From positions 128,001 to 192,000 of the forward strand of contig JANQNK010000001.1 of assembly GCA_028279595.1 (NCBI GenBank): a stretch of 64,000 nucleotides of DNA. The letters run 5' to 3'. The DNA is from Thermoplasmatota archaeon (GTDB lineage Archaea; Thermoplasmatota; JAKEGO01). The notes beneath the pieces are model-generated. The model saw only the letters and a list, made by a program, of their open reading frames with translations. It did no database searches and was not told the DNA's origin. How positions within the stretch are numbered: position 1 is the first letter of the stretch; every line of letters begins with the position of its first letter. The translations under genes were made by a program, and so were the position numbers. Shown in pieces: positions 1-64,000 of this stretch.

Positions 1-1
1 G

Positions 2-2038
2 GTCTCCTCCGACGGCGGACCCATCGGCTGGGAGCTCGTAGGGCCTCCATGGCTGTACATCGATCCCGCGACCGGACTCATGTCCGGTACCCCCACGAAC
101 GACGACGTCAACGACACCAACGTGACCATAACCCTCAAGGACGGAAAGGGAGGCAGGGCCACCCACGAGTTCATCCTTCAGGTATTCAACACGGACCCAG
201 TGATCCTGACGGAACCGATCAACACGACGATCGAAGGCCTTCCGTTCGGTCTTGCGCTTAGGTCGACCGACGACGGCGAGAACACCGTCTGGAGGGTCTG
301 GACCGACGCCTACTGGCTGACCTACAACACCACGGTGAACTCAGTCTACGGGACCCCGGGCGAGCTCGTGATAGGCACCTACTACATCAACATGTCAGTG
401 AAGGACGGCTTCGGGGCGTCCGACTACCTCAACTTCACACTCGAGGTGATCAATGCACCCCCGGTCCTCTCGATCCCATACATCCCGCCGCTTCCGGAGG
501 ATGAGCCCTTCGAGGCGATGATCCGGTCCTCGGACCCGGTATCGTTGTGGGAGTTCTCGTCCGACTCGGACTGGCTCGGTTTCAATACTACCAGCGGGAG
601 GCTACACGGCACTCCGGATAACAGCGACGTCGGGACCTGGACCGCCAACGTGACGGCCACCGACGGATACGGTATGTCCGCGTCGGTCGAGCTCACCATC
701 ATCGTCGAGAACACCCCTCCGGACATCACGCCATATCCCCCTCTCGAGTTGGTCGAGGAACAGCTCTACAGGGTCGACTTCAACACGACGGACACCCCGG
801 AGAGCTGGACCTTCGAGGGCCCCTCGTGGCTCACCATCGACGAAGACTCGGGCATCCTCTGGGGCGTTCCGGGGGACGCTGACTTCGGAGCGTTCGAGGT
901 GACGGTCAACGTGTCCGACGGGAACGGCGGATACGCCGAACTGCCCTTCGTGATCGACGTGGAGAACATCAACGACGCCCCCGTCATCGCAGGGACGGAT
1001 GTCCCGGTGACCAATGCCACGGAACCGTACCTGGTGGAATACATCGGAACTGACCCCGACGGCGATACTACAACGTGGGGTCTGGTCACGAACGCCACCT
1101 TCCTCTCCATATCGACCAATGGAACCCTCACGGGCCTCCCGACGAACGACAACGAGGGCGCCTATCCGGTCTCGATCTTCCTCAGGGACCCCTCAGGCAA
1201 CACCACCTGGAGGAACTTCACCCTGATCGTCCTCTACAAGGACCTCGCTCCGACGCTGAACGGCGGCACCGTCACCCCGAACAGCGGTGACACTGACACC
1301 AGGTTCCATTTCACGGTCTGGTACTTCGATCCAGAGGGCGCTCCGCCGGCGAGCATTATGGTGGTGATCGACGGGAAGGAACTGCCGATGAAGTTGAGCG
1401 AGGAGGAGGCATCCAATGGCCTCTACAGGTTCACGACCGATCTGAGCAGGGGTGTACATACCTACTACTTCCGGGCGAACGACGGAACCAGCCAGGCCGA
1501 GGCAACCGGTGGGACCCCGACAGAGACGAACGCCGCGACAGTGGGCGTCAAGAAGGGCGAGGACCTCTCCAACGTGATATTCTACGACATCGTACTCATC
1601 GCCGTCCTCGTTGCGATCCTGGTGATCGCCCTTGGTTATCTGGTTGCACCCGACAGGATGTCGGGGATCCTCGGAAGGGTGATCCCCTCGGGTGGGACCA
1701 AGAGGAAACGTCCGCCAGCGACACCGCCAAGCGAGGACGAGGATGACCCGGACCCCTTCCACAGGCCCAGGCGGGATGTCCCGCCGCCGAGGAGGCGCAC
1801 CGGCGCCGTCAGGCCGATGGTGCGAAGTGATGGACCACCTCCGGATGGTGAGGAAGAGGTCCGAGAGGGATCAGGGGTCCCCGAGGACCCAGGACCGGAG
1901 ATCGGTCCCGAGAGGACGAGGTCCCCTTCGGGGAGTGGACGGGTGGCGGAGCCGATCGAGGAGGACGAGACCGATCCGCTCGACATGGAGGGCGCCGTGG
2001 CCATGAGATACTCCGATCTGCCTAAGAAGCGTCGCTGA
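2..2038 (+). CDS. Cell-surface protein with tandem cadherin-like/putative Ig domains, C-terminal TM helix and Pro/Arg/acidic tail (5' truncated by window)
   Basis: Frame is open from the window start (VSSDGGPIGWELVGPPWLYIDPATGLMSGTP). Repeated units of type WL.....G.L.GTP.N.DVG...V.V...DG.G; hydrophobic segment IVLIAVLVAILVIALGYLV. Confidence 0.8.
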   Translation, partial: VSSDGGPIGWELVGPPWLYIDPATGLMSGTPTNDDVNDTNVTITLKDGKGGRATHEFILQVFNTDPVILTEPINTTIEGLPFGLALRSTDDGENTVWRVWTDAYWLTYNTTVNSVYGTPGELVIGTYYINMSVKDGFGASDYLNFTLEVINAPPVLSIPYIPPLPEDEPFEAMIRSSDPVSLWEFSSDSDWLGFNTTSGRLHGTPDNSDVGTWTANVTATDGYGMSASVELTIIVENTPPDITPYPPLELVEEQLYRVDFNTTDTPESWTFEGPSWLTIDEDSGILWGVPGDADFGAFEVTVNVSDGNGGYAELPFVIDVENINDAPVIAGTDVPVTNATEPYLVEYIGTDPDGDTTTWGLVTNATFLSISTNGTLTGLPTNDNEGAYPVSIFLRDPSGNTTWRNFTLIVLYKDLAPTLNGGTVTPNSGDTDTRFHFTVWYFDPEGAPPASIMVVIDGKELPMKLSEEEASNGLYRFTTDLSRGVHTYYFRANDGTSQAEATGGTPTETNAATVGVKKGEDLSNVIFYDIVLIAVLVAILVIALGYLVAPDRMSGILGRVIPSGGTKRKRPPATPPSEDEDDPDPFHRPRRDVPPPRRRTGAVRPMVRSDGPPPDGEEEVREGSGVPEDPGPEIGPERTRSPSGSGRVAEPIEEDETDPLDMEGAVAMRYSDLPKKRR

Positions 2039-2342
2039 GTTAACCAACAACCTTTGACATCGTTCTGCCTGTCATCCATGGCTCAACCCGGAGGCGCACC
2101 TATGACCATGACCGGCTGATGTTTGGATCCGCATCTGAGGCATTGTACCCAGTCGATGCTGCCGTGCAGGTCCGTACGGTGAACCATGTGCGTCGTCTCG
2201 CTCTGACAGGACGGACAGTGGTTCGGTGCCTGTTCGAGCAACTAATGTCCCCCTCGCGGGAGACGGTAGGTCGTTCTGATTAATTAAGATTTCTCGGACC
2301 GTCCGGTCCAGGGTGTTACAAATGTCACGACCGGACCCGATT

Positions 2343-2395
2343 ATGATGAAAGTCGACAGCCAGTCCCCCAATGGAACACGTTCGAAGTCGTCTGA
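2343..2395 (+). ncRNA. Candidate box C/D sRNA
   Basis: Exact box C ATGATGA (2343-2349) and box D CTGA (2392-2395) spanning 53 nt in an intergenic gap; internal C'/D' boxes are not clear. Confidence 0.3.
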
Positions 2396-2476
2396 CAGCG
2401 GTCCATGAGCCTTTGAAACGGTTTCCATAAAACTCTTATATATATCAGAACTGACATTGACGACGGAGTGGTAACG

Positions 2477-5400
2477 ATGACGAAACCTACCATCCAGCAA
2501 CTGTGTCTGGCAGTGGGAGCGATAATCATTTTCCTGATGGTCCTCGGCGGCACCGCAGAGGCCGATTTCTTCAACCCGGTGGTGGAAGTGGACGAGATCA
2601 GGTGCATCAACGAGACCGGAAGGATGGAGTACGGTTTCCTAGACGACAACTACACGATCAAGGCCAAGGTGGACGTGGAGGATACAACACCCGGTACATC
2701 GGTCTTCAACATGGAGGTCACGTTCTACGACGATGGGACCCTGATCGAGACCGTCGATGTCGGCACTGTCGGATCGGGAGAGACAGTCATCGTTACAACG
2801 GAGTGGTACGGGCGCGAACCGACCGGATGGGACAACGAGCACAACATCCAGGTTGAGGTCGAAACCTCCAGCAACGATAACAATGACAACAACACCGACT
2901 TCGTCATTCATGAGCTGGGGGTAAGACTTGAGCTCGCCGACGGCGAGGAGGACGAGCGGACGGTCAACGAGGGAGGGACGGCTTCGTACTGGATGGAGAT
3001 CGAGAACACCGGAACCCTCAATGACACGTACAACCTCAACAATTCAGGTTACAACCCCAACGCCTGGGATGTCTGGTTCGAGAACGACATGGGTGTCGAG
3101 ATCGAATATATATATCTCGAGGAAGGCGAGATGGCCGATATATTCCTCAAGGTGAAGGAGGAGAACGCTGAAGGCAAGGACGTGAAGGCGGAGGTCATAT
3201 CCAATGCCTCATCTCAGATCAACGGAAGCATCTACGACACCGAGGAGACCACTACCAGTGTTGCGGCACAGATACTGATCGTCGACGCCGCCGACACTAA
3301 CAAGGACTCGGTCACCAGCTATTACGAGGATGCACTGGACGAGGAGGGCTACAGCTACAATGTCCACAACAATCGCGAGGACCCGATAACCGCGGGCGAC
3401 ATGTCATTCTACTCCGTCGTGATCTGGGTGGAACCAGACAGCGGCCTCTCTCAGGACGAGACCGACAACGTCACAGACTACCTGGACGAAGGCGACGAGG
3501 ACGACAAGAGGTCGCTATTCATCAGCGGCAAGGACATCGCCGAGCACGCCGATCAGACCACCTGGGGGAGGAAGTTCCTCAGGAAGTACATGGAGGTCGA
3601 GTTCTCGGAGTCTTCCACGAGCGCGACGACCCTGCAAGGTCGGAACCATCCAGTAGGTGGTAACATCGACCTGGACATCTCCCTGGGTGGACAGGGCGAC
3701 GGCGCCAGGAACCAGGACCATCCCGACAATCTCACCGTCGGAGGGGAAGCCGAGGCCGATGCGATCTTCGAGTATTACGGAAGTGACATCGGCGGAACCA
3801 GCTACGAGGGTGATACCTACAACAGCGTATTCTTCTCGTTCGGTTTCGAGGGCATCAACAGCGAATCCGATAGGTTCGAGGTGATGGCCAGGATCATGCG
3901 CTACTTCCAGGGCGGATGCGACGGCTTCGCCAAGGACAGCGACGACGAGTACATCGAAGGCGCCACCGTCGAGCTCGTCGGGACCCAGTACACTACCGAG
4001 ACCGACCCGAAGGGCTACTACTTCTTCACAGGGGTCGCTCCGGGAGAGTACACGGTCCGTTGCCGAGCGGAGGGATACGAGGACCCCGAGGACAAGGAGG
4101 TGACCATTTCACGGGGAACCCTGAAGCGCGTGTCCACCTTCATATTGCAGATCAAGCCGGCCGAGATCCAGGGAGTCGTGACGAACCGGACGGACCAGCC
4201 GGTCGAGAATGCCAAGATCACGTTCAAGGGCAAGGGCACCGTCTCCCACCGGACCTACATCGTATGGACCGACTTCGACGGCGAATACGACCTCGAGGTC
4301 GCCGAGGGGACGTACGATGTGAACATATCCAAGCAGGGCCACTGGCCTGAGGCATACACTGACATCGAGGCCGAGGAGGGCGCAGCTGCGACCTGGGCCA
4401 ACTTCACAGTGTACGAGATGCAGAATCCCGGCAACTTCACCGGATACATAGATTACGACGGCACCCCGCTCGAGGGCCTGTACTTCAAGATATTCGAACT
4501 CGATAACATCACGGTGTATACCAACGAGGATGGGATCGTTCCCGAGACGATGGTCCCTGGTGGGAACTACACCGGAGAGATCCGCATCATGCCGGATACG
4601 TTCGCTTTCAACAAGAGCCTCAAGAAGCAGGAGTTCGAGATGGAGGTCACCGAGGGAGAGACCATATGGGTGAACCGGACGCTCGAGGCCGGCGCCGAGG
4701 GCACCGTAATGGGCCGGGTCACTGACAATACGGCCGAACAGAAACCCCTGAGAGACGCCGACATCGAGTTCGAGGACTCCGAGGACGGCACGATCCTTGG
4801 CGTTAGAGGTGACACCGACTCCAACGGGGATTACAGTGTCGAGATCCCCATCGGCTACTACAACGTCACGGCATCCAAACCGGGCTATGCCACCAAGACG
4901 AAGGTCGTTCGTGTCAGGGAGGGCGAGGAGGTCGAGATCGACTTCAAGCTGCCTCCTGGTGAGACCAAGGAGGGCCACATCCAGGTGAACACCACCTCGA
5001 ACTACGGAGACAAGCTCGCGGACGTCGCGGTAACCCTGCAGGAGACCGAATACGTCAACGAGGAATCCGGGAGGACGCAGCGCGCCTCCGACGGATCGGC
5101 GGCGTCGGTCAAGTTCCAGAACCTCCCGCTCGACTCGTACACCATCGTTCTCGATGGCTATCAGAAGGACTTCGTCATTGAACAGACCGTTTCCGACATC
5201 GTCATCGAGGAGGACGGCCAGTGGGTGTTCGTCGACGTCGAGATGGACGTCATCCTGCCGATCGTATCAGGTACGATATCTGACCAAACCGGATCGGTCG
5301 CGATCGAGGGAGCCACCGTCAGGATCGAAGGGATGGGCCTTACAGACACGACGGATTCGAACGGAGAATACTCGATCAACCTCGGAGTTCCGGACTACAA

Positions 5401-6091
5401 CAATTACGACTTCAAGTACGAGGACTTCCTGTTCGACATCAACGTCACCACCGACCTGAACTACAAGGCGCAAAATCAGTACAATCATACAGCCGGACTT
5501 GGGGACGAGACCATCGCCAACTTCTTCCTGATCCCGGGTCCCGAGCCCAACAGGCCGCCAACCGCCGACGCGGGCGGGGACCAGGAGGTCTATCTAGGCG
5601 ATGACGTCATTCTCGATGGGACCGACTCCGAGGACGAGGATGGATACATCGAGACATACACCTGGAACATCGACGGAGCGAACATCAACGGCGAGACCCT
5701 TACCTACACACTCTTCGACGAGATCGGGGACTACGAGGTGACCCTGACCGTTGTTGACAACGAGGGCGCCGAGGATACGGACACGATCACAATATCCATC
5801 GTGAACCCGCCATCACAGCCGAGCGATAAGGGCGACGACGACCTCCCGATGACCACGATCGCAATGGCCGGTATCGGCATCGTCGTCGTCATCGTCCTCG
5901 TCGTAGTGATGTCGAAGAAGAAGCCTCCAGAGCAAGCCCAGACCGCACAGCCGGCTCAGCAGGCTCCACCCCCGCCGGGAATGCAGCCACCGACGCTTCA
6001 GCAGCCGCAGACGCCCCCTCCCGGGGCTCCGCAGCCACCGCCATTACAACCGGTACAACAGTATCCACCCAATCAATATCCACCGCAGTAG
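2477..6091 (+). CDS. Large surface glycoprotein: signal peptide, CARDB/Ig-like and carboxypeptidase-regulatory-like repeats, PKD domain, TM helix, Pro/Gln-rich tail
   Basis: N-terminal hydrophobic signal; repeats IEGATV....TTTD.NG.Y; PKD motif NRPPTADAGGDQ...LDGTDSEDEDG; TM IAMAGIGIVVVIVLVVVM; PPQ-rich end; TATA-like TTATATATA at about 2436-2444. Confidence 0.8.
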   Translation: MTKPTIQQLCLAVGAIIIFLMVLGGTAEADFFNPVVEVDEIRCINETGRMEYGFLDDNYTIKAKVDVEDTTPGTSVFNMEVTFYDDGTLIETVDVGTVGSGETVIVTTEWYGREPTGWDNEHNIQVEVETSSNDNNDNNTDFVIHELGVRLELADGEEDERTVNEGGTASYWMEIENTGTLNDTYNLNNSGYNPNAWDVWFENDMGVEIEYIYLEEGEMADIFLKVKEENAEGKDVKAEVISNASSQINGSIYDTEETTTSVAAQILIVDAADTNKDSVTSYYEDALDEEGYSYNVHNNREDPITAGDMSFYSVVIWVEPDSGLSQDETDNVTDYLDEGDEDDKRSLFISGKDIAEHADQTTWGRKFLRKYMEVEFSESSTSATTLQGRNHPVGGNIDLDISLGGQGDGARNQDHPDNLTVGGEAEADAIFEYYGSDIGGTSYEGDTYNSVFFSFGFEGINSESDRFEVMARIMRYFQGGCDGFAKDSDDEYIEGATVELVGTQYTTETDPKGYYFFTGVAPGEYTVRCRAEGYEDPEDKEVTISRGTLKRVSTFILQIKPAEIQGVVTNRTDQPVENAKITFKGKGTVSHRTYIVWTDFDGEYDLEVAEGTYDVNISKQGHWPEAYTDIEAEEGAAATWANFTVYEMQNPGNFTGYIDYDGTPLEGLYFKIFELDNITVYTNEDGIVPETMVPGGNYTGEIRIMPDTFAFNKSLKKQEFEMEVTEGETIWVNRTLEAGAEGTVMGRVTDNTAEQKPLRDADIEFEDSEDGTILGVRGDTDSNGDYSVEIPIGYYNVTASKPGYATKTKVVRVREGEEVEIDFKLPPGETKEGHIQVNTTSNYGDKLADVAVTLQETEYVNEESGRTQRASDGSAASVKFQNLPLDSYTIVLDGYQKDFVIEQTVSDIVIEEDGQWVFVDVEMDVILPIVSGTISDQTGSVAIEGATVRIEGMGLTDTTDSNGEYSINLGVPDYNNYDFKYEDFLFDINVTTDLNYKAQNQYNHTAGLGDETIANFFLIPGPEPNRPPTADAGGDQEVYLGDDVILDGTDSEDEDGYIETYTWNIDGANINGETLTYTLFDEIGDYEVTLTVVDNEGAEDTDTITISIVNPPSQPSDKGDDDLPMTTIAMAGIGIVVVIVLVVVMSKKKPPEQAQTAQPAQQAPPPPGMQPPTLQQPQTPPPGAPQPPPLQPVQQYPPNQYPPQ

Positions 6092-6097
6092 TTACGC

Positions 6098-7291
6098 TCA
6101 CCAGCCGAAGTCCTCTCCGATGAGGTCGTAGAGACGCTTGTTGTGAGGTTCGTAGAATTCATTCAGCCTGGACCTCAGCGCATCGTCTATCTCTGGATAG
6201 TGCGAGACGTTGTACCGTCTGAACTCCCCGAAGTCGTGACCGGGCAGTCCGAGGAACCTCAGGACACGCTTCATCCCCTTGCCGGGGTCGGCGCTGAAGT
6301 CCTCGTTCTTCAGGACCAGTATGTTCTTCCGCGGGAACAGGTCGAACCAGACCTTGAGCTGGTCGGCGTAGATCCCTCTCGTGACGTATGAATAGTGCTT
6401 GTGGTCGATGCTGATGTAGGAGCTGTCGTCTGCTATCCTGCCAGCCTCTCCCTTGATCCGGGCCTCCTCCCTGTCGAAAGCCTCGTCCATTGGCAGGAGC
6501 TCCCAGCCCTTCCTCACCTGATGGTAATAGTTGGAGATCGCCCGGTCCACGGGGTCTCTGAGGATGGCCATCAGCTTCACATCCGGCAGCAGTGCCTTCA
6601 CCCTCTTGGCGGCCAGGGGATGGTACATGTAGTACGGACTTGACTCGCCTGTCACGTATCCCTTGAGCCTCTTGATCGATCTTGGCGGGAAGTGGGCCCT
6701 GTACCAGCCCTCGCCGTTCGAGTGGTTCTCATCGAAGAAGTGGACCTCCTTCCTGAACGCTGGAGCCACCCTCGGGTGTCGGATGACATAGTTGTAGAGC
6801 GAGGTGGTCCCAGCTCTCTGGGCGCCGATTATCAGGAAGTCAGGCAGTGCCCTGAGCGAGGATGTCATCGTCCTGTGCCGGCTGATGACCGGCCGCTGCA
6901 TTATCCTGAGGAAGGGAGCCCTCTCTGTGGGGAAGTCCAGCCCCTCCCGGGGTATCCCCTGGCCCAATCCATGCTGGACCGCCTTCCCCCAGCTGGAGTC
7001 CCTCCTCCTGGGCAGGTCGAAGGTCCTGTCGTTGAACACGACCTTGATCACGTCCTCGTTCCAGAAATGGATGTACCATCCATCCCTGACGTGGGGCCTG
7101 AGCTTCTCGACCCCCTCGTCGTCACAGTTGATGAAGTAGATGTGTGCGCGACCCAGCTTTCCGTCTATCGGCATGAATGGCTTTGTGACGAACACCCTCT
7201 CGATGTCGTACTTGTTAACCGCCTCCGGCTCCGCCAGTCCCTCGGCGATCACCGCTCCGCGGTATTCCGCTTTCGCTACGTCGTCGGACAC
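6098..7291 (-). CDS. PAPS-dependent sulfotransferase fused to an uncharacterised ~125-aa N-terminal domain
   Basis: 5'-PSB motif FLIIGAQRAGTTSL, KEVHFFD, GESSPYY, 3'-PB motif ILRDPVDRAISNY, end FYEPHN.RL. Confidence 0.85.
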   Translation of the reverse strand: MSDDVAKAEYRGAVIAEGLAEPEAVNKYDIERVFVTKPFMPIDGKLGRAHIYFINCDDEGVEKLRPHVRDGWYIHFWNEDVIKVVFNDRTFDLPRRRDSSWGKAVQHGLGQGIPREGLDFPTERAPFLRIMQRPVISRHRTMTSSLRALPDFLIIGAQRAGTTSLYNYVIRHPRVAPAFRKEVHFFDENHSNGEGWYRAHFPPRSIKRLKGYVTGESSPYYMYHPLAAKRVKALLPDVKLMAILRDPVDRAISNYYHQVRKGWELLPMDEAFDREEARIKGEAGRIADDSSYISIDHKHYSYVTRGIYADQLKVWFDLFPRKNILVLKNEDFSADPGKGMKRVLRFLGLPGHDFGEFRRYNVSHYPEIDDALRSRLNEFYEPHNKRLYDLIGEDFGW

Positions 7292-7336
7292 GTCAAAAGC
7301 AAGGATGCTGGCCTATATGAAGATTGTGAACGACGG

Positions 7337-9028
7337 TCAACCCAGTCCAGGCATCACAGTCTCCATCATCATCGCGACGATGACAGACACGATGGCCCCT
7401 GTCCAGACCATGGCGACGAAGTGGACCAGCGACCCTACCTTGTGCCCGCCGCTCAGGATGCTCAGAAGGATGGCGGAGATGAGGGCGTGGACCACCACCA
7501 GGATCAGGATGATTATCGCCATGGCGTTGACGTTGAAGAAGTTGTACTCCAGTACAGTTACCGACTCGAAACCCACCGGCGTGGAGAGGTCCGCCCAGAT
7601 GTCCTGGACCCGCTCCAGTATCTCGACGGTGATGTACATCGCGAAGGCCACCGCGATCATGAGGCCGTAGAGCATGCCTGTGAGGTCCCCCGCGGACTGG
7701 TACCTCTTCTTCCTCAGACCGAGGATCCTGACGAAGTTCTTGCTGATCAGGTTCGTCATGCCCTTGGACCGCCCGCCGGCACGGAACCCTTCGACATACA
7801 TGTCGCTGAACTTCGAGATGAGGTCGCTTCCGGTCTCCGCGCCGAAGTGCCGCCACGAGGTCCGGGCGTCGATGCCCGTGGACAGCCGTTTCGACAGCGC
7901 CTTGATGTTCGCCGTCAGCGGCCCGAAGTTGTGCATCGAAAGCTTCCTCAGCGCCTGCGTGGCGGCGATGGACCTCGCCTCGGCGGTGGAGCCCAACGTC
8001 CTCATGAAGGCAGGATAGTTGTCGTCCCTTCGCCTGATCTTGTCCTCCTCCACCTGCGTGATGTATCCGGGATACGCCAGCGGGGTGAGGCCGATGGCCG
8101 CGATGATCGGCCAGGAACGGTAGGACCACATCCCCATGCCCCGACCCATGTCGCTCAGGCCGAACGCGATGAGGGCGAGGCTCAGTGCCACCGTGGCGAC
8201 GACCGCTGCCACGAGCGCAGTCTGGATCCTCCGCTCGGCGTCGTTCTTGATCCCGGTCTTGTGCCAGACCGATTCCATGGGCAGGGACGCGCTGGCGACG
8301 TACACGAACCCGATCTCAATGACGGTGAACAGGAAGAGGGCAAGCGCCATCAACGAAGTGACGCTCCTGCCCGTGAGGATGGGGAGGAATGCGACGATCG
8401 CGATCACGAACATGGCCGCGATGATCATCGCGACGTAGATCTCCTTCATCAGGTCCATGTCCCGGAGGACGCCCTCGTACCTGATCGCATACTGGTCCAG
8501 CACGACGTCCTGCTCGTTGGAGAAGAACTCCGATTCCGACTGGCCCCCCTCGATGGAGAAGGCGAACCTCTCGAGGAAGTCCGCGAGCAGTTTTGACGGT
8601 GTCTGTTCCGAGACCTGGCGCGCAGCCTCCGAGAGCGTAAGCCTCCAGGTCTTGACAAGGTGGAATATCTTGGCGATCTCGTTCCCCATGACCTCGTACT
8701 CCTCCATCCCGTGGAGGAGTTCGACGAACGTCATTCGCGGGATCTCCTGGCTCGTGATAACTCCCATCCGCGTGATGAAGAGGTGCATCTCCTCGTCTAT
8801 CTCCCGCCCCTTCCTCTGGTAGACGATCACCGGGTACAGGGCGACGAAGACCACTGATATCGCTATGACACCCGTCAGAAGTACGAAGATGAGCAGTGTG
8901 ATCCAGGGAACGTAAAGAGCGATGAGGACGATGGCGGCCAGGGCCCCGAGGACCGCCGGCAGTGCGAACCTGAGAAGGTAAGCGCCCGGCGTCGTCCCGA
9001 AGGTCGTGTATGCCGTCCTGAACTGCAT
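7337..9028 (-). CDS. arlJ: Archaellum assembly membrane platform protein ArlJ/FlaJ
   Basis: Polytopic membrane protein with two T2SSF-like domains (MHLFITRMG, RRRDDNYPAFMRTLG); directly downstream of arlI. Confidence 0.92.
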   Translation of the reverse strand: MQFRTAYTTFGTTPGAYLLRFALPAVLGALAAIVLIALYVPWITLLIFVLLTGVIAISVVFVALYPVIVYQRKGREIDEEMHLFITRMGVITSQEIPRMTFVELLHGMEEYEVMGNEIAKIFHLVKTWRLTLSEAARQVSEQTPSKLLADFLERFAFSIEGGQSESEFFSNEQDVVLDQYAIRYEGVLRDMDLMKEIYVAMIIAAMFVIAIVAFLPILTGRSVTSLMALALFLFTVIEIGFVYVASASLPMESVWHKTGIKNDAERRIQTALVAAVVATVALSLALIAFGLSDMGRGMGMWSYRSWPIIAAIGLTPLAYPGYITQVEEDKIRRRDDNYPAFMRTLGSTAEARSIAATQALRKLSMHNFGPLTANIKALSKRLSTGIDARTSWRHFGAETGSDLISKFSDMYVEGFRAGGRSKGMTNLISKNFVRILGLRKKRYQSAGDLTGMLYGLMIAVAFAMYITVEILERVQDIWADLSTPVGFESVTVLEYNFFNVNAMAIIILILVVVHALISAILLSILSGGHKVGSLVHFVAMVWTGAIVSVIVAMMMETVMPGLG

Positions 9029-9032
9029 CGGG

Positions 9033-10613
9033 TCACCTCAGGTAGTCTGGAAGTCCTTCCAGACCCTTCTGGTAGTACCTCCGGAAGATGGCGTTCACCT
9101 GCCTGTACCCGAACATCCGCCTCTCGACCATCCGCGAGATGATCTCCGCCCTCCTGTCGAGGACGGTGTAGATCTCCCTGATGTCGGCTAGACCCATCTT
9201 GGGCGCGATAAGGTTCTCGAGGATGTGGCTGTTGAACCTTCCCCTGAACCTGTGGACGTCCTCCACGGGATCCCACTGGAAGACCGTCCTCGTGAGCACT
9301 CCGCCCTTCGCCGGCGAGAACCTGAGGATCTCCTCGAGGGTGCTCACCCTCCTCGTGATGCGGCCGCGCTCGTAGATCAGGAGCTGGAACAGCGCGATGT
9401 TCAGGTTGTCGATGAACCTGATGGGGACGTTGATCGGGTCGCCGGTGAACCTCTGTATCAGCTTGCTGATGGAGGACGCATGGAACGTCGATATGACCGG
9501 ATGGCCGGTCTGCATGGCCTGGAACGCGACGTTTCCTTCGCGGCCCCTGATCTCACCCACAACGATGTAATCGGGACGTGACCTCAGGGCCGCCTTGATG
9601 AGGTCGAAGAGCTCGACACGGGCTTCCTCGGGGCCCGCCTCCCTGGTGATCAGCCTCTGCCAGACGTTGTGCGGAACGACCACCTCCGGTGTGTCCTCCG
9701 CCGTGTAGATCTTGAAATTGTGATTGATGAACGACAGCATCGAGTTCAGGCTCGTCGTCTTGCCGGACGCGGTCTCCCCGGAGATTATCACGTTCATCGA
9801 GTATTCCAGCGCCATCCACATGTACGCTGCCATTTCGGGGCTCAACGTCCCCCAGTCGACGAGCTGGGTGACGGTCAGGGGCTCCTCCGCGAACTTCCTG
9901 ATGGTGAAGGACGCCCCCTCCTTGCTGACGTCGTCGCTGTAGATGATGTTGATACGCGACCCGTCGGGCAGGGCGGCGTCGATGATCGGGTTGGTGTCGG
10001 AGACAGGCTTGCCAATCCTCTCGCTGAGGAGCCTCAGGTAGGCGTCCAGCTCCCCCGCGTCCCTGAACATGACGTTCGTCTCGAGCATCCCGAAGATCTT
10101 GTGGACGATGTGGATCGAGCGGGTCCCGACGCTGTGTATGTCCTCGAGGTTGGGGTCGTGTAGGAGCGGTTCGATCTTGCCGTTCTGGATGAAGTCGCGC
10201 TTCATCCTGTACTCTATCTTCTTCTGCTGCTCCCCCGACACCCTCGGACCCATCCTGATCGCCTTCTTGAGGAGGTCGCTCATCGCCTCCTGGAACGCCT
10301 CGGTGTCCTCCGGGGTCACTTCCATCTCGGTGGCCATGTTCAGGATGAGCTTGAGGAGACGTTGATAGACCTCCTCGTCCTTCTCATCGAGCTGTGGCTC
10401 GACTATCGCGTAGTGCCACTTCCTGTCCTTGTCGACGTAGACGTGGGCGTATGTCTCCTCTTCCAGCGGATAGATGAGGTTCGGGTTCGGCAGCCGCCGC
10501 ATGTTGGGGACCAGTTTGTTGTGGAAGTGCGGCCTGGACAGGCCTGACTCACGCTGGAAGTCCGTGATGTACTCCTGCAGATGCGCTGTTCTCCACAGTT
10601 CTTCCTTTGCCAT
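9033..10613 (-). CDS. arlI: Archaellum ATPase ArlI/FlaI
   Basis: Walker A GETASGKTT, ALRSRPDYIVVGEIRGREG, QAMQTGH, FTIRKF. Confidence 0.95.
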   Translation of the reverse strand: MAKEELWRTAHLQEYITDFQRESGLSRPHFHNKLVPNMRRLPNPNLIYPLEEETYAHVYVDKDRKWHYAIVEPQLDEKDEEVYQRLLKLILNMATEMEVTPEDTEAFQEAMSDLLKKAIRMGPRVSGEQQKKIEYRMKRDFIQNGKIEPLLHDPNLEDIHSVGTRSIHIVHKIFGMLETNVMFRDAGELDAYLRLLSERIGKPVSDTNPIIDAALPDGSRINIIYSDDVSKEGASFTIRKFAEEPLTVTQLVDWGTLSPEMAAYMWMALEYSMNVIISGETASGKTTSLNSMLSFINHNFKIYTAEDTPEVVVPHNVWQRLITREAGPEEARVELFDLIKAALRSRPDYIVVGEIRGREGNVAFQAMQTGHPVISTFHASSISKLIQRFTGDPINVPIRFIDNLNIALFQLLIYERGRITRRVSTLEEILRFSPAKGGVLTRTVFQWDPVEDVHRFRGRFNSHILENLIAPKMGLADIREIYTVLDRRAEIISRMVERRMFGYRQVNAIFRRYYQKGLEGLPDYLR

Positions 10614-10620
10614 CTTCCGG

Positions 10621-11307
10621 TCACACCACCTTGGTGATGTCTAGTATTAGCCCCACGCCAGGCTCGATCCTGAACCCGGTTATCTGCCCCACACGGTTCT
10701 TCGCCATGAGGAACCTCCTGATGTACATCAGGTTCTCGATGCCCCCCTCGCTCATGTCGACGACCATCTCCGTGTAGATGTCCGAGGAGGACCTGAGGAC
10801 CTGCAGCATGGAGCCGTCGATGTCCGCCGGGTCCGCAGTCAGTATTACGAGCTTGTTCCTCGATGCCACGTCCTTGAGGTACCTGATCGCGGTGAACAGG
10901 CTCTCCTCGTTCTCGGTCCTGAGCATGGTCGACATCGAATCGATTATCGTGACGTCCTTCTCGAATATCCTGGGCTCCCTGAGGAGCCTCCCCAGGTAAT
11001 GGCCGGGAAGGTGGCCTCTTATCATCGGGAACACCGGGATGTAGACGAGGTTCTTGTCCAGGAGGTACTCGTCGATGCTGTAATCGAGGGACTTCATCTG
11101 GTCGGAGAAGCCCTTTGTCGCCATCTCCGTGGAGACGTACGTAACTCCCGACCCGTGGAGGAGGAAAGAATAGCAGAGGCGCTGGCAGAGGGCGCTCTTT
11201 CCGCCGCCGTTCTCCCCTGCGATGAGCATCATCGATCCCCTCGGTATGCCTCCTCCGAGGAACCGTCCGAGGCCGTCACGCTCAACGTCGATGGATATCA
11301 GGTCCAA
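10621..11307 (-). CDS. arlH: Archaellum KaiC-like ATP-binding protein ArlH/FlaH
   Basis: LGGGIPRG, GENGGGKSALCQR, IIDS, FRIEPGVG; operon position. Confidence 0.92.
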   Translation of the reverse strand: MDLISIDVERDGLGRFLGGGIPRGSMMLIAGENGGGKSALCQRLCYSFLLHGSGVTYVSTEMATKGFSDQMKSLDYSIDEYLLDKNLVYIPVFPMIRGHLPGHYLGRLLREPRIFEKDVTIIDSMSTMLRTENEESLFTAIRYLKDVASRNKLVILTADPADIDGSMLQVLRSSSDIYTEMVVDMSEGGIENLMYIRRFLMAKNRVGQITGFRIEPGVGLILDITKVV

Positions 11308-11311
11308 TTCA

Positions 11312-11755
11312 TCACCCCGTCCTGAACCACATGGAATCCGAGCTGTCGTGCTCCGCGGTCACCTTCAGGCTGTGGTCGCCATCGGCGATGGTCACTGTGA
11401 CGGTCACGTCGAGTGTCGTCGCGGGTATCCATTCCCCTCCCCCGACGACGGTCGTGTTGTCAGGAACGACGGGGAATCCGTCGACGAAGACCAGGATCGA
11501 CGAGGTATCGATGCCGCGCGTTCCCACGTTCTTGACGTAGACGTGCAGCTCGTCGGTGACGTTGTCATAGGGCATCGCCACCGGGTCGTTCAGAATGACT
11601 ATCCGGGTCCGGATGCTGTCCGAGTTCGCCTGACCCTTCTCCTCGAGGGCGTCGACGAAGTCCTGGCTCACCACGTAGAGGCCTCCGACGACCATCGTCG
11701 CCACCACTATTGAGGCCACGAAGAATATCATGTGTGAGATGGATGTGCCGGGCAT
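11312..11755 (-). CDS. arlG: Archaellum stator protein ArlG/FlaG
   Basis: SISHMIFFVASIVVA, ILNDP, YVKNVG, VFVDG. Confidence 0.9.
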   Translation of the reverse strand: MPGTSISHMIFFVASIVVATMVVGGLYVVSQDFVDALEEKGQANSDSIRTRIVILNDPVAMPYDNVTDELHVYVKNVGTRGIDTSSILVFVDGFPVVPDNTTVVGGGEWIPATTLDVTVTVTIADGDHSLKVTAEHDSSDSMWFRTG

Positions 11756-12192
11756 CAGACCACCACCGATGTATCACTGACCCCGTTGGCCGTCACTATC
11801 TTGATCCTGGCGGGCGCGGAGACGCCGTCAATTGCGAAATGGGCGGTCTCCGATGGCCCCCAGAGGTCCGATCCCGGATGTCCGGCGACACCTGTCCTGT
11901 TCCACCTTATCGAACCGCTCATCAGCGTCCCGTTCACGAGTACGTCGCAGTCACGGACGCTCAGCAAGGAGGACCCATCGTTCGTCACGTTCATCCACAG
12001 GGCTCCCCCGGTGACGTTCGTGTCGGTTATGGCTATCGAGGACCCGGCCCGATCGTATGCGAGCTCGTCACGCTGATCGATCGCGTCCCTGGTCTCCCTT
12101 GACACATTGTCGTAGGTGTTGATGAAATCGGCTGAGATGATCACGATGGCTGAGAAGATGATCACTGTGGCGGCAGAGAGGCCAAGGCCCAT
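11755..12192 (-). CDS. arlF: Archaellum stator protein ArlF/FlaF
   Basis: MGLGLSAATVIIF, NVTNDGS, VLVNG, RIKIVTANG. Confidence 0.88.
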   Translation of the reverse strand: MGLGLSAATVIIFSAIVIISADFINTYDNVSRETRDAIDQRDELAYDRAGSSIAITDTNVTGGALWMNVTNDGSSLLSVRDCDVLVNGTLMSGSIRWNRTGVAGHPGSDLWGPSETAHFAIDGVSAPARIKIVTANGVSDTSVVV

Positions 12193-12198
12193 CTAGGG

Positions 12199-13296
12199 TC
12201 ACCCCCTCTCGTCCGATGAGAGGTGGTCCAGCTTCTCCTTCAACTTGTCGAGCTCCTCCTCGTCGATGACGGGCACGTCGATGAACGCATCCTGCTTGAA
12301 GGTGTCCTCGACGTTCTCCGGAGGCGAGACGGACTCGCTGAACGGCGTGTCGCCGAAATCGGCCTCCTCGGCGGGCTGGTCCTCGGCCACCATGAACTCC
12401 TGGGGAGCCTGATCGACGAACAGCTTCTCGACGGCCTCTGGACCGGAGCTCATCTCCAGCAGACGCTTGACCTCGGCCGCGATGTCCTCCATGACGGCCG
12501 GGTCGACCCTGACGCCCTTGACGCGCTGGATGAACAGGTACGAACTGATGGTATCCTCGGTGGAGAGCTTCCATCCGTCCGTCTCCTCTCGGTCCAGCGC
12601 TATGATCTCGCCGGTCGGGGTGACGGCCTTGTCCATTGGGCCCTTGTCGAAATGAAGGGACTTGATGTACGTCATCGCCTTGGATTCGATGAGGTCGTCG
12701 ATCCATCCGATCTCCTTGTAGTACTCGAGCAGGTTCGGGATCTCGAAGTTCGACATCCTGTCCTGGAGGAATTCGAGCCACTTGAGGATCCAGATCTCCG
12801 ACACGAAGGGCTCGTCCTTCTGGGGTCGCCCGGGCATCGAGTAGTCAACGAAGGGATTGATGTCCAGTGAGAGCACGTCGAAGAGCGTGGCGACCTCCTG
12901 CATCCGCGTTTCAAGCGTGTAGAGCGAGCGGCGGACGTCGTCCATCGAGCTTATCGTCGTTGTCATCCGGGCCATCTTGTCCTTGATCGACCGGATGTCG
13001 GACTCTGCGTTCGACCTGAACCTCTCCAACTCGTGTATCGCCTCGAGTATCTCCGTCAGGTTCCCGGTGGAAGTCATCGGAGCATGTGACGTCTGGTCGT
13101 CCTGCTGCCTGTCCAATGGGATCCCTCCAGGTCCGACGGGCACGGGTGTCGACGGCGTTTCCGCCTCGGGCTCTGCCGAGACCTCTAGGACGGCCTCGGC
13201 CCTGGGAGTGACCTTCTTCAGAGTCGGCATGCCGAGTATGACATCGTACGCATGGGCAACTGCGGCCCCGCTCTCCACCGGCTTCTTGCGAGCCAT
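12199..13296 (-). CDS. Archaellum switch protein with ArlC-like coiled coil plus ArlD/E domain
   Basis: LFDVLSLDINPF (ArlC-like), LKWLEFL...LLEYYKEIGWI and LSTEDTISSYLFI (ArlD/E-like); lies between arlB and arlF. Confidence 0.8.
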   Translation of the reverse strand: MARKKPVESGAAVAHAYDVILGMPTLKKVTPRAEAVLEVSAEPEAETPSTPVPVGPGGIPLDRQQDDQTSHAPMTSTGNLTEILEAIHELERFRSNAESDIRSIKDKMARMTTTISSMDDVRRSLYTLETRMQEVATLFDVLSLDINPFVDYSMPGRPQKDEPFVSEIWILKWLEFLQDRMSNFEIPNLLEYYKEIGWIDDLIESKAMTYIKSLHFDKGPMDKAVTPTGEIIALDREETDGWKLSTEDTISSYLFIQRVKGVRVDPAVMEDIAAEVKRLLEMSSGPEAVEKLFVDQAPQEFMVAEDQPAEEADFGDTPFSESVSPPENVEDTFKQDAFIDVPVIDEEELDKLKEKLDHLSSDERG

Positions 13297-13311
13297 GAGA
13301 TCACAATGCGA

Positions 13312-13872
13312 TCAGATCAGGATGAGGAATCGGTCGCTCAGGTCGTTGGGAGCAATGTAGGATTCCAAGGTCCCTGGCACCCTGTTGGGCGGGATGATCT
13401 TGATGGTGAACTCCTCACCCGGACCTACCGACAGGCCTGAAACGGTGAGGTTCATGGTCTCCCCGCGTGCGAGGATCCCGTTGTCACCGTCCGTGTCGAT
13501 CAACGTCGCTCGTGTGAACGTCGCGTTCTCGTCGTAGTTCGACGGGTCCTGGTACTGGATGAGCACACCCGAGACATCGATCCCAGTGCTGCCGGCGTTG
13601 AGTCCGACAGTGAGGTAGATCTCGTTTATCTCGCGCCCTCCGGAGCCATCGGGTCCGATCCTGCCAACGGTGTTGGTGATCGAAATGCCCCCGGTCGCCG
13701 AGTCGGCGGCGTCCTGGCCCGTACGCTCGGCCTGGTTCTGGAGCTCATCCGCTGTTTGGATGATCACTGCGGCGGCGATGGAAGCGACGAGGATCAATGC
13801 GATGAACACGATCAACGTCCCTATCCCGATAGCCGCTTTAAAGTCCCTCCTAAATCCCTTCAGACACTTCAT
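13312..13872 (-). CDS. arlB: Archaellin
   Basis: Class III signal peptide MKCLKGFRRDFKA|AIGIGTLIVFIALILVASIAAAVII; GGAGG upstream of ATG 13872 (the ORF-track start at 14046 is too long); N-glycosylation sequons NAT and NLT. Confidence 0.93.
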   Translation of the reverse strand: MKCLKGFRRDFKAAIGIGTLIVFIALILVASIAAAVIIQTADELQNQAERTGQDAADSATGGISITNTVGRIGPDGSGGREINEIYLTVGLNAGSTGIDVSGVLIQYQDPSNYDENATFTRATLIDTDGDNGILARGETMNLTVSGLSVGPGEEFTIKIIPPNRVPGTLESYIAPNDLSDRFLILI

Positions 13873-14077
13873 AATAGCCCTCCACGCTACGTCCAGATTC
13901 AATGCGGTTAAGAATATAAAAACTATTTGGTGGCCATTGCCGGAGGTCGATATCCAATGGAAATCGCGGTCCGCCGGATATCCTTCCCTAAGCGCCGAAA
14001 ATTTGCCGTCCAGAGATGTCCTGGCTCGGTGTGGTAACCCCATCAAAGATAAATACCACCACCACGATACCGCCTAG

Positions 14078-15619
14078 ATGACCGCCCTCACCTTCTTTGG
14101 GGGTGTCTCCGAGGTCGGAGGCAACACGATCCTCCTCGAAACTGACGGTCTCCGGGTCCTCATGGACTTCGGTGTCAGTTTCGAAAGGAAGGGGCGTTTC
14201 TTCGAGGAGTTCGTTCAGGTCAGGAACAGGACCCACCTCAGGGACTCCATCGTTCTCGGCCTCGTTCCCCCGCTCGACGGGCTGTACAGGAGCGACCTGG
14301 AGTCTCCACACGGCCTCGAGTCGCTTCAGGTCTACAGGGAGCATCCCGAGCTCTGGCAGACCAGTGTCGTTCCCTGGGAGGAGTCCGAGGACCGTGTCGA
14401 CGCCATGCTACTCACCCACGCCCACCTGGACCACTCTGCCCACATCCCGCTCATGGACCCCCGGATCCCGATCTACTGTTCCGGCGATACCCGCATCCTG
14501 CTGGAGACCATGGACGATATGGACTCCGGAGTGGAATCCGAGTTCGTGAGGACGACGACGTGGGGATTGAAGTCGACGAAGGGCGGGAAGTTCCCCGGAT
14601 CGCCGAAGATCGGTGAGGTGGAGACGACGGACCGGCTCTACCACACCTTCAGACCTCCCGCCAAGTTCAAGATCGAGGACATCGAGGTATCCGCCTTCCC
14701 GGTCGACCACTCCGTCCCCGGGGCCGTCGCGTTCGTCCTTTACACGAGCGACCTGACGATAGCCTACACAGGGGACTTCAGGCTCCACGGGGACCACTCA
14801 CACTGGACCTCCGAGTTCTTCAGCCAGATCGCCGGCGAGGTGGACGTCTTCATCACCGAGGGGACCAGGATACACGAGGAGAGCACCGACAGCGAGCAGG
14901 CCGTCAGGGACGAGGCCACCGCACTGATAGAGAACTCCAACGGCCTGGTGATGGTCGGCTACTCGTGGAAGGACCTGATGCGCACGAAGTCGATGCTCGA
15001 GGTCTCCAGGCGGACTGGACGCGAGCTCGTCATCTCGCCCAGGACGGCGTACTTCCTTTACAAGATGGGCTCCCACGTCGAGGCGATCGTCGGCCTCAAC
15101 GTGTATACCCCGAGGAAAGGCTCGATGATCTACGCACCGAACGATTATTCCGCCGAGAAGTACCTCGCCGGATACGCCCTCGACTGGTCGGGGGACAAAC
15201 CTGATATGACCCACCTCAACGACGGCGTGCGGGCATACGATATCGCCAGGAACCCGAACAGGTACCTCCTCCACCTAGATCTCTTCTCGTTCAACGAGCT
15301 GCTCGACCTCGGAAGGCTCGAGGGGAGCATCTATCTCAAGGCCCAGAGCGAGCCCTTCAGCGAGGAGATGTCCATAGGCGAGGACAGGATCTTGAACTGG
15401 TTCTCCTTCTGGAACATCAATCCGCCCGACCACATGCCGATCGACATCCGCGCCTCCGGCCACGCCGCCGGACCGGACATCCATGCTGCGATAGAGATGG
15501 TCCAGCCCAGGCTCCTCGTACCGGTGCACACCGACCACCCCGAGATGTTCCCCGACAACATCAACATGCTGAACCCCGAGGTCGGCGTCAGGTACGACCT
15601 GTCGTCGTTGGTGCAATAG
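14078..15619 (+). CDS. Metallo-beta-lactamase/beta-CASP fold nuclease (RNase J-like family)
   Basis: GGVSEVGGN, LTHAHLDH, VDHSVPGA, YTGDFR, ASGHA, VPVHT. Confidence 0.8.
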   Translation: MTALTFFGGVSEVGGNTILLETDGLRVLMDFGVSFERKGRFFEEFVQVRNRTHLRDSIVLGLVPPLDGLYRSDLESPHGLESLQVYREHPELWQTSVVPWEESEDRVDAMLLTHAHLDHSAHIPLMDPRIPIYCSGDTRILLETMDDMDSGVESEFVRTTTWGLKSTKGGKFPGSPKIGEVETTDRLYHTFRPPAKFKIEDIEVSAFPVDHSVPGAVAFVLYTSDLTIAYTGDFRLHGDHSHWTSEFFSQIAGEVDVFITEGTRIHEESTDSEQAVRDEATALIENSNGLVMVGYSWKDLMRTKSMLEVSRRTGRELVISPRTAYFLYKMGSHVEAIVGLNVYTPRKGSMIYAPNDYSAEKYLAGYALDWSGDKPDMTHLNDGVRAYDIARNPNRYLLHLDLFSFNELLDLGRLEGSIYLKAQSEPFSEEMSIGEDRILNWFSFWNINPPDHMPIDIRASGHAAGPDIHAAIEMVQPRLLVPVHTDHPEMFPDNINMLNPEVGVRYDLSSLVQ

Positions 15620-15696
15620 AAGTGGAATTCCCTGTCGTTATCTTATTATACACCTTCTCTATAATACCCCCACTCGTGGCTCAGGTCACGTCGTCC

Positions 15697-15797
15697 AGCA
15701 AAATGCCCCGGTAGTGTCACGGGTGAAGTCCAAGGCCTTCACCCTGCTCGGGCGATCTGATCGCCCTCGAGCGACCTATCATCAGGCCTCGATGATA
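15697..15797 (+). repeat. Partial copy of the tRNA-Asp 5' end interrupted by a 52-nt double-hairpin insert (family A)
   Basis: AGCAaaATGCCCCGGTAGTGT[15718-15769]AGCGaCCTATCATC compared with the gene AGCAatATGCCCCGGTAGTGTAGCGGCCTATCATC. Confidence 0.85.
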
Positions 15798-15817
15798 ACC
15801 GGGTCCATTAGCAATAT

Positions 15818-15890
15818 GCCCCGGTAGTGTAGCGGCCTATCATCTCGGCCTGTCGAGCCGAGGACACGGATTCAAATTCCGTCCGGGGCG
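15818..15890 (+). tRNA. tRNA-Asp (GTC)
   Basis: Cloverleaf GCCCCGG...CCGGGGC-G; anticodon arm TCGGC-CT-GTC-GA-GCCGA; T loop TTCAAAT; CCA not encoded. Confidence 0.97.
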
Positions 15891-15915
15891 CTCTTCCTTC
15901 ATTTTACCTGTAGTC

Positions 15916-16007
15916 GCGCCCCGGACTCTCGTGAAGTTAATCCAACAGATTTCTGCCATTGATATTACAATGTGTACGGTCATAACCTTCACGATCCGTC
16001 CGGGGCG
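15916..16007. repeat. Palindrome with tRNA-Asp 3'-end arms around a TCGTGAAG/CTTCACGA stem (family C)
   Basis: GCGCCCCGGAC-TC-TCGTGAAG-(~50 nt AT-rich)-CTTCACGA-TCC-GTCCGGGGCG. Confidence 0.85.
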
Positions 16008-16010
16008 TTC

Positions 16011-16691
16011 TTAGAGCTCGTCCTTCAACTTCGTCAGGACGTACTCGCATCCCATGTGGGACCGGTCGAACCCCGTGACGACGTAACCGTCCGACATGAG
16101 TTCCGTGAACTTCTTCCTCGTCCTCTCGCGCCAGACCTTCGCAGCCTTCGGGTCCTCCGCCTTGATACCGGAAATGTCCTCCGGGATCTGCACCCTCTCG
16201 GGCGCCCCCTCGGATTCGGGTCTGACCGTCAGGTACCAGGATACGTAGAACCTGTCGGTGGCGAGGTCCCCATACAGTGTGGAATCGATCTTCCCGTAGT
16301 AATCAACGAGATATCTCTCGGCGATCCCGCCGATCTTCCTAATGTAGAGGTTGGCGTTGGCAGCCTCGAGCGGATCGTATGTCCAGAAGATGCGTTCGAT
16401 CCCCATCTCCCTGTAGGTCCAGGCCATCTCGGACATGAGCTCGTGGGCGATCCCCTTCGACGCGTGCGATGGGACCACTGCGACCTGATGCATCAAGGCG
16501 GAGCGCCAGTCAGGTCCCGGCAGTCCGAGAAGATAGCCAACGGGCCTGTCCCCGTCGTAGTAACCTAGGACGAGCCCCACAGGGTCCAGCTCGTCCGCAA
16601 TGGCCCTCAGAAGATGTACGGGAACGGTCTCGAGGTCGTTCTTTCCCCATGCGCCCTGCTGGACGTCGAGCATTCCACGGAGTTCGTCCAC
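16011..16691 (-). CDS. GNAT-family acetyltransferase
   Basis: HQVAVVPSHASKGIA, WTYDPLEAANANLYIRKIG, YG.....L...L.TDRF.V.W; start uncertain. Confidence 0.8.
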   Translation of the reverse strand: MDELRGMLDVQQGAWGKNDLETVPVHLLRAIADELDPVGLVLGYYDGDRPVGYLLGLPGPDWRSALMHQVAVVPSHASKGIAHELMSEMAWTYREMGIERIFWTYDPLEAANANLYIRKIGGIAERYLVDYYGKIDSTLYGDLATDRFYVSWYLTVRPESEGAPERVQIPEDISGIKAEDPKAAKVWRERTRKKFTELMSDGYVVTGFDRSHMGCEYVLTKLKDEL

Positions 16692-16719
16692 CTCGCGGAG
16701 ACGGACGACGCCGATGACA

Positions 16720-18216
16720 TCACTTCCCGGGACTTACCCTCGGCGCGTTCCTCAGCCATTCGATGTCGCTCATGTAGAGGTCTCGGATGTCCTTCAGACC
16801 GTGTTCGAGCATCGCAAGACGTTCGAGCCCAAGCCCCCACGCAAGGACGGGATGCCTGGCGCCCACGGGTTCGGTCACCTCGGGCCTGAAGATCCCTGCC
16901 CCGCCCAGCTCCATCCATTGGCCGTTGTAGAACACCTCGACCTCGAGGGACGGCTCGGTGTACGGGAAGTATCCGGGCCTTATCCTGACGTTGTCGAAGC
17001 CCATCCTGCTGTAGAACTCCTTCAGAAGGCCGACGAGCATTCCGAGGCTCGCCCCCTCCTCCATGACGATCCCCTCGATCTGGTAGAACTCCGGCAGGTG
17101 CGTCGAGTCTATCGCTTCCCTCCGGAAGACCGTCTCGATCGAGAAGACGCGGACCGGCGGCTCAGGGTCCTCCCTCAGCCGCCTGATGGTGTTGACAGTG
17201 GTGTGTGTCCTAAGGAGCATCCTGCGGCCGACGTCCTCCGACCAATCGTAACCCCATCCCCGGGACCCCGTGTCCCCACCGTCGCTGTGGACCGCTGCTA
17301 TGCGCTCCATGAGATCGCTATCGAGTTCGGGGCACTCGACCCCGTCTATGTACAATGTATCCTGAAGTTCCCTGGCCGGGTGGTCCTGGGGAATGAAGAG
17401 AACGTCCATGTTCCAGAAGGCCGACTCGACGAACTGACCCTCTATCTCCGTGAATCCCATCTCGAGGAATATCCGTCTGACGCGCTCGATCGTCCTCGTC
17501 ATCGGGTGCTCTCCACCTCCGGAGAGCGCCGGGGACATCGCGTCTATGTCGTACCTCCTGACGGAGACGTCCTTCCAACCCCCGCTTTGAATGAGCTCCG
17601 GTGTGAGCTGGGAGACCTCGTCCCTCTCGGACAGGTCATCCTCGCCAAGGCCTGAAACGGCATCGGTCGGGACGATCATTCGCGATACGACCTCGTCACG
17701 CACCACGGCGCCTCCTCGTTTCCTGAGAAGTTCGAGCGCATCGACCTGGGTTTCCGTGAACTCTCCCTTGGTGGTCATTCCCCCCTCCTTCAGGGCATAC
17801 AGGACCTCAAGCTCCGGAGACCCGGAGTCAAGGGCGTTCCTGCCCTCATCCGTGATCGTGACGGAACCCGAATCAATAGCGATGAACGCCTTCCTCTTGA
17901 GCCATCCCAGCCCTATGGAGAAGTCCTTGGGGTCCATGCCGCAGCCGTCCTTCAGCTCGCCCATGGACATGCCGTCATGGACGGACGCCAGGAGAACCAT
18001 CTCAGGCAGCCCCTCCTCGAGGAACTTCAGGCCCTCATCGCCGATGGAATAGACGACGTCGACCTCGTCCTCGATGGAGACGAGCCCCTTCTCCTTCAAC
18101 CAGGACGCGGCGTTCATGGCCTCGGGAGATGTCAGCCCTTCGATACCGTCGGGCGATACGGGACCGACGTCCCTCAGGGTCCTCAACACCCTCCGTTCAG
18201 CATTACTCAGGTCCAT
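16720..18216 (-). CDS. pheS: Phenylalanine--tRNA ligase alpha subunit (archaeal type)
   Basis: FWNMDVLFIPQDHPARELQDT, LLRTHTT, FRREAIDSTHLPEFYQIEG, YFPYTEPS, AWGLGLERLAM. Confidence 0.97.
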   Translation of the reverse strand: MDLSNAERRVLRTLRDVGPVSPDGIEGLTSPEAMNAASWLKEKGLVSIEDEVDVVYSIGDEGLKFLEEGLPEMVLLASVHDGMSMGELKDGCGMDPKDFSIGLGWLKRKAFIAIDSGSVTITDEGRNALDSGSPELEVLYALKEGGMTTKGEFTETQVDALELLRKRGGAVVRDEVVSRMIVPTDAVSGLGEDDLSERDEVSQLTPELIQSGGWKDVSVRRYDIDAMSPALSGGGEHPMTRTIERVRRIFLEMGFTEIEGQFVESAFWNMDVLFIPQDHPARELQDTLYIDGVECPELDSDLMERIAAVHSDGGDTGSRGWGYDWSEDVGRRMLLRTHTTVNTIRRLREDPEPPVRVFSIETVFRREAIDSTHLPEFYQIEGIVMEEGASLGMLVGLLKEFYSRMGFDNVRIRPGYFPYTEPSLEVEVFYNGQWMELGGAGIFRPEVTEPVGARHPVLAWGLGLERLAMLEHGLKDIRDLYMSDIEWLRNAPRVSPGK

Positions 18217-18267
18217 CCGTCCCTCGGAACGGTGTAGCGGTAATTAAAACTATCCGGTTTTCCGGGC

Positions 18268-18732
18268 TCAGATGAAGGGGCGGACGCTGGGCGATATCCG
18301 GACCTGGTACTTCTGCCCGCCGACCGAGACCGAGAAGATGACCTCCTTCCCCCGGGCCTTCCTCTTCGTCTTGGTCACCTCGTCGATGGGAAGGACCACG
18401 GTCTCCCTGAAACCCTTCTTGGCCCACCCTTTGGCCTGACCCATGAACTTCCGCCTGTCGTCGATCCAGCCGTGGCTCTCCGTCGCATAGGCGGTCATCG
18501 GGGGGATCCTGAGGAAGATGATGCGCCTGTCCGTCCTGTAGAGCTCTCCGGAACCAACGTCAGGGAAGACCATAGTTCCGAACAATCCGCCCCCCTTCGA
18601 GACCTCGCAACCTGCGTCCGTGTCCTGGACGACCACGACCTCGCCCTTCTCGAGGATGGGCACTCCCTTATCGTCGTGGATGCTCCCCAGCGGCTCCTTC
18701 ACGTTGCCGAAGTTGTAGTAGGCGATCTCCAT
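18268..18732 (-). CDS. Hypothetical protein (possible PH-like fold)
   Basis: 154-aa ORF with host-like codon usage, co-directional with neighbours; GELYRTDRRIIF resembles PH/GRAM-like motifs. Confidence 0.55.
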   Translation of the reverse strand: MEIAYYNFGNVKEPLGSIHDDKGVPILEKGEVVVVQDTDAGCEVSKGGGLFGTMVFPDVGSGELYRTDRRIIFLRIPPMTAYATESHGWIDDRRKFMGQAKGWAKKGFRETVVLPIDEVTKTKRKARGKEVIFSVSVGGQKYQVRISPSVRPFI

Positions 18733-18738
18733 GGGGGT

Positions 18739-21700
18739 CTACTCCCAGTCCACGTCCTCGTCGTCTTCGTCCTCATCCTCGTCGGCGTCTTCGTCCTCGT
18801 CGTCGAAGGACCAGTCGACATCCTCGTCTTCGTCCTTCTCCTTCTCTTCCTTGTCCTTCGCCGCTGCGCCCTTGACGGGCTTCTTCGTCCTGGTGAGGAG
18901 TCCGAGGATCAATCCGAGTGCTATCGGGATGACGATGGCGAGCACGATGATGAGCATGAAGAAGTCGCTACCAGTTTCACCATCGTCCCCGTTGGGGGGC
19001 TCCACACCCCTAATGCGGATCTCCTGGCCGGTGTTGTTGGTGACGGTTATCTGGTTCTTCCCGCTCGTCGCGGTGAAGGCGATCTCGTAGGTGCCGGAAT
19101 ATCTCATCTCCATCTTGATCTGGTAGGTGACACCGTCGATGTATTCCTGGGTCGTCGGTGTGTATCCAGATGTCCCGGTGTTCGGATTGATGGCATCCAG
19201 GTCGGTGACATTGTCGTTGTAACGGACCTTGATCTGTGTGGGCGCGTCCCCGTCCGGGTCCGAATAGACCACCGAGAACGTGAAGACGGTCGATGGAGTA
19301 CCACCCAATGGCGAGAACGTCATCTGATCCAGCAATGGAGCATTGTCGGCCTCCTCCACGGTGAACGGCCGCCATACGCTCGCTGTCTCCAACAGGCCGT
19401 CGGATGCGACGATCTGGTATCTGTAGGAATCGGCCCCGTAGTCGCCGTTGTCCGGTACGAAGGACCGCGAGTACTGGTAGTCCTTGCCGTCCCAGACGGA
19501 TTTGTCGGTCCTGTCCTTCTCGTCCATGTCGAAGGGTCCGTAGATCGTGCCGTCGCTCGTCCTCTCGAAGTACAGTTGGATGCTGTCAGGCCAGTTCTCG
19601 TCCCGGTCTGAGTAGTTGCACTTGAACCTTACCTGGGTGTTCTCGTCGGGCAGCAGCGGGGCGAACTGGACCTGGATCTCAGGGAGATAATCCACGGGGA
19701 AAGCTCCGTCGAGCTCGGCGACCTCGAAACCGTCCGAGGTCTCGATCTCGTAGGACCTGAAGCCGTTGTGGAGGTTGTCGATCTTCATCCAGAACTCCTT
19801 GCCGTTGAAGGTCGAGACATCGTCCACGTCCCTCTCGTACAGCGGAAGCGTGGGACTGCCCCACGTGTAGATGCGTCCCTCGAGGGCCATGGTGAGGTAT
19901 TCCACCGGGTCGTTATCGGGATCGGTGACGGTGATCATGAGGTCGTAGGGCGTGAACTCGTTCCCCTGGGCGGGATCGTAATCGAACTCGATCGAGGGAG
20001 CCGTGTTGTAGACCGTGATGTATTGGCTCGCTGTCATGTCCGTGAAGATGCCGTCGCTGACGTGGAAGTAGAACTCGTAGATGTCGTGGGGGGCGCCGCT
20101 GGTCGTGAATGCGTAGTAGGTCCCGAAGACCGGGGAGATGGCGTCCTGACGCTCCATCGGCCACGACCTGTTGTTGAAGAAGACGTAGGGCGCACCGTCG
20201 ACCGCGCTGTTGTCCGGATACTTCCCGTCGCTTTGCTGGTATTTTACCCTGAACGTGAAAGAGGTGGACGCGGTCCCGTTGTCCGGAGAGACCCTACCCT
20301 CGCTCAGTACCGGTCTCACGTAGTTAACGGACAGGTCCTCTGCCACCGGTGTCGGGGTCCAGTATCCGAGCGAGTCATTGGCGATGAAGTAGTAGGGGAA
20401 GATCCCGTTGTCAAGGATCAGGGATATGTTGTACATCACCCCGTTGACATAGTCGGTGGTGTTGTCCGACTTGGACATCGTGTGGTTGACACCGTCGATG
20501 TTCATGTACACCGTGCCCGGGACGTCGCCCTCGACATCGGTGTAGTTGATCGTGAAGTTGATCCAGGGATACCCGTCCGGGAATCCCCGTGTCTCGACCG
20601 GGTCCACCATGACCGGCGGTGCATTGTCCACGAAGACCTCCGACTGGTTGGTGGTCGTTGTCTCGCGGGTGTCGTTGAACTCGAACCAGTAGGTGTAGGT
20701 GTTACGCATGAGTGGGAGACTGATCTCGTAATGGGCGTTCGTGAAGTCGGTGTCGATCGTGGTCATGGTGTGCTCGACGCCGTTGACCCATACGCTGCTG
20801 ACCGTGGGCTCCTGACCCTCGTCGTCCATGTAGATGCAGTGGAATGCGACCGGTATGTCCGACGTGTAGTCGTCCGCCTGCACGTATCCGTTCAGGGTCG
20901 CCGGGTCGTTCGCGGTTACCAGGACCTTCCCTTCCTTTGACGTATCGACGTCCCTTGTCCCGATCCATGTCCCCGTGTCGATCTCGATCTCGGTGAGGTT
21001 GTAATGCTTGCCCGACAGGTCAGCGTATATGTACGGAACATCGATGTCGTAGATCATTCCCAGCGAGTCGGTCCTCGCGTCCGTTCCCGAGAATCCGGTG
21101 GTGGCGTATATCGTCCCCTCCTCGCAGGTGACCTTCACGTCGGCGTTCTGTGCGGCCGTTCCGTCGACCAGGTCGACCTCGATGTCTATCTCGTTCCGCG
21201 AGGAGACCCATCCGCTCCCCTGGGCGTTGAACGTGCCGGTGCTGTTGTTCAGATATTCGACATTTCTCAGGATAAGGCGCGAGTCCTGCACCACTCCATC
21301 ATATCCGTAGAACGTGTCCCCGTAGAAGGTCACGTCGGTGATCGTGGCATTGCACCTGTCCTGGAGGTACACCGCCTCCCTCAGGTTCCCGAAGTAGATG
21401 TTGGTCGCAGTGACATCGGAGCCGTCGTAGAGGTAGAGCCCCTTCTTCTGGGTCTCCGCATCGGTCCCGTTGAGGTACATGTCGGTCAGGACGACGGATG
21501 AGCTGTCGGGGACGTAGACGCAGGTCCCCTCGGCCTCGATGCTCCCTGTCACGTCGATGAGCGAGCTGTCGTCGATCCTAAGTCCCCTGGAGGGTAAGGC
21601 CCACAGGTCCAGTGTGAAATCGATATCCGTGACGGAATCGATGTCGATCCCATACGCGGTCAGCCCGGTGCCTGTCATCTCCACGGTGATGGCGGTGCAT

Positions 21701-22356
21701 CCTCCCTGGAGCTCGATCCCGGTCGGGGCTCCCTCGATGTACAGGTCCCTTGAGCCGGACGCACCAATGGTGACGTCGGAACACGTGAAGGCCGATATCC
21801 CGAACTTCACCGAATCCCGTATCTCGAGCCCCTCGAGGGTGGAGTCGCCGACCTTGGACAGGAACACGCCCCAGCTGTTCTCGCTGAAGTCACAGTCCGT
21901 CACCAGCAGGCTGGACACCTCTTCCGCGAAGACCCCGTACTTGTTGTCGTACAGCTCGCAGGTCTCGATGGTCACGGCGTCCGCGTCGACGTACACACCC
22001 GCGTAGACCTGACCTCCGCCCCCGAGCTTGGAGTTGGAGAAGTTGAGGTTAAGCAGGGTGACCCCGTCTGCGATGACGTAGGATCCGTTGCCGGTCCCGT
22101 TCGCATCGATAATGACCTTCCCGGCGTTCCTCCTGATGGTCAGGTTCGCCACGTCCACGACGAGGTTCCCGTCGTAGGAGCCGTTGTTGACCAGGACCAG
22201 GTCCCCGTCCGCCGCGTTGTCGATGGCGTCCTGAATGTTGTCGTAGTCGAATCCGCCGCTGTCGTCAACGGTGATCGTGGCGCCTTCCGAGGTAATACCA
22301 ACCAATGAAAGGAGAGTGAACGCTACTAGCACCATCACAAGATACCTGACAGACAT
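18739..22356 (-). CDS. Surface protein: parallel beta-helix (NosD/CASH-like), ~6 Ig-like repeats, TM helix, acidic tail
   Basis: Signal peptide; ATITVDDSGG.DY.NIQDAIDNA; beta-helix repeats; repeated F...Y.D.(D/E)G..P units; TM segment; D/E-rich C-terminus. Confidence 0.82.
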   Translation of the reverse strand: MSVRYLVMVLVAFTLLSLVGITSEGATITVDDSGGFDYDNIQDAIDNAADGDLVLVNNGSYDGNLVVDVANLTIRRNAGKVIIDANGTGNGSYVIADGVTLLNLNFSNSKLGGGGQVYAGVYVDADAVTIETCELYDNKYGVFAEEVSSLLVTDCDFSENSWGVFLSKVGDSTLEGLEIRDSVKFGISAFTCSDVTIGASGSRDLYIEGAPTGIELQGGCTAITVEMTGTGLTAYGIDIDSVTDIDFTLDLWALPSRGLRIDDSSLIDVTGSIEAEGTCVYVPDSSSVVLTDMYLNGTDAETQKKGLYLYDGSDVTATNIYFGNLREAVYLQDRCNATITDVTFYGDTFYGYDGVVQDSRLILRNVEYLNNSTGTFNAQGSGWVSSRNEIDIEVDLVDGTAAQNADVKVTCEEGTIYATTGFSGTDARTDSLGMIYDIDVPYIYADLSGKHYNLTEIEIDTGTWIGTRDVDTSKEGKVLVTANDPATLNGYVQADDYTSDIPVAFHCIYMDDEGQEPTVSSVWVNGVEHTMTTIDTDFTNAHYEISLPLMRNTYTYWFEFNDTRETTTTNQSEVFVDNAPPVMVDPVETRGFPDGYPWINFTINYTDVEGDVPGTVYMNIDGVNHTMSKSDNTTDYVNGVMYNISLILDNGIFPYYFIANDSLGYWTPTPVAEDLSVNYVRPVLSEGRVSPDNGTASTSFTFRVKYQQSDGKYPDNSAVDGAPYVFFNNRSWPMERQDAISPVFGTYYAFTTSGAPHDIYEFYFHVSDGIFTDMTASQYITVYNTAPSIEFDYDPAQGNEFTPYDLMITVTDPDNDPVEYLTMALEGRIYTWGSPTLPLYERDVDDVSTFNGKEFWMKIDNLHNGFRSYEIETSDGFEVAELDGAFPVDYLPEIQVQFAPLLPDENTQVRFKCNYSDRDENWPDSIQLYFERTSDGTIYGPFDMDEKDRTDKSVWDGKDYQYSRSFVPDNGDYGADSYRYQIVASDGLLETASVWRPFTVEEADNAPLLDQMTFSPLGGTPSTVFTFSVVYSDPDGDAPTQIKVRYNDNVTDLDAINPNTGTSGYTPTTQEYIDGVTYQIKMEMRYSGTYEIAFTATSGKNQITVTNNTGQEIRIRGVEPPNGDDGETGSDFFMLIIVLAIVIPIALGLILGLLTRTKKPVKGAAAKDKEEKEKDEDEDVDWSFDDEDEDADEDEDEDDEDVDWE

Positions 22357-22399
22357 GGAACATCGCCAGCCCATTTAAACCACGGATTGGATATATAAT

Positions 22400-24442
22400 T
22401 TACTGTTTGATATTGTGAATCCGGCGCCAATTCCGCCTTGACCATTCTATTGCAGCACGCGCCGTCGCGGGTCCCATGTGGGGAAGCCCCTCGATATCGG
22501 CCATCTGCGCCTCCCCCAGCGCCTGCAGGTCTCGGTATCCAGCACCGTACAGTACCCGGCCCCTTCTCCGACCGATCCCGGGTACCCGCATGAGCGGGAG
22601 CAACTCCCGTTTGACCCCGCTCGCGAGCCTTCTCGAGACCTCGCGGGCCGCCTCGCCGACACCCTTGTCCTCGAGGGCCGCTATCTCGGAGTATGCACCA
22701 CCCAGCCAAGCGGCCGTCTCCCTCAGGTTGTGCAGGTCGCCTGGACCTATGCCGAACGTCTCGGTGATCTGCGCCTCCGGCATCTCCTCGATCCATGCCA
22801 TGAGGACGGCGGCGGTCCTGATCGCGTCGTCGTGGTCCTCCGCCGGAACGAGCGGCGTCAGCCAGTCGGTCTCCTCCGTGAACCTGTCGATGTCGTCGGT
22901 GTCCTTTCGCGCTGAAAGCCGGTACATGTCCGGACACGATGCTATGGCCATCAGGTGGTGGAACGCCCCCTCCGGCATGACGGCCACCGCCTGGCGGAAT
23001 AGGACCGCGCTGGCCGGATCGACGTAGACCCGGGAGGTGATCACTCCGAGGTCCGTCGGCCTTATCCCCTCCTCGATGTCGATGAACTCGCCCTCCTCGA
23101 GCATCTCGAGGGTGTGCTCGAGGGCGCTCTCCATGGTCCACAGGTCGGTGGTGTGGGCATAGTATGTATTCGAAAGGAAGTCCTCGATGTCGGCCTCCGA
23201 CCGGCATTCCCCCGTCGCTATGGCCGCTAGGATGTGAACCCTCATGGCCCTCGGGTCGAGGAGCTTCGAGGTTATGGGCTCGACCTCGCCGAGGATGTAG
23301 GCATCGACGGCCTTCCGGGCAGCCCTGTCGTTGCCTGCCACGATCACAGCCTCACCGTGGGGGTCCAGTCCCGGTCGGCCGGCACGCCCCATCATCTGGC
23401 GTATCTCCAGCACCGGGATGTCGGTCATTCCGACACCTCGCTCGAACCGCCTCGTGGTCAGGACGAGTACCCTTCTCGCGGGCAGGTTTATCCCGGCGGC
23501 CAGGGTCGGCGTGGCGAAGAGGACCTTGACGGAACCCTCGCGGAAGGCCGTCTCGACGATCCTCCTCATCTCGCTGCCGAGTCCTGCGTGGTGGAATCCT
23601 GCCCCTCCCTTCATCGCTGCTGTCAATGACTTTCCGATCTCGCCCCAGTCCTCATCGGGTTCGATCGCCGGACCGGATATTCCGAGGGTGGCGCCGAAGG
23701 ACGATGCGTTCTTCGCCGCCTCCTTCCGGCTTCTCGTGAAGACAAGGACCTGTCCGCCCTCGGCGACGGTCTCCCCGACCATGTCCTCCCACCCGGGGCC
23801 CGGTTTCCTCGTCTCACCGTCGATGAAATCGAGAACGCCCTTGGTGAAGACCCCCTCGCGCAATCTGACGGGTCGCCAGTCCGACGTGACCAGCTTCGCA
23901 TCGAGCCACAGGGCGATCCCCATTGCATTTCCGACGGTCGCCGAGAGTGCGACAATCTGGACGCCCCGCCGCTTCATCATCGCCAGGACGATCTCGAGGG
24001 TCGGTCCCCGCCGTTGGTCGGTGATCAGATGGACCTCGTCCGCGATGCATACGCCGACCTCGTCGAAGAAATCGTTGCCATGACGGAGGAGGGCGTCCGC
24101 CTTCTCGGAAGTTACTACGACCACATCGTTGTCCTTCAACGCCCTGTCGTCCGTCGACAGGTCGCCTGTGGAGATGCCCACCTTATACTCGGGAAGGACC
24201 GTCTTGAGGTCCTCGTACTTCTCCGCAGCCAGGGCTCTGAGGGGCACGATGTACAGACCCTTCCTCCCCGACCTAAGGCCGTTGAGGAGCGCCGCGTATG
24301 CGACGAGGCTCTTCCCGGCCGCCGTCGGCACGCTCACGAGGACGCTGCGACCCTCCAAGACATGAGGGATCGCCTCCTCCTGGGGCGGATAGAGGCTCTC
24401 TATGCCCATCCGCTCGAGCATGGGTCCGAGGACGTCGTCCAT
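22400..24442 (-). CDS. hel308: Ski2-like DNA helicase Hel308/Hjm
   Basis: LYPPQ, PTAAGKS, VPLRALA, DEVH, LSAT, HHAGL, TPTLAAGINLPA, QMMGRAGRPG, C-terminal HhH. Start placed at MDDVLG. Confidence 0.92.
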   Translation of the reverse strand: MDDVLGPMLERMGIESLYPPQEEAIPHVLEGRSVLVSVPTAAGKSLVAYAALLNGLRSGRKGLYIVPLRALAAEKYEDLKTVLPEYKVGISTGDLSTDDRALKDNDVVVVTSEKADALLRHGNDFFDEVGVCIADEVHLITDQRRGPTLEIVLAMMKRRGVQIVALSATVGNAMGIALWLDAKLVTSDWRPVRLREGVFTKGVLDFIDGETRKPGPGWEDMVGETVAEGGQVLVFTRSRKEAAKNASSFGATLGISGPAIEPDEDWGEIGKSLTAAMKGGAGFHHAGLGSEMRRIVETAFREGSVKVLFATPTLAAGINLPARRVLVLTTRRFERGVGMTDIPVLEIRQMMGRAGRPGLDPHGEAVIVAGNDRAARKAVDAYILGEVEPITSKLLDPRAMRVHILAAIATGECRSEADIEDFLSNTYYAHTTDLWTMESALEHTLEMLEEGEFIDIEEGIRPTDLGVITSRVYVDPASAVLFRQAVAVMPEGAFHHLMAIASCPDMYRLSARKDTDDIDRFTEETDWLTPLVPAEDHDDAIRTAAVLMAWIEEMPEAQITETFGIGPGDLHNLRETAAWLGGAYSEIAALEDKGVGEAAREVSRRLASGVKRELLPLMRVPGIGRRRGRVLYGAGYRDLQALGEAQMADIEGLPHMGPATARAAIEWSRRNWRRIHNIKQ

Positions 24443-24568
24443 GGGCGGCCAAGGCCCAGAGGGTTCAAAAGCATTCCCTGTAGGGGTCGGTGAAATTGCT
24501 TTCTTCCGGATGGTAGGTTCCGGACCTGTAGTATAAACGACGGGTGACATGGGAATATCGGTGAGGAT

Positions 24569-25060
24569 GTGAGGCGAACCCTCGACGAGCTGATAGACAG
24601 TGTGCTCGAGAACGAGACCAGGCGCAGGATATACATGCACCTGCTGAGGACCCCGGGAGACCACTACCGCGGGATCATGAGAGCAGTGGGGATCGGCAAC
24701 GGCAACCTGTCGTACCACATGCAGGTGATGGAGAAGGCGAGGACAGTGAAGGTCCGGAGGACCCCGGGACGGACGAGGTACTATCCCGCCGAGATCAACC
24801 CAGGACCAGTCCAGAATGACCTGAGGCGGTCACTGATGTTCACGATCGCAACGTCACCCGGGGTCACTGACCGAAATCTGTCGGTCAAGTTCGAGCGTTC
24901 TGTAAGATGGATACGGGAGAACCTTGTCATCCTTGAAGATTCAGACCTCATCGGGATAACAAGAGGCAGAGCGACCTGGAGATGTTTCCTACAGGTGCCA
25001 GAGGAGAACGTTTTCTCGATGAATCCGAGTGGGCTGTTGCATTCACCGACTGGAATATAG
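24569..25060 (+). CDS. Tandem winged-helix transcription regulator (ArsR-like)
   Basis: LENETRRRIYMHL..TPG.HY..I......GNGNLSYHM.V; second unit I...PG.T...LS. Confidence 0.75.
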   Translation: MRRTLDELIDSVLENETRRRIYMHLLRTPGDHYRGIMRAVGIGNGNLSYHMQVMEKARTVKVRRTPGRTRYYPAEINPGPVQNDLRRSLMFTIATSPGVTDRNLSVKFERSVRWIRENLVILEDSDLIGITRGRATWRCFLQVPEENVFSMNPSGLLHSPTGI

Positions 25061-25062
25061 AA

Positions 25063-25117
25063 GCGGACCCGCGGGGATTCGCGCAGCAGATGCTTCGCAT
25101 CAGCGCGGTTCGCGAAC
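25063..25117 (-). repeat. Partial copy of the tRNA-Arg 3' end with a GATGC/GCATC hairpin at the T loop (family B)
   Basis: 19 nt (25063-25081) identical to 25210-25228, then hairpin GATGC-TTC-GCATC, then GGTTC and GCGAAC. Confidence 0.85.
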
Positions 25118-25210
25118 AGATTGAGAGATTATTGCCAGCCAGTTCACGAACAACCCTATTGGAGAGCGGGTTCTCAATCGCGGGACCTCTAATTTACGTA
25201 TGAAAATAGG

Positions 25211-25284
25211 CGGACCCGCGGGGATTCGAACCCCGGACATCCAGCTTAGAAGGCTGGCGCCCTATCCAGCTAGGCCACGGGCCC
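25211..25284 (-). tRNA. tRNA-Arg (TCT)
   Basis: GGGCCCG...CGGGTCC-G; anticodon arm CCAGC-CT-TCT-AA-GCTGG; GTTCGAATC. Confidence 0.97.
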
Positions 25285-25379
25285 ATTACAGCAAAGTGAT
25301 ATTAAAGGCATATTATAAGTTACCTCTCCAGAACCGAACCTTTATTATAGCCGACCCTTTTGACCGCTCAGGTGAGACA

Positions 25380-25853
25380 TTGACTGAGACCATCGAAGCA
25401 CTCGTCGAGGGAGGCAAGGCTACTCCCGGTCCGCCCCTGGGTCCGGCACTCGGTCCGCTGGGAGTGAACATCGGCGAGATCATCAAGACGATCAACGAGA
25501 AGACGAAGGACTTCGACGGGATGAAGGTGCCCGTCAAGGTGAAGGTCAACCCCAAGACCAAGGCGTTCGAGATATCCATCGGAACGCCGCCCGTCAGCGC
25601 TCTCGTTCTCGCGGAGATCGGGATCGACAAGGGCTCGGGCGCCAGGCTCGACTCGGTCGCGGGAAACCTGACCATCGAACAGGCGGCGAAGATCGCGCGG
25701 ATGAAGACGGACTCCCTCCTCGGCAACGACATGAAGGCGAGGGTGAAGGAGGTCGTCGGGTCCTGCGTGTCCATGGGCGTCACCGTCGAGGGCAGGGACC
25801 CGAAGGCCGCCATCAAGGCGATCGATGCCGGCGACCTCATCGTGCCCGAGTGA
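25380..25853 (+). CDS. rpl11: 50S ribosomal protein L11 (uL11)
   Basis: GGKATPGPPLGPALGPLGVN, GTPPVSAL, GSCVSMGVTVEG; TTG start after GGTGA. Confidence 0.96.
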   Translation: MTETIEALVEGGKATPGPPLGPALGPLGVNIGEIIKTINEKTKDFDGMKVPVKVKVNPKTKAFEISIGTPPVSALVLAEIGIDKGSGARLDSVAGNLTIEQAAKIARMKTDSLLGNDMKARVKEVVGSCVSMGVTVEGRDPKAAIKAIDAGDLIVPE

Positions 25854-25984
25854 GCTGTCGCGACGATCACGACGGCCCTGCGGGGTTCGACGACCGACGT
25901 GGTGCGGACCGGACATCGTCGTTTGTCGTTACACGTTATACAAAAGATACTTATAGGGCACCTTGTTAGGGAAAACCCCACACT

Positions 25985-26719
25985 GTGATGCCAATGATCC
26001 AGGGGGTAATAGGAAACTTCGAGTGGACACCAGTCTCGATACTCTCGCTCCTAGGCCAGGTACTTGCAGTGCTGTTCGTCGTGATAGGCGCCGTTCTCCT
26101 GTTCTCCCTGGTCATCGGATACCGGGCCTACAGGAGGGGAAAGGTCCGGATGCCCGGCCCCATCCTCCTCGTGATCGATATCTTCTACACCCCGTTGAAG
26201 AAGCTCCTCAAGGTCTTCCGGAAGGACCCGAGGGTCGTCGACGACATCTCGATCGTCCTCCGCAACCACGTCAACATGGAGAACTACGCGATCACCAAGC
26301 CGGAGGAGCGCGTCGTCCTCGTACCGCAGTGCCTCCGGCACACCCGGTGCCCCGCGCCGATGAGCTCGGAGGACGGATTCACCTGCAGGGTCTGCGGTCT
26401 CTGCGACATTGCGAAGATTTATAAAGTGGGAAACGCAATCGGGACAGAGGTCTACATTGCGCCCGGGGGCAGATTCGCTAAGAGGATTCTCTCTCGGTCC
26501 AAACATGGGGGCAAAAAGGCTGTACTCGGTGTAGCCTGCCATACCGATCTATATGAGGGCCTTCTCGCGGCGAAGATAGGGGATATCCCTGCACAGGGGG
26601 TGCCCTTGAAGACCGAGGGGTGCGTGGCGACCAAAGTCGACATCGACAGGGTAATAGACATGATGCTCGTGGGACTGAACGCGGAAGAGACCGATCGGGT
26701 CAGGGAGTTGGTGGCGTGA
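25985..26719 (+). CDS. DUF116 family membrane protein (Cys-rich)
   Basis: N-terminal TM; PQCLR...C.....G..C..CG.C.I, GVAC..DL..G, PL...GC..T.VD. Confidence 0.8.
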   Translation: MMPMIQGVIGNFEWTPVSILSLLGQVLAVLFVVIGAVLLFSLVIGYRAYRRGKVRMPGPILLVIDIFYTPLKKLLKVFRKDPRVVDDISIVLRNHVNMENYAITKPEERVVLVPQCLRHTRCPAPMSSEDGFTCRVCGLCDIAKIYKVGNAIGTEVYIAPGGRFAKRILSRSKHGGKKAVLGVACHTDLYEGLLAAKIGDIPAQGVPLKTEGCVATKVDIDRVIDMMLVGLNAEETDRVRELVA

Positions 26720-27450
26720 TACTGCCTGCAAGTCCCTACTTCTGGCTCTCCGTCATCACCATCGGTGCCACTGCGACGTTCTTCTCGCTGATCGGTTTCG
26801 CACTGTTCGTTGGCAAGCGAAACATCGACAGGGACAGGAAGAGCTTCCCGAAGTTCACCCTGGCGATCATCACCACGTTCTACAATCCCATCCGTCTCCT
26901 CCTGAGGAAGTTCGGAAAGGACGACCGCATCGTCCAGCGGATCGGCGTCGACCTCTACAACCACCTCGCAGAGGAACGGTACTCCAAGGTCCCGGCGGGC
27001 GAGAGGATCGTCGTGATCCCGCACTGTCTGAGGGACATCAACTGTCCGGCGAAGACCGACCCCATCGCAGGTATATTGTGCGTGAAGTGCAACAAGTGCG
27101 GCATCGGCCCGTTCATTACGAAGGCCGAGGAGCACGGGGTCAAGACCTACGTGGTCAACGGGTCCTCCTTCGTGAAGAGGGTCGTGATCCATTACCAACC
27201 AAAGGGCGTATACGGTGTTGCATGCACGAGGGACCTCTTCGAGGTCGAGCACGCCATCAACTCGAGGGGCATCCCGATGGTGGGCAACCTCCTGATGAGG
27301 GACGGCTGCGTGGGGACCGACGTCGACTGGGATTCCGCAATGAAGAAGTTCACCATCGGACTGCCTCCCATCCCGAGCGAGATGGCCGAGGCGGCTCCGG
27401 AGACTCCTGCCGTCGAGCCGGCAACGGCCGAGACCGAGGCAGAGGCCTGA
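26716..27450 (+). CDS. DUF116 family membrane protein (paralogue)
   Basis: GTG start overlapping the upstream TGA; PHCLR...CPA......C.KC.KC.I, GVAC.RDL, L..DGC..T.VD. Confidence 0.8.
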   Translation: MILPASPYFWLSVITIGATATFFSLIGFALFVGKRNIDRDRKSFPKFTLAIITTFYNPIRLLLRKFGKDDRIVQRIGVDLYNHLAEERYSKVPAGERIVVIPHCLRDINCPAKTDPIAGILCVKCNKCGIGPFITKAEEHGVKTYVVNGSSFVKRVVIHYQPKGVYGVACTRDLFEVEHAINSRGIPMVGNLLMRDGCVGTDVDWDSAMKKFTIGLPPIPSEMAEAAPETPAVEPATAETEAEA

Positions 27451-27589
27451 TAACGATCGACCAACATATCACTGGAAGATTTTCCCCGGGCTTTTCAGCA
27501 TGTGCTATCTCGGGCCATGTCTCCGGAACGTACCATTACTTCCTGTGGAGACTGGGTCATACTGACAAATCAAGACTGGCTCATCGGGA

Positions 27590-29263
27590 CTAGAACTCGC
27601 CCCTTTCCTTCACGAGCTCCATGGTCCTGTCGTACAACGGGACAGCCTCATTCTCTATCTCCTCCGCTCGTGAGAGAAGCTCGGACGAGACCGTTTCGTC
27701 GACGATCTCCTTGACATTGATCCTCACGTTGAGTCCCGCGCATCTCACCGCGGCAAGCCCCATTATCGCTGCTGAACCGGCGTCGCTGAGCGCACCAGGG
27801 TTCCCGACGACGGCGACCTTATCGGCCAGCCTCATCATCTCGAGGGCCCTCTCCATGGTCTCGAGGGGGACCTTCGCCGCTCCGACGTACGCCTTCTGGA
27901 CCGCTTCGTCCCTTGCGGCGATCTCCTCGTTGGTCTTCTTCTTCATCCTGAAGGCGGCCATGACGTCATTGAAGGCCTCGGTGTCGATATCCACGAGGGC
28001 GATCATTCTCGCCTGAAGGGCCTGGGCCTCGTCCCCCAGTGCTGCCATCTCGACCATGTGGTCCTCCATGCCCTTCTTCCTGTGGGTGAGAGTGGCGACC
28101 ATGGATGTCAGACCGGCGCCCATAGCGCCTGCGAGGGAAGCGACGCTTCCACCACCGGGGGCGGGCGACTCGCGTGAGAGCTCGTCCACGAAGTCATGGA
28201 CCGTCATGGCGGTCAGGTTCTCCTCAGCCGTTATAAGCTCGATAATCCTCTCTTCGGGGACGAACGACGAGAACTCGTTCAACCCCATGGATGTGATCGC
28301 CATTTCGATGAGGTCGCTGTCCGGGACGCCGGTGGTCTTCCCCTGCTTCTCGAGGTAGTACCGTCCGGCCTCGATCATCGGTTCGAGGGGGACGAGTCCG
28401 ATTATCTCGCTCCCAGTGATGCGGACACCTATCTTCTCCGCCTCCTCGACGCACGTCTCGAAGACCACGTGGAGGGGGGTGACCTTGTAGTTTATGAGAT
28501 TGATGGAGACCTGTGCGCGCGAGTACTCATCGATGAACCATCCAATGGCCTTCACCGCCTTGAGGCGGCCAGGCTTCTTGATGGCGACACCGTCGTCGTC
28601 CCTGACGATCTCGCCGGCCTCGTCACGGAGCGCCCTTCCGCGCTCCCTGATCTCGAAGGCGATCTCCCTGGCGTGCTTCGTGTCGGTCGAATTGACATTC
28701 ACGTTGTAGGCGATCAGGAACTCGCGGGCTCCCATGACCGTCGCACCGCTCTTCGCAACCTTGTCGTCGAAGGTCTTGGGTCCGTAGTCGGGAACCCATT
28801 CGGCATCGCCCATCTTGGCCTCGAGCCCCTCGTACTGCCCCTTCCTCACCTCGGCGAGGTTCTTCCTGTGGGGAGCGCTTGCCGATGATTCGTAGAGATA
28901 GACGGGAATGCCCTCCGCACCGACACGCTCGCCGACGCGCTTCGATATCCCGATGCAGTCCTCCATGGTCGCGCCGGATACCGGCACGAACGGGCAGACG
29001 TCGGTCGCTCCCATCCTCGGGTGGGCTCCCTCGTGGACCGACATGTCGATGAGCTCCGAGGCCCGGACGATCATCCTGTACGCAGCTTCCTCCACTCCCT
29101 CGGGTGGACCGATGAACGTGACGACTGTCCTGTTGGTGGCGTCTCCGATCTCGATATCGAGCACCTTCACGCCCTCGACCGACGATATCGTGGCAACGAT
29201 GTCGTCAATGACGTCCTTGTTCCGTCCCTCGCTGAAGTTCGGCACGCATTCCACGAGCGCCAT
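27590..29263 (-). CDS. ftcD: Glutamate formiminotransferase / formiminotetrahydrofolate cyclodeaminase
   Basis: LVECVPNFSEGR, NRTVVT, GAHPRMGATDVCPF, GAREFLIAYN, SPAPGGGS. Confidence 0.95.
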   Translation of the reverse strand: MALVECVPNFSEGRNKDVIDDIVATISSVEGVKVLDIEIGDATNRTVVTFIGPPEGVEEAAYRMIVRASELIDMSVHEGAHPRMGATDVCPFVPVSGATMEDCIGISKRVGERVGAEGIPVYLYESSASAPHRKNLAEVRKGQYEGLEAKMGDAEWVPDYGPKTFDDKVAKSGATVMGAREFLIAYNVNVNSTDTKHAREIAFEIRERGRALRDEAGEIVRDDDGVAIKKPGRLKAVKAIGWFIDEYSRAQVSINLINYKVTPLHVVFETCVEEAEKIGVRITGSEIIGLVPLEPMIEAGRYYLEKQGKTTGVPDSDLIEMAITSMGLNEFSSFVPEERIIELITAEENLTAMTVHDFVDELSRESPAPGGGSVASLAGAMGAGLTSMVATLTHRKKGMEDHMVEMAALGDEAQALQARMIALVDIDTEAFNDVMAAFRMKKKTNEEIAARDEAVQKAYVGAAKVPLETMERALEMMRLADKVAVVGNPGALSDAGSAAIMGLAAVRCAGLNVRINVKEIVDETVSSELLSRAEEIENEAVPLYDRTMELVKERGEF

Positions 29264-29409
29264 GGGGTATCACCGGCGCTCGATACATGGGTTCGCTATT
29301 TAACCGTTTCCAAACAGCCCCAAGGACGGATCGGGGGTACTGGGTCCTCCAGATGGCTCTGAAGAGCGGGAACAGTCAGGTTTTTATCCCATCAGCCGGC
29401 TTCGAGGTC

Positions 29410-29643
29410 ATGGAGACAGACTACTGGGTATACTCCGACGTCATTCGGAAGCGCTCTACGGTGCATACCGGGAGATGCCCCTACTGCAACAAGGGCCGCG
29501 GTTTCCACCACCTTGTCTCCGGCCGCACCGGCGGCGAGTGGAGCGGTCCGTTCTTCACGATCGAAGAAGCGAACGACTTCGCCTCCGGGCTTGAGAGCCC
29601 TGTTCATCTCTGCACTCACTGCATGAAAGAGATCGAGCAGTGA
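29410..29643 (+). CDS. Small putative zinc-binding protein
   Basis: H-x3-C-x2-C, WSGPF and C-x2-C; GAGGT upstream of ATG. Confidence 0.6.
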   Translation: METDYWVYSDVIRKRSTVHTGRCPYCNKGRGFHHLVSGRTGGEWSGPFFTIEEANDFASGLESPVHLCTHCMKEIEQ

Positions 29644-29803
29644 GCGAACGAGATCTGTTCTCATTTCGTGAAAGAGGACGCGCTGGACGACGATCCAGGT
29701 CAGGTCGTCGACACATCTCACCATGGCCGGTCATTGGAAAAGGTCATTACCCGACCCACATCCTTATCTATTTGAAACCTTATCATTAGGCCCCGTTGAT
29801 ACG

Positions 29804-31411
29804 ATGAAATATATTGTGGTCACGGGCGGTGTTTTGTCTGGCCTTGGCAAGGGTATACTCGCTTCATCGATAGGTCTGCTCCTGAAGAGCTGCGGGTTGA
29901 CGGTGACCGCGGTCAAGATCGATCCATATCTCAACTGCGACGCTGGTACGATGAACCCCTACCAGCACGGCGAGGTCTACGTGATGGACGACGGCGGCGA
30001 GGTTGACCTCGACCTCGGCAACTACGAGCGGTTCCTGGACATCAGCATGGGCAGGGACAACAATATCACGACCGGAAAGGCGTACCTCAATGTCATCCAG
30101 AAGGAGAGGAAGGGCGACTACCTCGGCCACACGGTCCAGATCATCCCCCACGTCACGAACGAGATCCGCGAGATGATATTCAACGTCGGCAAGGAGTCCG
30201 GCGCGGATGCGATGATAATCGAGCTCGGCGGGACCGTGGGCGACATCGAGTCCATGCCCTTCGTCGAGGCCCTCCGCCAGATGAGGTCGGAACTGAAGCG
30301 CGAGGACATAATCTTCGTCCACACGACCCTGGTCCCTGTGATGGGCGTGGTCGGGGAACAGAAGACGAAGCCCACCCAGCACAGCGTGAAGACCCTCATG
30401 TCCCTGGGAATTCATCCGGACATGGTCGGCGCCCGGTGCACCGATCCGCTGGCCACGGAGACCAGGAGGAAGATATCCCTGTTCTGCGACGTTCCCGACG
30501 AGGCCGTGTTGAGCGTCCACGACGTCGAGAACATTCACGAGGTGCCCCTCCTCCTGGAGGACCAGGGGGTCACAGATTACGTCAAGAGGTTCCTCCACCT
30601 GGACATACCCGAACCCGACCTCGAGAAGTGGGCCGAGTACGTGGACATCCTCAAGAACGCTGAACAGACCGTAAGGATCGCTCTCATCGGGAAGTATACC
30701 CATCTGAAGGACTCCTACATCAGCCACATGAAGGCCCTGAACCACGCGGGTGTGGAGAACGGCGTCAAACTCGACTTCCACTGGGTGGAGGCGGGGGATC
30801 TGGAGAAGTCGGGTGACACCTCCGTCCTTGACGGATGCGACGGGATCCTCGTCCCAGGCGGGTTCGGCTATCGCGGCGCCGAGGGGAAGATGCTGGCGAT
30901 CCAGTATTCCCGGGAGAACAACATCCCCTACCTGGGCCTGTGCTTCGGGATGCAGCTGGCGGTCATCGAGTTCGCACGGAACGTCGTTGGATGGGAGGAT
31001 GCGACGAGCGGCGAGTTCGTCGAAGAGTTCGGGATCGAATCTGAGCACAGGGTGATAGACCTCATGCCCGAACAGAACGGGATCGACGAGATGGGAGCCA
31101 CCATGCGGCTGGGAGCCCAGAACGTCTATCTGAAGGAGGGGACCATGGTCCACGGCCTGTACGGTTCCACAGAGATATCCGAACGCCACAGGCACAGGTA
31201 CGAGGTGACGCCGGAGTACATACCCGCCATCGAGGGGGCCGGGATGTTGTTCTCGGGGAACGATGGAGGGATCAGGATGGAGTGTGTCGAGATACCCGGC
31301 CACCCCTTCTTCCTGGCGACCCAGTTCCATCCGGAGTTCAAATCCCGTCCGTGGGGCGCATCGCCGCCGTTCAAGGGATTCGTTAGAGCGGCCAAGGAGA
31401 GGACAGGATGA
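29804..31411 (+). CDS. pyrG: CTP synthase
   Basis: [63 protein letters not shown]. Confidence 0.98.
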
Positions 31412-31791
31412 CGGTAAAGAAGGTTTCCGTCGAGATCGAGGGGGACCATTTCATAGGAACGGACGAATTCGGTTCCATCCGTCTGGATTATTTCGAGAAG
31501 GGGATCACGCCGATCAAAGCTCTGATGGCGTCGGCCGCCACCTGTAGCATCATGGACATCAAACAGGTCCTAGGGAAGCGCAAGGTCGAGTACTCGGTGT
31601 TGAAGGCTGACGTGGAGGCCGTGAAGGAGGACGATCCCGCAAGGCTGACGAAGCTTCACATCATTTTCACGACCGACGCCCCGCTGACGGAGATGGAGCG
31701 GGCTGTCAAGCTCTCGATCGATAGGTACTGCACTGTTGTGAACACTATCAAGGGCGTCACCGATGTGACGACCGAGATCATCATTGTATGA
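31408..31791 (+). CDS. OsmC family protein
   Basis: [14 protein letters not shown] ... RAVKLS.DRYCTV. Confidence 0.88.
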
Positions 31792-32718
31792 TCAGGGTAG
31801 AACGGACCCTGGCATCTTTCCGTCCTTGGTCAATACGACGACCCTCGATTCTGGCTTCTCCTTTGCAATGACGTAGCCGGTGGCGTCCTCCATCCTACGG
31901 GCGAAGTCCCTCACCTCGTCCTGCGACGGCATGTTGTCAATCGTCATCCTCATCCTCGAGTACCCGACAAAGACGTATCCCTTGGCCTCGATGAAGTCCG
32001 GCTCCGCCATCGCGACGAGCCTGGCAAAGCCGTCGACATCGGTCATGTTCCAGCCCCTGACCAGCGTGTGCCTTACGACGGTCCTCGTGTCCAGGGACGG
32101 CATGATCGCGAGGCTCTCGACGATCCGGTCCCAGAGGCCTGGCTCCATAGGCTTGCAGAGGTTACCGTAGACCTCCTCGTTGGGTGCGTCCACGGATATG
32201 TAGAGCTGCGACGGGAGGTCGTCCATAGATGACAGGACGTCAGGTCTGGTGCCGTTCGTCACCAGGAACGTCGTCATCCCACGGCTCCTGGCCAGTCCGA
32301 TGAACTCTCCGAGATGCGGATACAGGGTGGGTTCACCCGCGAGAGATATCGCTATCTGGTTCGGCTCCCTCGACTCGTGCCACATGGCCTCTTCCACCGT
32401 CTCGATCCCCCGGTAGCCGGAGACCAATCGCGCCTGTGCCTCGATCGCACCGTCGAGGATGGACTCCGGATCGTCGGGAACGATATCCTCGGCCTTCCCG
32501 CCGTGATACCTCCAACAGTAGGTGCATTTCTGGTTGCAGTCGAGCCAGGGGGTCATCTGCAGGCACCTGTGGCACTCGATCCCGTAGAAATCCTCCTTGT
32601 AACATGAACGGCCCTTCATCAGCTTCTGCCTGAGCCAGTGGCATAATTTCACAGCGGAGTGTTGGCCGACAAGTCCGTAGCCCTGCTTCTCGAGGACCTC
32701 CCTGAGGCGGTCGTTCAT
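31792..32718 (-). CDS. taw1: 4-demethylwyosine synthase Taw1/TYW1 (radical SAM)
   Basis: HSAVKLCHW, CYKEDFYGIECHRCLQMTP, CNQKCTYCWR, AISLAGEPT. Confidence 0.95.
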   Translation of the reverse strand: MNDRLREVLEKQGYGLVGQHSAVKLCHWLRQKLMKGRSCYKEDFYGIECHRCLQMTPWLDCNQKCTYCWRYHGGKAEDIVPDDPESILDGAIEAQARLVSGYRGIETVEEAMWHESREPNQIAISLAGEPTLYPHLGEFIGLARSRGMTTFLVTNGTRPDVLSSMDDLPSQLYISVDAPNEEVYGNLCKPMEPGLWDRIVESLAIMPSLDTRTVVRHTLVRGWNMTDVDGFARLVAMAEPDFIEAKGYVFVGYSRMRMTIDNMPSQDEVRDFARRMEDATGYVIAKEKPESRVVVLTKDGKMPGSVLP

Positions 32719-33152
32719 ACGGGCCTCTCCATCGCGTACGCGTCCTCACCGCTGGTGTAGTAGTGCTGGAGGAGTCCCCTGATGTCGAAGCCGTGATGCT
32801 GGTAGAACTGTATGGCGGTCTTGTTGGTTATCCTGACCTCGAGGATGATCCGCTTGGCGCTTCGACCGATCGCCTCGCGCATGAACGCCTTCATCAGCAT
32901 CGTGCCGACGCCCTTCCGCCGGTAGGACGGATGCACCGAAAGCATCAGGAGACGGGCGCTCCCGTCCTCGTTCATGGCTCCCAGGGCGAACCCGACGATC
33001 CTCTTCCCCCTCTCGAGGACCAGGAACGCCTCTGGCCAGTGTTTCGCAAGCTGGAGGTACACGCTCGGATCGTAGTTCTCACCGAGCGTCTTCCCCACTA
33101 TGCCCATGACCTGGCCGAGGTCCTCCTTCGAGAACCGCCGCATGCGGTACAT
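32715..33152 (-). CDS. RimI/Ard1-like N-acetyltransferase
   Basis: SVHPSYRRKGVG, LEVRITN..A..FY...GF, YY..GEDAY.M. Confidence 0.88.
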   Translation of the reverse strand: MYRMRRFSKEDLGQVMGIVGKTLGENYDPSVYLQLAKHWPEAFLVLERGKRIVGFALGAMNEDGSARLLMLSVHPSYRRKGVGTMLMKAFMREAIGRSAKRIILEVRITNKTAIQFYQHHGFDIRGLLQHYYTSGEDAYAMERPV

Positions 33153-33251
33153 CGGTTGGAGCATTCCCGGAGGGGATATAAACAATTTGGAAGACATGTT
33201 CCGAACCCGTTCGGCGGAGGCTCTTTATCGGAACCCTGTCTAGTGACGACC

Positions 33252-34106
33252 ATGACCGCCTCCAAGCAAAGGGTCTGCGGCGTCAAGAGGACGATCGAGG
33301 GGATGACAGTCCACGACGGAGCCGGCGTCCGTCTCAACAGGATCATCGCGTCCCCGCAGCTGAACCATGTCGATCCATTCGTGCTCCTGGACGAGTTCAG
33401 GAGCGACGATCCGAACGATTACATCAAGGGATTCCCCTGGCACCCCCATCGCGGTATCGAGACCGTGACCTACATGGTCCACGGGAGGTTCAAGCACGAG
33501 GACTCCCGGGGCGGCGGCGGAACCCTCTCATCCGGCGATGTCCAGTGGATGACCGCGGGAAAGGGGATCCTCCACCAGGAGATGCCCGGCCAGACCGACG
33601 GGAGCATGTGGGGATACCAGCTATGGTTGACCCTTCCGAAAGCGGACAAGATGGTTGAGCCTAGGTATCAGCATTTATCCTCCGAGGACATCCCCGTGGT
33701 GAATGAAGGAGATGTCGAAGTGAGGATAATATCCGGCGAGTTCAACGGTTCCATCGGACCGGCGCAAACCTGGTTCCCGATATCATACTTCGACGTCAGG
33801 CTCCCTGATGGGGCGGCCTTCCATCATCACCCGAAGCCAGGTATGAACTTCCTCGTTTACGTACACACGGGATCTGTGGTGATTGGAAGCGGTGATGGCG
33901 CTTCCGAGATCCCGATGGGAGGTCTGGCAATACTCGATGACGGGATCGAGGTCCACGCCACTGGTGGTTCGGAGAAGAACGGATTCCTCTTCCTCGCTGG
34001 CAAGCCATTGAACGAGCCGATCGCCCGGGGCGGACCGTTCGTAATGAACACACCCGAGGAGATCGAGCAGGCATGGAAGGACTTCTACGATGGGAACCTG
34101 TTCTAA
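33252..34106 (+). CDS. Pirin family protein
   Basis: DPFVLLDEF, GFPWHPHRGIETVTY, VQWMTAG.GI.H.E, GPFVMNT. Confidence 0.95.
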   Translation: MTASKQRVCGVKRTIEGMTVHDGAGVRLNRIIASPQLNHVDPFVLLDEFRSDDPNDYIKGFPWHPHRGIETVTYMVHGRFKHEDSRGGGGTLSSGDVQWMTAGKGILHQEMPGQTDGSMWGYQLWLTLPKADKMVEPRYQHLSSEDIPVVNEGDVEVRIISGEFNGSIGPAQTWFPISYFDVRLPDGAAFHHHPKPGMNFLVYVHTGSVVIGSGDGASEIPMGGLAILDDGIEVHATGGSEKNGFLFLAGKPLNEPIARGGPFVMNTPEEIEQAWKDFYDGNLF

Positions 34107-34120
34107 TGGATGGTGATGTG

Positions 34121-34684
34121 ATGGAATACTTTCACGACGAGAAGAACATCCAGGAATACATCGGGATGGCAGAGGGATTCGATGGCCGCGAGCTCATCGA
34201 GATACTGAAGGGACACCTGGAACCCGGCTCCACGGTGCTCGAACTAGGGATGGGCCCTGGAAAGGACCTCGAGATCCTCGGAGAGAGGTATTCGGTGACA
34301 GGTTCGGACTATTCCAGGCCCTTCATCGACCGGTACAGGAGGATCGACCCCGATGCCGACCTGTTGCTCCTGGACGCATGTACCCTGGAGACGGACCGGA
34401 CCTTCGATTGCATCTATTCCAACAAGGTCCTGATGCACCTCCAGAGGGATGAGATGAAGGCTTCCATTGAAAGACAGGCAGACCTTCTGAACGACGGGGG
34501 ATTGCTGTTCCACTCATTCTGGAAAGGGGATAGCGAGGAGACGAAGCGGGGGGTGCACTTCGTCTACTACGAATCCCAGCACCTATTCGAGATGATCGAG
34601 GACCTTTACGACGTCATCGAGATCGAGACATACACCGAGTTCGAAGAGGACGACTCCATCTATCTAATTGCCCGGAAGAGATGA
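34121..34684 (+). CDS. Class I SAM-dependent methyltransferase
   Basis: VLELGMGPG motif I; FD.IYSNKVL.H. Confidence 0.88.
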   Translation: MEYFHDEKNIQEYIGMAEGFDGRELIEILKGHLEPGSTVLELGMGPGKDLEILGERYSVTGSDYSRPFIDRYRRIDPDADLLLLDACTLETDRTFDCIYSNKVLMHLQRDEMKASIERQADLLNDGGLLFHSFWKGDSEETKRGVHFVYYESQHLFEMIEDLYDVIEIETYTEFEEDDSIYLIARKR

Positions 34685-34745
34685 GATCACAAATCCATCC
34701 ACCTCCATGAGTCGGTCTTATTAGGAAACGACCACATGGGGTCCC

Positions 34746-35501
34746 ATGGACCTTCAGATCACGGACGTCACTCCCGACAATGTCGACAAGGAGGGCTTCT
34801 TCTGCTACATGAGCAAGAGGAAGACTCCCGGATTCCAGAAGAAACTTGGATGGGTGAAGGCCAGGCTCGCTGAGGGTATGAGGATCAAGATCTCGCTAAA
34901 GGACAGCCGGTCCTTCATCGAATACATACCGGGCGAGCATTGCTGGCGTGCCATCGAGGCCGACGGCTACATGGTCGTGCACTGCATCTGGGTCGTGGGA
35001 AAGAAGAGACACGGGCAAGGTCACGGATCATACCTTCTGAATGAATGCATAAAGGATGCCAGGTCCAACGGAATGAAGGGCGTCGCTGCCGTAACGAGCA
35101 AAGGAACCTGGCTTGCCGAAAAGGGCCTATACGAGAGGAATGGGTTCGAATCCGTCGAGAAGGCAGATCCCTCATTCGATCTCATGGCCCTCAGGTTCGG
35201 TGACGACCCCCTCCCGAGGTTCGCCGGTGATTGGGATAGCAAGGCCGCCCAGTTCGGATCCGGATTCACTGTTCTGAGGACTGACCAGTGTCCATACATC
35301 GAGGACACGGTCGCTCCGGTCGTCGAGACGGCCGAAGAGCTCGGTGTGGACTGCAACGTCGTAGAGATTAGGAGCAGGAAGGAGGTCATGGAGAAGATGC
35401 CCTATCCATATGGAACGTTCTCCATCGTGTACGACGGGAAGCCGTTCAGCTATCACTATCTCCTGAAGAAGGGCATACTGAAACGCCTTGAAGGATTCTA
35501 A
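34746..35501 (+). CDS. GNAT acetyltransferase with YoaP-like C-terminal domain
   Basis: FIEYIPGE.CWR, HCIWV....GQGHG, QCPY, P.P...FS..YDG. Confidence 0.8.
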   Translation: MDLQITDVTPDNVDKEGFFCYMSKRKTPGFQKKLGWVKARLAEGMRIKISLKDSRSFIEYIPGEHCWRAIEADGYMVVHCIWVVGKKRHGQGHGSYLLNECIKDARSNGMKGVAAVTSKGTWLAEKGLYERNGFESVEKADPSFDLMALRFGDDPLPRFAGDWDSKAAQFGSGFTVLRTDQCPYIEDTVAPVVETAEELGVDCNVVEIRSRKEVMEKMPYPYGTFSIVYDGKPFSYHYLLKKGILKRLEGF

Positions 35502-35503
35502 AC

Positions 35504-35708
35504 GGTACTGACTTCCGGATCCGTGAAAAAGGCTGTGGTCCCGACTCCCGGATCGGTGAAAAAGGCTGCTGGATAAAATCGCGATTTTCACCGAGAGGGA
35601 GCCGCATCACGATATTCCTGAACATCGTCGAGGTGACAGCGACCGGATCCACGAAAAAGGGATTCGGAGACCTATAATTCTATTTCGTGGAGAGGGAGTT
35701 GGGACCAC
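35504..35708. repeat. Array of tRNA-Tyr 3'-end copies joined to GAAA/TTTC stems (family C; two full units and one partial)
   Basis: 19 nt (35535-35553) identical to 35733-35751; stems TCGGTGAAAA/TTTTCACCGA and TCCACGAAA/TTTCGTGGA, each followed by GA and an inverted tRNA end. Confidence 0.85.
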
Positions 35709-35733
35709 GTCACTTTGAGAGTAATAAGAAAAG

Positions 35734-35840
35734 TGGTCCCGACTCCCGGATTTGAACCGGGGACCTGCCGGTCTCGGCAGCATGGCAGAGAGCCAATGGA
35801 TCTACAGCCGGCCGCTCTAGCCAGTCTGAGCTAAGTCGGG
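35734..35840 (-). tRNA. tRNA-Tyr (GTA) with 29-nt intron at 37/38 (35773-35801) and encoded CCA
   Basis: CCCGACT...AGTCGGG-A-CCA; GCCGG-CT-GTA-G[intron]A-CCGGC; GTTCAAATC. Confidence 0.93.
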
Positions 35841-35898
35841 ACTAATGCGGAAAAGAAGGAATGCCATATAAATATCTTTCATAGACGGCCGGCCGCCG

Positions 35899-36010
35899 CC
35901 CGCTCTACGAGGGAACGTGAGTTCCCGAGCACGCACATCCGTAGGGTGTGCTGTGGCCAGTCTGATCTAAGTCGGGACCCAAGCGGTAAAGAAGGAATGC
36001 CAAATGAATA
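35899..36010 (-). repeat. Partial copy of the tRNA-Tyr 5' end and upstream region interrupted by a 48-nt double-hairpin insert (family A)
   Basis: CCCGACTTAGaTCAGACTGGC[35955-35908]TAGAGCGG; upstream flank also duplicated (GCGG.AAAGAAGGAATGCCA). Confidence 0.85.
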
Positions 36011-36033
36011 ACTTTGATGCGGGGGCCCGTGGT

Positions 36034-36855
36034 TCATCTCTCTATCGACATGGAGTAATCAATGGACCTAACGGAATGAGTTAGGCCACCCACCGAGATC
36101 CTGTGGGCCGAGAACGCATAATCCCCGATGTTCTCCTCGGTTATCCCTCCAGAGATCTCGACGACGATCATCGGATAGGTCAGCTGGAGCTTGTTGTAGG
36201 TCCAGTTGGCGTCCTGTGGCGTGAAGTTGTCCAGCATGATGATATCCGCACCGGCTTGCGCGGCCTCCAGTGCTTCGTCAGGCGAGGTCACCTCGATCTC
36301 GATGTCATCATGCCCGGCCCTCGACGCTCTCTCGACCGCCTTCCTGATCGATCCGGCCATCTCGATGTGGTTCTCCTTGATGAGGACGGCATCATTGAGG
36401 CCCCATCGGTGCTGGATCCCCCCTCCGATCTCCACTGCCAACTTCTCGAAGTATCTGAAACCAGGGGTCGTCTTCCTCGTAGCGGCGATCTCAACGTCGG
36501 GCTTGGCCCTTCGGGCCTCCTCGACGAGATGGGACGTCGCCGTGGCGATGCCGGACATCCGTGACAGGATGTTCAGTGCGAGGCGTTCCCCCCTCAGTAT
36601 GTCCCGGGCCTCTCCCTCGACCTCGATCACGGTCTCACCCGGCAGGATATCGTCACCGTCAAGGATCCGTGCGTTGGCGTCGCATCCGACCATCCGGAAG
36701 ACCTCACAGGCCACCTCCGCGCCGGCCACGACACCCTTCTCCTTGGCGACAATTGTACCACTGGCACGGCCATGATCGACGACAGCGTCGCTGGTGATGT
36801 CGCCATTCCCGACGTCCTCCTCCAGGAACGCTTCCAGGGCTTCCCTTAGGTCCAT
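36034..36855 (-). CDS. nadC: Nicotinate-nucleotide diphosphorylase (carboxylating)
   Basis: EDVGNGDITS, ERLALN...MSGIAT, TRKTTPG, HR.GL.DAVLIKENH, IMLDN, SGGIT. Confidence 0.96.
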   Translation of the reverse strand: MDLREALEAFLEEDVGNGDITSDAVVDHGRASGTIVAKEKGVVAGAEVACEVFRMVGCDANARILDGDDILPGETVIEVEGEARDILRGERLALNILSRMSGIATATSHLVEEARRAKPDVEIAATRKTTPGFRYFEKLAVEIGGGIQHRWGLNDAVLIKENHIEMAGSIRKAVERASRAGHDDIEIEVTSPDEALEAAQAGADIIMLDNFTPQDANWTYNKLQLTYPMIVVEISGGITEENIGDYAFSAHRISVGGLTHSVRSIDYSMSIER

Positions 36856-36965
36856 GGTCGAAGATTGCCTCCCTTGATATTTAATTGTGATGTCGATGGG
36901 CCTATCTTAACAATGGCCCAATAATTTAATAAGAGGGTCACTTTACCGACACAGTGGGACCGCCC

Positions 36966-37577
36966 ATGGAATTCGACGAACACCCGTTCGGGAAGGACGA
37001 CCTCTCGCTCCTCGGCCTGGAGGCCGGCGGCACCTACGAGACCGTCGTTCTGGTCGATATCGAAGGCGAACATCACGTGAAGCCGCTGGGACTCCATGTG
37101 ACCTCATGCGGCCTCTTCGTGACCATCTTCCTGCCCTCCCGTGCCTTCGAGGGCACTGATGTCGGTGACCGACTCTTCATCTCGATCCCCTCGTACCGAG
37201 ACATTTCGCTGTTCGAGAGGTTCCTGTCGGGTAAGCCAACAGAGGATGGTGTCGTCCAGCCCTTCGAGAGGTCATCCTTCCCGAAACTCGCCGACCTCCC
37301 AGGCCTCCTTGTGGAGGTCGCTGCCATCGAGGAGGGCGAGGTCACCGACGAGCGTGGGACTGCCGGGGTCCGCTACCTTTTCCTGAAACCGCTTCACTCC
37401 GAGGTACCGGTCCATGGTTGGACGCCGATCTGCCGGGCCCACTCCCTTTTGGTGGAGGCTTCCATTGCAATAACCAGGGGCGAAAGGGATGAGGCCGCCA
37501 GTCTCCTGGAAAGGGCTTCCAGGACCGCTCCATACTCGCTCCGCGAGACCGTTCGATTAATGGAAAATCTTATATAA
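36966..37577 (+). CDS. DUF447-like protein
   Basis: YETVV.......KPLG and RA..LLVEASI..TR patterns. Confidence 0.6.
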   Translation: MEFDEHPFGKDDLSLLGLEAGGTYETVVLVDIEGEHHVKPLGLHVTSCGLFVTIFLPSRAFEGTDVGDRLFISIPSYRDISLFERFLSGKPTEDGVVQPFERSSFPKLADLPGLLVEVAAIEEGEVTDERGTAGVRYLFLKPLHSEVPVHGWTPICRAHSLLVEASIAITRGERDEAASLLERASRTAPYSLRETVRLMENLI

Positions 37578-37622
37578 TTCCCCCTGATAATAGACCTCGA
37601 ACACGCCAGGGGTGAGTTTTTA

Positions 37623-38261
37623 ATGAACGAAGAACTCAAAAAGACTGGTACAACGACAGTGGGAATAACTTGTAAGGACGGTGTCGTCCTGGCCACCGAG
37701 AGGCGCGCCACAATGGGGACCCTCATCGCCCACAAGAACACCCAGAAGCTCTTCGAGATCGACGACAACATCGGTATGACCACCGCCGGTCTCGTCGGAG
37801 ACGCCCAGATACTCGTCAGGTACCTCGTCGCAGAGACCAATCTCTACAGGCTCAGGTACGGCCGGCCGATGTCCATAAAGGCCGCGTCAACACTGATGGC
37901 CAACATACTTTCGGGAAACAAGTACATGCCCTACTGGGTACAGCTCATCGTCGGCGGCGTTGACTCCGACGGCGGTCACGTGTACTCCCTCGATCCGGCA
38001 GGAGGCTCGATCGAGGACATCTACATCACGACCGGATCGGGTTCACCTTACGTTTACGGGGTCCTCGAGGACCATTTCACGGAGGGAATGACCACCAAGG
38101 AGGGCGTCGACCTCGCCATCCGTGGCATCTCCGCAGCGATGAAGCGCGACTCCGCCTCAGGGGAGGGCATCGACGTCGCCATCATCGATGAAAAGGGTTT
38201 CAACATCCTGTCCGAGAAGGATGTCCAGGACAGGATCAAGAAGATGAAGTTAAAGGCTTGA
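37623..38261 (+). CDS. psmB: Proteasome subunit beta
   Basis: Propeptide KTG|[31 protein letters not shown]. Confidence 0.97.
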
Positions 38262-38277
38262 ATGAGAGGAGATCAAC

Positions 38278-40188
38278 ATGCCGCTGAAGCAAGTGTATCA
38301 GCAGGTAGAGGAAACTATAAAACAGATCGTCCCATCGACGGTCAAGATATCCAGCATCGAGTTCGAGGGACCCGTCATCGTCATCTACACGAAGACGGTC
38401 GGCGAGTTCGCCGACAACGGTGAACTGATCAAGAAGCTGGCACAGGCTCTCCGCCGGAGGGTCTCGATACGGCCCGATCCGTCAATCCTAGCGGACATGG
38501 ACACTGCGGACAAGGTCATCCGGGAACTGATATCCGAGGAGGCCGGGATCACCGACATTTTCTACCAGTACGACACCGGCGAGGTCATCATCGAGGTGAA
38601 GATGCCAGGTCTGGCCATCGGGAAGTTCGGCTCGACCCTCAACGAGATCAAGAAGAGGATCGGCTGGGCCCCGAAGGTCATCAGGACGCCCCCGATCGAG
38701 AGCAGGACCATAATGGACATCCGCGGATACCTGCGGAGCGTCGGCAAGGAGAGGCGCAAGTTCCTGAAGAAGGTCGGCGACAAGATCGTCCGGGGCACCG
38801 GCACGAAACAGAACTGGGTCCGCGTGACCACTCTTGGCGGTTTCAGGGAGGTCGGCCGGAGCTGTTCTCTCCTGTCAACGGCCAACAGCAAGGTGCTGAT
38901 TGACCTCGGCGTGAACGTTTCATCCGATGACAACGTCTCACCGTTCCTCAATGCACCAGAGGTCATGCCCCTGGACAGCATCGACGCCATCGTCCTGACC
39001 CACGCACATCTCGATCACTGCGGCCTCGTCCCGGTGATGTTCAAGTATGGATACGACGGCCCGGTCTACTGCACCCAACCGACGAGGGACCTCGCGGCGC
39101 TCCTGCAGCTCGATTACGTCAAGGTCGCGGCATCCGACACCAAGAAGACACCATACGATTCCGGAAACATCAGGGATGCGGTTACGCACACCATCACGCT
39201 CAAGTACGGGGAGACCACGGACATAACGCCCGACGTCCGGCTAACTCTCCACAACGCAGGCCATATCATAGGATCGTCCATCTGTCACTTCCATGTCGGG
39301 GACGGTCTCCACAACATCGCCTTCACGGGCGACATGAAGTACGAGAAGACACTGCTCTTCAACTCCGCCGTCAACAGGTTCCCGCGTCTCGAGACCCTCG
39401 TGATGGAATCGACCTATGGCGGCAGGAAGAGCATCCAGCCCTCGAGGAAGGAGGCCATCGACTCGCTCAAGACGGAGATCGCGCACACCCTCGACAGGGG
39501 AGGCAGTGTCCTCATCCCGGTGTTCGCGGTCGGCCGGAGCCAGGAGGTCATGCTCGTCCTCGAGCAGCTCATGCGTACGGACCAGATGAAGAAGGTGCCG
39601 ATCTACCTCGACGGTATGATATGGGAGGCCACCGCCATCCATACGGCATACCCCGAGTACCTGAACACCCAGCTCAGGAAGATGATCTTCCAGCAGAGCG
39701 ACAATCCGTTCCTTTCCGAGATCTTCGCCCGTGTGGACTCAGTCCAGATGCGGAACGAGATCAAGGAGTCCGAGGAGCAGTGCATCGTCCTCGCGACGGC
39801 CGGCATGCTCAACGGCGGCCCCGTCCTGGAGTACTTCAAGCAGTGGGCGCCGGACGAGAAGAACGGCATCATATTCGTCGGATACCAGGCCGAGGGCACC
39901 ATCGGAAGGAAGGTCCAGAGGGGATGGGAGGAGATCCCGCTCCAACACTACGGCTCCTCGCAGACCATCAAGGTCGGGATGAAGATCAGCACCGTCGACG
40001 GTTTTTCCGGACACTCGGACAGGAGACAGCTGATGAACTACATCCACAAGATGGACCCGAAGCCCGAGCGCATCATCATCGGCCACGGCGACGAGACGAA
40101 ATCCCACGACCTCGCCAGCTCGCTCTATCGCAGGTACGGTATCGAGACCCGCGTGCCGATGAACCTGGAGACCATCAGGTTCAGGTGA
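38278..40188 (+). CDS. fttA: Beta-CASP ribonuclease aCPSF1 / termination factor FttA
   Basis: Two KH domains, LGGFREVGRS, THAHLDH, AGHIIGS, ESTYG, DGFSGHSD, NLETIR; adjacent to psmB. Confidence 0.95.
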   Translation: MPLKQVYQQVEETIKQIVPSTVKISSIEFEGPVIVIYTKTVGEFADNGELIKKLAQALRRRVSIRPDPSILADMDTADKVIRELISEEAGITDIFYQYDTGEVIIEVKMPGLAIGKFGSTLNEIKKRIGWAPKVIRTPPIESRTIMDIRGYLRSVGKERRKFLKKVGDKIVRGTGTKQNWVRVTTLGGFREVGRSCSLLSTANSKVLIDLGVNVSSDDNVSPFLNAPEVMPLDSIDAIVLTHAHLDHCGLVPVMFKYGYDGPVYCTQPTRDLAALLQLDYVKVAASDTKKTPYDSGNIRDAVTHTITLKYGETTDITPDVRLTLHNAGHIIGSSICHFHVGDGLHNIAFTGDMKYEKTLLFNSAVNRFPRLETLVMESTYGGRKSIQPSRKEAIDSLKTEIAHTLDRGGSVLIPVFAVGRSQEVMLVLEQLMRTDQMKKVPIYLDGMIWEATAIHTAYPEYLNTQLRKMIFQQSDNPFLSEIFARVDSVQMRNEIKESEEQCIVLATAGMLNGGPVLEYFKQWAPDEKNGIIFVGYQAEGTIGRKVQRGWEEIPLQHYGSSQTIKVGMKISTVDGFSGHSDRRQLMNYIHKMDPKPERIIIGHGDETKSHDLASSLYRRYGIETRVPMNLETIRFR

Positions 40189-40253
40189 TGTCCGATGTCG
40201 GTCAATGATCCGGCAGGAACCTGGTTTACCTATAGTTCCCGGAGGCTGGGCCA

Positions 40254-41144
40254 TTGAGCTGGTACGGGATCAAGTACAACCAGATAATCCGCAGGACAGC
40301 GAGGACGCTCTACAGGAAGAACGAAGGCCACCGGGTCCTCGACGAGGACTGGGACCACATGATCCTCCTCGACGCCTGCCGCTACGACATGTTCCACGAG
40401 GCGGACAAGGCCGGAAAGGTCACCCTCGGGGGGAAGCTGGAATCGCGCATCTCCCGGGGCAGCACCACCGAGGAATGGCTCAGGGAGAACTTCGATCCCG
40501 AGAGGAAGTACGATGACATCGTCTACATCTCATCAAATCCCCACATCGAGAAGTATTTCGGCAAGGCGTTCCACGGGATACATTCCGTATGGATCGACGG
40601 GTGGGACGACGAGGTCCACACGGTCCTTCCCGAGACCATGGTGAAGCGCGCCCTCAGGGCGTACCGGGAGAATCCGGACAAACGTCTCATCATCCATTTC
40701 ATCCAGCCGCATTTCCCGTTCATACCCCTCGGCTCGGTCGGCGACCTCGGGCTCGAGAAGTTCCGCGAGGCGGTCATCGAGGGCGAGGACGAGTTCGACA
40801 ACCCCACGATCTGGAGGCTCCTCGAGGAGGGGAAGGTCTCCCGGAAGGACGTCGAGTGGGGCTACAGGAAGAACCTCGAGGCCGTTCTCCCGCAAGCCGA
40901 GGAGCTGGCGCGAGCTCTGAAGGGCCGCATCGTCATCACGAGCGATCATGGTAATGCGATGGGAGAACGCTTTCATCCGATAATACCCATGAGGATCTAC
41001 GGCCATCACTGGAGCATCAGGATAGACGGCCTGGTGAAGGTCCCGTGGTACGTGTACGAAAGCAAGGGAAGGGACCAGGACAGCATCGAGAAGGACGTCC
41101 TGGACGACAAGATCTCATCCCTGATCAAGGACAAGTTGATATGA
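40254..41144 (+). CDS. Alkaline phosphatase/sulfatase superfamily protein
   Basis: ILLDACRYD, SRGSTT.EW, HFIQPHFPF, ITSDHG...GE, GH, VPW. Confidence 0.75.
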   Translation: MSWYGIKYNQIIRRTARTLYRKNEGHRVLDEDWDHMILLDACRYDMFHEADKAGKVTLGGKLESRISRGSTTEEWLRENFDPERKYDDIVYISSNPHIEKYFGKAFHGIHSVWIDGWDDEVHTVLPETMVKRALRAYRENPDKRLIIHFIQPHFPFIPLGSVGDLGLEKFREAVIEGEDEFDNPTIWRLLEEGKVSRKDVEWGYRKNLEAVLPQAEELARALKGRIVITSDHGNAMGERFHPIIPMRIYGHHWSIRIDGLVKVPWYVYESKGRDQDSIEKDVLDDKISSLIKDKLI

Positions 41145-42238
41145 TGAAGGTGGCGAACGGCATACTGGAAGGCGAATACGGAGGCGTCAACCAGCACATG
41201 CTGAACATACAGCGCCATTCACGTTTCAAGCCCGATCTCCTCAAGACCTCGCCATGGTCCTTCTATCTCAGCAAGAACAAGTTCAAGGAGGGCATAGCGA
41301 AGTACTTCCTTAGGCGGTTCCGCATCGTCGGCCTCGACATTCCCGGAAACCGTCTGGCCAAGAGGGCATCCCGTGACTACGACATCGTTCACCTTCACGG
41401 CCACCCGTGGTGGCCCGAGGCTTTCAGAAGGCCCTCGGAAAGGAAGGCGAAGTACGTTCACACAGTCCACCAGGTCTACCGGCGGGAGGACTTTGCGGAC
41501 GACAGGGAATGGGATTACGCCCGGTACATGAACGGTCTCATGCTCGAGGCCATGAACGACTCGGAGGCCGTGATCTCCGTTGCCGAGTGGCAGATGCCCG
41601 CCATAGAGAAGCTCGGTTCCAAGTCCATATACATCCCCAACGGTACCAACACCGAGGTGTTCGAGAACGGTGACGGCGCATCCTTCAGGAAGAAGTACGG
41701 GATCGACGATGACTTCTTCCTCTTCGCGGGACGGCCGTCCAAGTACAAGAGGCCGGAACACGTCGTGAACCTGGCAAAGCGACACAAGGACATCCGGTTC
41801 GTCATGATAGGCACCGGTGTCACGACCGAGAAGATGGCCAGGTACATGGATGAACCAATACCAAAGAACGTCACCTGCCTCGGCGAGATACCCTTCGAGG
41901 ACGTGATAAACGGGATGTCGGCATGCAGGGTGTTCCTTCTTCCCAGCATGAACGACACCTTCCCGACCGTCGTCATGGAAGCGATGGCCGCTGGCAAGCC
42001 GGTGGTCGCCTCGGACAACGCCGGTCCGAAGGAGATACTCCGCGACGGCGTCGACGGCCAGCTCTTCAAGCCCGACGACCTCGACAGCATCGGATCCGCT
42101 GCAATGAAGGCATGGGACAACCCCGCACTCGGCGATAACGGGCGGGTACGGGTCAAGGAGAGGTTCGACTGGAAGGTCATCACCCCGCAGATCGACGAGG
42201 TCTACGAGAAGGTATTCTCCGGTGAGAGCGTCCACTGA
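41141..42238 (+). CDS. Glycosyltransferase family 4
   Basis: IPNG, FAGR...KR, LPS..DTFP.V.MEAMAAGKPVVAS. Confidence 0.9.
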   Translation: MMKVANGILEGEYGGVNQHMLNIQRHSRFKPDLLKTSPWSFYLSKNKFKEGIAKYFLRRFRIVGLDIPGNRLAKRASRDYDIVHLHGHPWWPEAFRRPSERKAKYVHTVHQVYRREDFADDREWDYARYMNGLMLEAMNDSEAVISVAEWQMPAIEKLGSKSIYIPNGTNTEVFENGDGASFRKKYGIDDDFFLFAGRPSKYKRPEHVVNLAKRHKDIRFVMIGTGVTTEKMARYMDEPIPKNVTCLGEIPFEDVINGMSACRVFLLPSMNDTFPTVVMEAMAAGKPVVASDNAGPKEILRDGVDGQLFKPDDLDSIGSAAMKAWDNPALGDNGRVRVKERFDWKVITPQIDEVYEKVFSGESVH

Positions 42239-42273
42239 GATGGATAGTTCCGATACGAATTCTCAGATCGAGG

Positions 42274-43146
42274 TCAACTGCGCAGCGAGCCTAGAGTGGT
42301 ATTCCTCTCAGCGAAGGCGCTGTGCTTGTGGATCGACTCCTCGCTCTCGGACTGGGCGATCACACTGACCTCGTCGGGGAGGTCGGAGAACCGCTCGACG
42401 ACGGTTGCCAGGATGTCCCTGACGACGTCCTCGACGAACTTCGGGTTCATGTGCGAGTCCAATATGATCTCGGCCTCGTCCTGCCGCTTGAGTATCTCAT
42501 GGGTCGGAGCGCTGACCGAGCTCTCGAGGATATCAATGAGCTCGTCGGCCTCGATATCGCTTCCCTCCGGTATGTCCATGAACAATCTGGCCACATTTCG
42601 CTGGTTGTGTGTGAGCCAGAGCTCCGGCGGGGCGTATCCCAGCTTCTCCTCGGTGAGCTTCCTGGTCGTCTCCATCCCGCACGGGCAGGCGGTTATCCCG
42701 ATGGCCTCCACGCCGATGGTCCTTGACACCGGGCCATCGCGCTCCGCGACCGCCTTCGTCATGAGCCTGTAGTTCTCAAGGCACTTCGCCCCGGAGGGCG
42801 ATGCCCTCTCGAGGAAGTAGGTACAGTCGAACATGACCTCGGAATATGTGGCGTAGTCGTGCCTGTCCAGCAGGTCCTTCGCCATCATCCCAGCGAGCTC
42901 CTCGATGCTCCCGACCTCCTGCCTGACGCCGAGGTCGAGCACCTCGTTGATGGACTCAATGTTCCTGGACATGTGGACGCCCCGGAGCGTGGATGGAAGG
43001 TCCACGTAGGCGTCGATAGATAGGACCAGCGGAACCCTCCTGTCGGGTCTGACCACCTCTATGGGCTTCTTGACCCCCTTGACCCCGACACGGGTGAGCT
43101 TGAACTCCCCCTCGATCCGTCTGCTCTGTACGTCCGGTAGCTCCAT
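42274..43146 (-). CDS. mptA: GTP cyclohydrolase MptA (FolE2 family)
   Basis: LPDVQ, LTRVGV, RGVHMSR, TACPC, THNQR, LKR.DE, NPKFVEDVVR, ESIHKHSA. Confidence 0.93.
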   Translation of the reverse strand: MELPDVQSRRIEGEFKLTRVGVKGVKKPIEVVRPDRRVPLVLSIDAYVDLPSTLRGVHMSRNIESINEVLDLGVRQEVGSIEELAGMMAKDLLDRHDYATYSEVMFDCTYFLERASPSGAKCLENYRLMTKAVAERDGPVSRTIGVEAIGITACPCGMETTRKLTEEKLGYAPPELWLTHNQRNVARLFMDIPEGSDIEADELIDILESSVSAPTHEILKRQDEAEIILDSHMNPKFVEDVVRDILATVVERFSDLPDEVSVIAQSESEESIHKHSAFAERNTTLGSLRS

Positions 43147-43193
43147 GGTAGGGTCGAGAAGGGCTTCCGTATTAAAAACTTGTTCCGCCCGGT

Positions 43194-44033
43194 TCAGCGC
43201 TCCAGCTGGAACATGGTCTCCGATCGTACGAGGCCGATCCAGAGGTAGTACAGCTGGGCCAGTCTCATCCTGAGGAGCTTTCCCTCGTGGAACTCCATCG
43301 TCTTCTTGACTCCGTCCAGCACATACCACGCCGAGTTCCGCAGAAGCAGCTCCCGCATGAACCGCCCCGTCGAGATATCCCCCCTCGACAGGAGCCATTT
43401 CAGGCCCGCCGAATGCCAGCCAGGTTTCCTGATGAAGGTCTCCCAACTCTCGTGGTGGTCGACGAAGACGGGAACGTGGAGCCATTCCAGGCCTTCGGCG
43501 ACGACGGCCTGGGTGATAAGCATGTCCTCGAAGGCGTTCACGCTCTCGATGTCCGCCTTCAGTGCGACCTCTCGAAGGACCAGCGTGTTGTCCGTGAATC
43601 CCCGGTCCCCAGCCCCCTTCCTCAGCGGACCGTCCGCGAACGCTCCTTTCATGGTAGCCCGGTGAGCGCTCCTGTAGGGCTCCCAGTCGGGAAGCTTGTC
43701 CCCGTGGATCCCGCCCGTCCTGTCATCCATGAACTTCAGTAAGCGTGAGAACCAGTCCCTGCAGAGTACGACATCGCTGTCCACGAAACCGATCCACTCG
43801 GTCCTCGCCTCGAGAAGGCCGGTCCTCCGAGCCGATCCAAGGGAGGCGGTGTCCTTCAGTATGACGCAGCCGTGCCTCTCAGCGATGTCCAGCGTCCCGT
43901 CGGTGCTCTCGTTGTCGACGATAATGATCCGGTCAGGGTTCCCGTGGGCCACGATGGAGGCCAGGCTGCTGTCCAGCGTCTTGGCGGAGTTCCAGGTCGG
44001 AACGATGTAGTCCACCTTTCCGGCGGGAGGCAT
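43194..44033 (-). CDS. Glycosyltransferase family 2
   Basis: IVPTWNS, IVDNESTDGT, FVDSD (DxD). Confidence 0.9.
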   Translation of the reverse strand: MPPAGKVDYIVPTWNSAKTLDSSLASIVAHGNPDRIIIVDNESTDGTLDIAERHGCVILKDTASLGSARRTGLLEARTEWIGFVDSDVVLCRDWFSRLLKFMDDRTGGIHGDKLPDWEPYRSAHRATMKGAFADGPLRKGAGDRGFTDNTLVLREVALKADIESVNAFEDMLITQAVVAEGLEWLHVPVFVDHHESWETFIRKPGWHSAGLKWLLSRGDISTGRFMRELLLRNSAWYVLDGVKKTMEFHEGKLLRMRLAQLYYLWIGLVRSETMFQLER

Positions 44034-44255
44034 CGGTCCGAGAGCGCCATCTGGCGTTAAAGAGTTTTCCGATGTCTGACACTAGCGCTCGACGGCACCC
44101 TGGGGGGCCGTCAACGCGTATCACCAATGCCGGATGCACCGTGGAACGACATCGGATCCACCGTCGTTGCGAGCGTCTGGCCCCGATCCGAACGCCAGAC
44201 TGGCCAGGATCGGGCCATGCAAAGGATTAAAATAGGATGTCTCTATCGTCGTGCA

Positions 44256-44782
44256 TGGAGGAAGCCGCAGCTCCAGAGGACTCCAGCGGTCTCTACGAGG
44301 AGACCCGGATCTACACGATAAAGACGACCATCGGTCAGGAGAGGAACGTAGCTGACGCCATCGAGGTCAGGTCGGGGGACAACGACGAGATCGTCGCCCT
44401 GCTCTCGCCCATGGGCCTTAGGGGCTACATATTCCTGGAGGGTTTCGATCCCCGTATCATCGAGACGATGATCTACGGGATCAAGCACTGCCGCGGTATC
44501 GTCAAGAGGCGCGTCCACGATGGCGGCAAGAACGTGGAGGAATACGGCGAGACGCCGCTCCGCGAGATCGAGCCGTTCCTGACACCGAAGCCGCTCACGA
44601 CCGGTATCAACGCCGGCGATATCGTCGAGCTCGTTGCCGGGCCGTTCAAGGGCGAGCGCGGCCGCGTCAAGCAGATCGACATGGAGAAGGAGGAGATCAC
44701 CGTGGAGCTCATCGAGGCTCTTGTGCCGATCCCCGTCACCGTCCGTGGCGATCATGTAAGGGTCCTCGAGAAGGAGGTCTGA
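44256..44782 (+). CDS. spt5: Transcription elongation factor Spt5 (NusG family)
   Basis: KTTIGQE..VA, LRGYIF.E, KOW motif GDIVELVAGPFKGE; TATA-like TTAAAATA about 25 nt before ATG 44256. Confidence 0.95.
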
Positions 44783-44810
44783 GGCACCGCTCCGCCAGGG
44801 GACTGGACCC

Positions 44811-46145
44811 ATGGTCAACGTGATACTCCTCACGGTCGATTCCCTCAGGGCCGACCATCTCGGTTGTTACGGGTATCACAGGAACACCACCCCCAACATC
44901 GACAAGCTTGCGAGCGAGGGCACGGTCTACACGAACGCCTTTGCCCAGGCCGGCAATACGGCATGCTCCTTCCTCTCGCTCATCGGTGGGATCTATCCCA
45001 TCGCCAGCGACTCCTTCACGGACTACGAGCCGTTCTATCCGGTGCATCCGGACCACTTTTCGACGATAGCCACCCCGTTCAAGGGCGCTGGATACCGGAC
45101 CCTCGGGTTCCACACTAATCCCAATCTCTCGACCCATTGCGGGTACTCCAAGGGCTTCGACCTCTTCAGCGACGGTTTCCGGCCATCAGATGACGGTTCC
45201 GGGGGCCAGGCGGACCACCGATACGGGCGCAAGAAGAAGCTCCGCGCGAGGATCGAGCGGAAGATCGCTGGCACTCCTCTATTTCCGCTGGCCACGGCGG
45301 TACGGGACATGATGCGTCCGCTGAACTCGCTCCATGTCACTGCGGACGACATGAACACAATGGCCCTGACCGAGCTGAAGAAGGGCGAGGGCGATTTCTT
45401 CCTTTGGGTCCACTACATGGACGTGCATGTTCCCTACATCCCACCCAGGAAGGATTACGTCGAGGTCACGGGAGAGAGGATCGGACAGTACCGCCTCAAC
45501 AGACTGTCCCGCAGCATGTATGACAACCTCCATCATCCTGACAGGATCAAGAGGCGCGAGGAGCTCCTCGGCCTCTACGACGCCGTCATCCTCGGCCTCG
45601 ACCGGGCCGTCGGCTCGCTCGTCAGACAGCTGAAGGAGGCTGACCTGTACGACGACACGATAATAGCGGTAACCGCGGACCACGGGGACGAGTTCTTCGA
45701 GCACGGGGGCGTGGGACACGGCCTCAGGTTCCACGACGAACTGCTCCATGTGCCCCTGGTGATCAAGGGTGTCGGTTCCGGCAAGGACGACCGGATGTTC
45801 GGACTCGTCGACCTTCCACCAACACTTGCCAAGGCCGCGGGCATCGACGCCGCCTCGGATTTCATGGGCCTACCCGACGCCGAGGGCAGGAAGATGGTCT
45901 TCTCGGGCTCCCGGCACAAGGGCGAGACCATCATCTCGATCCGGACCGCGAAGGCGAAGTTCATCTGGAACGTCACCGCGGACATGGTAGAGTTCTTCGA
46001 CCTCGAGAAGGACCCGGGTGAGAAGGTGAACATCGCGAGGAAGAGCAAGGACGCCGTCGAGACCTTCCGCGAGATGGCGAACCTCCACATGCAGCAGGTG
46101 GAGGAGGCACGCATAAGGGCCGTGGTCGATTCCGGCCTCAAGTAG
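44811..46145 (+). CDS. Sulfatase-like hydrolase/transferase (AlkP superfamily)
   Basis: VILLTVDSLRADHLG, TPNID.LA, HYMDVH.PY, ADHGDEF.EHG..GH, FFDL..DPGE; no C/S-x-P-x-R motif. Confidence 0.85.
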   Translation: MVNVILLTVDSLRADHLGCYGYHRNTTPNIDKLASEGTVYTNAFAQAGNTACSFLSLIGGIYPIASDSFTDYEPFYPVHPDHFSTIATPFKGAGYRTLGFHTNPNLSTHCGYSKGFDLFSDGFRPSDDGSGGQADHRYGRKKKLRARIERKIAGTPLFPLATAVRDMMRPLNSLHVTADDMNTMALTELKKGEGDFFLWVHYMDVHVPYIPPRKDYVEVTGERIGQYRLNRLSRSMYDNLHHPDRIKRREELLGLYDAVILGLDRAVGSLVRQLKEADLYDDTIIAVTADHGDEFFEHGGVGHGLRFHDELLHVPLVIKGVGSGKDDRMFGLVDLPPTLAKAAGIDAASDFMGLPDAEGRKMVFSGSRHKGETIISIRTAKAKFIWNVTADMVEFFDLEKDPGEKVNIARKSKDAVETFREMANLHMQQVEEARIRAVVDSGLK

Positions 46146-46250
46146 TGAAAATGGCCGTTTTTCACCCCCTCTGGGTCCCAAATCCAATCCACGGTCGAAA
46201 TTATTTTATACTAAACGAATGTAACCCCGGAACAGAGGGGGGTAACCTCG

Positions 46251-46427
46251 ATGGAAGAAAGGATGTGCAGCATCGAACTCCTGAAGAGAGATGACAGCTT
46301 CGTTGCAAGGGTAGTCTCGCAGCTCGGTGGTAAGCGGGAGTACAAGAGCAAGGGCTTCGAGAACCTCCTCGAGCAGATATTCTTCGACCTCCGAGAGGAG
46401 TTTCAGGAAGAGTTCGAGGTCATCTGA
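46251..46427 (+). CDS. Small 58-aa hypothetical protein (not in the ORF track)
   Basis: MEERMCSIELLKRDDSFVARVVSQLGGKREYKSKGFENLLEQIFFDLREEFQEEFEVI; TATA-like TTTTATA and G-rich SD upstream; host-like codons. Confidence 0.7.
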   Translation: MEERMCSIELLKRDDSFVARVVSQLGGKREYKSKGFENLLEQIFFDLREEFQEEFEVI

Positions 46428-47338
46428 TCCCGATAGTTCAGGGTGAACTCGTCAAGGTCGTCCGGTATCGAAGTATTCTCGAACACCGATCTCGCCTCCG
46501 TCAGCATGGGCTCCGGGTCCCTGTACCTTGGACTCAGATGCACAAGGAACAGGTGGCGCACGTCGGAGTCCGCTGCCAACCTTGCGGCATCGACCGCCGT
46601 CGAGTGACCGTAGCGATGGGCCTTCTCCTCGAGCTCCTCCATCATCGTGGCCTCGTGGATGAGCGCGTCGGCGTCGACCGCCGCCTTGGCCAGGGCCTCC
46701 GTCGGCCTGGTGTCTCCTGAATAGACGATCTTCAACCCGGGTCTCTTGGGACCGACGACCATATCGCTCGTGACGACCCTGCCGTCCACCTCGACGTCCT
46801 CACCCTCGTGCAATCTCTTGAACAGGGGTCCCGGGGGAACACCGAGCTCCTCCGCCCTCGGCCTGTCGAAACGTCCCGGACGTTCGTCCTCCTGCAGGAC
46901 GAAGCCGAGGGTCGGCACCGAGTGGTCCACGTTGAAGGCCCGGACCGTGTACCTGTCGAAGCGGACCTCGTCGCCGTCCTCCATCTCCTTCACCACCACC
47001 GGGAAGGTGAGGCCGAAATATCCGGTCTTCGAGAGGTTCTTCAGCGACCTGATGGTCCCGGGCGGACCGAATATCTGGAGCTCCTCCTCCCTGTCGTTGA
47101 GCCCCATCGACTGCATCATGCCCGCGAGTCCCAGGAAATGGTCGCCATGGAAGTGTGAGATGAAGACCTTGGTGATGGCCATGAAGCTGAGGTTCGAGCG
47201 CATGAGCTGTCTCTGAGTGCCCTCTCCGCAATCGAACAGCACCACCTGGCCGTCGAGCCGCAGACCTATGGATAATACGTTCCTCTCGCTAGATGGCCAG
47301 CTTCCGCCCGTACCCAGGAAGGTTATCTCGATGGGCAT
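46403..47338 (-). CDS. rnz: Ribonuclease Z
   Basis: FLGTGG..P...RN, DCGEGTQ, SHFHGDH, GP-rich exosite, SGDT, HEAT, GHST, HLSPRY. Confidence 0.96.
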   Translation of the reverse strand: MPIEITFLGTGGSWPSSERNVLSIGLRLDGQVVLFDCGEGTQRQLMRSNLSFMAITKVFISHFHGDHFLGLAGMMQSMGLNDREEELQIFGPPGTIRSLKNLSKTGYFGLTFPVVVKEMEDGDEVRFDRYTVRAFNVDHSVPTLGFVLQEDERPGRFDRPRAEELGVPPGPLFKRLHEGEDVEVDGRVVTSDMVVGPKRPGLKIVYSGDTRPTEALAKAAVDADALIHEATMMEELEEKAHRYGHSTAVDAARLAADSDVRHLFLVHLSPRYRDPEPMLTEARSVFENTSIPDDLDEFTLNYRDQMTSNSS

Positions 47339-47345
47339 GGTCCGA

Positions 47346-47633
47346 TTACCACTTGTACTTCTCGTACTCCTCGCCCTCCGGCGACTCGCGCCTGAGGGTC
47401 ACCCTTGGCGGGAAGTACTTCAGTATGATTATGTCTCCGACGGCCTGCACCCACCTGAACGGGATGTTCAGGTTCGCCGACTCCTCCACCAGCGTCGGGT
47501 TCGTGTTGCTCACGAAAAGTCCGTTGATCTTGTTGTTCGTGACATCGAGTACGACGTTGTTCACATCGCCTAGGTATATACCTTCCTTAGTGTACACGGG
47601 CAGTCCTATCAGATCCGTTACAAGCTCGAGCAT
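47346..47633 (-). CDS. PRC-barrel domain protein
   Basis: LIGLPVYT..G.YLG.V, IPFRWVQAVGDIIIL. Confidence 0.9.
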   Translation of the reverse strand: MLELVTDLIGLPVYTKEGIYLGDVNNVVLDVTNNKINGLFVSNTNPTLVEESANLNIPFRWVQAVGDIIILKYFPPRVTLRRESPEGEEYEKYKW

Positions 47634-47804
47634 CAGTATCCCTCACTGGGTCTGCCGGGGGTATCTTCCGAGGTCCATATAAACCCTTTCATTTATGCCG
47701 ATTTCTGCAGAAAAACGGCGGTTCAAATTTCCCGGACCGGTCCGAAAGTCCCGTTTTCCGCAACAGGCGTCGGTGTTTTATAGAGTCTCGTCATTCGACC
47801 ATTC

Positions 47805-48452
47805 ATGGTAATGGTCGCGCCATCGATCCTGTCCGCGGATTTCTCGCGCCTCGGGGACGAGGTCAAGGCGATCGAGAAGGGCGGCGCCGACATGGTCCAC
47901 ATAGACGTGATGGACGGACACTTCGTGCCCAACCTCACCTTCGGAGCACCCATAGTCAAGTGGATACGACCAGTGACGGACCTTCCCTTCGACTGTCATC
48001 TGATGGTCGCGAAGCCCGCGAAGTTCCTGGCCGATTTCAAGAAGGCTGGAGCTGATTACGTTACAGTGCACGTCGAGTCCGAAGGGTGGAGGGACGCCAT
48101 CGAGACCATCAGGGACATGGGGATGAAGCCGGGCGTCTCGCTCAACCCGGACACCCCGCTGGTGAGCGTGATGGACGTACTCGACAAGGTCGACCTGCTT
48201 CTGATAATGACCGTCAATCCTGGCTTTGCGGGTCAGGGGTTCATGTCCGAGGTCGTGAGCAAGGTCAGGAAGGCCAGCATCCTGAAGAGCGGTGAGGGCT
48301 ATCGTTACATCCTGAGCGTTGACGGCGGCATCAAGCCCTCGAACGTCGGAGAGGTCATCGACGCGGGGGCCGACATGGTCGTCGCAGGGTCCGCGGTCTA
48401 TGGTTCCGATGATATCAGGGGTGCGATAAGGGCGCTGAAATCCGCACGATAG
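47805..48452 (+). CDS. rpe: Ribulose-phosphate 3-epimerase
   Basis: APSILSADF, HIDVMDGHFVPN, DCHLM, MTVNPGFAGQ, VDGGI. Confidence 0.97.
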   Translation: MVMVAPSILSADFSRLGDEVKAIEKGGADMVHIDVMDGHFVPNLTFGAPIVKWIRPVTDLPFDCHLMVAKPAKFLADFKKAGADYVTVHVESEGWRDAIETIRDMGMKPGVSLNPDTPLVSVMDVLDKVDLLLIMTVNPGFAGQGFMSEVVSKVRKASILKSGEGYRYILSVDGGIKPSNVGEVIDAGADMVVAGSAVYGSDDIRGAIRALKSAR

Positions 48453-48457
48453 GTGAC

Positions 48458-48835
48458 TCACTTCCTTCTCTTGATCCGGAAGGCCTCCCTCTTCTCATGG
48501 ACCTCGTTGTGTGCATCCTCTCCAAGTTTCCATGCAAGGTACTCGATCCTGTCCAGGCTCCGCAGGAACTTCGCCTTGCTCGTGGTGTCCATGAGTTCGT
48601 GGAACTCCACCCTGAAGCGAAGCATCTTCTGCCACGTCCATATGAAGTAGATCGAGGAGAGCAGCGTGAAGACGATGATGTAGAAGTTGACGCCGCCGAC
48701 CTCCTGCCATACCTCGTACAGAGGTCCGGACGATCCCAACAGGAAATCGACGAGCAGGAAGATCCATGTCGCTGCGCAGGCGAAACCGACGACCATGTAC
48801 ATCTCGATCCTCTTGCCGGAGTAATCGACAGGCAT
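48458..48835 (-). CDS. Small membrane protein (DUF3198-like)
   Basis: Two TM helices followed by F.ELMDT.SKAKFLR.LD.IEYLAWKL; start uncertain (48835 or 48802). Confidence 0.65.
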   Translation of the reverse strand: MPVDYSGKRIEMYMVVGFACAATWIFLLVDFLLGSSGPLYEVWQEVGGVNFYIIVFTLLSSIYFIWTWQKMLRFRVEFHELMDTTSKAKFLRSLDRIEYLAWKLGEDAHNEVHEKREAFRIKRRK

Positions 48836-48880
48836 CCGACAGGAATCGACACTACGACTAATAACCTTTTCATAGAAAAT

Positions 48881-49057
48881 GTTCCACGGGAAGGGCTGAC
48901 CTTCAGCAGCATGGCACGAACGGACAGGGCGGGTCTCATCCAAGGAGATCCGTGGGAAGGGCTGACCCTTGGCAGCATGGCACGGACGGACAGTACTCGT
49001 CTCATCCTACGGGTTCCGCGGGAAGGGCTAACCTTCAGCAGAATGGCACGGACGGCA
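48881..49057. repeat. 66-bp direct tandem repeat, about 2.7 copies, intergenic
   Basis: Core TCCnnGGGAAGGGCTnACCnTnnGCAGnATGGCACGnACGG at 48883, 48949 and 49015. Confidence 0.9.
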
Positions 49058-49076
49058 TCATGATTCTCAATATCTA

Positions 49077-50687
49077 ATGAACGGCTTCGTGGCAACAGTA
49101 ATGTACCCGGCTGGACCTATCACGGACGAAATGGACGACGATGGGCTGGATGCAGTACCGGACCCTGAGGACAGGGAAGCGGAATGGAGCATCACCACTC
49201 CTGGTTCCGCCGAGATATCCGTTCCTGACATGGAAGGAACACCGGGGCCAACGGTGCGCTTAGGACAGTTCCTCCGCCTTGTGCCGACTCTTTTCCGCGA
49301 ACAGGTCCGGATGCAGATATCCTTCACCTCGAAATGGGCGTTCTCGATGTTCATCGTCCTGATATTCCTGTTCTCCCTGTCATCGGGGCTCCTCTTCGCC
49401 GACATGATCGAGAGGATCGAGCCAGCCGACCTCTACTTCATGGTCCACATGAGCATTCTCATGTTCTCGTTCATCCTCGGCCTCGCTGCCCTGTCGGAGA
49501 CGTTCTCCACACAGAACGCATTCCTGCTGGCCGATCTGGAGCGTTATCCCGTCCATCCGAGGGTCGCCAGGATGTCGGTCCTCGTCAACGAGGGGCTCTT
49601 CGCCCTGACCTTCCTCTTCCTGCCGCTGACCCTCGGCATCGCCCTGTCACTACCGGTCTCCGGAAGGAATCCCAATGCGGCAGCGGTCCACGTCTTCGGA
49701 CTTCTCCTGACATTCATGCTCGGCCTCTCTCTCAGTTATTCCGTCATGGCCCTCGTCACCGGACCCCCGAAGAGGGTCGCCGCCCTCCTGTCGCTCCTCG
49801 CTCCTGTCATCGTCGGCGCTGTGGTCTACGGGCCGATGGCCATGTTCCTCCCCGGCTACAGGATCTCGGACCTCTGGATCGAGACCCAGACCTTCAACTG
49901 GCATCTCGTCGCTCCGGCTGTCTACGCTGCCGTGGTCCTGTCGGTCCCCGGGATCCTCTACATGGGTGAGATGACCACGGTTACCAGCAGCCACCAGCAC
50001 AGGCTCCGGGAGTTAGAGGCGCGCTTCAATCTCGACCCGCCCTACAGGGACCTCGTCCCATCGGAGTATCTGCAGCTGCGCCGGTCCAGAGGGCTGCAGA
50101 AGATCGTCGGTTCCTACATCTTCCCACTGGTCATAATGTCGATAATGATGCTGTACATCCGTCTCGCCCTCGGACCCGTCATCCAGTCCGGGATATCCTT
50201 CTACGTTCCGCTGGTGGGACTGATCTCGACGACGATATACAGCTGGGAGAACCAGATAGACGAACCGTTGTACTTCTCCCTCCTTCCGGTCTCGATGGCC
50301 GATGTGATCAGGTCGAAGCTCATCCTCTTCTTCCTCCTCGCTGGCATCTTCTCGACGGCTTACACCCTGATGATGTCCGTGTTCCTGGGCTCCGGACCCG
50401 CCGAGATCGCCTTCGCCGTACCTGCCGCATTCCTGCTGTCGGCCTACGCGGGGACAGTGACCGCCTACCTCACCGGAATAAATCCCAACAGGAAACTGTT
50501 CGATCCGATGACCCTGACGCGGTTCTTCATCTTCACATCGGTACCGCTGATCGTTCTCCTGCTCGCCTCCCAGCAGGGAGCCCTTCTTCTAATTCCATCG
50601 ATCGGATTCGTCGCACTGCTAGGAGTGCTGACTTACGTACTCTGGATAAGGATAGAGAAGAAATGGCTCCACGAACCCTTCGTGTGA
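49077..50687 (+). CDS. Polytopic membrane protein, ABC-2 permease-like (about 12 TM)
   Basis: Two halves of ~6 TM each; LLPVSMADVIRSK resembles ABC-2 permease loops; true start may lie downstream. Confidence 0.65.
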   Translation: MNGFVATVMYPAGPITDEMDDDGLDAVPDPEDREAEWSITTPGSAEISVPDMEGTPGPTVRLGQFLRLVPTLFREQVRMQISFTSKWAFSMFIVLIFLFSLSSGLLFADMIERIEPADLYFMVHMSILMFSFILGLAALSETFSTQNAFLLADLERYPVHPRVARMSVLVNEGLFALTFLFLPLTLGIALSLPVSGRNPNAAAVHVFGLLLTFMLGLSLSYSVMALVTGPPKRVAALLSLLAPVIVGAVVYGPMAMFLPGYRISDLWIETQTFNWHLVAPAVYAAVVLSVPGILYMGEMTTVTSSHQHRLRELEARFNLDPPYRDLVPSEYLQLRRSRGLQKIVGSYIFPLVIMSIMMLYIRLALGPVIQSGISFYVPLVGLISTTIYSWENQIDEPLYFSLLPVSMADVIRSKLILFFLLAGIFSTAYTLMMSVFLGSGPAEIAFAVPAAFLLSAYAGTVTAYLTGINPNRKLFDPMTLTRFFIFTSVPLIVLLLASQQGALLLIPSIGFVALLGVLTYVLWIRIEKKWLHEPFV

Positions 50688-51683
50688 TCAGGATAGGCGC
50701 TCGGGGCAGTTCTCCCTACGGGAGCAGTTGTGGCACTTGCCGGGCCTGTGGTGGTTCCTGTGGACGACGCCGCTCTTGATCTGCGACCTCATCAGGTCGA
50801 TCTTGTCCAGGACCAGGTCCCTGAGGTCCTCGTCGAAGTCGATCTTGAACTCCTTCTCCTTGTACCTGATCAGTCCGTACGGCGGGCGGGAGCGCGTATC
50901 CTCCAGGATAAGACAGTAGACCGCGATCTGAAGGATGTGCGAGAAGAACGGCCCCCTAGGGACCCTTCCTGTCTTTATCTCGACAGGGATCAGCTGGCCA
51001 TCGCGCTCGACTATCATATCGGGTCTGCCGGACAGGAGGTATGTCTTCGAGATTAGTAGTCTGGCGCCCTCCATGTCGTCAGTGTAACGTATCTTCCCAG
51101 ATGGCAGCTCCTGCTTGGTCCTCAGCCCGGTCGCTGTGTCGACGGCGTTCCAGAGCTTGTACAGGTAGATGGCCACGACGAGGAGCAGAAGGAGCGTGAT
51201 GATGAGGGGGATGAAGTTGGTGCTCTCGTACTGGAACAGCACGATCTTGTCGTACCTGGATGAATATAGATTGACCAATCCCGTGAAGAAGACCACCAAG
51301 GATGAGATTGAAAGCAGCCTGATGACATCCTTCGCCTTCTTCCTGTCGGGCTCGAGGACGAGGTAGTACATTGCCATCATCGCCCAGACGACCCCTATGA
51401 CCATCATTACGAAACCGATGTACCAACGCTGGCCCTGTGGTATCGTATAGGTAAGAGCGTGGATCGCGGTGATGAGGCCCACGACCATGAGACCGCGAAT
51501 GAGCTGGCGGGCGTCAGTGGCCTGGTCCTCGGCTATCATGACCTTCCCGGCCGTCTCGCCGACCTGCTTGTGCCTCTCGATACCCTTCTTGGTCTCCTCG
51601 GACGGCTTGTCCAATCCCTTCCTTTCAAGATACCAGCTCAGAGGGCAATAGCCGTATCGCTCCACATCGCTGGCCGAGATCAT
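50688..51683 (-). CDS. Solo Cas4-like PD-(D/E)xK nuclease with four inserted TM helices
   Basis: ISAS.VERYGYCP, G..RH, LSGRPD, PVEIKTG, LQIAVYC, C-terminal C-x2-C-x5-C; four hydrophobic segments between motif I and the nuclease core. Confidence 0.85.
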   Translation of the reverse strand: MISASDVERYGYCPLSWYLERKGLDKPSEETKKGIERHKQVGETAGKVMIAEDQATDARQLIRGLMVVGLITAIHALTYTIPQGQRWYIGFVMMVIGVVWAMMAMYYLVLEPDRKKAKDVIRLLSISSLVVFFTGLVNLYSSRYDKIVLFQYESTNFIPLIITLLLLLVVAIYLYKLWNAVDTATGLRTKQELPSGKIRYTDDMEGARLLISKTYLLSGRPDMIVERDGQLIPVEIKTGRVPRGPFFSHILQIAVYCLILEDTRSRPPYGLIRYKEKEFKIDFDEDLRDLVLDKIDLMRSQIKSGVVHRNHHRPGKCHNCSRRENCPERLS

Positions 51684-51744
51684 TTCATGGACGATAGTAT
51701 CCTCGCTCTTGATATCCTTCGGAAGTACCTTAAAACTTGCCCTG

Positions 51745-53292
51745 TCAGTGGAGGAACGTCCTCTGGCCAGATATCACCATGGCGATGCCGTGGTCGTCGG
51801 CCGCCTTGACGACCTCCTTGTCCTTGATCGAGCCGCCGGGCTGGATTATCGCCGAGATCCCAGCATCGGCCGCTGTCTCGACGCTGTCGGGGAACGGGAA
51901 GAAGCCGTCCGACGCCATTGCGGCGTTCTTGGCCTTCTTTCCGGCCTGATGCACTGCTATGGAGACGGAGTCGACCCTGGCCATCTGCCCAGCGCCGATA
52001 CCGACCGCCCTCGAGCCCTTTGCGACCACGATGGCGTTCGACTTGACATGTGTGCAGACCTTCCACGCGAACATCAGGCTCTTCCATTCGTCATCCGTGG
52101 GGCTCCTGATCGTGGCCGTCGTCATCCTGTCCTTCGCGTCGAGGTCCCGGCGCTGTCCGAGGAACGCGTTGCCTAGGCTTCTCAGCTCCAGCTCGTCGGC
52201 CTTGATCCTCGTCATGCCAGGCCATTTGATGACCCTGAGGTTCCTCTTCTTCGAAAGCACCTCGAGGGCCGATTCCGTGAACTCCGGTGCCACGACGACC
52301 TCGGTGAAGACCTTGATTATCTCTGCTGCGACGTCACCGCTGAGTTCCCGGTTCGTTCCAACGATACCGCCGAACGCTGCCCTCTTGTCGCACTCCAACG
52401 CTTGCTTATAAGCCTTCATCGGGTTGCTCGCGGATGCAACACCGCAAGGGTTGGTGTGCTTGATGATGACGACGGTGGGGCCGTCGAACTCGGAGACGAT
52501 CCTCGCAGCAGCGTCGATGTCCAGGAAGTTGTTGTAGGACATAGGCATCCCGTGGACCTGCTCCGCGTCGATGACCGACTCCCCTTCCTTCCACGTGTAG
52601 AGAGCACCTGTCTGGTCCGGGTTCTCGCCGTACCGGAGCTCGCTGGCCATGTTGAGCTTCAGGTCTATCCTCTCGGAGTGAACGGCCTCTTCCGTAGCGA
52701 CGGGGGTCTGTCCTCCTGACAGGTATCCATGTATCGCCGCGTCATATCTGCTGGTATGTAGGAACCCCTCCTGTGCAAGGGATGCGAGCGTGTCCTTGCC
52801 GATCCCTCCGGAGAGGTCGATCTCCGCGAGGACGGGAGCGTACTGTTCCGGCGATACGAGCACCGCGACGTCATCGTGGTTCTTCGCGGCCGCCCTGATG
52901 AGGCTAACGCCCCCGATGTCGATGTTCTCGATCATCTCGTCGTGGGCCTTGCCCAGCTCGAGGCACTTCTCGAACGGATAGAGGTTTACCACGACCATGT
53001 CGATGGTGCCGATGCCGAACTCACCGAGTACGGCCATGTGAATGGGATTGTCCCTCCTCGCTAGGATGCCCGCGTATATGTTCGGATGGAGGGTCTTCAC
53101 CCTTCCACCGAGGAGCTCGGGAGTGTCGGTGATCGTCTCGATCCGGGTGACGGGAATGCCTCCCTTCTCGAGGGTCAGGGCTGTGCCTCCGGTGGATATT
53201 ATGTCGACGTCCATTTCGGCCAAACGGCCCGTGAACTCCACTATGCCAGTCTTATCCGATACGCTGACCAGAGCCCTGCTAGGTCTCAACAT
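51745..53292 (-). CDS. purH: Bifunctional AICAR transformylase / IMP cyclohydrolase
   Basis: RALVSVSDKTG, STGGT, GRVKTLHP, IDIGG, LRYGENP.Q, KHTNPCG, ASDGFFPF.D. Confidence 0.97.
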   Translation of the reverse strand: MLRPSRALVSVSDKTGIVEFTGRLAEMDVDIISTGGTALTLEKGGIPVTRIETITDTPELLGGRVKTLHPNIYAGILARRDNPIHMAVLGEFGIGTIDMVVVNLYPFEKCLELGKAHDEMIENIDIGGVSLIRAAAKNHDDVAVLVSPEQYAPVLAEIDLSGGIGKDTLASLAQEGFLHTSRYDAAIHGYLSGGQTPVATEEAVHSERIDLKLNMASELRYGENPDQTGALYTWKEGESVIDAEQVHGMPMSYNNFLDIDAAARIVSEFDGPTVVIIKHTNPCGVASASNPMKAYKQALECDKRAAFGGIVGTNRELSGDVAAEIIKVFTEVVVAPEFTESALEVLSKKRNLRVIKWPGMTRIKADELELRSLGNAFLGQRRDLDAKDRMTTATIRSPTDDEWKSLMFAWKVCTHVKSNAIVVAKGSRAVGIGAGQMARVDSVSIAVHQAGKKAKNAAMASDGFFPFPDSVETAADAGISAIIQPGGSIKDKEVVKAADDHGIAMVISGQRTFLH

Positions 53293-53402
53293 GCGCACAC
53301 CCCCAATATCTGGCCTAACGGCCCCCCGACAATAGCGCAACGTCTACTTTAATGTTGGGTCATTGGACGGTCCGGAACGTCGATGGCCGACGTCGAAGAA
53401 CA

Positions 53403-54488
53403 TCACTGATGGGACTTCGCGGTGTTCCCCATCAGGTGCAGTGCCGCAAGGGTCCCGATGGGTATCCTCGGGTCCGCGAACTCGCCGACGAACGTGCCCG
53501 ATCCCTGGAAGGCGCGCCCCTCGCCGAAGCATCTTCCGAGCTCCTCTCCGGCGTCGTTGACGGCGCTGAGGTCGAACGCGTAGCCGCCGGGCCCGGTGGT
53601 CATGTCACCCTTCATGGAGAGCAGTTTGCCGTCCGAGAACTGCAGGAAGATCGTCCGGGTGTCCCCGCTGAGCTTCTCGTACATGAACGCCAGGAGACCG
53701 TCTGTCGGAGTGAGTATCCTGAATACAGCGACGTTGGGGTCGATGACCTCGAGCTTGAGGTGGTCCTCGTCCTTGGCTCGGAACACCACGATCTCGGGGG
53801 ACCTCTCGCTACCTGTCAGGGAGACCTTCGGTCCCGAAGCATCGAAGAGGACCCTTCCCCCGTCGATCCTCATCCTAGTGGTGAACCTGGTCGGTCCCTC
53901 TGGGATCTCGGGTTCTGGAGGACCCGGAGCCCTCTTGACAGGCGGAGCGCCCCTGCCCTTCGGCGGCGGGCCCCTCCGTGGAGGTGGTGGTGGCGTCGGT
54001 ACCTGCAGGACCTTACCGACGACGACATCCTTCCCTCCCTTCACGGGCCTTCCCTTCGCCTGCCTCCTCATCGCCTTCCTTTCCGCCTTCTTACGCCTCG
54101 CCATGTCCTTTTCCCGCTGCTTCCTCGAGAGCGGTTTCATGGTCACGACCTTCGGCTCGGATGGAGGCGGTGGGGGTGGAGGCGTCTGCGGAACCTCCTG
54201 GAACGCCTGCTCGGGTGGGGGAGGTGGCGGTGGCAGGTCCCTCTTCTCGGGGAGCGGCTCCGACTCCGGTCTCGGCGGCGCCCCGCCGGGGAGCTCGGAA
54301 CCCTTCTCGGCGACCTCCTTCTCCTCCGGGGTAGACATCACCGCCGACGGCATCTTCGATGGCTTGATATTGACATTGGATTTGAAATTGCATCCCGGGC
54401 ACGAGATCATGAACTTGCCAGGACTGTCCGGGAGCTCGGTCGTGAACTCCTTCTTGCACTTCGGACACCTGATCTTCTGAACGCCCAT
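53403..54488 (-). CDS. Hypothetical protein: N-terminal Zn ribbon, Pro/Lys-rich linker, C-terminal globular domain
   Basis: CPKC...CPGC; poly-Pro tracts; co-directional with neighbours. Confidence 0.65.
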   Translation of the reverse strand: MGVQKIRCPKCKKEFTTELPDSPGKFMISCPGCNFKSNVNIKPSKMPSAVMSTPEEKEVAEKGSELPGGAPPRPESEPLPEKRDLPPPPPPPEQAFQEVPQTPPPPPPPSEPKVVTMKPLSRKQREKDMARRKKAERKAMRRQAKGRPVKGGKDVVVGKVLQVPTPPPPPRRGPPPKGRGAPPVKRAPGPPEPEIPEGPTRFTTRMRIDGGRVLFDASGPKVSLTGSERSPEIVVFRAKDEDHLKLEVIDPNVAVFRILTPTDGLLAFMYEKLSGDTRTIFLQFSDGKLLSMKGDMTTGPGGYAFDLSAVNDAGEELGRCFGEGRAFQGSGTFVGEFADPRIPIGTLAALHLMGNTAKSHQ

Positions 54489-54490
54489 GA

Positions 54491-55204
54491 TCAACCCTCG
54501 TTCATCAGCTCCTCGATGACTGACAACATCCGCTCGAATATATAATCGTTGACTCTCTCCCCGAACTCGGCCGACGCAATGGTGGCGTCCCCTGTCCCGC
54601 CATCAGGGAACATGACCTCGGGGTCCGGGCGGATGATGTAGCGGGACGTCCGTTCAGTCCTCAACGCTTTCCCCTCGCCCACCAGTTCGGGACGGGCGAC
54701 CATCATCCTCGATGTCTCCATCATGCCGGCATGGCCGTCGCCATCGGGTATGTCCTCGAAGCCGTACCCGACCTCGTAGCACGAGAGGACAGCGATCCTG
54801 ACACCCCTGTTCCTTACCACATCCCCTGCGGCGAACCTTAGAGCGGCCATGTGACCGCTTCCAGCGTGACTGGACATTACGAGAACGTGCTTGAAACCAT
54901 CCTCCACCACCTGGTCAAGGATATCATGGACGATGCTCCTGACGGATTCTGGACGAACTGCTATCGTCCCGGAGAAGTTTCTAGTGGACGAACACTGGCC
55001 ATACGGGATCCCCGGCAGTATCACGACACCATCCATCCGTTCTGACAATCCCTCGACGACGTGGAGAGCGGTCTGCCAGTCGGTGCCTGTCGGCAGATGG
55101 GACCCGTGCCCCTCGATCGCCCCTACTGGGAGCACCAGGAGCGTCCTGTCCCTGTCAAGGTCCCTTATCTCGTCAGCGTTCAGCTCCTCCCAGAGTACAG
55201 GCAT
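54491..55204 (-). CDS. Creatininase / creatinine amidohydrolase family protein
   Basis: LPVGAIEGHGSHLPTGTD, SHAG, HAG..ETS. Confidence 0.9.
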   Translation of the reverse strand: MPVLWEELNADEIRDLDRDRTLLVLPVGAIEGHGSHLPTGTDWQTALHVVEGLSERMDGVVILPGIPYGQCSSTRNFSGTIAVRPESVRSIVHDILDQVVEDGFKHVLVMSSHAGSGHMAALRFAAGDVVRNRGVRIAVLSCYEVGYGFEDIPDGDGHAGMMETSRMMVARPELVGEGKALRTERTSRYIIRPDPEVMFPDGGTGDATIASAEFGERVNDYIFERMLSVIEELMNEG

Positions 55205-55422
55205 TGTATCCCCCGACCCCGATTGTGCTCGGTCAATTAACATTTTCCCATGTTCTACACATGCGATAGCCGTACCTTGCCCCGTTCGGACCTCGATAAG
55301 ATACTCCTATTTTCTCGCTCATGTCAAAACATCGAACCAATGTCTATTAAAGATGTAAAAAGACCGCACTAATCTTGACTTAAACCTCGGCCGTCTAGTA
55401 TTATTCAGAGGAGAGGAAAAAG

Positions 55423-55521
55423 ATGGTGAAGGAAAACAGGTTCGAGATGGTCCGGTTCGATCTCAAGAGGCCCAACCGCTACACGATGATCGACGGAAAC
55501 CTCATCCGCGTCTTCGAGTGA
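55423..55521 (+). CDS. Putative 32-aa microprotein
   Basis: MVKENRFEMVRFDLKRPNRYTMIDGNLIRVFE; strong SD (GAGGAGAGG); host-like codons. Confidence 0.45.
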   Translation: MVKENRFEMVRFDLKRPNRYTMIDGNLIRVFE

Positions 55522-55607
55522 ACGGGACTCGCTCGGAGTAGACTGGAGACCGTGGTACCTACCATCAGCTCTCTTCTTCAAGCCAAGGAAAGGGGAAAGG
55601 TGAGAAC

Positions 55608-55934
55608 ATGTACGACTCTGTCGGCGATACCGTCGTGGCCGGGGAACTACTGATCAAGAACGCCCTGAAGGGCGAGATCGAAAGGAGGATACTGGAACTA
55701 CTTCAGACACGCTTCAAGGGCACAGCTTCCCTGGTGGACCTCGAGATCATGATGAGGCTGCCAAGGGAGGAGATGGCCCTGGAGCTGGTGAACCTCTACA
55801 GGGCGGGACTGGTCTCGAAGGAGGTCCGGGCAAGCCCGGGAGCCAGGCCGTACATGAGGACCTGCATCTACACGATCACCGAAAAGGGCATTGACGGACT
55901 CCTGCGGCTCAACGGGGACGTGGAGAAGAAGTAA
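55608..55934 (+). CDS. Winged-helix DNA-binding protein
   Basis: RRILELL ... L..L...GLV.K ... Y.ITEKG; GGTGA SD. Confidence 0.7.
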   Translation: MYDSVGDTVVAGELLIKNALKGEIERRILELLQTRFKGTASLVDLEIMMRLPREEMALELVNLYRAGLVSKEVRASPGARPYMRTCIYTITEKGIDGLLRLNGDVEKK

Positions 55935-56036
55935 TTCTAGGACACTGTAGGAGTATGGTGTGGCATCCCATTTTCCTCTGATTATGGGTGGTGGAAGGGT
56001 ATAAGTATCGAATAACGAAATTGCCCACGAGGGACC

Positions 56037-56837
56037 ATGAAAGAGTCTGTCATGTTGATATGCATTCTACTCCTTATAGGATCAACTGGTTGCATCGAAG
56101 ATAAAGACGATTCGAAAGGAACGAGGAATAAAGCTGGAACACCTCCTGATATCGCCGGTGATCATAATTGGTTCTACGGAAAGTTGATCGAATCGGCCGA
56201 TATGGAAACATTAATTTACTACGAAGCGAACGATCTTGAGGTTACGATCAAAGAAGGTTATGACTATTCAAATTTGACCGAACTGGAGTATATTACTTGG
56301 GTCATTATAGATAAAACCGGTACCCGATCAGCTTTCGAAGATTGGGTGCGATGTGATGATGGCATTAACATTCGGTTTCCTCTTACAGGAACACCACCGT
56401 TCTCCTTGTCCGTTCGAGCATCACTGATCATTGATATCGAATTCTCGGAAAAGGTCTATTGGTATTACTCACAGTACGAAGATAGAAACGTTAAGATCGA
56501 TTTATCACCAGGCATTTTAAGCACGCATGACGAAGCCGTATTCGATCTGGACCATCTTCTTGCTGAGAGTCCGAACGGGATTGGACTACATATTGACGGA
56601 ATTGACGATGAAGGAAATCTCACCATTTATGAACCAGATGGAACCATATTTTATTGGCACAATCGCGAAGGAGGATCCACTGAATCAAACTGGGCTAATC
56701 AATCACTTGACTGTCAAGGATGGCAAATCGAGTTGGACCTTCATCAGGAGTCGACCGGACAAACCACCTGGAATGTCACAATAAGATATCGTATTGTAGA
56801 CCCTGACATTCTGGAATCATTGGGATTCGATATTTAG
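56037..56837 (+). CDS. Putative lipoprotein, low GC
   Basis: Lipobox-like LLIGSTGC; AT-richer codons than the flanking genes. Confidence 0.65.
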   Translation: MKESVMLICILLLIGSTGCIEDKDDSKGTRNKAGTPPDIAGDHNWFYGKLIESADMETLIYYEANDLEVTIKEGYDYSNLTELEYITWVIIDKTGTRSAFEDWVRCDDGINIRFPLTGTPPFSLSVRASLIIDIEFSEKVYWYYSQYEDRNVKIDLSPGILSTHDEAVFDLDHLLAESPNGIGLHIDGIDDEGNLTIYEPDGTIFYWHNREGGSTESNWANQSLDCQGWQIELDLHQESTGQTTWNVTIRYRIVDPDILESLGFDI

Positions 56838-56980
56838 CTGGGTAGCGGGTACAGGGACCGGACGTCGACAAGAATTTACGAGAAGAGAAAAGTCCAGGCC
56901 AGACTATCTCTAATTAACCGTTGTGTCACGGTCCGACCGCAATTTTGATAGATGATGTACCTTATCCGCCTTCGGTTCAC

Positions 56981-57880
56981 ATGGACCTTCAGAAGCGAGG
57001 AGAGCGCATAGCGGCGGTCACCGCAGTATTCCTGATCTCGGTAGGTGTGCTTCAGATCGTCCTCGGTCAGACCATCTCCAAGAGCGTCGCGCTCACTGCC
57101 AATGGCATCGACTGTGTGGGCGACGGCTTCATCTCGTTCATCGTTTTCATCGGATTCCGGTATGTCCGGCGGCCGGCAGATCACAAGTACCATTTCGGTT
57201 ACTACAAGTTCGAGAGCGTGGCTTCGGTCGCTGCCGCCACGGTGATGGTGTTCCTGGCGGTCTACATCATATGGAGGTCCTACCTGCAGGTGCTCGATCC
57301 CCACGAGGTGGAGAACGTCGTGCTCGGAGCGTCCGTCGCCTATATCGCCGCTGCTGGAGCGATCGCACTAGGAGTGTACAAGTATCGGAATGCCAAGGCG
57401 ATGGAGCTGGGTTCCGCTCGACTGGAGGCGTTCAATACGGTCAAGGACGGAACGGCGTCGTTCCTGGCCGCAACCTCTCTCGTCATATCCAGCATGGGCT
57501 ATCCCATAGCCGACGCCATCGCGGGCTTCATCATCTCGATAATCCTGCTTTTCGTGGGTTTCACGGCGATGAAGGAAGCTGGATACATCCTCGTCGACGC
57601 CTGCGATTACAAGTGCATCGATTACAGTGCGGTCATCCGGAAAAGATTGTCAAAATACGAGGAGATCAGGGACAGGAAGGTCAGCCTTCGTCGGACGGGT
57701 CCTGTTTACATGGGCGAGATCATCATCGAGGTGGACGGGGAGATGACGATCGAGCACATCGACGGCCTGCGGGAGAAGGTCAGGAAGGACGCTGTCCGGG
57801 TGGTCCCCAACCTGGAGAGGCTGACCATCAGCGCCGTCCCTTTCGTTGAAAAGGACCCCGATGAAGAACCCGACCAGTAG
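56981..57880 (+). CDS. Cation diffusion facilitator family transporter
   Basis: SVAL.A..ID...D, RPAD..YHFGY.KFE, DAIAG; C-terminal dimerisation domain. Confidence 0.9.
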   Translation: MDLQKRGERIAAVTAVFLISVGVLQIVLGQTISKSVALTANGIDCVGDGFISFIVFIGFRYVRRPADHKYHFGYYKFESVASVAAATVMVFLAVYIIWRSYLQVLDPHEVENVVLGASVAYIAAAGAIALGVYKYRNAKAMELGSARLEAFNTVKDGTASFLAATSLVISSMGYPIADAIAGFIISIILLFVGFTAMKEAGYILVDACDYKCIDYSAVIRKRLSKYEEIRDRKVSLRRTGPVYMGEIIIEVDGEMTIEHIDGLREKVRKDAVRVVPNLERLTISAVPFVEKDPDEEPDQ

Positions 57881-57893
57881 GCGAGGGGAAGAT

Positions 57894-58087
57894 CGGGTGC
57901 CGGACCAGTGAAAAGTAATGTATTGACGAGAATCCTTTTCACTGGGCCAGTCGATCCCGCAGGATCGACGTAAATAAGCAGGAATCAGCACCATCCTTCG
58001 TGTCAACCTGGAATTGACGTAAGAAGGATGGTGCGGGTGCCGGGATTTGACCGTGATGATGCAAAGCATCATCCGGGTTCCTCAAAT
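57894..58087. repeat. Stacked palindromes containing tRNA-Gly 3'-end copies (family C stem 57905-57945; family B unit 58029-58087)
   Basis: CGGGTGCCGGA-CCAGTGAAAAG/CTTTTCACTGG; GTCGATCC/GGATCGAC; GCACCATCCTTC/GAAGGATGGTGC; 20 nt (58031-58050) identical to 58190-58209, then GATGATGC-AAA-GCATCATC and GGTTC. Confidence 0.85.
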
Positions 58088-58190
58088 GGCTGGCTGTTGC
58101 CGATAGCATTTGACGAACACCCTGTTCGAGAGCGGGTTCACATCCGCGACGCACTCCCACTCCAATGAGTGATCGTTGAAAATTGGGGAG

Positions 58191-58263
58191 TGCGGGTGCC
58201 GGGATTTGAACCCGAGTTATAAGCTTGGCAAGCTTAAGTGATACCAGGCTACACTACACCCGC
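58191..58263 (-). tRNA. tRNA-Gly (GCC)
   Basis: GCGGGTG...CACCCGC-A; anticodon arm TAAGC-TT-GCC-AA-GCTTA; GTTCAAATC. Confidence 0.96.
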
Positions 58264-59852
58264 AAGTGCTATCCGTGAAAAATGGGCTGGTTCATAAAGA
58301 TTGCGATGACGATCCTTGAAGAATAATACAAGAAGTAAAGCTAATATCAGTACCTGGGTACTAAATCCCGGTATTCCATCGTCATCGGAAGAACGAGGTT
58401 GATTCTCCACTTCTGGTTCATATGGGACGGTTACGGAGACGACATCAGTTGTAAATGACTCTCCATGCTCATTGAACGAACATACACGATAGTTGTAGGT
58501 AATGTTTCCTGTTGTCGACTTGTCGATCCACTCCACTGTATCATTGTCATTGGTGACAATGAGTTCGAGAACATCATCAATCTTACCATATGGTCTCCAG
58601 TCTTTCTCCTTAACGATCCGGTAACCTGTTAGTGGACTTGATCCAGAATCCTTCGGTCTAGTCCATTGTAGTACGTTCCCTGTACCTGGTTGATAATGTA
58701 CTGTTAAATTCGTTGGGGAGTCTGGCGCGAATTGGATTTATATCTGAATAGGCTGGTTTCATTGAAAGAAAAGTAATGATAACCGTTCAAATTCGGTGTC
58801 TGGATGACTAATCCATGAACGGTATATTTTGGCGGATCTATGGCCCCCTTAATTGTCTCGTTCCATATAATGGAATGATGTTCTGTATGAGAATGGTAAT
58901 GCAATTTCCCAGATTGAATGAACACTGAAACATTCGGATCTGATAGTGCGTTGCACCCACGATAAACCCGCTCCTTAATTGTCCGGTTCCAAAGAACGAT
59001 CCCCTCGGTGTCTAGGCATGTTATCCAAGGTCTAGAATTACCTTTAATCCTGTGGTTCAGGACATATTCTGTTTCATTTATCGAGATCGCAAACCCAGCT
59101 TGATCGTATTTGGTATCTCCTAATTTATTCTTCCACTCAACATTTCCGTCGGAATCTACTTTCACTACAACAATCCGTGGTATCCTCCCATACGTCTCCA
59201 GACCTAGGAATCCTCCATCTGGTGTCTCATACAATGAGGATGGATAATCGGAGTTATCGGTCCCGTGAGTCTCATTCGAAAATTCTATGCCTGTTTGGTT
59301 AATCCTCACCCACCAAATATCATGACCGCCCTTACCATATGATTCAGTGATCCCAGACACGAAATATCCGTTACTTCTTTCAACAATCCACGCGCCACTC
59401 TCGTGATCATTACCACCATAGGTTTTATTCCAGCTGATATCACCATCATTTGTTAGCTTGGTTAATATAATACTTGAATCATGAAGGCGAATGTCGTCTG
59501 ACCCACCGATCAAATATCCGTTATCTGATGTATGGATGAAGGTCTTTGGAACACCCGTGAATTCTGATTTCCAAACAGTTTTAAAATCGCCATCAACAAA
59601 CAAAACCACACTATTCCTATAATTATCCGCTTGTGGTGCATTTTTCGTACATAGTATCGCATGACCATTGTCAATCTGGATTATTCCGTTGACATTTACG
59701 ATCTCCTCCAATATGGATTTCTCCTCAACAACGATTGGTGTGCCTGCTTGACATTGACCAAGTACCAAAATCGAACATAGAAGTACCAACAGAGGTCCCA
59801 ACTTCACTCGCGGTAAATACACAAACGTATTAAATAATCTTTCCAAAGACAT
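58249..59852 (-). pseudogene. Frameshifted low-GC surface-protein gene: beta-propeller-like repeats, FN3 domain, PGF-CTERM-like sorting signal
   Basis: ORF 58704-59852 (signal peptide; W.KTYGG...G...W repeats) continues in a shifted frame from about 58730 (PDSPTNL...W.RP.D.GSSPLTGYRI...YNYRV...N..GES) to IPGF + TM + basic residues. Confidence 0.7.
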
Positions 59853-59884
59853 GGTATTATTATCATGAATGTTATTACATAATC

Positions 59885-60511
59885 ATGCTCCGTGTGTACG
59901 AGATCTTCAGGTCGATACAGGGAGAGGGGACCATGATGGGTGTGCCGACGGCCTTCGTCAGGCTCGAGGGGTGCAACCTCCGCTGTCGATGGTGCGACAC
60001 CAAGTTCGCCTACGAGGGCGGACGCGAGATGGAGATCGAAGACATCGTCTCGACGGTCGACAAGTTCGGGCTGATGGAGGTCTGCATCACCGGCGGAGAG
60101 CCCCTGATGCAGGACGTCATGCCTCTGGTCCAGACCTTGCTTTCGAAGGGCTATCATATCCTACTGGAAACGAACGGTTCGATCAGCATCAGCGACTATC
60201 TGCTCGACGGCGTGATGATCAGCATGGACTGGAAGGTGCCGTCATCCGGTGAGAGCGACGGGATGCTCCTCGACAACCTGGTGCATCTGCGGCCCACAGA
60301 CCAGATCAAGTTCGTCGTCGAGAACCCCGACGACCTCGCATACATAGCGAAGTTCCTGAACGATGTCGACATCAAGGCGCCTGCGGTCGTCCAGCCCGTC
60401 GGTGGATTGAACCTGGAATGGCTCGTCGACGCAGTCCTCACGAATGGAATGAATGTCCGCGTCATGCCACAATTGCACAAGTTCATCTGGGGCGAGGAAC
60501 GCGGAGTCTGA
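59885..60511 (+). CDS. queE: 7-carboxy-7-deazaguanine synthase QueE (radical SAM)
   Basis: EIFRSIQGEG, FVRL.GCNLRCRWCDT, ITGGEP, ETNG, PQLHK.IW. Confidence 0.92.
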   Translation: MLRVYEIFRSIQGEGTMMGVPTAFVRLEGCNLRCRWCDTKFAYEGGREMEIEDIVSTVDKFGLMEVCITGGEPLMQDVMPLVQTLLSKGYHILLETNGSISISDYLLDGVMISMDWKVPSSGESDGMLLDNLVHLRPTDQIKFVVENPDDLAYIAKFLNDVDIKAPAVVQPVGGLNLEWLVDAVLTNGMNVRVMPQLHKFIWGEERGV

Positions 60512-60532
60512 GGAAACCATAACTCATCGACA

Positions 60533-61318
60533 TCATCTCTCGGATGCTATATTGAAAATAGCGTGTCGGGCCAGGTGTGCTGCCAACAATGATGTTATCC
60601 CAGTATCATATGGCGGGCAAACTTCGACGATATCTATCCCGGCTATCCGATTCCCAAGATGGGCAATGACGTCGTAGATTACCGTCGAAGGTAGACCATT
60701 GGGTTCGGGGTTGCCTACCCCCGGTGCTTCCGACGGATCTATCGCATCCATGTCTATGGTGATATAGGCTTTATCTGTCGATAGTACGGCGTCCAGGTCA
60801 ACCATCGAGAGGTCCATCGGCAGGGTGGTGACCGAGGTCTCGAAGTCTCCGGCCTCCTCTCTGGACATGGATCTGAGCCCGATGTGTATCACCTTGTGGC
60901 CCTGATCGACGAGCCTTCGCGCCACGGTCGCATGGCAGAACCTCTCTCCGAGGTATTCATCCCTGAAGTCGGCGTGGGCGTCGAAGTAGACAACGTCTAG
61001 ATCGTGTGCAGAGCATGCACCGACCGTTACGGTGTGCTCGCCCCCGAGCATGATGGGCATCTTGCCCGCTCCGAGGATCCTCTCAACGGTTTCGGCCACC
61101 TGATCAGGCTCGATGTCTCCCATGTCGTGGATGGGAACGTCGTCGAGGTCCACTCCGGTCTCGATGTCGTAGGTCTCGAAGTTGTACGAGGCCATCCTGA
61201 TGGCCATGGGAGCGAGTCGAGAGCCCTTCCGGTATGACGATGTCTCGTCTACCGGAACTCCGAAAATCACGAAGTCGGCTGCATCGAACTCGGCGTCCGC
61301 ATCCGCGAACAGTGTCAT
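60533..61318 (-). CDS. speB: Agmatinase
   Basis: GGEHTVT, DAHAD, TIDMDAIDP..APGVG.PEP.G, DIVEVCP; follows aIF5A. Confidence 0.93.
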   Translation of the reverse strand: MTLFADADAEFDAADFVIFGVPVDETSSYRKGSRLAPMAIRMASYNFETYDIETGVDLDDVPIHDMGDIEPDQVAETVERILGAGKMPIMLGGEHTVTVGACSAHDLDVVYFDAHADFRDEYLGERFCHATVARRLVDQGHKVIHIGLRSMSREEAGDFETSVTTLPMDLSMVDLDAVLSTDKAYITIDMDAIDPSEAPGVGNPEPNGLPSTVIYDVIAHLGNRIAGIDIVEVCPPYDTGITSLLAAHLARHAIFNIASER

Positions 61319-61321
61319 CGC

Positions 61322-61708
61322 TCAGACCCTCGAGATCATTCTCCTGCCGACAGCGTCGATGTACTGGACGTTCTCGCCTGGTACCATCTTGTCCTTGAAC
61401 TCGTCGGGGATCTCGATGTCGAATGTCTCGTAGTTCTCCAGGTCCATCAGCTGGGCGTTGGAACCGGAGAGTGACAGCACCTGGGCGGACCTCTTCTGGA
61501 TCATCGGGACCTGCACCTTGTGCTTGACCGGGTGGACGACGCTCCTCTTCTGGTTGTCGAATATCCCGATGGCCTCGATGCGGGCCTTGGCCTCACCGTG
61601 CTTCCCGGGTTTGGAAGTTGAAATAGCTGAGATCTTGCAGGGTTCTCCATCGATCATCATGTATCTGTTCACCCTGAGTTCACGAATCTCTGAAACCGTC
61701 ACTGACAT
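61322..61708 (-). CDS. eif5a: Translation factor aIF5A
   Basis: Hypusine motif SKPGKHGEAK, QLMD...YETF; GGTGA SD before ATG 61708. Confidence 0.97.
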   Translation of the reverse strand: MSVTVSEIRELRVNRYMMIDGEPCKISAISTSKPGKHGEAKARIEAIGIFDNQKRSVVHPVKHKVQVPMIQKRSAQVLSLSGSNAQLMDLENYETFDIEIPDEFKDKMVPGENVQYIDAVGRRMISRV

Positions 61709-61764
61709 TGACTCACCGGCAGAACAACCCGTGAGGAATATATAAAATATTTGGGAATCGCCCC

Positions 61765-63261
61765 TCACTTCATTCCAAGCGTTCTGCGGACCTTTCCGAG
61801 GACGGCCTCACGCTCCTTCGCTGCGAGAACCCCGAAGGACACTGCTATTCCCAGGACGGTGAACAGGAAGAGCGGGACCGCGATCAGCATGGTCAGCATC
61901 CTCATCCCCAGGACCGCCCTCAGTATGAAGAATTCACCCAGGCATGCGAGCGGTCCCAGGGTGATGAGCTTCAGGTATCCGGCGTCGAACGCATGGACCT
62001 TGGATCTGGTCACCACGTAACCGAACGTCAGCGAGGAATAGAGTGCAAGGGCGGTCGCGGTCGCGATCGCAGAACCTGTCGCACCGTAAAGGGGAATGAG
62101 CGCTATGTTGAGCGAGATGTTCGTGATCGCCCCAACCGCTGCCATGTACATCATCATCCTCACACGGCCCATGGCGAGCATCGTCTGGCCGGACGGTCCG
62201 ACGAGTATCCTAACGGTATGTCCGATGGCGAGTATCACGAGGATGATCCACGAGGACGAATATCCACCGTAGAGGAGATTGAGGACCTGAGCCGGGAACA
62301 GGAATACTATCATGATCGCCGGCAGCGTGAGTGTAGTTATCCATTTCGTTATCCTGATGTACGCCCTCTTCAGCCGTTCCATCCTCTTCTCGGCGTAGTA
62401 TTCGGACAGGATCGGGACGTAGATGAACATCATTCCGATGTACAGGATCGGGAGCTTCACCGCGATCCATTGCGCTGTGGTGAACGACGCCACCACCGAG
62501 GTGCTCTCGAACCTGCCGAGGAGGAGAATCGAGATCAATGCATTGGACGTCTGTAGAAGCTCCTGGCCGAGCAGGGGCAGCGAGAACGCGAGGAGCGCTG
62601 CATGCATCGGCACCCATGACCTCGCCTTCGGCCTGTGTGTGAAGAGGAACCCGATGGCAAGCAATGCCGAGATCCCGAACGCGGCCGCGTATGCAGCCGC
62701 GAAATGCTCAACAGGCGCGTCACGTGACCAGAGGAAGAGGAATGACCCAACTGCGAGAGCCCTTGGCAGCAGGTCGAAGAAGTAGACCTTCGGTCTGACG
62801 TCCTTCAGTCCGCGGAAGACCGCGCCGATCTGCATGATGACGATGTTCGCGGCCAGGTGGAGGCTGAACGCCTGGAACACGACCATCAATCTGTCGTCGT
62901 TGAAGACGAACTCGGCTAGAGGATAGGCCAGGGCGAAGAAACCCAGCGAGAGAACGACCGTCGATCCCGCGGTTATCCTCATCCCGCTCCTGATGACGCT
63001 GTTGACCCGCTTCTCGTCCCTCTTGCCTTTGTAGAAACCGATCTGTCTCGGGATGGCCCTCGCGAGACCGAGGCTGCCGATGGTGAGCAGAAGAAGGCTG
63101 AGAGCCTGCGCCAGCGTGAACATCCCGAACTCTGACTGGTCCACGCTCCTGGCCAGAACGAAAAGAACGATCACCGTGAGCCCGGCCTTGCCCGCCTCGG
63201 AGAAGGTGTTGATCCCGCCACCCTTCGCGATGGCCTTCATGTCCGACCCGGACCCGCTCAT
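61765..63261 (-). CDS. Oligosaccharide flippase (MOP/Wzx-like)
   Basis: About 14 TM; LAR.....FG, LLAFSLPL, NI.LN..LIP.YG..G.A.AT. Confidence 0.88.
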   Translation of the reverse strand: MSGSGSDMKAIAKGGGINTFSEAGKAGLTVIVLFVLARSVDQSEFGMFTLAQALSLLLLTIGSLGLARAIPRQIGFYKGKRDEKRVNSVIRSGMRITAGSTVVLSLGFFALAYPLAEFVFNDDRLMVVFQAFSLHLAANIVIMQIGAVFRGLKDVRPKVYFFDLLPRALAVGSFLFLWSRDAPVEHFAAAYAAAFGISALLAIGFLFTHRPKARSWVPMHAALLAFSLPLLGQELLQTSNALISILLLGRFESTSVVASFTTAQWIAVKLPILYIGMMFIYVPILSEYYAEKRMERLKRAYIRITKWITTLTLPAIMIVFLFPAQVLNLLYGGYSSSWIILVILAIGHTVRILVGPSGQTMLAMGRVRMMMYMAAVGAITNISLNIALIPLYGATGSAIATATALALYSSLTFGYVVTRSKVHAFDAGYLKLITLGPLACLGEFFILRAVLGMRMLTMLIAVPLFLFTVLGIAVSFGVLAAKEREAVLGKVRRTLGMK

Positions 63262-63372
63262 CGGACCCCGTACGGAATGTGCATTAATCTAGTTTTAGGA
63301 CCTCTGAAAAAGGTCTGGCCATCGGTTGGAGCAATACCAAACCTTTAAGAGATGTAGCGGGTTGGTCGAGCG

Positions 63373-64000
63373 ATGAAGGCCGTCGTACTGTTGACCTTCC
63401 TGCTGTTGTTCGCACTCCCGCAGGCAACCGCCCTTACCGCGACCATGGGAGATTCTACACCCAGTGTCGAGGTGGGAGAGACCAGCTCCATGACGATCAC
63501 CATATCGACCGACCTCCCATCCGACGTCAATATCACGATCGAGGGCATTTACTATCATCTGTACTTCCATTCGAACACGACCCGAGCGGAAATGGACATC
63601 GGTTCCTTGGACCGGGTGAGGGATGATACACTCCATTTCATAAACGTCAACGGATCGTTGAACGTTGCCATCCGTCTCGATGCGACCATGTGGACCCCAA
63701 GGGGCGAGCACGACGACCGGCGTACAATGAACATTACTGTTACTGACGGCGTCGAGACCCACGAACTCAACGCCACCCTCAGGGTCTACCACGACTGGGA
63801 GACCGACGTCAACGGACTCAAGTTCTTCCTCGCACTCTTCCCTCTGATTTCGATCTTCGTCGGTATCGCATTCCTGAAAAGGGACGGGATGTCCATGTCG
63901 GTCATCGGATGGCTGATCGCCGCGGTACTGGCCGCCGGCTTCTTCCACACTCCAGGAGATGTCATCGCCGGGGCTACCGTCATCGGCATCCTCAAGGCCT
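63373..64000 (+). CDS. Probable L-lactate permease (LctP-like) with an N-terminal extracellular domain (3' truncated)
   Basis: MKAVVLLTFLLLFALPQATA signal peptide, ~125-aa beta-rich domain, then FLALFPLISIFVGIAFLKRDGMSMSVIGWLIAAVLAAGFFHTP...GILKA, which resembles the LctP N-terminus. Absent from the ORF track because it has no stop in the window. Confidence 0.55.
   Translation, partial: MKAVVLLTFLLLFALPQATALTATMGDSTPSVEVGETSSMTITISTDLPSDVNITIEGIYYHLYFHSNTTRAEMDIGSLDRVRDDTLHFINVNGSLNVAIRLDATMWTPRGEHDDRRTMNITVTDGVETHELNATLRVYHDWETDVNGLKFFLALFPLISIFVGIAFLKRDGMSMSVIGWLIAAVLAAGFFHTPGDVIAGATVIGILKA

What the first reader, a model, noticed from the sequence alone, without database searches (positions are those of the whole stretch)
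15697..58087. All four tRNA genes are flanked by self-copies broken by palindromic inserts: candidate tRNA-targeting miniature element system
Seen: each tRNA gene (Asp 15818, Arg 25211, Tyr 35734, Gly 58191) has one or more short copies of its own 5' or 3' end within about 300 nt. These copies are interrupted or capped by hairpin modules. The modules form three families, each recurring at different tRNAs (A: Asp and Tyr; B: Arg and Gly; C: Asp, Tyr and Gly). Stem sequences differ between loci but keep their pairing and short fixed linkers. 5' copies lie upstream and 3' copies downstream of the intact gene. No integrase, transposase or reverse transcriptase is in the window. Known: tyrosine integrases duplicate tRNA ends (att sites), and HUH enzymes such as RAYT/TnpA act on ssDNA hairpins (REPs). 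Plain att scars do not explain shared, covarying hairpins at fixed cloverleaf positions. Inference: non-autonomous structure-defined elements mobilised in trans that use tRNA D and T loops as targets, or retained decoy att sites or antisense RNAs. I do not recognise this as a named family.
Basis: partly seen in the sequence, partly recalled or inferred. Interest (0 to 1): 0.85.

Follow-up and report, generated by a model that had tools for sequence, protein, structure and literature searches.

The report
Hairpin modules docked on tRNA ends
All four tRNA genes in this stretch of an uncultured Thermoplasmata archaeon are flanked by small gene-less, strongly folding DNA modules built from a forward and a mirror copy of the tRNA's own end. 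They belong to an apparently undescribed family that looks like tiny site-specific insertions, but the enzyme that moves them is unknown.

Summary
Of 42 tRNA genes, 18 carry an exact self-copy of 13 nt or more within 500 nt (random control 0.7%). All 16 copies of 3' ends lie downstream and all 4 copies of 5' ends lie upstream.

- B is a 127-132-nt three-hairpin unit. A covariance model finds 17 copies in this genome, 16 directly behind a tRNA and one at the far end of an integrase-bearing insert behind tRNA-Arg. It also finds copies behind tRNAs in four other Thermoplasmatota genomes.
- C is a one-hairpin unit.
- A is the mirror-image unit on the 5' side.

Each unit is a spacer, an antisense copy of the tRNA end, hairpins, and a sense copy. 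The antisense arm mirrors the proximal end plus its trailer.

Relatives show both compensatory stem changes (Asp) and turnover: at the orthologous Arg-TCT site there is one B unit here and two C units in a close relative.

My best reading (about 0.5) is non-autonomous insertion modules that recombine within the tRNA's terminal segment. No HUH, RT or Cas1 gene was found; tyrosine integrases use the same site, but the one subfamily tested does not co-occur with the modules.

This scan has reported the same family before on other pieces of this genome and in other archaea. I found no publication describing it.

The parts
15705..15805 (+). 5'-side module of tRNA-Asp (family A). In order: sense 5' copy 15705-17; hairpin 1 15718-46; hairpin 2 15747-71; resumed D arm 15772-83; loop plus antisense of the D arm and of the 5' acceptor strand 15784-805.
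   Evidence: Conserved in L207 with two compensatory changes in hairpin 1. A degenerate version is present in G001.
15818..15891 (+). tRNA-Asp(GTC)
15892..16007 (+). 3'-side type-3 (family C) module of tRNA-Asp. In order: T-rich spacer 15892-915; antisense arm 15916-26; TCT linker, hairpin CGTGAAG..CTTCACG and AT linker 15927-95; sense 3' copy 15995-16007.
   Evidence: Orthologues in L207 and G001 keep the stem through compensatory changes.
25064..25208 (-). Type-1 (family B) module behind tRNA-Arg(TCT). In order: spacer 25190-208; antisense arm 25174-89; hairpin I 25151-73; hairpin II 25109-50; hairpin III 25082-108; sense 3' copy 25064-81.
   Evidence: (R1 hit of 89.9 bits).
25209..25284 (-). 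tRNA-Arg(TCT)
35504..35733 (-). Three stacked type-3 (family C) units behind tRNA-Tyr. Unit 1 is 35643-733, with its copy cut down to CCGG. A 41-nt filler follows. Unit 2 is 35536-601, with a truncated antisense arm and a full 18-nt copy. Unit 3 is a remnant at 35504-35.
   Evidence: The relative L210 has the same two hairpins in complete units.
35734..35840 (-). tRNA-Tyr(GTA) with a 29-nt intron and an encoded CCA
35888..35976 (-). 5'-side module of tRNA-Tyr (family A). In order: sense 5' copy 35956-76 (one mismatch); hairpin 1 35930-55; hairpin 2 35908-29; resumed tRNA body 35888-907. The promoter region 35841-87 follows.
   Evidence: The 5' copy and both hairpins are absent from the 77%-aa relative L210.
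58031..58189 (-). Type-1 (family B) module behind tRNA-Gly(GCC). In order: spacer 58164-89; antisense arm 58140-63; hairpin I 58118-39; hairpin II 58077-117; hairpin III 58051-76; sense 3' copy 58031-50, followed by CCA.
   Evidence: (R1 hit of 101.8 bits). This unit is absent at tRNA-Gly(GCC) of G001.
57894..58033 (-). Type-2 module, stacked behind the type-1 unit. In order: hairpin CACCATCCTTC..GAAGGATGGTG 57989-58033; spacer; hairpin GTCGATCC..GGATCGAC 57950-69; TGG linker, family-C hairpin and T linker 57904-49; partial 3' copy 57894-903.
   Evidence: Homologous units lie behind Gly-TCC and Leu-TAA and on C14, and sit directly behind tRNA-Gly(GCC) in G001.
58190..58263 (-). tRNA-Gly(GCC), with no encoded CCA

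Best explanation
The copies belong to a lineage-wide family of gene-less modules of 95-160 nt that are docked on the ends of tRNA genes.

A 3'-side module consists of, in order:
- a T-rich spacer that looks like a tRNA terminator;
- an antisense copy of the tRNA's 3' end;
- one to three hairpins;
- a sense copy of the last 13-22 nt, starting in the T loop.

A 5'-side module is the mirror image. It has a sense 5' copy broken in the D loop by two hairpins, then an antisense stretch, then, in some units (Lys, Arg-CCT), a second copy of the promoter.

Most likely each module entered by recombination inside the terminal segment of the tRNA gene. On this reading the module supplies a new gene end plus terminator or promoter, so the gene stays intact. 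The old end is pushed outward as the distal copy, and repeated events build stacks.

I infer, but have not shown, that the sense arm plus the start of the spacer pairs with the antisense arm in a folded single strand or small circle. That fold would imitate the duplex attachment site, as integron attC sites and the CTX phage attP hairpin do. I also infer that a recombinase supplied in trans does the exchange.
For: Tie to tRNA ends:
- Strict polarity and enrichment of the copies at tRNA ends.
- Of the 17 type-1 copies in the genome, 16 lie directly behind a tRNA. The seventeenth lies at the far end of a 5.3-kb integrase-bearing insert behind tRNA-Arg that ends in that tRNA's 14-nt copy.
- The same model finds units directly behind tRNAs in G001, G002, G021 and G058.

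Gain, loss and replacement:
- Gly-GCC: G001 has tRNA(CCA) followed by type 2. Here a type-1 unit sits between a CCA-less tRNA and a CCA-bearing copy followed by type 2.
- Asp: L207 has one extra unit bounded by the repeat.
- Arg-TCT, between the same flanking genes: one type-1 unit here, two type-3 units and no R1 hit in the 92%-aa relative L207.

Spread between tRNAs with similar ends:
- The C14 Arg type-2 unit is 87% identical to the Leu-TAA type-2 unit.
- The L207 Arg-TCT type-3 loop closely resembles the Arg-CCG type-3 loop of this genome.

Link to integration:
- Ordinary integrase-borne elements in this genome use the same sublocation. The 14.5-kb element at tRNA-Pro has an 18-nt repeat running from the T loop to the 3' end.

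Shape of the module:
- The antisense arm mirrors the proximal end plus 1-7 nt of its trailer in 11 units, and never the distal trailer. This is expected if the proximal end, spacer and antisense arm arrived together.
- Stems are kept by compensatory change while loops drift, which points to a single-stranded fold.
Against: - No enzyme has been identified. The tRNA-adjacent integrase subfamily (C7, C14, C19) was not found in the module-bearing genomes G001, G002, G021 and G058. Those genomes are 73-94% complete.
- No Y1/HUH, RT or Cas1 gene was found, and no TnpB above the cut-off.
- No free or circular form has been seen, and no two units are near-identical, so nothing shows recent movement.
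- The conventional integrated elements lack an antisense arm.
- The Asp modules are conserved across genera with compensatory changes. That fits a host function as well as it fits a mobile element.
- The test for a strand-specific fold is inconclusive. G.T against A.C counts are 14:1 on the model alignment (which is biased), 7:1 with a finder that scores only Watson-Crick pairs, and 8:9 over all module types.
Confidence: 0.5

Rival explanations
1. The units are host-kept structured RNAs or processing signals linked to tRNA genes. They would be analogous to the tRNA-linked repeats of E. coli, or to tRNA-like 't-elements' cut by RNase P and RNase Z. The units would be transcribed, alone or by read-through, and their fold closed by tRNA-end sequences would be the functional part.
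For: - Stems are kept by compensatory substitutions across genera while loops diverge.
- Type 1 has a fixed length of 127-132 nt.
- AT-rich boxes in the spacers sit at roughly promoter distance from the antisense arm (read by eye, not tested).
- G.T outnumbers A.C on the tRNA-sense strand in type-1 helices.
- E. coli TLRs also end in 18-19 nt of the upstream tRNA or rRNA 3' end, and three of them are sRNAs (PMC8144298).
Against: - Different unit types occupy the same orthologous site in close relatives, and units come and go.
- Many tRNAs have no unit (24 of 42).
- The antisense arm pairs through the discriminator, the CCA and into the trailer. It therefore copies DNA or the primary transcript, not a mature tRNA top half.
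- T-runs lie between the tRNA and the antisense arm.
- No Rfam family matches.
- No expression data could be obtained.
Confidence: 0.22
2. The units are passive scars. They would be remnants of attachment sites and arm sequences left by conventional integrase-borne elements after internal deletion and repeated integration (accretion), with no mobility or function of their own.
For: - Genuine integrated elements with 14-18-nt repeats at the same sublocation exist in this genome.
- On C14, a decayed element whose integrase carries an internal TAA stop shares one array with a type-1 and a type-2 unit.
- The post-tRNA spacer motif (CTCTAGC-like) is shared by type-3 units and the ends of the integrated elements (read by eye).
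Against: - Scars should decay. Instead there is a fixed architecture and length, compensatory evolution, and the same design behind 16 or more different tRNAs and in several families of the phylum.
- The integrated elements at tRNA-Pro and at the two tRNA-Leu genes show neither an antisense arm nor hairpins I-III next to their att sites.
Confidence: 0.15
3. The units are REP/REPIN-like or IS200/IS605-derived hairpin elements moved by an HUH (Y1) transposase acting on single-stranded DNA.
For: The inserts are pairs of adjacent hairpins of 48-75 nt placed in single-stranded-prone loops. Structure is more conserved than sequence.
Against: - No Y1_Tnp match in the genome (86% complete) and no TnpB above the cut-off.
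- These families make no long target duplication and are scattered through intergenic DNA. Here every copy is at a tRNA end, with a 13-22-nt duplication.
- There is no constant target tetranucleotide at the junctions.
Confidence: 0.04
4. The units are local replication or repair products: fold-back (snap-back) synthesis and slippage at tRNA gene ends, homogenised by gene conversion, with no element involved.
For: - The palindrome is centred on the spacer, and the antisense arm mirrors the proximal end plus its trailer.
- The promoter plus 5' end is tandemly duplicated at Arg-CCT and Lys.
Against: - It does not explain hairpins that are conserved in sequence and position at unlinked tRNAs and in other genera. 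An example is GGATGATGCGAAGCATCATC in G000 and G001.
- It does not explain the replacement of one unit type by another.
Confidence: 0.05

Closest known systems
Attachment-site duplications of tyrosine-integrase elements in tRNA genes (T-loop sublocation, tandem accretion)
   Same: - A direct repeat runs from the T loop to the 3' end.
- The tRNA gene is reconstituted.
- Units are stacked.
- The same genome holds real examples: tRNA-Pro with an 18-nt repeat and tRNA-Arg on C14 with a 14-nt repeat.
   Different: - The units are 95-160 nt and hold no gene at all.
- They carry an antisense copy of the att sequence and conserved hairpins.
- A mirror-image version exists on the 5' side.
- No cognate integrase has been identified.
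tRNA-linked repeats (TLRs) of E. coli (Egan and Landy 1978; Rudd 1999; as described in PMC8144298)
   Same: Repeat units lie downstream of tRNA or rRNA genes, each ending in 18-19 nt identical to the 3' end of the upstream gene. They occur at several loci with one to five units each, and their function is mostly unknown.
   Different: - TLRs are bacterial.
- The paper read (PMC8144298) does not mention an antisense arm, a shared multi-hairpin architecture or a 5'-side version.
- No sequence relation was tested or is expected.
- TLRs are reported as co-transcribed with their operon.
Integron attC sites and the CTX-phage attP hairpin (folded single-strand substrates of tyrosine recombinases)
   Same: These are imperfect palindromes of 60-150 nt in which structure is conserved more than sequence. 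Their paired arms imitate a duplex core site, and the units stack in arrays. This rests on my own knowledge of those systems and is a resemblance only.
   Different: - No IntI-type gene, attI site or R'/R'' core motif is seen here.
- The units carry no cassette gene.
- The arms are copies of a tRNA end.
- Nothing here shows single-strand recombination.
REP/BIME/REPIN elements with RAYT, and IS200/IS605-derived miniature elements
   Same: They are short, gene-less, hairpin-based repeats that are conserved in structure.
   Different: - No Y1/HUH gene was found.
- Those families are dispersed through the genome and make no long duplication of the target.
- The units here sit only at tRNA ends.

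Membership tests
Integrase-borne integrative element at a tRNA gene | Direct repeat of a tRNA segment at both ends of the insert, with an intact tRNA gene | tested here: met
   Exact repeats of 13-22 nt, and the tRNAs are intact by RF00005.
Integrase-borne integrative element at a tRNA gene | A recombinase gene inside the insert | tested here: not met
   The units are 95-160 nt with no room for an ORF. Contig C4, which contains the window, has no PF00589 hit.
Integrase-borne integrative element at a tRNA gene | Presence or absence of the insert between related genomes at the exact repeat | tested here: met
   Shown by the Gly-GCC type-1 unit (G000 against G001), the extra Asp unit in L207, and the Arg-TCT type-1 unit replaced by two type-3 units.
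E. coli tRNA-linked repeats (TLR) | A unit downstream of a tRNA or rRNA gene ending in about 18-19 nt of that gene's 3' end | tested here: met
   and the definition in PMC8144298.
E. coli tRNA-linked repeats (TLR) | Transcribed as part of the tRNA or rRNA operon and processed | not testable with these tools
REP/REPIN-RAYT or IS200/IS605-derived miniature element | A Y1 (HUH) transposase of the family in the genome | tested here: not met
   PF01797 gave no match in G000, which is 86% complete.
REP/REPIN-RAYT or IS200/IS605-derived miniature element | Copies dispersed in intergenic DNA with no long target duplication | tested here: not met
   All full R1 hits lie in tRNA-anchored arrays and carry 13-22-nt duplications.
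Casposon-derived miniature element | A Cas1-type casposase in the genome and constant terminal inverted repeats | tested here: not met
   PF01867 gave no match. The unit ends are not constant inverted repeats.
Integron attC site | An imperfect palindrome conserved in structure, not sequence | tested here: met
   This is a resemblance only.
Integron attC site | An IntI integrase with attI, and R''/R' core motifs (RYYYAAC / GTTRRRY) | not tested
   IntI-specific features were not searched for. No such core motifs were noticed in the unit alignments.
tRNA or any Rfam family | Scores above the family threshold | tested here: not met
   Only the four tRNAs score. No family reaches E<=0.9 on the Asp and Gly arrays.

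The most novel reading that the evidence does not exclude
The modules are a new kind of recombination unit. Each would be a gene-less element whose folded single strand, with the antisense arm paired to the sense arm, imitates the duplex end of a tRNA gene. That would let it be spliced into and out of either end of tRNA genes by a recombinase not yet recognised. In effect it would be an attC-like system that uses tRNA gene ends as its docking sites and is spread across several archaeal phyla.
Probability: 0.25. Interest if true: 0.85.

Novelty: new variant of a known kind. Interest (0 to 1): 0.7.

Why it matters
If these are mobile, they would be the smallest site-specific insertion modules known at tRNA genes. 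They would also be the first to carry a built-in mirror copy of their target. That would give a direct handle on how attachment-site specificity shifts from one tRNA to another, and on a recombination route in archaea that is still unrecognised.

If instead they are kept by the host, nearly half of this organism's tRNA genes come with an unknown structured companion.

Either way they matter for annotation. They mimic tRNA halves, fill whole intergenic regions, and can mislead tRNA, intron and prophage-boundary callers.

Tried and rejected
- Metagenome scans: a neighbouring 1211-aa protein and the exact tRNA-Asp sequence both found nothing.
- Hairpin-III motif in IMG/VR: 7 hits, all chance hairpins. 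None gave a full R1 match with a convincing score and none lies beside a tRNA.
- The same motif in genome contigs: mostly chance bacterial hits. It did identify G001 as the MAG 'Thermoplasmata archaeon PMV_4.75'.
- Integrase co-occurrence: the tRNA-adjacent integrase subfamily was not found in module-bearing relatives.
- Strand test by G.T against A.C: three versions disagree, so I draw no conclusion.
- The idea that a palindromic T loop (TTCGAA) causes orientation-ambiguous recombination: dropped, because units at TTCAAAT-loop tRNAs (Cys, Gly-TCC) do not fit.
- The idea that the antisense arm descends from the tRNA's own 5' acceptor strand: the one G.U site I examined (Arg-TCT) fitted neither source.
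- RNAalifold on 12 type-3 units gave no structure because the 3' sides were out of register. A 7-row subset was counted instead.
- ARAGORN calls of tRNAs with 185-1206-nt 'introns': the two examined on C4 lie inside coding sequence and are spurious.
- L209, a relative of the gene next to tRNA-Gly, is not syntenic and has no tRNA.

Full report
**What is there.** The window is G000:C4:128001-192000 of a 2.29-Mb MAG with 58% G+C that is 86% complete. Its only same-family relative in the genome set is the MAG 'Thermoplasmata archaeon PMV_4.75'. ARAGORN and Rfam find four tRNA genes: Asp, Arg-TCT, an intron-bearing Tyr, and Gly-GCC.

**More than chance, and genome-wide.**
- RF00005 finds 42 tRNAs.
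- Eighteen have an exact self-copy of at least 13 nt within 500 nt. The rate is 6% for non-cognate pairs and 0.7% for random places.
- All 16 direct copies of 3' ends lie downstream and all 4 direct copies of 5' ends lie upstream.
- Every direct copy is anchored at the tRNA's terminus.

**Anatomy of the 3'-side units.**
It consists of a T-rich spacer, an antisense arm, hairpin I (GAACCC..GGGTTG), a long variable hairpin II, hairpin III (typically CCGGATGATGCGAAGCATCATCACGG), and a sense copy running from the T loop to the 3' end. Measured from 22 nt before GAACC to the end, it is 127-132 nt in all eleven first examples.
- Type 2 (Gly) stacks behind type 1. It ends in a type-3-like hairpin plus a partial copy.
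It consists of a spacer, an antisense arm, a TCT or TGG linker, one hairpin, an AT or T linker, and a sense copy.
- On an 11-row alignment the three type-1 helices are 90% paired, against 34-44% when partners are slid. Fifteen of 23 pairs show compensatory change.
- The type-3 inner stem is 96% paired, against 27-37%, and 4 of 7 pairs are compensatory.

**Distribution.** A covariance model of type 1 (R1) finds 17 copies in this genome. Sixteen lie directly behind a tRNA. The seventeenth (C14:117322-117448) lies with a type-2 unit at the far end of a 5.3-kb segment. That segment starts at tRNA-Arg (C14:112204), carries a broken integrase, and ends in a 14-nt copy of that tRNA's 3' end. Among 60 relatives, R1 hits 8 places in G001. 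It gives one or two hits each in G002, G021 and G058, and each of those lies directly behind a tRNA. Self-copies with the same polarity flank tRNAs of G001 and G002.

**A new point on design.** R1 also matches the antisense strand of tRNA-Leu itself. The left part of type 1 (..GGATTCGAACCC) is an antisense copy of the acceptor 3' strand plus the T arm. Hairpin I pairs the antisense T stem with a sense T stem, and the sense copy is interrupted in the T loop by hairpins II and III.

The 5'-side family A is the mirror image. It has a sense 5' copy interrupted in the D loop by two hairpins (CAC..TG, then CTCGGG..CCCTCG), then the rest of the D arm, a loop, and an antisense stretch. In Asp this reads CTATCATC aggcctc GATGATA ACCGGGTC. 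The antisense stretch is clear in Asp and not evident in Tyr. The same 5' layout occurs at Ala tRNAs of G001 and G002.

So families A and B are one design applied to either end of the gene. The uninterrupted antisense arm faces the tRNA and the interrupted sense copy lies distal.

**The antisense arm belongs with the proximal end.** In 11 units its exact complementarity runs 1-7 nt past the tRNA end into the proximal trailer, farther than into the distal trailer. The reverse never occurs. An example is GCACCATTCC / GGAATGGTGC at two Leu tRNAs. The arm therefore copies gene plus trailer, not a mature tRNA. The proximal end, the spacer and the antisense arm behave as one piece.

**Relatives.**
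- Contig L207 carries an RNase J-like neighbour 92% identical in protein and shows the same gene order from the archaellum genes to L11. It has both Asp modules. Stems are kept by compensatory changes: GGGTGAAG/CTTCACCC becomes GGACGAAG/CTTCGTCC, and CGTGAAG/CTTCACG becomes CGCGAAG/CTTCGCG. Loops have diverged, and there is one extra short unit bounded by the repeat.
- G001, a different genus, also keeps the Asp type-3 unit, with two further compensatory changes.
- At Arg-TCT, between the same two genes, this genome has one type-1 unit. L207 has two tandem type-3 units and no R1 hit. G001 has type 1 there.
- At Gly-GCC, G001 has tRNA(CCA) followed directly by type 2. Here a type-1 unit lies between a CCA-less tRNA and a CCA-bearing copy followed by type 2.
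- At Tyr, the 77%-aa relative L210 has the same two hairpins in complete units but lacks the 5' copy with its two hairpins.
- Units at different tRNAs with similar ends are close kin. The C14 Arg type-2 unit is 87% identical to the Leu-TAA one, and the L207 Arg-TCT type-3 loop resembles the Arg-CCG one here.

Taken together, there is both structural constraint and turnover.

**Enzymes.**
- The genome has seven tyrosine recombinases, four of them next to tRNAs.
- The element at tRNA-Pro (C7) is 14.5 kb and has an 18-nt repeat running from the T loop to the 3' end. That is the same sublocation the modules use.
- No Y1/HUH, RT or Cas1 gene was found, and no TnpB above the cut-off.
- The C7/C14/C19 integrase subfamily was not found in G001, G002, G021 or G058. 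A link to these integrases is therefore circumstantial.

**Known families.** No Rfam family matches the modules. Full-text searches and the review of archaeal tyrosine recombinases gave no description of such units. The nearest published parallel is the E. coli tRNA-linked repeats, which have 18-19 nt of the 3' end at each unit's end and a mostly unknown function.

Earlier notes of this scan describe the same family on other pieces of this genome, and similar modules in haloarchaea and DPANN archaea. I treated these as leads only.

My best reading (0.5) is non-autonomous insertion modules that recombine within the terminal segment of tRNA genes, bring a replacement end with its terminator or promoter, and probably act as a folded strand. 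That they are units which come and go at exact repeats is shown. The folded-att mechanism and mobilisation in trans are inferred.

The main rivals are a host-kept structured RNA (0.22) and passive integration scars (0.15).

Noticed in passing
window 35734-35840 (-): The tRNA here is Tyr(GTA) with a 29-nt intron after position 40 and an encoded CCA. ARAGORN without intron mode miscalls it as tRNA-Glu(CTC) at 35734-35825.
   Followed up: partly
G000:C7:7343-21947 (L206, L075): A 14.5-kb integrated element sits behind tRNA-Pro(TGG). It has a 330-aa tyrosine integrase next to the tRNA and an 18-nt direct repeat (CAAATCCGGGCGGGCCCA) at its far end.
   Followed up: partly
G000:C14:112204-117597 (L205): A 5.3-kb segment lies behind a tRNA-Arg. 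Its integrase is broken: one search reads a TAA stop inside it, and the ORF list shows separate SAM-like and catalytic ORFs. It also holds a beta-helix protein and several ORFs without Pfam hits. It ends in a type-1 unit, a type-2 unit and a 14-nt copy of the tRNA end, immediately upstream of a tRNA-Leu that has its own type-2 unit.
   Followed up: partly
G000:C5:29000-30743 and G000:C1:10000-11760: Two closely similar integrative elements, alike over at least 1.1 kb including an integrase, sit behind tRNA-Leu(CAA) and tRNA-Leu(GAG). Contig C5 has a lower G+C content (0.51) than the rest of the genome (about 0.575).
   Followed up: no
window 25058-25064 and 16007-16013: The modules fill the intergenic space completely. 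The distal copy behind tRNA-Arg starts 4 nt after the stop codon of ORF 24569-25060. The distal copy behind tRNA-Asp ends 4 nt before the end of ORF 16011-16691 (-).
   Followed up: no
L023 (G021) and L024 (G058): Type-1-like units occur behind tRNA-Gly and tRNA-Arg in Thermoplasmatota genomes of other families. The matched stretches have only 41-44% G+C. Hairpin I is reduced to a 2-3-nt loop there. G058 shows a second, weak hit in tandem (E about 4e-5).
   Followed up: partly
G000:C3:47881-48140 (L003): Behind tRNA-Gln(CTG), an inverted copy of the 3' end is split by a 21-nt insert. It is followed by two tandem units of a different hairpin type (GGGTGA..TCACCC gaagcc). G001 has the same inverted copies behind its tRNA-Gln.
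   Followed up: no

What the first reader, a model, noticed from the sequence alone, without database searches (positions are those of the whole stretch)
15718..15769. Family A insert: CAC-hairpin-TGCTC-GGG hairpin CCC-TCG in the D arm of tRNA 5' copies (also 35908-35955)
Seen, in tRNA orientation. Asp insert: CAC GGGTGAAG tccaaggc CTTCACCC TGCTC GGGCGATC t GATCGCCC TCG (52 nt). Tyr insert: CAC aGCACACCC tac GGATGTGC g TGCTC GGGAAC tcac GTTCCC TCG (48 nt). The ends (CAC, TCG) and the linker TGCTCGGG are identical, while the stem interiors are completely different yet still paired. Both sit in or at the edge of the D loop with no target duplication, and tRNA sequence resumes right after. The Tyr copy also duplicates about 35 nt of upstream flank. 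Inference: a structure-selected element inserted without a target-site duplication, as in HUH/ssDNA-type insertion.
Basis: partly seen in the sequence, partly recalled or inferred. Interest (0 to 1): 0.75.

Follow-up and report, generated by a model that had tools for sequence, protein, structure and literature searches.

The report
Hairpin module inside spare tRNA starts
A conserved two-hairpin DNA module sits at an exact point inside spare copies of the first bases of tRNA genes in an uncultured Thermoplasmata archaeon and its relatives; it is the front-end, mirror-image partner of the hairpin modules this scan already found behind tRNA genes, and no described element or RNA family matches it.

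Summary
Both stretches read CAC, hairpin, TGCTC, GGG-hairpin-CCC, TCG. Each sits precisely in the D-loop (13/14 and 20/21) of an upstream partial copy of the neighbouring tRNA. There is no target duplication, and tRNA-like sequence resumes afterwards. A third copy lies upstream of tRNA-Arg(CCT) on another contig.

New here:
- The same module occupies the same tRNA positions in relatives: Asp in a close relative and a sister genus, Tyr in another family of the order, and Arg(CCT) in a sister genus and a distant lineage.
- The stems differ but stay paired, and the short single-stranded motifs are kept.
- Mirror-image versions sit in the T-loop of 3' tRNA-end copies.

So Family A is the 5'-side member of the tRNA-end-matched hairpin modules that this scan reported before behind tRNA genes of this genome.

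The HUH/ssDNA-transposon reading is not supported. The genome shows no Y1 transposase, the inserts share no target motif, the copies share no stem sequence, and the sites are old and orthologous. It is also not a splicing-endonuclease intron.

My best reading (about 0.4) is a gene-less palindromic DNA module at the inner edge of miniature attachment-site-like tRNA-end duplications, transcribed passively in the pre-tRNA leader. A functional leader RNA is the main rival (about 0.3).

The parts
15640..15667 (+). AT-rich TATA-like stretch upstream of the Asp companion; probable promoter of companion plus tRNA-Asp
   Evidence: 29 nt are identical in the close relative L252, while the leader next to it carries a 13-nt indel. 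The promoter role is inferred by eye and was not tested.
15705..15717 (+). Spare copy of tRNA-Asp positions 1-13
   Evidence: 13/13 identical to the tRNA-Asp gene at 15818.
15718..15769 (+). Family A insert (Asp). CAC 15718-15720; hairpin 1 15721-15744; TGCTC 15745-15749; hairpin 2 15750-15766; TCG 15767-15769
   Evidence: Orthologous copies lie in L252 and G001.
15770..15805 (+). Resumed, degenerate tRNA-Asp sequence (positions 14 to about 38). It holds a third hairpin (15777-15797) and a strand (about 15798-15805) that pairs back to the spare 5' copy
   Evidence: Blast and regex match of the middle segment. Whole-element fold z -4.2 to -4.3, closed by an acceptor-like stem.
15818..15890 (+). 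Functional tRNA-Asp(GTC) gene
   Evidence: ARAGORN and Rfam RF00005, 56.8 bits.
35977..36025 (-). Duplicated upstream (promoter-like) flank in front of the Tyr spare copy
   Evidence: Ungapped alignment to the flank of the real tRNA-Tyr, 56/70 identical including the tRNA part.
35956..35976 (-). Spare copy of the first 21 nt of tRNA-Tyr (20/21 identical)
35908..35955 (-). Family A insert (Tyr). CAC 35955-35953; hairpin 1 35951-35933; TGCTC 35931-35927; hairpin 2 35926-35911; TCG 35910-35908
   Evidence: The same site is filled in G002 with wholly different stems.
35880..35907 (-). Resumed, degenerate tRNA-Tyr sequence (D-stem 3' strand to about the anticodon loop) with a GC-rich palindrome
   Evidence: A remnant of its distal end is kept in the relative L019, which lacks the copy and the insert.
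35737..35840 (-). Functional tRNA-Tyr(GTA) gene with a canonical 29-nt intron
   Evidence: Rfam RF00005, 52.6 bits. ARAGORN with introns allowed.

Best explanation
Family A is a gene-less, palindrome-forming DNA module: CAC, hairpin, NGYTC linker (TGCTC here), hairpin, TCG. It sits in the loop between the two strands of a tRNA stem, inside a spare, duplicated end-piece of a tRNA gene. In this window that is the D-loop of 5' copies placed just upstream of tRNA-Asp and tRNA-Tyr. It is the 5'-side, mirror-image member of the tRNA-end-matched hairpin modules that follow about 40% of this genome's tRNA genes.

The whole unit is spare end, module, decayed remainder, sometimes a strand that pairs back, then the intact tRNA. 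It has the layout of a miniature attachment-site-type duplication: direct repeats of a tRNA end with a short gene-less filling. The module marks the inner edge of the exact repeat.

Shown:
- precise placement;
- conserved short motifs and maintained pairing;
- orthologous persistence over long times, with occasional loss;
- stacking in tandem;
- both orientations, with the CAC side always facing the acceptor-end piece;
- no sense-strand bias in folding.

Inferred:
- It was installed by site-specific or structure-guided recombination. The genome has tyrosine integrases and real integrated elements that use tRNA ends.
- It is recognised as DNA.
- It is transcribed only passively, as part of the pre-tRNA leader.
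For: (1) Exactness and association. All three strong copies in G000 abut a 5' tRNA copy. Hits outside the training set are again inside tRNA-end copies: G088 upstream of tRNA-Arg(CCT) and G107 behind tRNA-Met.

(2) Mirror symmetry. In G107, G088 (three loci) and G001, Family-A-like inserts lie in the T-loop of 3' copies on the opposite strand. On the strand read CAC to TCG, the left flank is the acceptor-end piece and the right flank resumes the loop and inner stem strand.

(3) No RNA-sense signature. The hairpins are almost purely Watson-Crick. The sense strand is the more stable one in 3/8 Family A copies and 7/19 3' modules, against 32/38 tRNAs.

(4) Stacking and tandem units. These occur at G088 tRNA-Arg(CCT), G002 tRNA-Ala(TGC), and G088 tRNA-Asp, tRNA-Arg(TCG) and tRNA-Ser.

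(5) Sharp boundary. The spare end is identical to the tRNA up to the module and decayed after it.

(6) Context. The genome has seven tyrosine integrases, four of them beside tRNA genes. Two real integrated elements of 14.6 and 10.2 kb are bounded by T-loop-to-3'-end repeats.

(7) Precedent. A 5' tRNA fragment upstream of its tRNA, made by an integrase element, and an attachment site carrying an extra inserted sequence are described in PMC3293823.
Against: - No integrase or other enzyme gene lies next to any copy. The units are only about 100-140 bp, very small for double-stranded circles.
- The D-loop is not a known integrase sublocation (my knowledge of Williams 2002).
- Copies are few (three per genome) and share no stem sequence.
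- No filled/empty pair was found among near-identical genomes. The relatives that lack the insert (L019, L254, G002 for Arg) look like deletions of an older unit, not empty sites.
- The motifs CAC, TGCTC and TCG, and the pairing, are kept over deep divergence. Hairpin 1 shows the same kind of double compensated change as the tRNA's own anticodon stem between two close relatives. That fits a present-day function, possibly as RNA.
- At Asp (G000, L252, G001) and Tyr (G002) the only TATA-like box lies upstream of the unit, so the module must be transcribed with the tRNA (by eye).
Confidence: 0.4

Rival explanations
1. Functional RNA. The spare 5' copy plus the two hairpins form a structured domain of the pre-tRNA leader, or a small companion RNA released by RNase P. 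The three short single-stranded motifs would serve as a protein-binding or processing signal that affects maturation, stability or folding of the neighbouring tRNA.
For: - The only TATA-like box at Asp (G000, L252, G001) and at Tyr in G002 lies upstream of the unit. That stretch is 29/29 identical between G000 and L252.
- Whole units fold as closed, cloverleaf-like junctions with z about -3.7 to -4.3.
- Pairing is maintained by compensated changes at the same pace as a tRNA stem.
- The motifs are conserved across order-level and deeper divergence.
Against: - There is no sense-strand advantage in folding and almost no G-U pairs, unlike tRNAs.
- The same module occurs inverted behind tRNA genes. 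In G107 it follows a T-rich terminator-like run, so the sense RNA there would carry the complementary motifs.
- The module has often been lost: L019, L254, G002 Arg, and 26 other Arg loci lack it.
- No Rfam family matches.
- The Tyr units lack the closing stem.
Confidence: 0.3
2. One reading: a miniature single-strand-DNA transposon of the HUH (IS200/IS605, PATE or REP-like) kind, which inserts its two end hairpins without a target duplication.
For: - The insert has two hairpins with short conserved flanks and is placed precisely without duplication.
- It occurs in either orientation relative to the tRNA gene.
- It folds equally well on both strands.
Against: - No Y1 (HUH) transposase in G000, with positive controls working. 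The only TnpB-like match is a sub-threshold 21.9-bit hit.
- No shared target tetra- or pentanucleotide precedes the element.
- Only 3 nt lie outside each hairpin.
- Copies in one genome share no stem sequence.
- The sites are orthologous and old.
Confidence: 0.07
3. No function. A local tandem duplication of promoter plus tRNA 5' part decayed, and palindromes in it are kept perfect by template-switch (quasi-palindrome) correction during replication rather than by selection.
For: - The Tyr unit can be explained as an 88-bp tandem duplication at a GC-rich microhomology.
- The pairing is purely Watson-Crick with no strand bias.
- Hairpins vary between recent tandem units at G088 tRNA-Asp.
- The units are often lost.
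Against: - Unselected linkers should decay fastest. Yet CAC, the NGYTC linker and TCG are shared by Asp, Tyr, Arg, Ala and Met contexts in five genomes from at least three deep lineages.
- The same two-hairpin geometry recurs at exact loop positions.
Confidence: 0.1
4. A non-canonical archaeal tRNA intron (bulge-helix-bulge type) in a second, split or pseudo tRNA gene.
For: - The insertion is exact and in the D-arm region, where non-canonical introns occur in some archaea (own knowledge).
- tRNA-Tyr here has a canonical intron.
Against: - The splice motif needs the last 4+2 nt of the upstream exon to pair with the 4 nt before the last 2 of the intron. The intron ends CCCT+CG (TCCT+CG in G002), while the exons end TAGT+GT, ACTG+GC and GGAT+A.., so no pairing is possible (read).
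- The host copies lack a T-arm and a usable anticodon arm.
- An intact intron-free gene lies next door.
Confidence: 0.02

Closest known systems
Attachment-site duplications of tyrosine-integrase elements in tRNA genes, and their gene-less derivatives (cis-mobilizable elements, CIMEs; PMC5704250, PMC6323972). Also the archaeal 5'-fragment case in Caldiarchaeum (PMC3293823)
   Same: - Direct repeats of a tRNA end flank a short filling next to an intact tRNA gene.
- Units stack in tandem.
- Integrases and genuine integrated elements at tRNA ends exist in the same genome.
- A 5' fragment upstream of the tRNA, and an attachment site carrying extra inserted sequence, have precedent.
   Different: - The units are only about 100-140 bp with no gene at all.
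- The repeat ends in the D-loop, not a described sublocation.
- A conserved two-hairpin module interrupts the tRNA-like sequence, which then resumes.
- The sites are old and orthologous rather than variable between strains.
- No mobility was shown.
tRNA-linked repeats (TLRs) of E. coli tRNA operons
   Same: Short copies of a tRNA gene's own end lie in the spacer next to that gene.
   Different: TLRs are 3'-end repeats in bacteria and carry no conserved hairpin module. Here the copies are 5' ends with a structured insert, in archaea.
REP/BIME/REPIN elements with RAYT transposases, and IS200/IS605-derived PATEs
   Same: These are short gene-less palindromic units with a few conserved bases beside the hairpin. 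Their structure is better conserved than their sequence, and they leave no target duplication.
   Different: - No Y1/RAYT gene was found.
- The module has three copies per genome, not hundreds.
- It is strictly tied to tRNA-end copies.
- There is no GTAG-type tetranucleotide and no common target site.
Integron attC sites and the folded single-strand attP of CTX phage (tyrosine recombinases acting on hairpin DNA; own knowledge)
   Same: These recombination sites are defined by fold plus a few conserved unpaired or flanking bases, with stems free to vary.
   Different: attC is one long imperfect hairpin with GTTRRRY-type ends, next to a cassette gene. Here there are two short perfect hairpins, no cassette, and no integron integrase was sought.
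Non-canonical archaeal tRNA introns and their proposed transposition (Thermoproteales; reviewed in PMC4090602, not read here)
   Same: Short inserts with shared ends are found at exact, varied positions of different tRNA genes, including the D-arm region.
   Different: The module has no bulge-helix-bulge motif. It sits only in truncated spare copies, never in the working gene, and also occurs inverted in 3' copies.

Membership tests
IS200/IS605 family or PATE (HUH single-strand transposon) | A Y1 HUH transposase (Pfam PF01797) encoded in the genome | tested here: not met
   No match in G000 (86% complete). The control search hit 6 of 14 reference genomes.
IS200/IS605 family or PATE (HUH single-strand transposon) | Insertion 3' of one fixed tetra- or pentanucleotide target | tested here: not met
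   The bases before CAC differ in every copy: TGT, GGC, ATA, ATG, GAC.
IS200/IS605 family or PATE (HUH single-strand transposon) | Several near-identical copies in one genome | tested here: not met
   The three G000 copies share only 17 motif bases, and their stems are unrelated.
REP/BIME with RAYT | A RAYT (Y1-type) gene and many dispersed intergenic copies with a conserved tetranucleotide beside the palindrome | tested here: not met
   No Y1 family match. The next-best model hit in the genome, 22.9 bits, is itself a tRNA 3' module.
Archaeal bulge-helix-bulge tRNA intron | A 4-bp helix between the exon end and the intron end, flanked by two 3-nt bulges that hold the splice sites | tested here: not met
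   Read directly: the intron ends (CCCT or TCCT before the last two bases) cannot pair with any of the three exon ends.
Archaeal bulge-helix-bulge tRNA intron | The host is a complete tRNA gene | tested here: not met
   The host copies are not recognised as tRNA, even in the permissive Rfam mode. They lack a T-arm.
Tyrosine-integrase attachment-site duplication / CIME-like unit | Direct repeats of a tRNA end bounding the unit, next to an intact tRNA | tested here: met
   Exact repeats of 13, 21 and 23 nt.
Tyrosine-integrase attachment-site duplication / CIME-like unit | A cognate integrase available in the genome | tested here: inconclusive
   Seven PF00589 genes are present, four beside other tRNA genes. 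None is beside a Family A unit, and none is linked to it.
Tyrosine-integrase attachment-site duplication / CIME-like unit | Presence/absence at an exact junction between related genomes (integration and excision) | tested here: inconclusive
   L019 (Tyr), L254 (Asp) and G002 (Arg) lack the copy and the insert. However, L019 and L254 keep remnants of the distal part of the unit, which looks like deletion rather than an empty site.
Tyrosine-integrase attachment-site duplication / CIME-like unit | Recombination activity on the repeats | not testable with these tools
   This needs in vitro or in vivo assays.
Any described RNA family (Rfam 15) | A match to a curated covariance model | tested here: not met
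   Only the four tRNA genes pass in the window. In E-value mode on both units, the sole result is a 13.6-bit chance-level hit.
tRNA-end-matched hairpin modules of this genome (earlier notes of this scan) | A gene-less, strongly folding unit built on an exact copy of the neighbouring tRNA's own end, with a two-hairpin insert in a tRNA loop | tested here: met
   Mirror-image Family-A-like inserts in T-loops of 3' copies.

The most novel reading that the evidence does not exclude
The modules are the working parts of an undescribed site-specific system. It would recognise the first stem-loop next to the acceptor end of a tRNA gene strand (the D-arm on the sense strand, the T-arm on the antisense strand). 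It would then install or maintain a two-hairpin cassette there, creating or locking a spare copy of the tRNA end. This could be a new kind of structure-guided mobile element. It could also be a host device that disarms tRNA-borne attachment sites or controls tRNA expression.
Probability: 0.2. Interest if true: 0.85.

Novelty: new variant of a known kind. Interest (0 to 1): 0.6.

Why it matters
tRNA genes are the main docking sites for integrating elements in archaea, and how tRNA genes become fragmented, duplicated or interrupted remains an open question. Here a short module defined by fold plus a handful of bases recurs at exact loop positions of spare tRNA ends. It occurs in front of tRNA genes and, mirrored, behind them, and it has persisted across deep lineages of a barely sampled archaeal group.

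If it is a recombination or binding site, it points to an unknown enzyme activity that reads tRNA-gene structure. If it acts as RNA, it is a new class of long structured pre-tRNA leader. Either way, it gives a concrete, testable handle on how tRNA-end duplications arise and are kept.

Tried and rejected
- **Splicing-endonuclease intron:** rejected by reading the exon and intron ends.
- **HUH transposon:** no Y1 transposase. The only TnpB-like match is sub-threshold.
- **Retro-element or primer-copy idea for the tRNA-end copies:** no reverse transcriptase.
- **Rfam:** nothing at gathering or E-value thresholds.
- **Metagenome pattern scans for the Tyr form:** the strict pattern gave 0 hits. The relaxed pattern gave 61 hits, none with the two-hairpin form next to a tRNA-Tyr copy.
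- **Phylum-wide pattern scan for the generic motif:** about a thousand matches, which from the listed rows look like coding sequence; unusable.
- **Whole-genome scans with my covariance models:** these are limited by the tool's first-look filter. The 56-bit G002 Tyr copy was missed twice, so absences from those scans mean little.
- **26 further Thermoplasmatota tRNA-Arg loci:** scored without filters, no module.
- **Hits not next to tRNAs:** G052, G051, G047 and G081 were set aside as chance after a tRNA scan of their loci. The weak R1 hit at window 39672-39733 was not examined and was not recovered by the later models.
- **GCTC/GAGC pairing that extends hairpin 2:** it holds for Asp and Tyr only, so it is not a family feature.
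- **Hairpin 2 of the Arg(CCT) copy:** it contains the TATA-like promoter region, and the G002 locus without the module has a similar purine/pyrimidine inverted pair. That arm may be partly native promoter.

Full report
**What is there**

The window is G000:C4:128001-192000 of a 2.29-Mb, 21-contig, 86%-complete genome. Its class holds only three genomes in the reference set.

On the tRNA-sense strand each is CAC, an 8-bp hairpin, TGCTC, a 6-8-bp hairpin that starts GGG and ends CCC, then TCG. Both fold far better than shuffled sequence as RNA or DNA, and equally well on the opposite strand.

- The Asp insert (15718-15769) follows 13 nt identical to positions 1-13 of the tRNA-Asp gene that starts 100 nt further on. 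After it comes a decayed copy of positions 14 to about 38.
- The Tyr insert (35908-35955, minus strand) follows a 21-nt copy of the start of tRNA-Tyr. After it comes the D-stem 3' strand and a decayed anticodon-arm region.
- The Tyr copy also repeats about 49 nt of promoter-like flank.
- Neither insert has a target duplication.

**More than chance**

The 8-mer linker alone is at chance frequency in the window. The full gapped pattern occurs four times in the genome, against zero for the reversed control. Three of the four lie directly after a 5' tRNA copy. The third is at C5:36233-36302, upstream of tRNA-Arg(CCT), after a 23-nt exact copy of that tRNA's start.

A covariance model built from the Asp insert alone recovered the Arg copy and copies in relatives. 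A six-sequence model then found two copies outside its training set, both inside tRNA-end copies.

Five of the 42 tRNA genes have such 5' copies, and three of those five carry Family A. About 17 have 3' copies.

**Relatives**

| tRNA | Genome | State |
|---|---|---|
| Asp | Close relative L252 (neighbouring gene 92% identical) | Insert with all three motifs intact. Two adjacent hairpin-1 pairs changed on both sides, the same kind of double compensated change seen in the anticodon stem of its tRNA-Asp. The TATA-like stretch upstream of the unit is 29/29 identical. |
| Asp | Sister genus G001 | Decayed 5' copy, two hairpins with weakened motifs, a third hairpin and a 12-bp closing stem. |
| Asp | L254 (neighbouring gene 73% identical) | Lacks the copy and the insert. 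Keeps a remnant of the unit's distal end and has a TATA-like box directly before the tRNA. |
| Tyr | G002 (another family of the order) | Module at the identical D-loop position, with wholly different but paired stems. Only 30 nt and no TATA-like box separate it from the tRNA. |
| Tyr | L019 (neighbouring gene 77% identical) | Lacks the copy and the insert but shares the sequence just after them. |
| Tyr | G001 | Only a decayed trace. |
| Arg(CCT) | G001 | Has the module. |
| Arg(CCT) | G002 | Lacks the module. |
| Arg(CCT) | G088 (sole held member of its order) | Has the module at the same position, stacked behind a second similar unit. |
| Arg | 26 other Thermoplasmatota loci | No module. 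|

Across the six best copies, 89.5% of cells are paired, against 47-57% when the partners are slid. Ten of 18 pairs change on both sides. That alignment was fitted to the structure, so these figures lean towards it.

**The mirror image**

I fetched tRNA flanks of G002, G088 and G001.
- 5' copies occur at 4/30, 5/26 and at least 1/23 tRNAs. 3' copies occur at 12/30, 14/26 and 7/23.
- Unfiltered scoring found Family-A-like inserts behind tRNA genes on the opposite strand, in G107 (tRNA-Met), three G088 loci and one G001 locus.
- In each, on the strand read CAC to TCG, the left flank is the reverse complement of the tRNA's 3' end up to the T-loop. The right flank resumes the rest of the T-loop and the inner T-stem strand.
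- The linker varies as NGYTC, and TCG is nearly constant.

So the module's orientation is fixed relative to the acceptor-end piece, not relative to transcription of the tRNA. Family A is therefore the D-loop, 5'-side form of the two-hairpin loop inserts that earlier notes of this scan described behind tRNA genes of this genome. I tested this link here rather than taking it on trust.

**DNA or RNA?**

For RNA:
- The units must be transcribed at Asp and at G002 Tyr, because the only promoter-like box lies upstream of them.
- The whole Asp and Arg units close into cloverleaf-like junctions.
- Pairing evolves as in a tRNA stem.

For DNA:
- The hairpins are almost purely Watson-Crick.
- The sense strand is the more stable one in only 3/8 Family A copies and 7/19 3' modules, against 32/38 tRNAs.
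- The module works in both orientations.
- Units stack in tandem.
- The exact repeat ends precisely at the module.

The genome has seven tyrosine integrases and two real integrated elements bounded by T-loop-to-3'-end repeats, though without hairpin modules beside them. I give the DNA-module reading about 0.4 and the functional-leader reading about 0.3.

**What it is not**

- There is no Y1 HUH transposase. The only TnpB-like match is sub-threshold. There is no reverse transcriptase.
- No shared target bases precede the insert.
- No Rfam family matches.
- No bulge-helix-bulge motif can form, because the insert's end cannot pair with any of the exon ends.

**Literature**

- A 5' tRNA fragment upstream of its tRNA, produced by an integrase-bearing element, and an attachment site carrying an extra sequence, are described for Caldiarchaeum (PMC3293823).
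- Gene-less att-flanked units (CIMEs) and tRNA-linked repeats appear in papers my searches listed but I did not read.
- My searches found nothing describing hairpin modules in spare tRNA ends. The library is incomplete, so this is no proof of novelty.

**Limits**

- No expression data were available, and no enzyme is linked to the module.
- Relatives are few.
- The promoter calls were made by eye.
- The whole-genome model scans miss true copies: the G002 Tyr copy was missed twice.
- The metagenome scans for the Tyr form found nothing usable.

Noticed in passing
G000:C5:36210-36346 (L009:311-447), outside the window: The tRNA-Arg(CCT) unit is a 137-bp tandem repeat. The TATA-like promoter region lies inside the long loop of 'hairpin 2', and an almost full second copy of that region lies upstream of the spare 5' copy. 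The aEF-1alpha gene starts about 120 nt after the tRNA.
   Followed up: partly
window 15916-16007, and L002:1620-1796 in G001, L252:3360-3520: Behind tRNA-Asp lies a long palindrome whose base is an inverted plus a direct copy of the tRNA's 3' end around an AT-rich loop. It is conserved, and tandemly repeated, in G001 and in the close relative L252.
   Followed up: partly
G088:C78 (L222), upstream of tRNA-Asp: Four tandem units of about 59-83 nt lie here. Each unit is flank, 12-nt spare tRNA start, one hairpin, then a strand complementary to the spare start. The linkers are constant while the hairpin differs between units.
   Followed up: no
G002:C66 (L181) and G002:C111 (L186): tRNA-Ala(TGC) has two stacked 5' units. 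The proximal one is Family-A-like (20.7 bits). The distal one belongs to another hairpin family (linker TTAC) that is shared with the unit upstream of tRNA-Ala(GGC).
   Followed up: no
G000:C7:7343-21946 and G000:C9:44276-54575: Two genuine integrated elements (14.6 kb at tRNA-Pro, 10.2 kb at tRNA-Ala) are bounded by 18-nt repeats running from the T-loop to the 3' end. Each has an integrase gene at one end.
   Followed up: partly
window 35734-35840 (-): tRNA-Tyr(GTA) has a canonical 29-nt intron and an encoded CCA. ARAGORN without intron mode miscalls it as tRNA-Glu(CTC).
   Followed up: yes
window 14078-15619 (+): The gene just upstream of the Asp unit is an MBL-fold hydrolase whose more distant homologues (45% identity or less) are labelled ribonuclease J. 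Its position next to a structured pre-tRNA leader may or may not be meaningful.
   Followed up: no
G000:C1:145975-146138 and G000:C14:87188-86977 (-): The other two 5' copies in this genome (tRNA-Lys, 26+ nt; tRNA-Leu, 16 nt) carry different fillings. Leu has two hairpins without the CAC/TGCTC/TCG motifs. Lys has no D-loop insert.
   Followed up: partly
window 39672-39733 (-): A weak match (21.8 bits) of the single-sequence Asp model, not next to a tRNA and not recovered by the later models.
   Followed up: no

Follow-up and report, generated by a model that had tools for sequence, protein, structure and literature searches.

Genes for tRNAs are classic landing pads of viruses and islands, and to our knowledge every lodger of a tRNA gene brings its own integrase. 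Elements of this kind that use a tyrosine integrase, such as archaeal proviruses and islands, are marked by a direct repeat of the tRNA that starts in the T loop and extends through the 3' end, by a regenerated tRNA gene, by stacking in which the newest copy lies next to the tRNA, and by presence or absence with exact boundaries between relatives. Folded single-stranded sites are presented to recombinases by the attC sites of integrons and by the attP(+) site of CTX phage, the latter to XerCD. A further class of tRNA neighbor is the tRNA-linked repeat (TLR; Egan and Landy 1978, Rudd 1999) of E. coli, which stands behind tRNA or 5S rRNA genes in one to five copies per locus (PMC8144298). The last 18-19 bp of a TLR are the 3' end of the upstream gene, and the function of these repeats is largely unknown, three of them acting as Hfq/CsrA-binding sRNAs (PMC8144298).

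In the present study, we analyzed 64,000 nucleotides (hereafter, "the window") from an uncultured Thermoplasmata archaeon whose assembly is 86% complete and whose likely source sample is a coral metagenome. Two tRNA genes of the window are each followed by a gene-less, strongly folding module of ~150 bases, which belongs to a family whose architecture is preserved precisely across phylum-level distances and whose members are tailored to their own tRNA in the direct as well as the inverted orientation. The closest known counterparts are the att duplications that integrases leave at tRNA genes and the E. coli TLRs. The former are defined by an element that carries its own integrase, whereas the module carries none. 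The module shares with tyrosine-integrase elements all of the properties listed above. Unlike them, it has no integrase or any other gene, measures ~150 bp as a whole, contains an inverted copy of the tRNA tail together with three covarying hairpins, places one body at at least 12 tRNAs, and showed no linked or co-occurring integrase in our searches. With TLRs it has its placement in common: directly downstream of a tRNA gene, ending in the 3' end of that tRNA, one to five per locus. TLRs are bacterial, however, and the inverted tail copy and the four-way hairpin body are features undescribed for them, as far as a comparison by description goes. In an incomplete survey of the literature, we found no prior description beyond the TLRs. 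The modules look like an undescribed kind of tiny site-specific insertion element.

An initial annotation of the window had singled out two stretches, 25063-25117 and 58029-58087, and its quotation of them matches the letters exactly. As it stated, both begin with a copy of the 3' end of their own tRNA that is joined at the T loop; the copies are exact over 19 and 20 nt. Both stretches sit just 3' of an intact tRNA gene on the minus strand, as called by ARAGORN (Table 1). Read on the tRNA strand, the order at both loci is the tRNA gene, 127 or 139 bp of non-coding sequence, and then the exact 19- or 20-nt tail copy; the insert as a whole measures 127-147 bp and contains no open reading frame. 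Alignment of three loci that carry the motif described below, and then of all copies, defines the unit as tRNA - S - X' - H1 - H2 - H3 - X. Here S is a T-rich spacer of 20-30 nt; X' is an inverted copy of the tRNA 3' region, which in this genome has a degenerate middle and a conserved terminal GAACC; H1 is a short hairpin; H2 has a stem of 10-13 bp; H3, of the GATGC type, has a stem of 8-9 bp and a three-base loop; and X is a direct copy of the tRNA from the T loop through the 3' end. What the initial annotation had flagged is thus the right-hand third of the module, namely X, H3 and half of H2. An Rfam 15 scan of the three motif loci (E <= 1) returned the genuine tRNAs only, with no match for the module, and ARAGORN called no tRNA inside it.

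Table 1. Positions of the tRNA genes and module parts at the two window loci. The "distal arm" is a segment named in the initial annotation.
Feature	Position in window	Strand	Description	Support or remark
tRNA-Arg(TCT)	25209..25284	-	Intact	ARAGORN; Rfam tRNA, 66 bits; module directly 3'
S, Arg module	25188..25208	-	T-rich; loop of the hairpin formed by the tRNA 3' end and X'
X', Arg module	25169..25187	-	Inverted, partly degenerate copy, acceptor 3' strand through T loop; terminates in GAACC, the reverse complement of T-arm GGTTC	Pairs with X in folds
H1, Arg module	25152..25172	-	AACCC ... GGGTT	Folds; helix 1 97.6% paired
H2, Arg module	25108..25151	-	10-bp stem, 24-nt loop; 3' strand 25108-25117 is the "distal arm"
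H3, Arg module	25082..25107	-	GATGC-GAA-GCATC, core 25089-25101 plus flanking closing pairs
X, Arg module	25063..25081	-	Exact 19-nt direct copy, T-loop C56 to the tRNA-Arg 3' end
tRNA-Gly(GCC)	58190..58263	-	Intact	ARAGORN, Rfam
S, Gly module	58159..58189	-
X', Gly module	58135..58158	-	Inverted tRNA-Gly tail; complementary to the tRNA end and the first 4 nt of S
H1, Gly module	58119..58138	-		Folds, alignment
H2, Gly module	58077..58118	-	12-nt arms with one G.G mismatch; 3' strand 58077-58088 is the "distal arm"
H3, Gly module	58051..58076	-	GATGATGC-TTT-GCATCATC, core 58055-58073 plus closing pairs
X, Gly module	58031..58050	-	Exact 20-nt direct copy, T-loop T55 to C74	Ancestral trailer follows

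The initial annotation had described a GATGC-N3-GCATC hairpin shared by both stretches and had suggested looking for it near tRNA fragments. The pattern GATGC-N3-GCATC-N(2-10)-GGTTC has three matches in the 2.29-Mb genome, on one strand only, and each of them adjoins a tRNA gene, which for the third match is tRNA-Leu(TAA) on contig 7. Because the reversed control gave no match and all three are adjacent to tRNA genes, the motif exceeds chance. All three motif-bearing copies fold as one four-way junction with DNA as well as RNA parameters (z -2.5 to -5.4), in which a closing stem X':X bears H1, H2 and H3; in these folds, the closing stem resembles an acceptor stem with a free discriminator. Covariation was assessed in an alignment of 48 copies from 13 genomes, which was fitted to the covariance model's own structure and comprises related copies, so that its statistics overstate independence: the H1-H2-H3 structure is 93.7% paired, versus 65% in shuffled and at most 51% in slid controls, with double changes at 23 of 25 pairs, and H2 taken by itself is 94.4% paired, with double changes at 10 of 10 pairs. 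The GATGC-N3-GCATC hairpin is H3 and is genuine, being present both in the folds and in the alignment.

The structure into which the initial annotation had placed this hairpin is a different matter. It had proposed a single long stem, in which the T-loop copy pairs with a "distal arm" beyond the GATGC hairpin and leaves a conserved GTTC/GAAC bulged. Such complementarity can be seen in the two window copies, over 4 nt (Arg) and 6 nt (Gly); it arises because the family-conserved base of H2, GTTCG...CGAAC, resembles the T loop, a near-palindromic and near-universal sequence. The long stem is absent from all DNA and RNA minimum-energy folds of the three motif copies and from every centroid fold, and the two loci would need different registers to form it. 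On folding, the arm pairs with bases 24-30 nt further on instead of with the T-loop copy, and the resulting 10-12 bp hairpin, H2, uses it fully. Over the 48 copies, the two registers that we tested are 38% and 47% paired, which is the level of shuffled sequences (39-49%), with zero covariation. We therefore rejected this helix and give the single-stem reading almost no credence.

The broader claim that the element is matched to its target tRNA fares better. X is the tail of its own tRNA in every copy examined, including 30 of 30 copies in other genomes, which stand behind Gly, Leu, Ser, Ala, His and Arg tRNAs. For X', the mean score against the tail of its own tRNA is 6.23, versus 4.86 +/- 0.16 against other tails, and none of 2000 swaps reaches the own-tail value. 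In taxonomic families other than the window's, X' cleanly reproduces the T loop and the 3' strand of the T stem in inverted form; in the window's family, the best-kept part of X' is complementary to the acceptor end and to the first 2-11 bases of S. Individual copies point the same way: those on contig 7 carry in H1/X' the same unusual base pair as the T stem of their own tRNA, and those behind tRNA-His in G001, a genome of the window's family, have an X' that mirrors the unusual T loop of that tRNA. As far as can be judged from sequence, the tailoring of X' to its own tRNA is supported, so that the matching proposed at the outset holds, through X and X'. The arm that had been named for it is a strand of H2 and does no matching.

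The spacer hairpin formed by the tRNA end and X' shows some variation of its own. Two modules in genome G019 that are otherwise 97% identical (L052 and L071) differ at 11 positions of its 19-nt loop, and the same loop differs by a 22-nt indel between G009 and G137; on these comparisons, the loop seems to be a hotspot of change.

Copies were counted with a covariance model (R1) in this genome and in 151 genomes sampled across the phylum. This genome holds 16 copies, of which 15 lie behind 12 tRNA genes and one is an orphan in an integrase island; three of the occupied tRNAs (Lys, Cys and the contig-7 tRNA) carry tandem pairs, and in such arrays the distal tail copies are more decayed. All copies bar the island orphan lie on the same strand as the tRNA, directly behind it, and end in its own tail. 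The sequences have diverged widely: core identity among the copies of this genome has a median of 54% and a maximum of 68% between copies at different tRNAs. Among the 151 genomes, modules occur in 13, with a patchy distribution that is confined to five taxonomic families, namely the window's own, the sister of that family in the order, and three more. In metagenome contigs, the H1 pattern gave 10 matches, one of which is a real, though truncated, module. In viral contigs, the H3 hairpin sequence gave one unrelated match and the X'/H1 pattern gave 40, among which the covariance model recognized no module; we found no virus or plasmid copy.

Comparison with relatives provides the evidence that the module behaves as an insertion. 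G001 has a tRNA-Gly(GCC) without a module, which runs straight into a hairpin trailer homologous to the sequence that follows X here. Because the G001 trailer abuts the tRNA, the two genomes differ by one module and one tail copy, which this genome has and G001 lacks, and the boundaries are exact. At tRNA-Arg(TCT), G001 does carry a module; its X and X' follow the different acceptor stem of the G001 tRNA, and its body is ~50% identical to that in the window. In G019, the modules at tRNA-Gly(GCC) and tRNA-Gly(CCC) are 97% identical, each ends in the local tail, and X' is of the GCC type in both; judging from these sequences, either movement or conversion has evidently carried a finished unit from one tRNA-Gly locus to the other. 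A less clean case of presence and absence comes from a metagenome relative, which has a truncated module behind tRNA-Thr(TGT) that is absent here. Among metagenome contigs, the exact empty-site sequence for tRNA-Gly(GCC) had no match. Assembled contigs from the coral sample span the module and that of a sediment relative stops short of it, with no joint that skips the module, a result that is neutral on expression and excision.

The boundaries of the repeat are informative in their own right. Identity with the tail ends at tRNA position 73-76, wherever each tRNA ends, and the repeat is 13-22 nt long without a fixed stagger (exact repeats are 19 and 20 nt at the window loci and 16-22 nt at other loci). 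The complementarity of X' runs 2-11 nt past the tRNA end into S, and S exists only at the upstream copy. These variable ends, together with the pairing of X' into S, suggest that the unit brings its own tail rather than producing a fixed-length target duplication. They also bear on the suggestion in the initial annotation that the elements arose by locus-specific fold-back synthesis: given the empty site in G001 and the ends at 73-76, X behaves as the displaced native tRNA end of an insertion, so that such synthesis is superfluous for X. Fold-back or templated correction may yet account for the way in which X' keeps its complementarity.

In a corrected form, this idea amounts to local palindromic duplication with no dedicated enzyme. 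Replication or repair accidents at highly transcribed tRNA genes, by snap-back at the self-complementary T-loop TTCGAA and template switching, would give rise to inverted and direct copies of the tRNA tail, and unequal crossing-over and gene conversion between tRNA loci would spread and stack the copies. The module does consist of nested inverted and direct T-arm copies (likeness to the T arm is seen in X', in the 3' strand of H1 and in the base of H2), the arms flanking the S loop match perfectly and continue past the tRNA into S, the stems are near-pure Watson-Crick, and no transposase was found. Independent accidents, however, would not yield an alignable H1-H2-H3 body with conserved junction bases and an H3 loop of three bases that recurs behind unrelated tRNAs in five families. 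The body (H2 and H3) is not derived from the local tRNA, and the 97%-identical modules at two tRNA genes show transfer of a finished unit. We consider local duplication improbable.

Ordinary islands in the same genome offer another point of comparison, as they give the same T-loop-to-3'-end type of repeat: that at tRNA-Pro(TGG) has a 17-nt repeat and spans ~14.5 kb, and that at tRNA-Arg(TCG) has a 14-nt repeat and spans ~5.3 kb. The latter (contig 14: 112203-117600, 5.3 kb) contains the orphan family-B copy and a module of a second type (see below) beside its right-hand attachment site, from which it follows that integrase islands can carry modules. Could the modules then be scars of such islands, i.e., attL and attR left behind after deletion of the interior? 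The shared repeat type and the hairpin modules beside the attachment site at tRNA-Arg(TCG) would be in keeping with that. Yet random deletions would not leave the same covarying architecture of 130-150 bp at 12 tRNAs and in five families, the arm beside the right-hand attachment site of the tRNA-Pro island is free of such hairpins, and the island integrases do not co-occur with the module. An origin as island scars appears highly improbable to us. As a separate observation, the integrase gene of the tRNA-Arg(TCG) island has an in-frame TAA stop.

Our leading explanation, which we put forward tentatively, is that each locus holds one gene-less integrative module of ~150 bp, docked on the T-loop-to-3'-end segment of the tRNA gene and recombined in trans, probably by way of folded DNA. 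The inserted unit would most likely be X - S - X' - H1 - H2 - H3. Such a unit would supply its own copy of the tRNA tail and leave the tRNA intact, and the native tail (the downstream X) would be pushed ~130-150 bp away along with the old trailer, as occurs with integrase-borne islands. Recombination would fall to a recombinase acting in trans, for which the tyrosine class is the candidate. The substrate may be the folded module, in which X' would pair with X and the first bases of S, so that a duplex version of the tRNA tail forms at the foot of the four-way junction. The near-pure Watson-Crick hairpins would then be a feature of the DNA, maintained through selection on the element or intrastrand templated correction.

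This picture recalls attC and CTX attP(+), where inverted arms ~100 nt apart likewise fold into a single-strand duplex mimic of the target and structure is conserved in place of sequence, as the in silico folds, the covariation and the match of X' to its own tail indicate for the module. Unlike in those systems, the target is a tRNA gene and no IntI gene is present, and the likeness is by analogy only. A bolder proposal is that the modules form a new class of mobile DNA, devoid of genes, with an attachment site that exists only in the folded state; a host or trans-acting recombinase would dock the ~150-nt unit on the matching tRNA gene by single-strand exchange, and intrastrand templated repair would keep X' matched. 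We regard this as unlikely, although, if it were true, one family could colonize many tRNAs in several archaeal lineages. Some points count against our leading explanation. The copies in this genome show no sign of recent movement, which is also compatible with a host function, and the explanation does not account for the tailoring of one family to at least 12 tRNAs, in X as well as X'.

The search for a mobilizing enzyme was largely negative. In this 86%-complete genome, we found no IS110 DEDD transposase, reverse transcriptase, IS200/605 TnpA, Cas1 or TnpB, the one exception being a sub-threshold zinc-ribbon match inside a 738-aa ORF. A search for a viral Rep gave no match in the genome, but it gave none in any control genome either, so this null carries no weight. 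Self-BLAST of all ORFs revealed no IS-like multicopy family. At this level of completeness, little can be concluded from the absence of an enzyme gene. Tyrosine recombinases are the only recombinase or transposase class found: there are seven genes, none of them linked to modules. One is Xer-like, the XerA-like gene on contig 3 (20801-21631), and the other six lie within islands or next to them, at tRNA-Pro, Arg(TCG), Trp and two tRNA-Leu genes. The largest island integrase family was rejected as the mobilizer, since it has homologues in families without the module and a search of module-positive genomes gave none. The remote module copies have no integrase within 1.5 kb on either side. A tRNA-Trp gene on contig 19 (196576-196747) with a 96-nt intron, which is missed by the default scan, adjoins the 3' end of an island integrase gene.

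The same results separate the module from other small repeats. Like MITEs and REP/BIME elements, it is short, gene-less, hairpin-rich, multicopy and intergenic. Unlike them, it targets tRNA ends strictly, and its own ends copy the target, with X' and X differing by tRNA, in place of family-constant inverted repeats. It further differs from MITEs in that it has no fixed-length target duplication and that no cognate transposase (IS200/605, IS110, TnpB) was found in this incomplete genome. We also dropped a C/D-box sRNA, a BHB-bounded intron, a retroelement primer-binding site and IS91/HUH nick sites as candidates, for which the defining motifs or enzymes are missing.

A quite different possibility is that the module acts as RNA, either as a small structured RNA gene or as a processing unit of the tRNA transcript, which would make it an archaeal counterpart of the E. 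coli TLRs. Its transcription would either continue from the tRNA or start at a promoter in the AT-rich spacer, and the closing stem would signal RNase P, RNase Z or CCA addition. The 18-19 bp of 3' identity in TLRs, three of which are processed sRNAs (PMC8144298), lend this some appeal. So do the identical strand and position of every copy that stands behind a tRNA, the mimicry of an acceptor stem with free discriminator in the closing stem, and the preservation of structure at ~54% sequence identity. Several features of the module fit an RNA poorly, however. There is no Rfam family match; the stem sequences of H2 and H3 vary freely, and no conserved single-stranded functional motif is present in the two window copies; and insertion accounts better than a needed RNA for truncated or decayed copies, for tandem stacking and for the empty site of a close relative. 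In addition, S carries T runs, and T runs should stop archaeal transcription directly behind the tRNA.

The composition of the stems is also relevant here. G.T makes up 1.4% of module stem cells, about one third of the 4.5% for G.U in the acceptor and T stems of this genome's tRNAs, and the pairing is otherwise near-pure Watson-Crick. The ratio of G.T to A.C is 16:7 in the module stems, A.C mismatches thus being present, versus 22:0 in tRNA stems; the same 16 and 7 are the figures that bear on strand use in comparison with attC and CTX attP. The P values for stem composition are indicative only, as the copies are not independent. Read in this way, the composition favors a structure at the level of DNA over RNA, and we hold the RNA reading to be doubtful. 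The persistence of hairpins in old copies needs selection or templated correction of the palindrome arms. Because the copies are old and yet the structure is kept, a host function stays alive as a reading next to the integrative module that we prefer.

What the modules would mean depends on which of these readings applies. If they are mobile, they would constitute a minimal docking unit, possibly with a folded-DNA attachment site in archaea, and would help to understand why tRNA genes turn into integration hotspots; they might also serve as targeting cassettes of very small size. If they are instead RNA or a DNA structure that serves the host, they would be a component of archaeal tRNA loci that has gone unrecognized, and the counterpart of the E. 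coli TLRs, which have long lacked an explanation. On the practical side, modules break assemblies and run the risk of being misread as tRNA fragments, introns or split tRNAs. An example of the former is seen in this genome, where the end of contig 1 (238932-238992) and the end of contig 15 (45029-45153) overlap inside one family-B copy behind tRNA-Ser(CGA); as both contigs end within one copy, the module family breaks the assembly.

Some further observations concern sequence boxes and other repeats at the tRNA loci. In about half of the copies (e.g., L057, L072, L063 and L015), the H2 loop ends on its 3' side in a box near TGACGA, which also occurs at the end of the spacer just before X'. H2 of both window copies is without it. 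The reverse complement, CGTCAAT, appears in loops of the second module type, and on these sequence grounds the TGACGA-like box may be a candidate protein recognition site. A module of this second type, with three hairpins, follows immediately on X of the Gly module in the window (57880-58030, minus strand). In its first hairpin, the ACCA end of the tRNA pairs ~25 nt further on, with the CGTCAAT box in the loop, and its third hairpin ends in another partial tail copy. The second type is found behind many tRNAs of this genome and directly behind tRNA-Gly in G001.

At least 17 of the 42 tRNA genes have a nearby copy of their 3' end, which implies that family B is one of several module families in the genome, and four have upstream copies of their 5' end. 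One of the tRNAs concerned is the window's tRNA-Asp (15818-15891), with 13-nt copies of both of its ends, that of the 5' end ~113 nt upstream (15705-15717) and that of the 3' end 103 nt downstream (15995-16007). Copies of 5' ends are also found at Lys(CTT), Arg(CCT) and Leu(TAG) on other contigs, with the promoter region co-duplicated at Lys(CTT) and Arg(CCT). Finally, an 18-nt copy of the 3' end of tRNA-Glu(CTC) lies at 35536-35553, 180 nt downstream of the gene and behind an insert that is not of family B; the tRNA-Glu(CTC) gene itself (35734-35825) is called at 92 nt, which is long for a tRNA.

Follow-up and report, generated by a model that had tools for sequence, protein, structure and literature searches.

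CTXphi integrates as a forked hairpin, attP(+), in which two inverted dif-like sites lie ~90 nt apart and flank an unequal unpaired centre (PMC3089051; PMC3442271). The host recombinase makes a single strand exchange, and the chromosome is left with a functional target, a mirror site, a ~90-nt loop and a direct site (PMC3089051). The attC sites of integrons likewise fold for IntI, and integrons are found in Archaea too (PMC4792948; PMC9668308). Behind the tRNA and rRNA genes of E. coli lie the TLRs, short non-coding and often tandem units whose end is identical to the last 18–19 nt of the upstream gene; they are transcribed, and their function is largely unknown (PMC8144298).

The units studied here, designated family C, lie behind tRNA genes in a 64,000-nt stretch of DNA from a Thermoplasmatota archaeon, hereafter called the window. 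Read in the tRNA sense, a unit is ordered as tail X1, a T-rich trailer of ~24 nt, a mirror tail X′, TC, a stem-loop-stem with arms S, TCC, and a spare tail X2. As in attP(+) of CTXphi and in IMEX, inverted copies of the target fold to a duplex mimic with an unpaired centre, and no recombinase is encoded. The differences are that the target is dif there and a tRNA 3′ end here, that the only cargo of the units is the trailer, that their unpaired centre is just 2–3 nt, that each unit is matched to a different tRNA, and that for the units neither a phage or rolling-circle source of single-stranded DNA nor an enzyme is known. With integron attC sites, the units share conservation of structure over sequence, imperfect palindromes with unpaired bases and a variable loop of 19–50 nt, as well as arrays that are bracketed by direct repeats of the crossover core and stacked beside a fixed site; they nevertheless lack the R″/R′ core motifs (RYYYAAC/GTTRRRY), an adjacent intI-type integrase, attI and ORFs, and their outer arms are tRNA-specific tails.

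Resemblance to other systems is more limited in scope. Tyrosine-integrase elements and CIMEs also show a direct tail repeat from the T-loop, an element-borne tail and tandem accretion, and they coexist with the units at sites of the same genome, but the units carry no integrase, measure 66–116 nt, and possess a mirror tail and a covarying hairpin. TLRs share the identity between the 3′ end of the unit and that of the upstream tRNA; however, they come from bacteria, no relation to the units is seen in sequence or Rfam, and a mirror copy with a closing stem is not described as a TLR hallmark. REP/REPIN-RAYT and IS200/IS605 systems similarly comprise small hairpins outside genes that are assumed to work as single strands, whereas the units are solely tRNA-linked with tRNA-specific arms, and no Y1 transposase was detected in two of the three genomes of the class. 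A MITE or IS identity would call for a target-site duplication and a transposase-bearing parent, and neither was found, Y1 and serine enzymes having been scanned. Searches of Rfam, of plasmid, phage and viral collections and of the literature returned no description of such units. What is added here is the family C alignment with its covariation, an orthologous Asp unit, the integrase-distal placement, the nested breakpoint at TCC, the negative outcomes for strand bias, a CCA mirror, Y1 transposases and serine recombinases, and the comparison with CTXphi and attC. We tentatively propose, at a probability of roughly 0.4, that family C comprises the minimal members of a lineage-specific set of gene-less, non-autonomous site-specific insertion modules, whose hairpin rebuilds the duplex tRNA-gene target.

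Anatomy of the units in the window

Four tRNA genes, for Asp, Arg, Tyr and Gly, are found in the window by ARAGORN and Rfam (Table 1). The archaeon's own genome (G000) was obtained from a coral metagenome and comprises 2.29 Mb in 21 contigs (86% complete). Its class is represented in the collection by three genomes, the other two being G001, which is of another genus and the sole other genome of the same family in this collection (73% complete), and G002.

Table 1. Positions of tRNA genes, units and integrase genes. Coordinates are those of the window unless a contig (C) of G000 is given; sequences are in the tRNA sense.
Feature	Position	Strand	Remarks
tRNA-Asp(GTC)	15818-15890	+	ARAGORN, Rfam, sequence reading
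Asp tail X1	15878-15890	+	TCCGTCCGGGGCG; 13 nt: T-stem 3′ strand, acceptor 3′ strand and discriminator
Asp trailer	15892-15915	+	24 nt, T-rich, terminator-like (TTTT)
Asp mirror tail X′	15916-15926	+	GCGCCCCGGAC; TC follows
Asp stem arms	15929-15936/15987-15994	+	TCGTGAAG/CTTCACGA; 50-nt loop between
Asp spare tail X2	15998-16007	+	GTCCGGGGCG; directly after TCC
Asp family C hairpin, whole	15916-16007	+	Fold z -7.0; model R1 match 39.7 bits
tRNA-Arg	25209-25284	-	Gene search, Rfam
tRNA-Tyr(GTA)	35734-35840	-	Intron present, CCA gene-encoded; gene search, Rfam
Tyr proximal-unit trailer	35709-35733	-	25 nt
Tyr proximal unit	35640-35708	-	Sequence reading, fold, alignment
Tyr proximal mirror tail	35694-35708	-	14/15 match; mirrors ACCA and 1 genomic nt
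Tyr proximal stems	35683-35691/35648-35656	-	Inner stem
Tyr proximal spare tail	~35640-35647	-	Decayed
Tyr distal unit	35536-35605	-	Sequence reading, fold, alignment
Tyr distal mirror	35597-35605	-	Decayed
Tyr distal stems	35585-35594/35553-35562	-	
Tyr distal spare tail	35536-35553	-	18 nt, perfect
Tyr partial duplicate	35503-35535	-	33 nt: 3′ stem arm, TCC and decayed tail
tRNA-Gly	58190-58263	-	Gene search, Rfam
Gly subtype-C2 module	57893-57969	-	Distal to the ~150-nt other-family module 58031-58189 behind tRNA-Gly
Gly spare tail	57893-57904	-	
Gly stems	57905-57915/57935-57945	-	Loop carries CTCGTCAAT (sense)
Gly extra hairpin	57950-57969	-	
tRNA-Pro-ggg array	C7:44400-44982		Locus L146; two tandem ~146-nt units
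Tyrosine-integrase gene, Leu-gag	C1:10181		
Tyrosine-integrase gene, Leu-caa	C5:29163		
Tyrosine-integrase gene, Pro-tgg	C7:7564		Element of 14.5 kb
Tyrosine-integrase gene, Ala	C9:44417-44923		Element of 10.2 kb
Tyrosine-integrase gene, Arg-tcg	C14:112430		
Tyrosine-integrase gene, Trp	C19:195876		Element of 8.7 kb

All four stems that had been predicted at Asp, Tyr (two) and Gly were located on reading of the sequence, and the Asp and Tyr units are positioned between convergent genes. Family C units, at 66–116 nt, contain no ORFs. Direct tail repeats flank each unit; they begin at A59/T60 (..ATCC) and have a length of, for instance, 18 nt at Tyr and 13 nt at Asp. The bases complemented by X′ are the discriminator and two of the T-stem, and no target-site duplication was seen outside X′..X in the Asp, Tyr and other units read. 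T-rich runs of T3–T6 (up to T6 in G002) occur in the trailers, between tRNA and hairpin, and trailers at other tRNAs are similar to the Asp trailer in length and composition; no T-run follows the hairpins.

An asymmetric GGA/GA internal loop had been described for Asp and Tyr. The loop is real and common to both, but GGA is not a motif of its own: it is the start of the 3′ strand of the tRNA T-stem (TCC in sense), where the homology of the spare tail begins, and the mirror copy breaks off at the GA opposite (TC in sense). Alignment confirmed the tandem amplification at Tyr, including the 33-nt partial duplicate, of which ~27/32 positions are identical to the 3′ half of the distal unit. The stems at Gly are present as well, but the Gly unit represents a distinct related subtype (C2) with an extra hairpin and a mirror arm elsewhere, and its CTCGTCAAT loop motif recurs in the trailer hairpin of the same module.

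When folded as single-stranded DNA, the Asp unit reaches −23 to −24 kcal/mol vs about −9 to −10 for shuffled sequences (z −7.0 and −5.7 for the two strands). The corresponding z values are −2.0 and −2.9 for the Tyr distal unit, −3.4 and −3.5 for Gly, and −0.6 for the Tyr proximal unit, which folds weakly because its spare tail has decayed, its inner stem alone being solid.

Several further features were noted around these units. In subtype-C2 units a motif, (C)TCGTCAAT / TTACGTCAAT, occupies two hairpin loops per module, one in the trailer hairpin and one in the final hairpin. It is found at 57916-57934 and 58012-58020 in the window, at C14:117640-117800 of G000 and at many G002 loci (L194-L222); it is conserved between G000 and G002 and may be a protein-binding site. 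Modules of ~150 nt belonging to another family lie behind tRNA-Arg (25064-25208) and tRNA-Gly (58031-58189); they share a common core (..GAACCCGCTCTC..) and a GATGC-nnn-GCATC hairpin beside the spare tail, and each starts with an imperfect mirror tail. Spare copies of tRNA 5′ starts are present upstream of tRNA-Asp (15703-15817) and tRNA-Tyr (35908-35990), the latter including ~45 nt of leader or promoter-proximal sequence, and form a front-end counterpart of the tail modules. The partial duplicate of the Tyr array is abutted by the stop codon of a 251-aa ORF (34746-35501, + strand), whose best relatives in metagenome and genome contigs (44–56% identity) are, among named records, almost all from bacterial MAGs (Chloroflexota, Gemmatimonadota and others), so that the ORF was probably acquired horizontally.

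Spread and covariation of family C

Searching all 45 tRNAs of G000 found a mirror of the tRNA's own tail at +10..60 in 15, vs 1.75 expected, and a direct tail copy at +50..350 in 23, vs 10.5 expected, where the expectation comes from other tRNAs' tails searched for in these regions. The modules fall into several families that follow one plan, i.e. tail, trailer, mirror tail, hairpins and spare tail, and are often stacked two to four deep; family C, with one hairpin, is the simplest. Its further members in G000 lie at Glu (two units), Arg-ccg, Met, Ala, Pro-tgg, Trp and Pro-ggg, and one more is nested in a larger module behind Thr-cgt. Units at unrelated tRNAs have a loop core in common (GTTAAT..ACAGAT..TTCTTAAGC) and similar trailers, and a covariance model built from five units (R1) gave 12 matches in G000, all 12 within tRNA-linked arrays. 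By these resemblances, units at different tRNAs share common descent.

Similar arrangements were found in the other genomes of the class. Direct tail copies follow 13/26 tRNAs in G001 and 21/30 in G002, and each of the three genomes has simple hairpin units. One and the same tRNA can be followed by different unit types in different genomes, as at Tyr and Val-tac, a pattern that speaks for turnover and against a single ancient fixation; arrays are also stacked, and some tandem copies are nearly identical, e.g. at Asp and Tyr of G001. In five genomes of other Thermoplasmatota families, modules were seen at 3/33 sampled tRNAs, and a close look-alike behind a tRNA-Arg (G018) is composed of a 23-nt trailer, mirror, TC, stem-loop-stem, CC and tail. 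The unpaired TC/TCC centre characterizes most simple units of the three genomes as well as this look-alike, and is replaced by TGG/TCC in a Glu/Arg/Trp subtype. The exact Asp tail...mirror pattern was recovered from G000 alone among 401 Thermoplasmatota genomes, exact matching having missed the G001 copy, which has one mismatch. No exact match to the family C core pattern or to the conserved hairpin of the larger modules was found in viral contigs, and BLAST returned no plasmid match for the Tyr array and no phage match for the Asp unit. Together with the Rfam search and the scans for PF01797 and PF00239, this gave no relation to an IS or transposase; membership in a known IS family is what the original prediction had named as speaking against it.

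To evaluate pairing in the family, 13 units of the three genomes were fitted to the model and aligned. Paired cells made up 85.4%, vs 64.8% in shuffled alignments, changes on both sides were found in 16/20 pairs, and the covariation score was 0.525 vs 0.158, a value reached by none of 500 shuffles; sliding the partners by 1–3 columns lowered pairing to 30–46%. Covariation of the outer stem derives in part from both arms tracking the tRNA. The inner stem is free of that constraint, and five of its nine pairs show two to eight double changes each, while stem arms swapped between units pair at only 60 ± 16%. The compensatory changes that had been perceived from the few stems in the window were thus upheld, with strong covariation, in a larger alignment. 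They also extend to an orthologue: behind tRNA-Asp of G001 lie two or more family C units in tandem, and their stem (TCGCGATG/CATCGCGA) differs from that of G000 by two compensatory double substitutions, with TC/TCC kept and the loop diverged.

With respect to the strand, wobble (G.U-type) pairs in the minimum-energy folds of the two strands number 154 vs 154 over all units and ~28 vs 23 in family C. Hence the reading of the structures antisense to the tRNA gained no special support, and an asymmetry of G.T vs A.C, suggested by five sequences, did not generalize, with the exception of the top-of-stem pair, which is T.G in 9/13 units, unpaired in the rest and never Watson-Crick. The loop core of simple units points the same way with respect to the tRNA throughout the three genomes. 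If either strand is favoured, these two features would point to the tRNA-sense strand. As to which tail X′ tracks better, X1 and X2 came out equal (13 vs 13), and X2 is without the discriminator in several units.

Such covariation is compatible with RNA as well. The units might be transcribed by read-through from the tRNA, like the E. coli TLRs, with the X′/X stem and hairpin serving as a signal for processing or stability, as a small RNA, or as a means of trapping read-through pre-tRNA, an explanation that we consider unlikely. The tail-identity rule is that of TLRs (PMC8144298) and the Asp unit is kept between genera, but loops are poorly conserved among orthologues, and X′ pairs with the discriminator and beyond, so it is not a faithful mimic of the acceptor stem; X2, moreover, often lacks the discriminator. 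The invariant T.G wobble and the fixed loop orientation would suit a transcript, yet wobble pairs in general show no strand bias. The T-rich trailers are also placed between the tRNA and the hairpin. In archaeal termination, T-rich runs should stop most transcripts. Rfam 15 at the gathering score recovered only the four tRNAs in the window and no unit match, RtT included, and a role at the RNA level would leave unexplained the nested insertions with short duplications described below.

Docking point, integrase elements and the mirror tail

G000 encodes seven tyrosine recombinases (PF00589), six of which adjoin tRNA genes; the seventh (C3:20846-21331) lies away from tRNA genes, and its length and resemblance to the sole G002 gene mark it as Xer-like. 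Six tRNA-linked integrases amount to a heavy element load for a 2.3-Mb genome, and the Leu-gag and Leu-caa elements are close copies of one another. The Ala, Pro-tgg and Trp elements possess 18-nt tail repeats that start in the T-loop, 1–4 nt further 5′ than the repeats of the units; these elements use nearly the same docking point as the units. Immediately beyond the distal repeat of each of the three elements lies a family C unit. The units therefore predate these three elements of 8.7–14.5 kb. Mirror tail and S hairpin are absent from the ends of the three elements, and in the Ala element the integrase gene abuts attR.

These elements raise the possibility that the units are passive scars, i.e. 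internally deleted double-stranded integrase elements (CIME-like) that accreted in tandem and are inactive. The six integrase elements in tRNA genes of G000, of which the three with ends read share the sublocation, would provide a source, and the stacked arrays and the lack of genes would fit accretion. Scars, however, would not have a conserved hairpin core in common at ~20 tRNAs of three genomes, nor would compensatory change have kept their stems, and the intact elements read bear none of the two hallmarks at their ends; G002, in addition, has many units and a single tyrosine recombinase, which is Xer-like. We regard this origin as quite improbable.

Among the three recombinase families scanned (PF01797, PF00589 and PF00239, with DDE transposases outside the scan), only tyrosine recombinases appeared as candidates, and none has been linked to the units. 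PF00589 genes occur in separate 8.7–14.5 kb elements or elsewhere, never inside units, and none was detected in G001 (73% complete). The Y1 transposase (PF01797) was found in neither G000 (86% complete) nor G001 (73% complete), and G002 has one. A serine recombinase as partner was rejected, as PF00239 was not detected in five unit-bearing genomes.

The docking point of the units is marked by nested insertions. Two larger modules, at Pro-ggg and Thr-cgt, carry a subtype-C2 core within their own spare tail. In the Pro-ggg array, the two units agree up to ..GAATCTCG, after which unit 2 has an insert of 65 nt and TCTCG a second time before its tail resumes, so that the nested insertion amounts to 70 nt with TCTCG at both sides. 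The same nested pattern is seen at Thr-cgt with TCCC duplicated. To within ~1 base, the insertion point coincides with the TCC at which tRNA identity starts and with the stop of the mirror copy, and in the folded unit it is the unpaired TC/TCC centre between the two helices.

The mirror tail itself retains traces of its template. At Asp, Glu and Arg-ccg, whose genes do not encode CCA, TGG is absent from X′, and the Tyr mirror covers ACCA and one further genomic base. Both observations indicate a template in place, either DNA or pre-tRNA, and not a mature tRNA. Priming of reverse transcription by a mature tRNA, with the mirror resembling a PBS, was ruled out on the same two observations. Two further candidates were discarded: X′ complements the discriminator and T-stem rather than the D-arm side, and so is not a tRNA 5′ half or pseudo-tRNA, and on inspection of the fold the 2×3 loop is not a bulge-helix-bulge intron motif. 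Between the Pro-ggg tandem units, moreover, a hairpin loop of 3 nt is exactly inverted (GAAGC-TCC-GCTTC vs GAAGC-GGA-GCTTC), a sequence signature of template switching across an extruded hairpin. This flip suggests that hairpins are extruded during replication, and, speculatively, extrusion could feed correction from arm to arm.

A purely local origin is conceivable on this basis, in that template switching or fold-back synthesis at busy tRNA genes would create palindromes, which would then be kept as bidirectional terminators or insulators. Consistent with this are the flipped Pro-ggg loop (TCC to GGA), the extent of X′ one base past the tRNA end with no TGG if CCA is not encoded, and the location of the Asp and Tyr units between convergent genes; but no T-run follows the hairpins, and homologous loop cores and trailers recur at many unrelated tRNAs in three genomes. 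This similarity of cores within a genome suggests spread between loci, and we hold a local origin to be very unlikely. Least probable of all is a single-strand 'peel and paste' route of the IS200/IS605, REPIN or PATE kind, in which a Y1 HUH transposase would read the hairpin and X′ would be the guide: the units are small, gene-less, extragenic hairpins, and their order of target, ~24-nt linker, guide and hairpin foot is like that of the IS608 left end (target, linker, guide and hairpin foot), but PF01797 was not detected in G000 and G001, with one copy in G002, there is no conserved tetranucleotide such as the REP GTAG, and a guide of 11–15 Watson-Crick nt would contrast with the known guides of 4 nt.

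A proposed route of insertion

The original prediction offered a protein-recognised ssDNA or RNA structure, and this remains the most reasonable class of explanation. Its alternative, a trailer affecting tRNA 3′ processing, gained no support, and the T-rich, terminator-like trailer separates tRNA and hairpin. For the proposed insertion modules, the following route may be envisaged. The module would dock inside the tRNA gene at the junction of T-loop and T-stem (the TCC point) and bring a replacement tail (X1) together with its T-rich, terminator-like trailer, so that the tRNA gene would stay intact, and the original tail would be displaced downstream as X2. The attachment site would be a fold-back: in the single-stranded state X′ would pair with the tail copy and the S arms with each other, giving two duplex arms that flank an unpaired TC/TCC centre, and the hairpin would thereby reproduce the tRNA-gene target in duplex form. 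Strands might be exchanged at TCC by a tyrosine recombinase acting in trans, for which the Xer-like enzyme or the resident tRNA-targeting integrases are candidates.

We infer the single-stranded intermediate, the enzyme and the exact crossover from this architecture. DNA stiffness makes 66–116 nt too small for a likely double-stranded circle, and unit size would accordingly favour a single strand. Of the sequencing runs, the probable source run, a coral metagenome, was the only one found to contain this DNA, and no RNA run did; one of its contigs spans 15862-35849, with no indel or joint at the units. No empty/filled-site polymorphism, circle or ssDNA intermediate was observed in the source assembly, the only one with this DNA, which shows no variants. 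Several findings count against insertion: G001 has units but no detected tyrosine recombinase; close cores occur at many tRNAs, each with matching X′ and X; the absence of wobble strand bias leaves an attC-type strand selectivity unsupported; X2 lacks the discriminator in several units, which a displaced original tail should keep; and an unpaired centre of only 2–3 nt is far shorter than known central regions.

A more far-reaching version of the same proposal is that the units constitute a new minimal kind of mobile DNA, in which protein-less 'attachment-hairpin' modules of ~70–160 nt would move as folded single strands, hijack a host or resident tyrosine recombinase by displaying a duplex likeness of a tRNA gene's 3′ end, and have their arms re-tailored for each tRNA. 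This we put forward with clear reserve. If active, such units would be among the smallest site-specific mobile elements known and would provide a natural instance of a DNA site which, when folded, copies its target, and, since one conserved core carries matching arms for ~20 tRNAs, they could reveal templated retargeting.

The units matter also for the annotation of tRNA loci and integration sites in uncultured lineages. On five contigs of G001 (C20, C81, C124, C189 and C190; loci L168-L193), many tRNA genes are no more than a few hundred bases from a contig end, and one G001 contig ends inside a tandem family C unit. The modules thus seem to break short-read assemblies at tRNA genes in these archaea.
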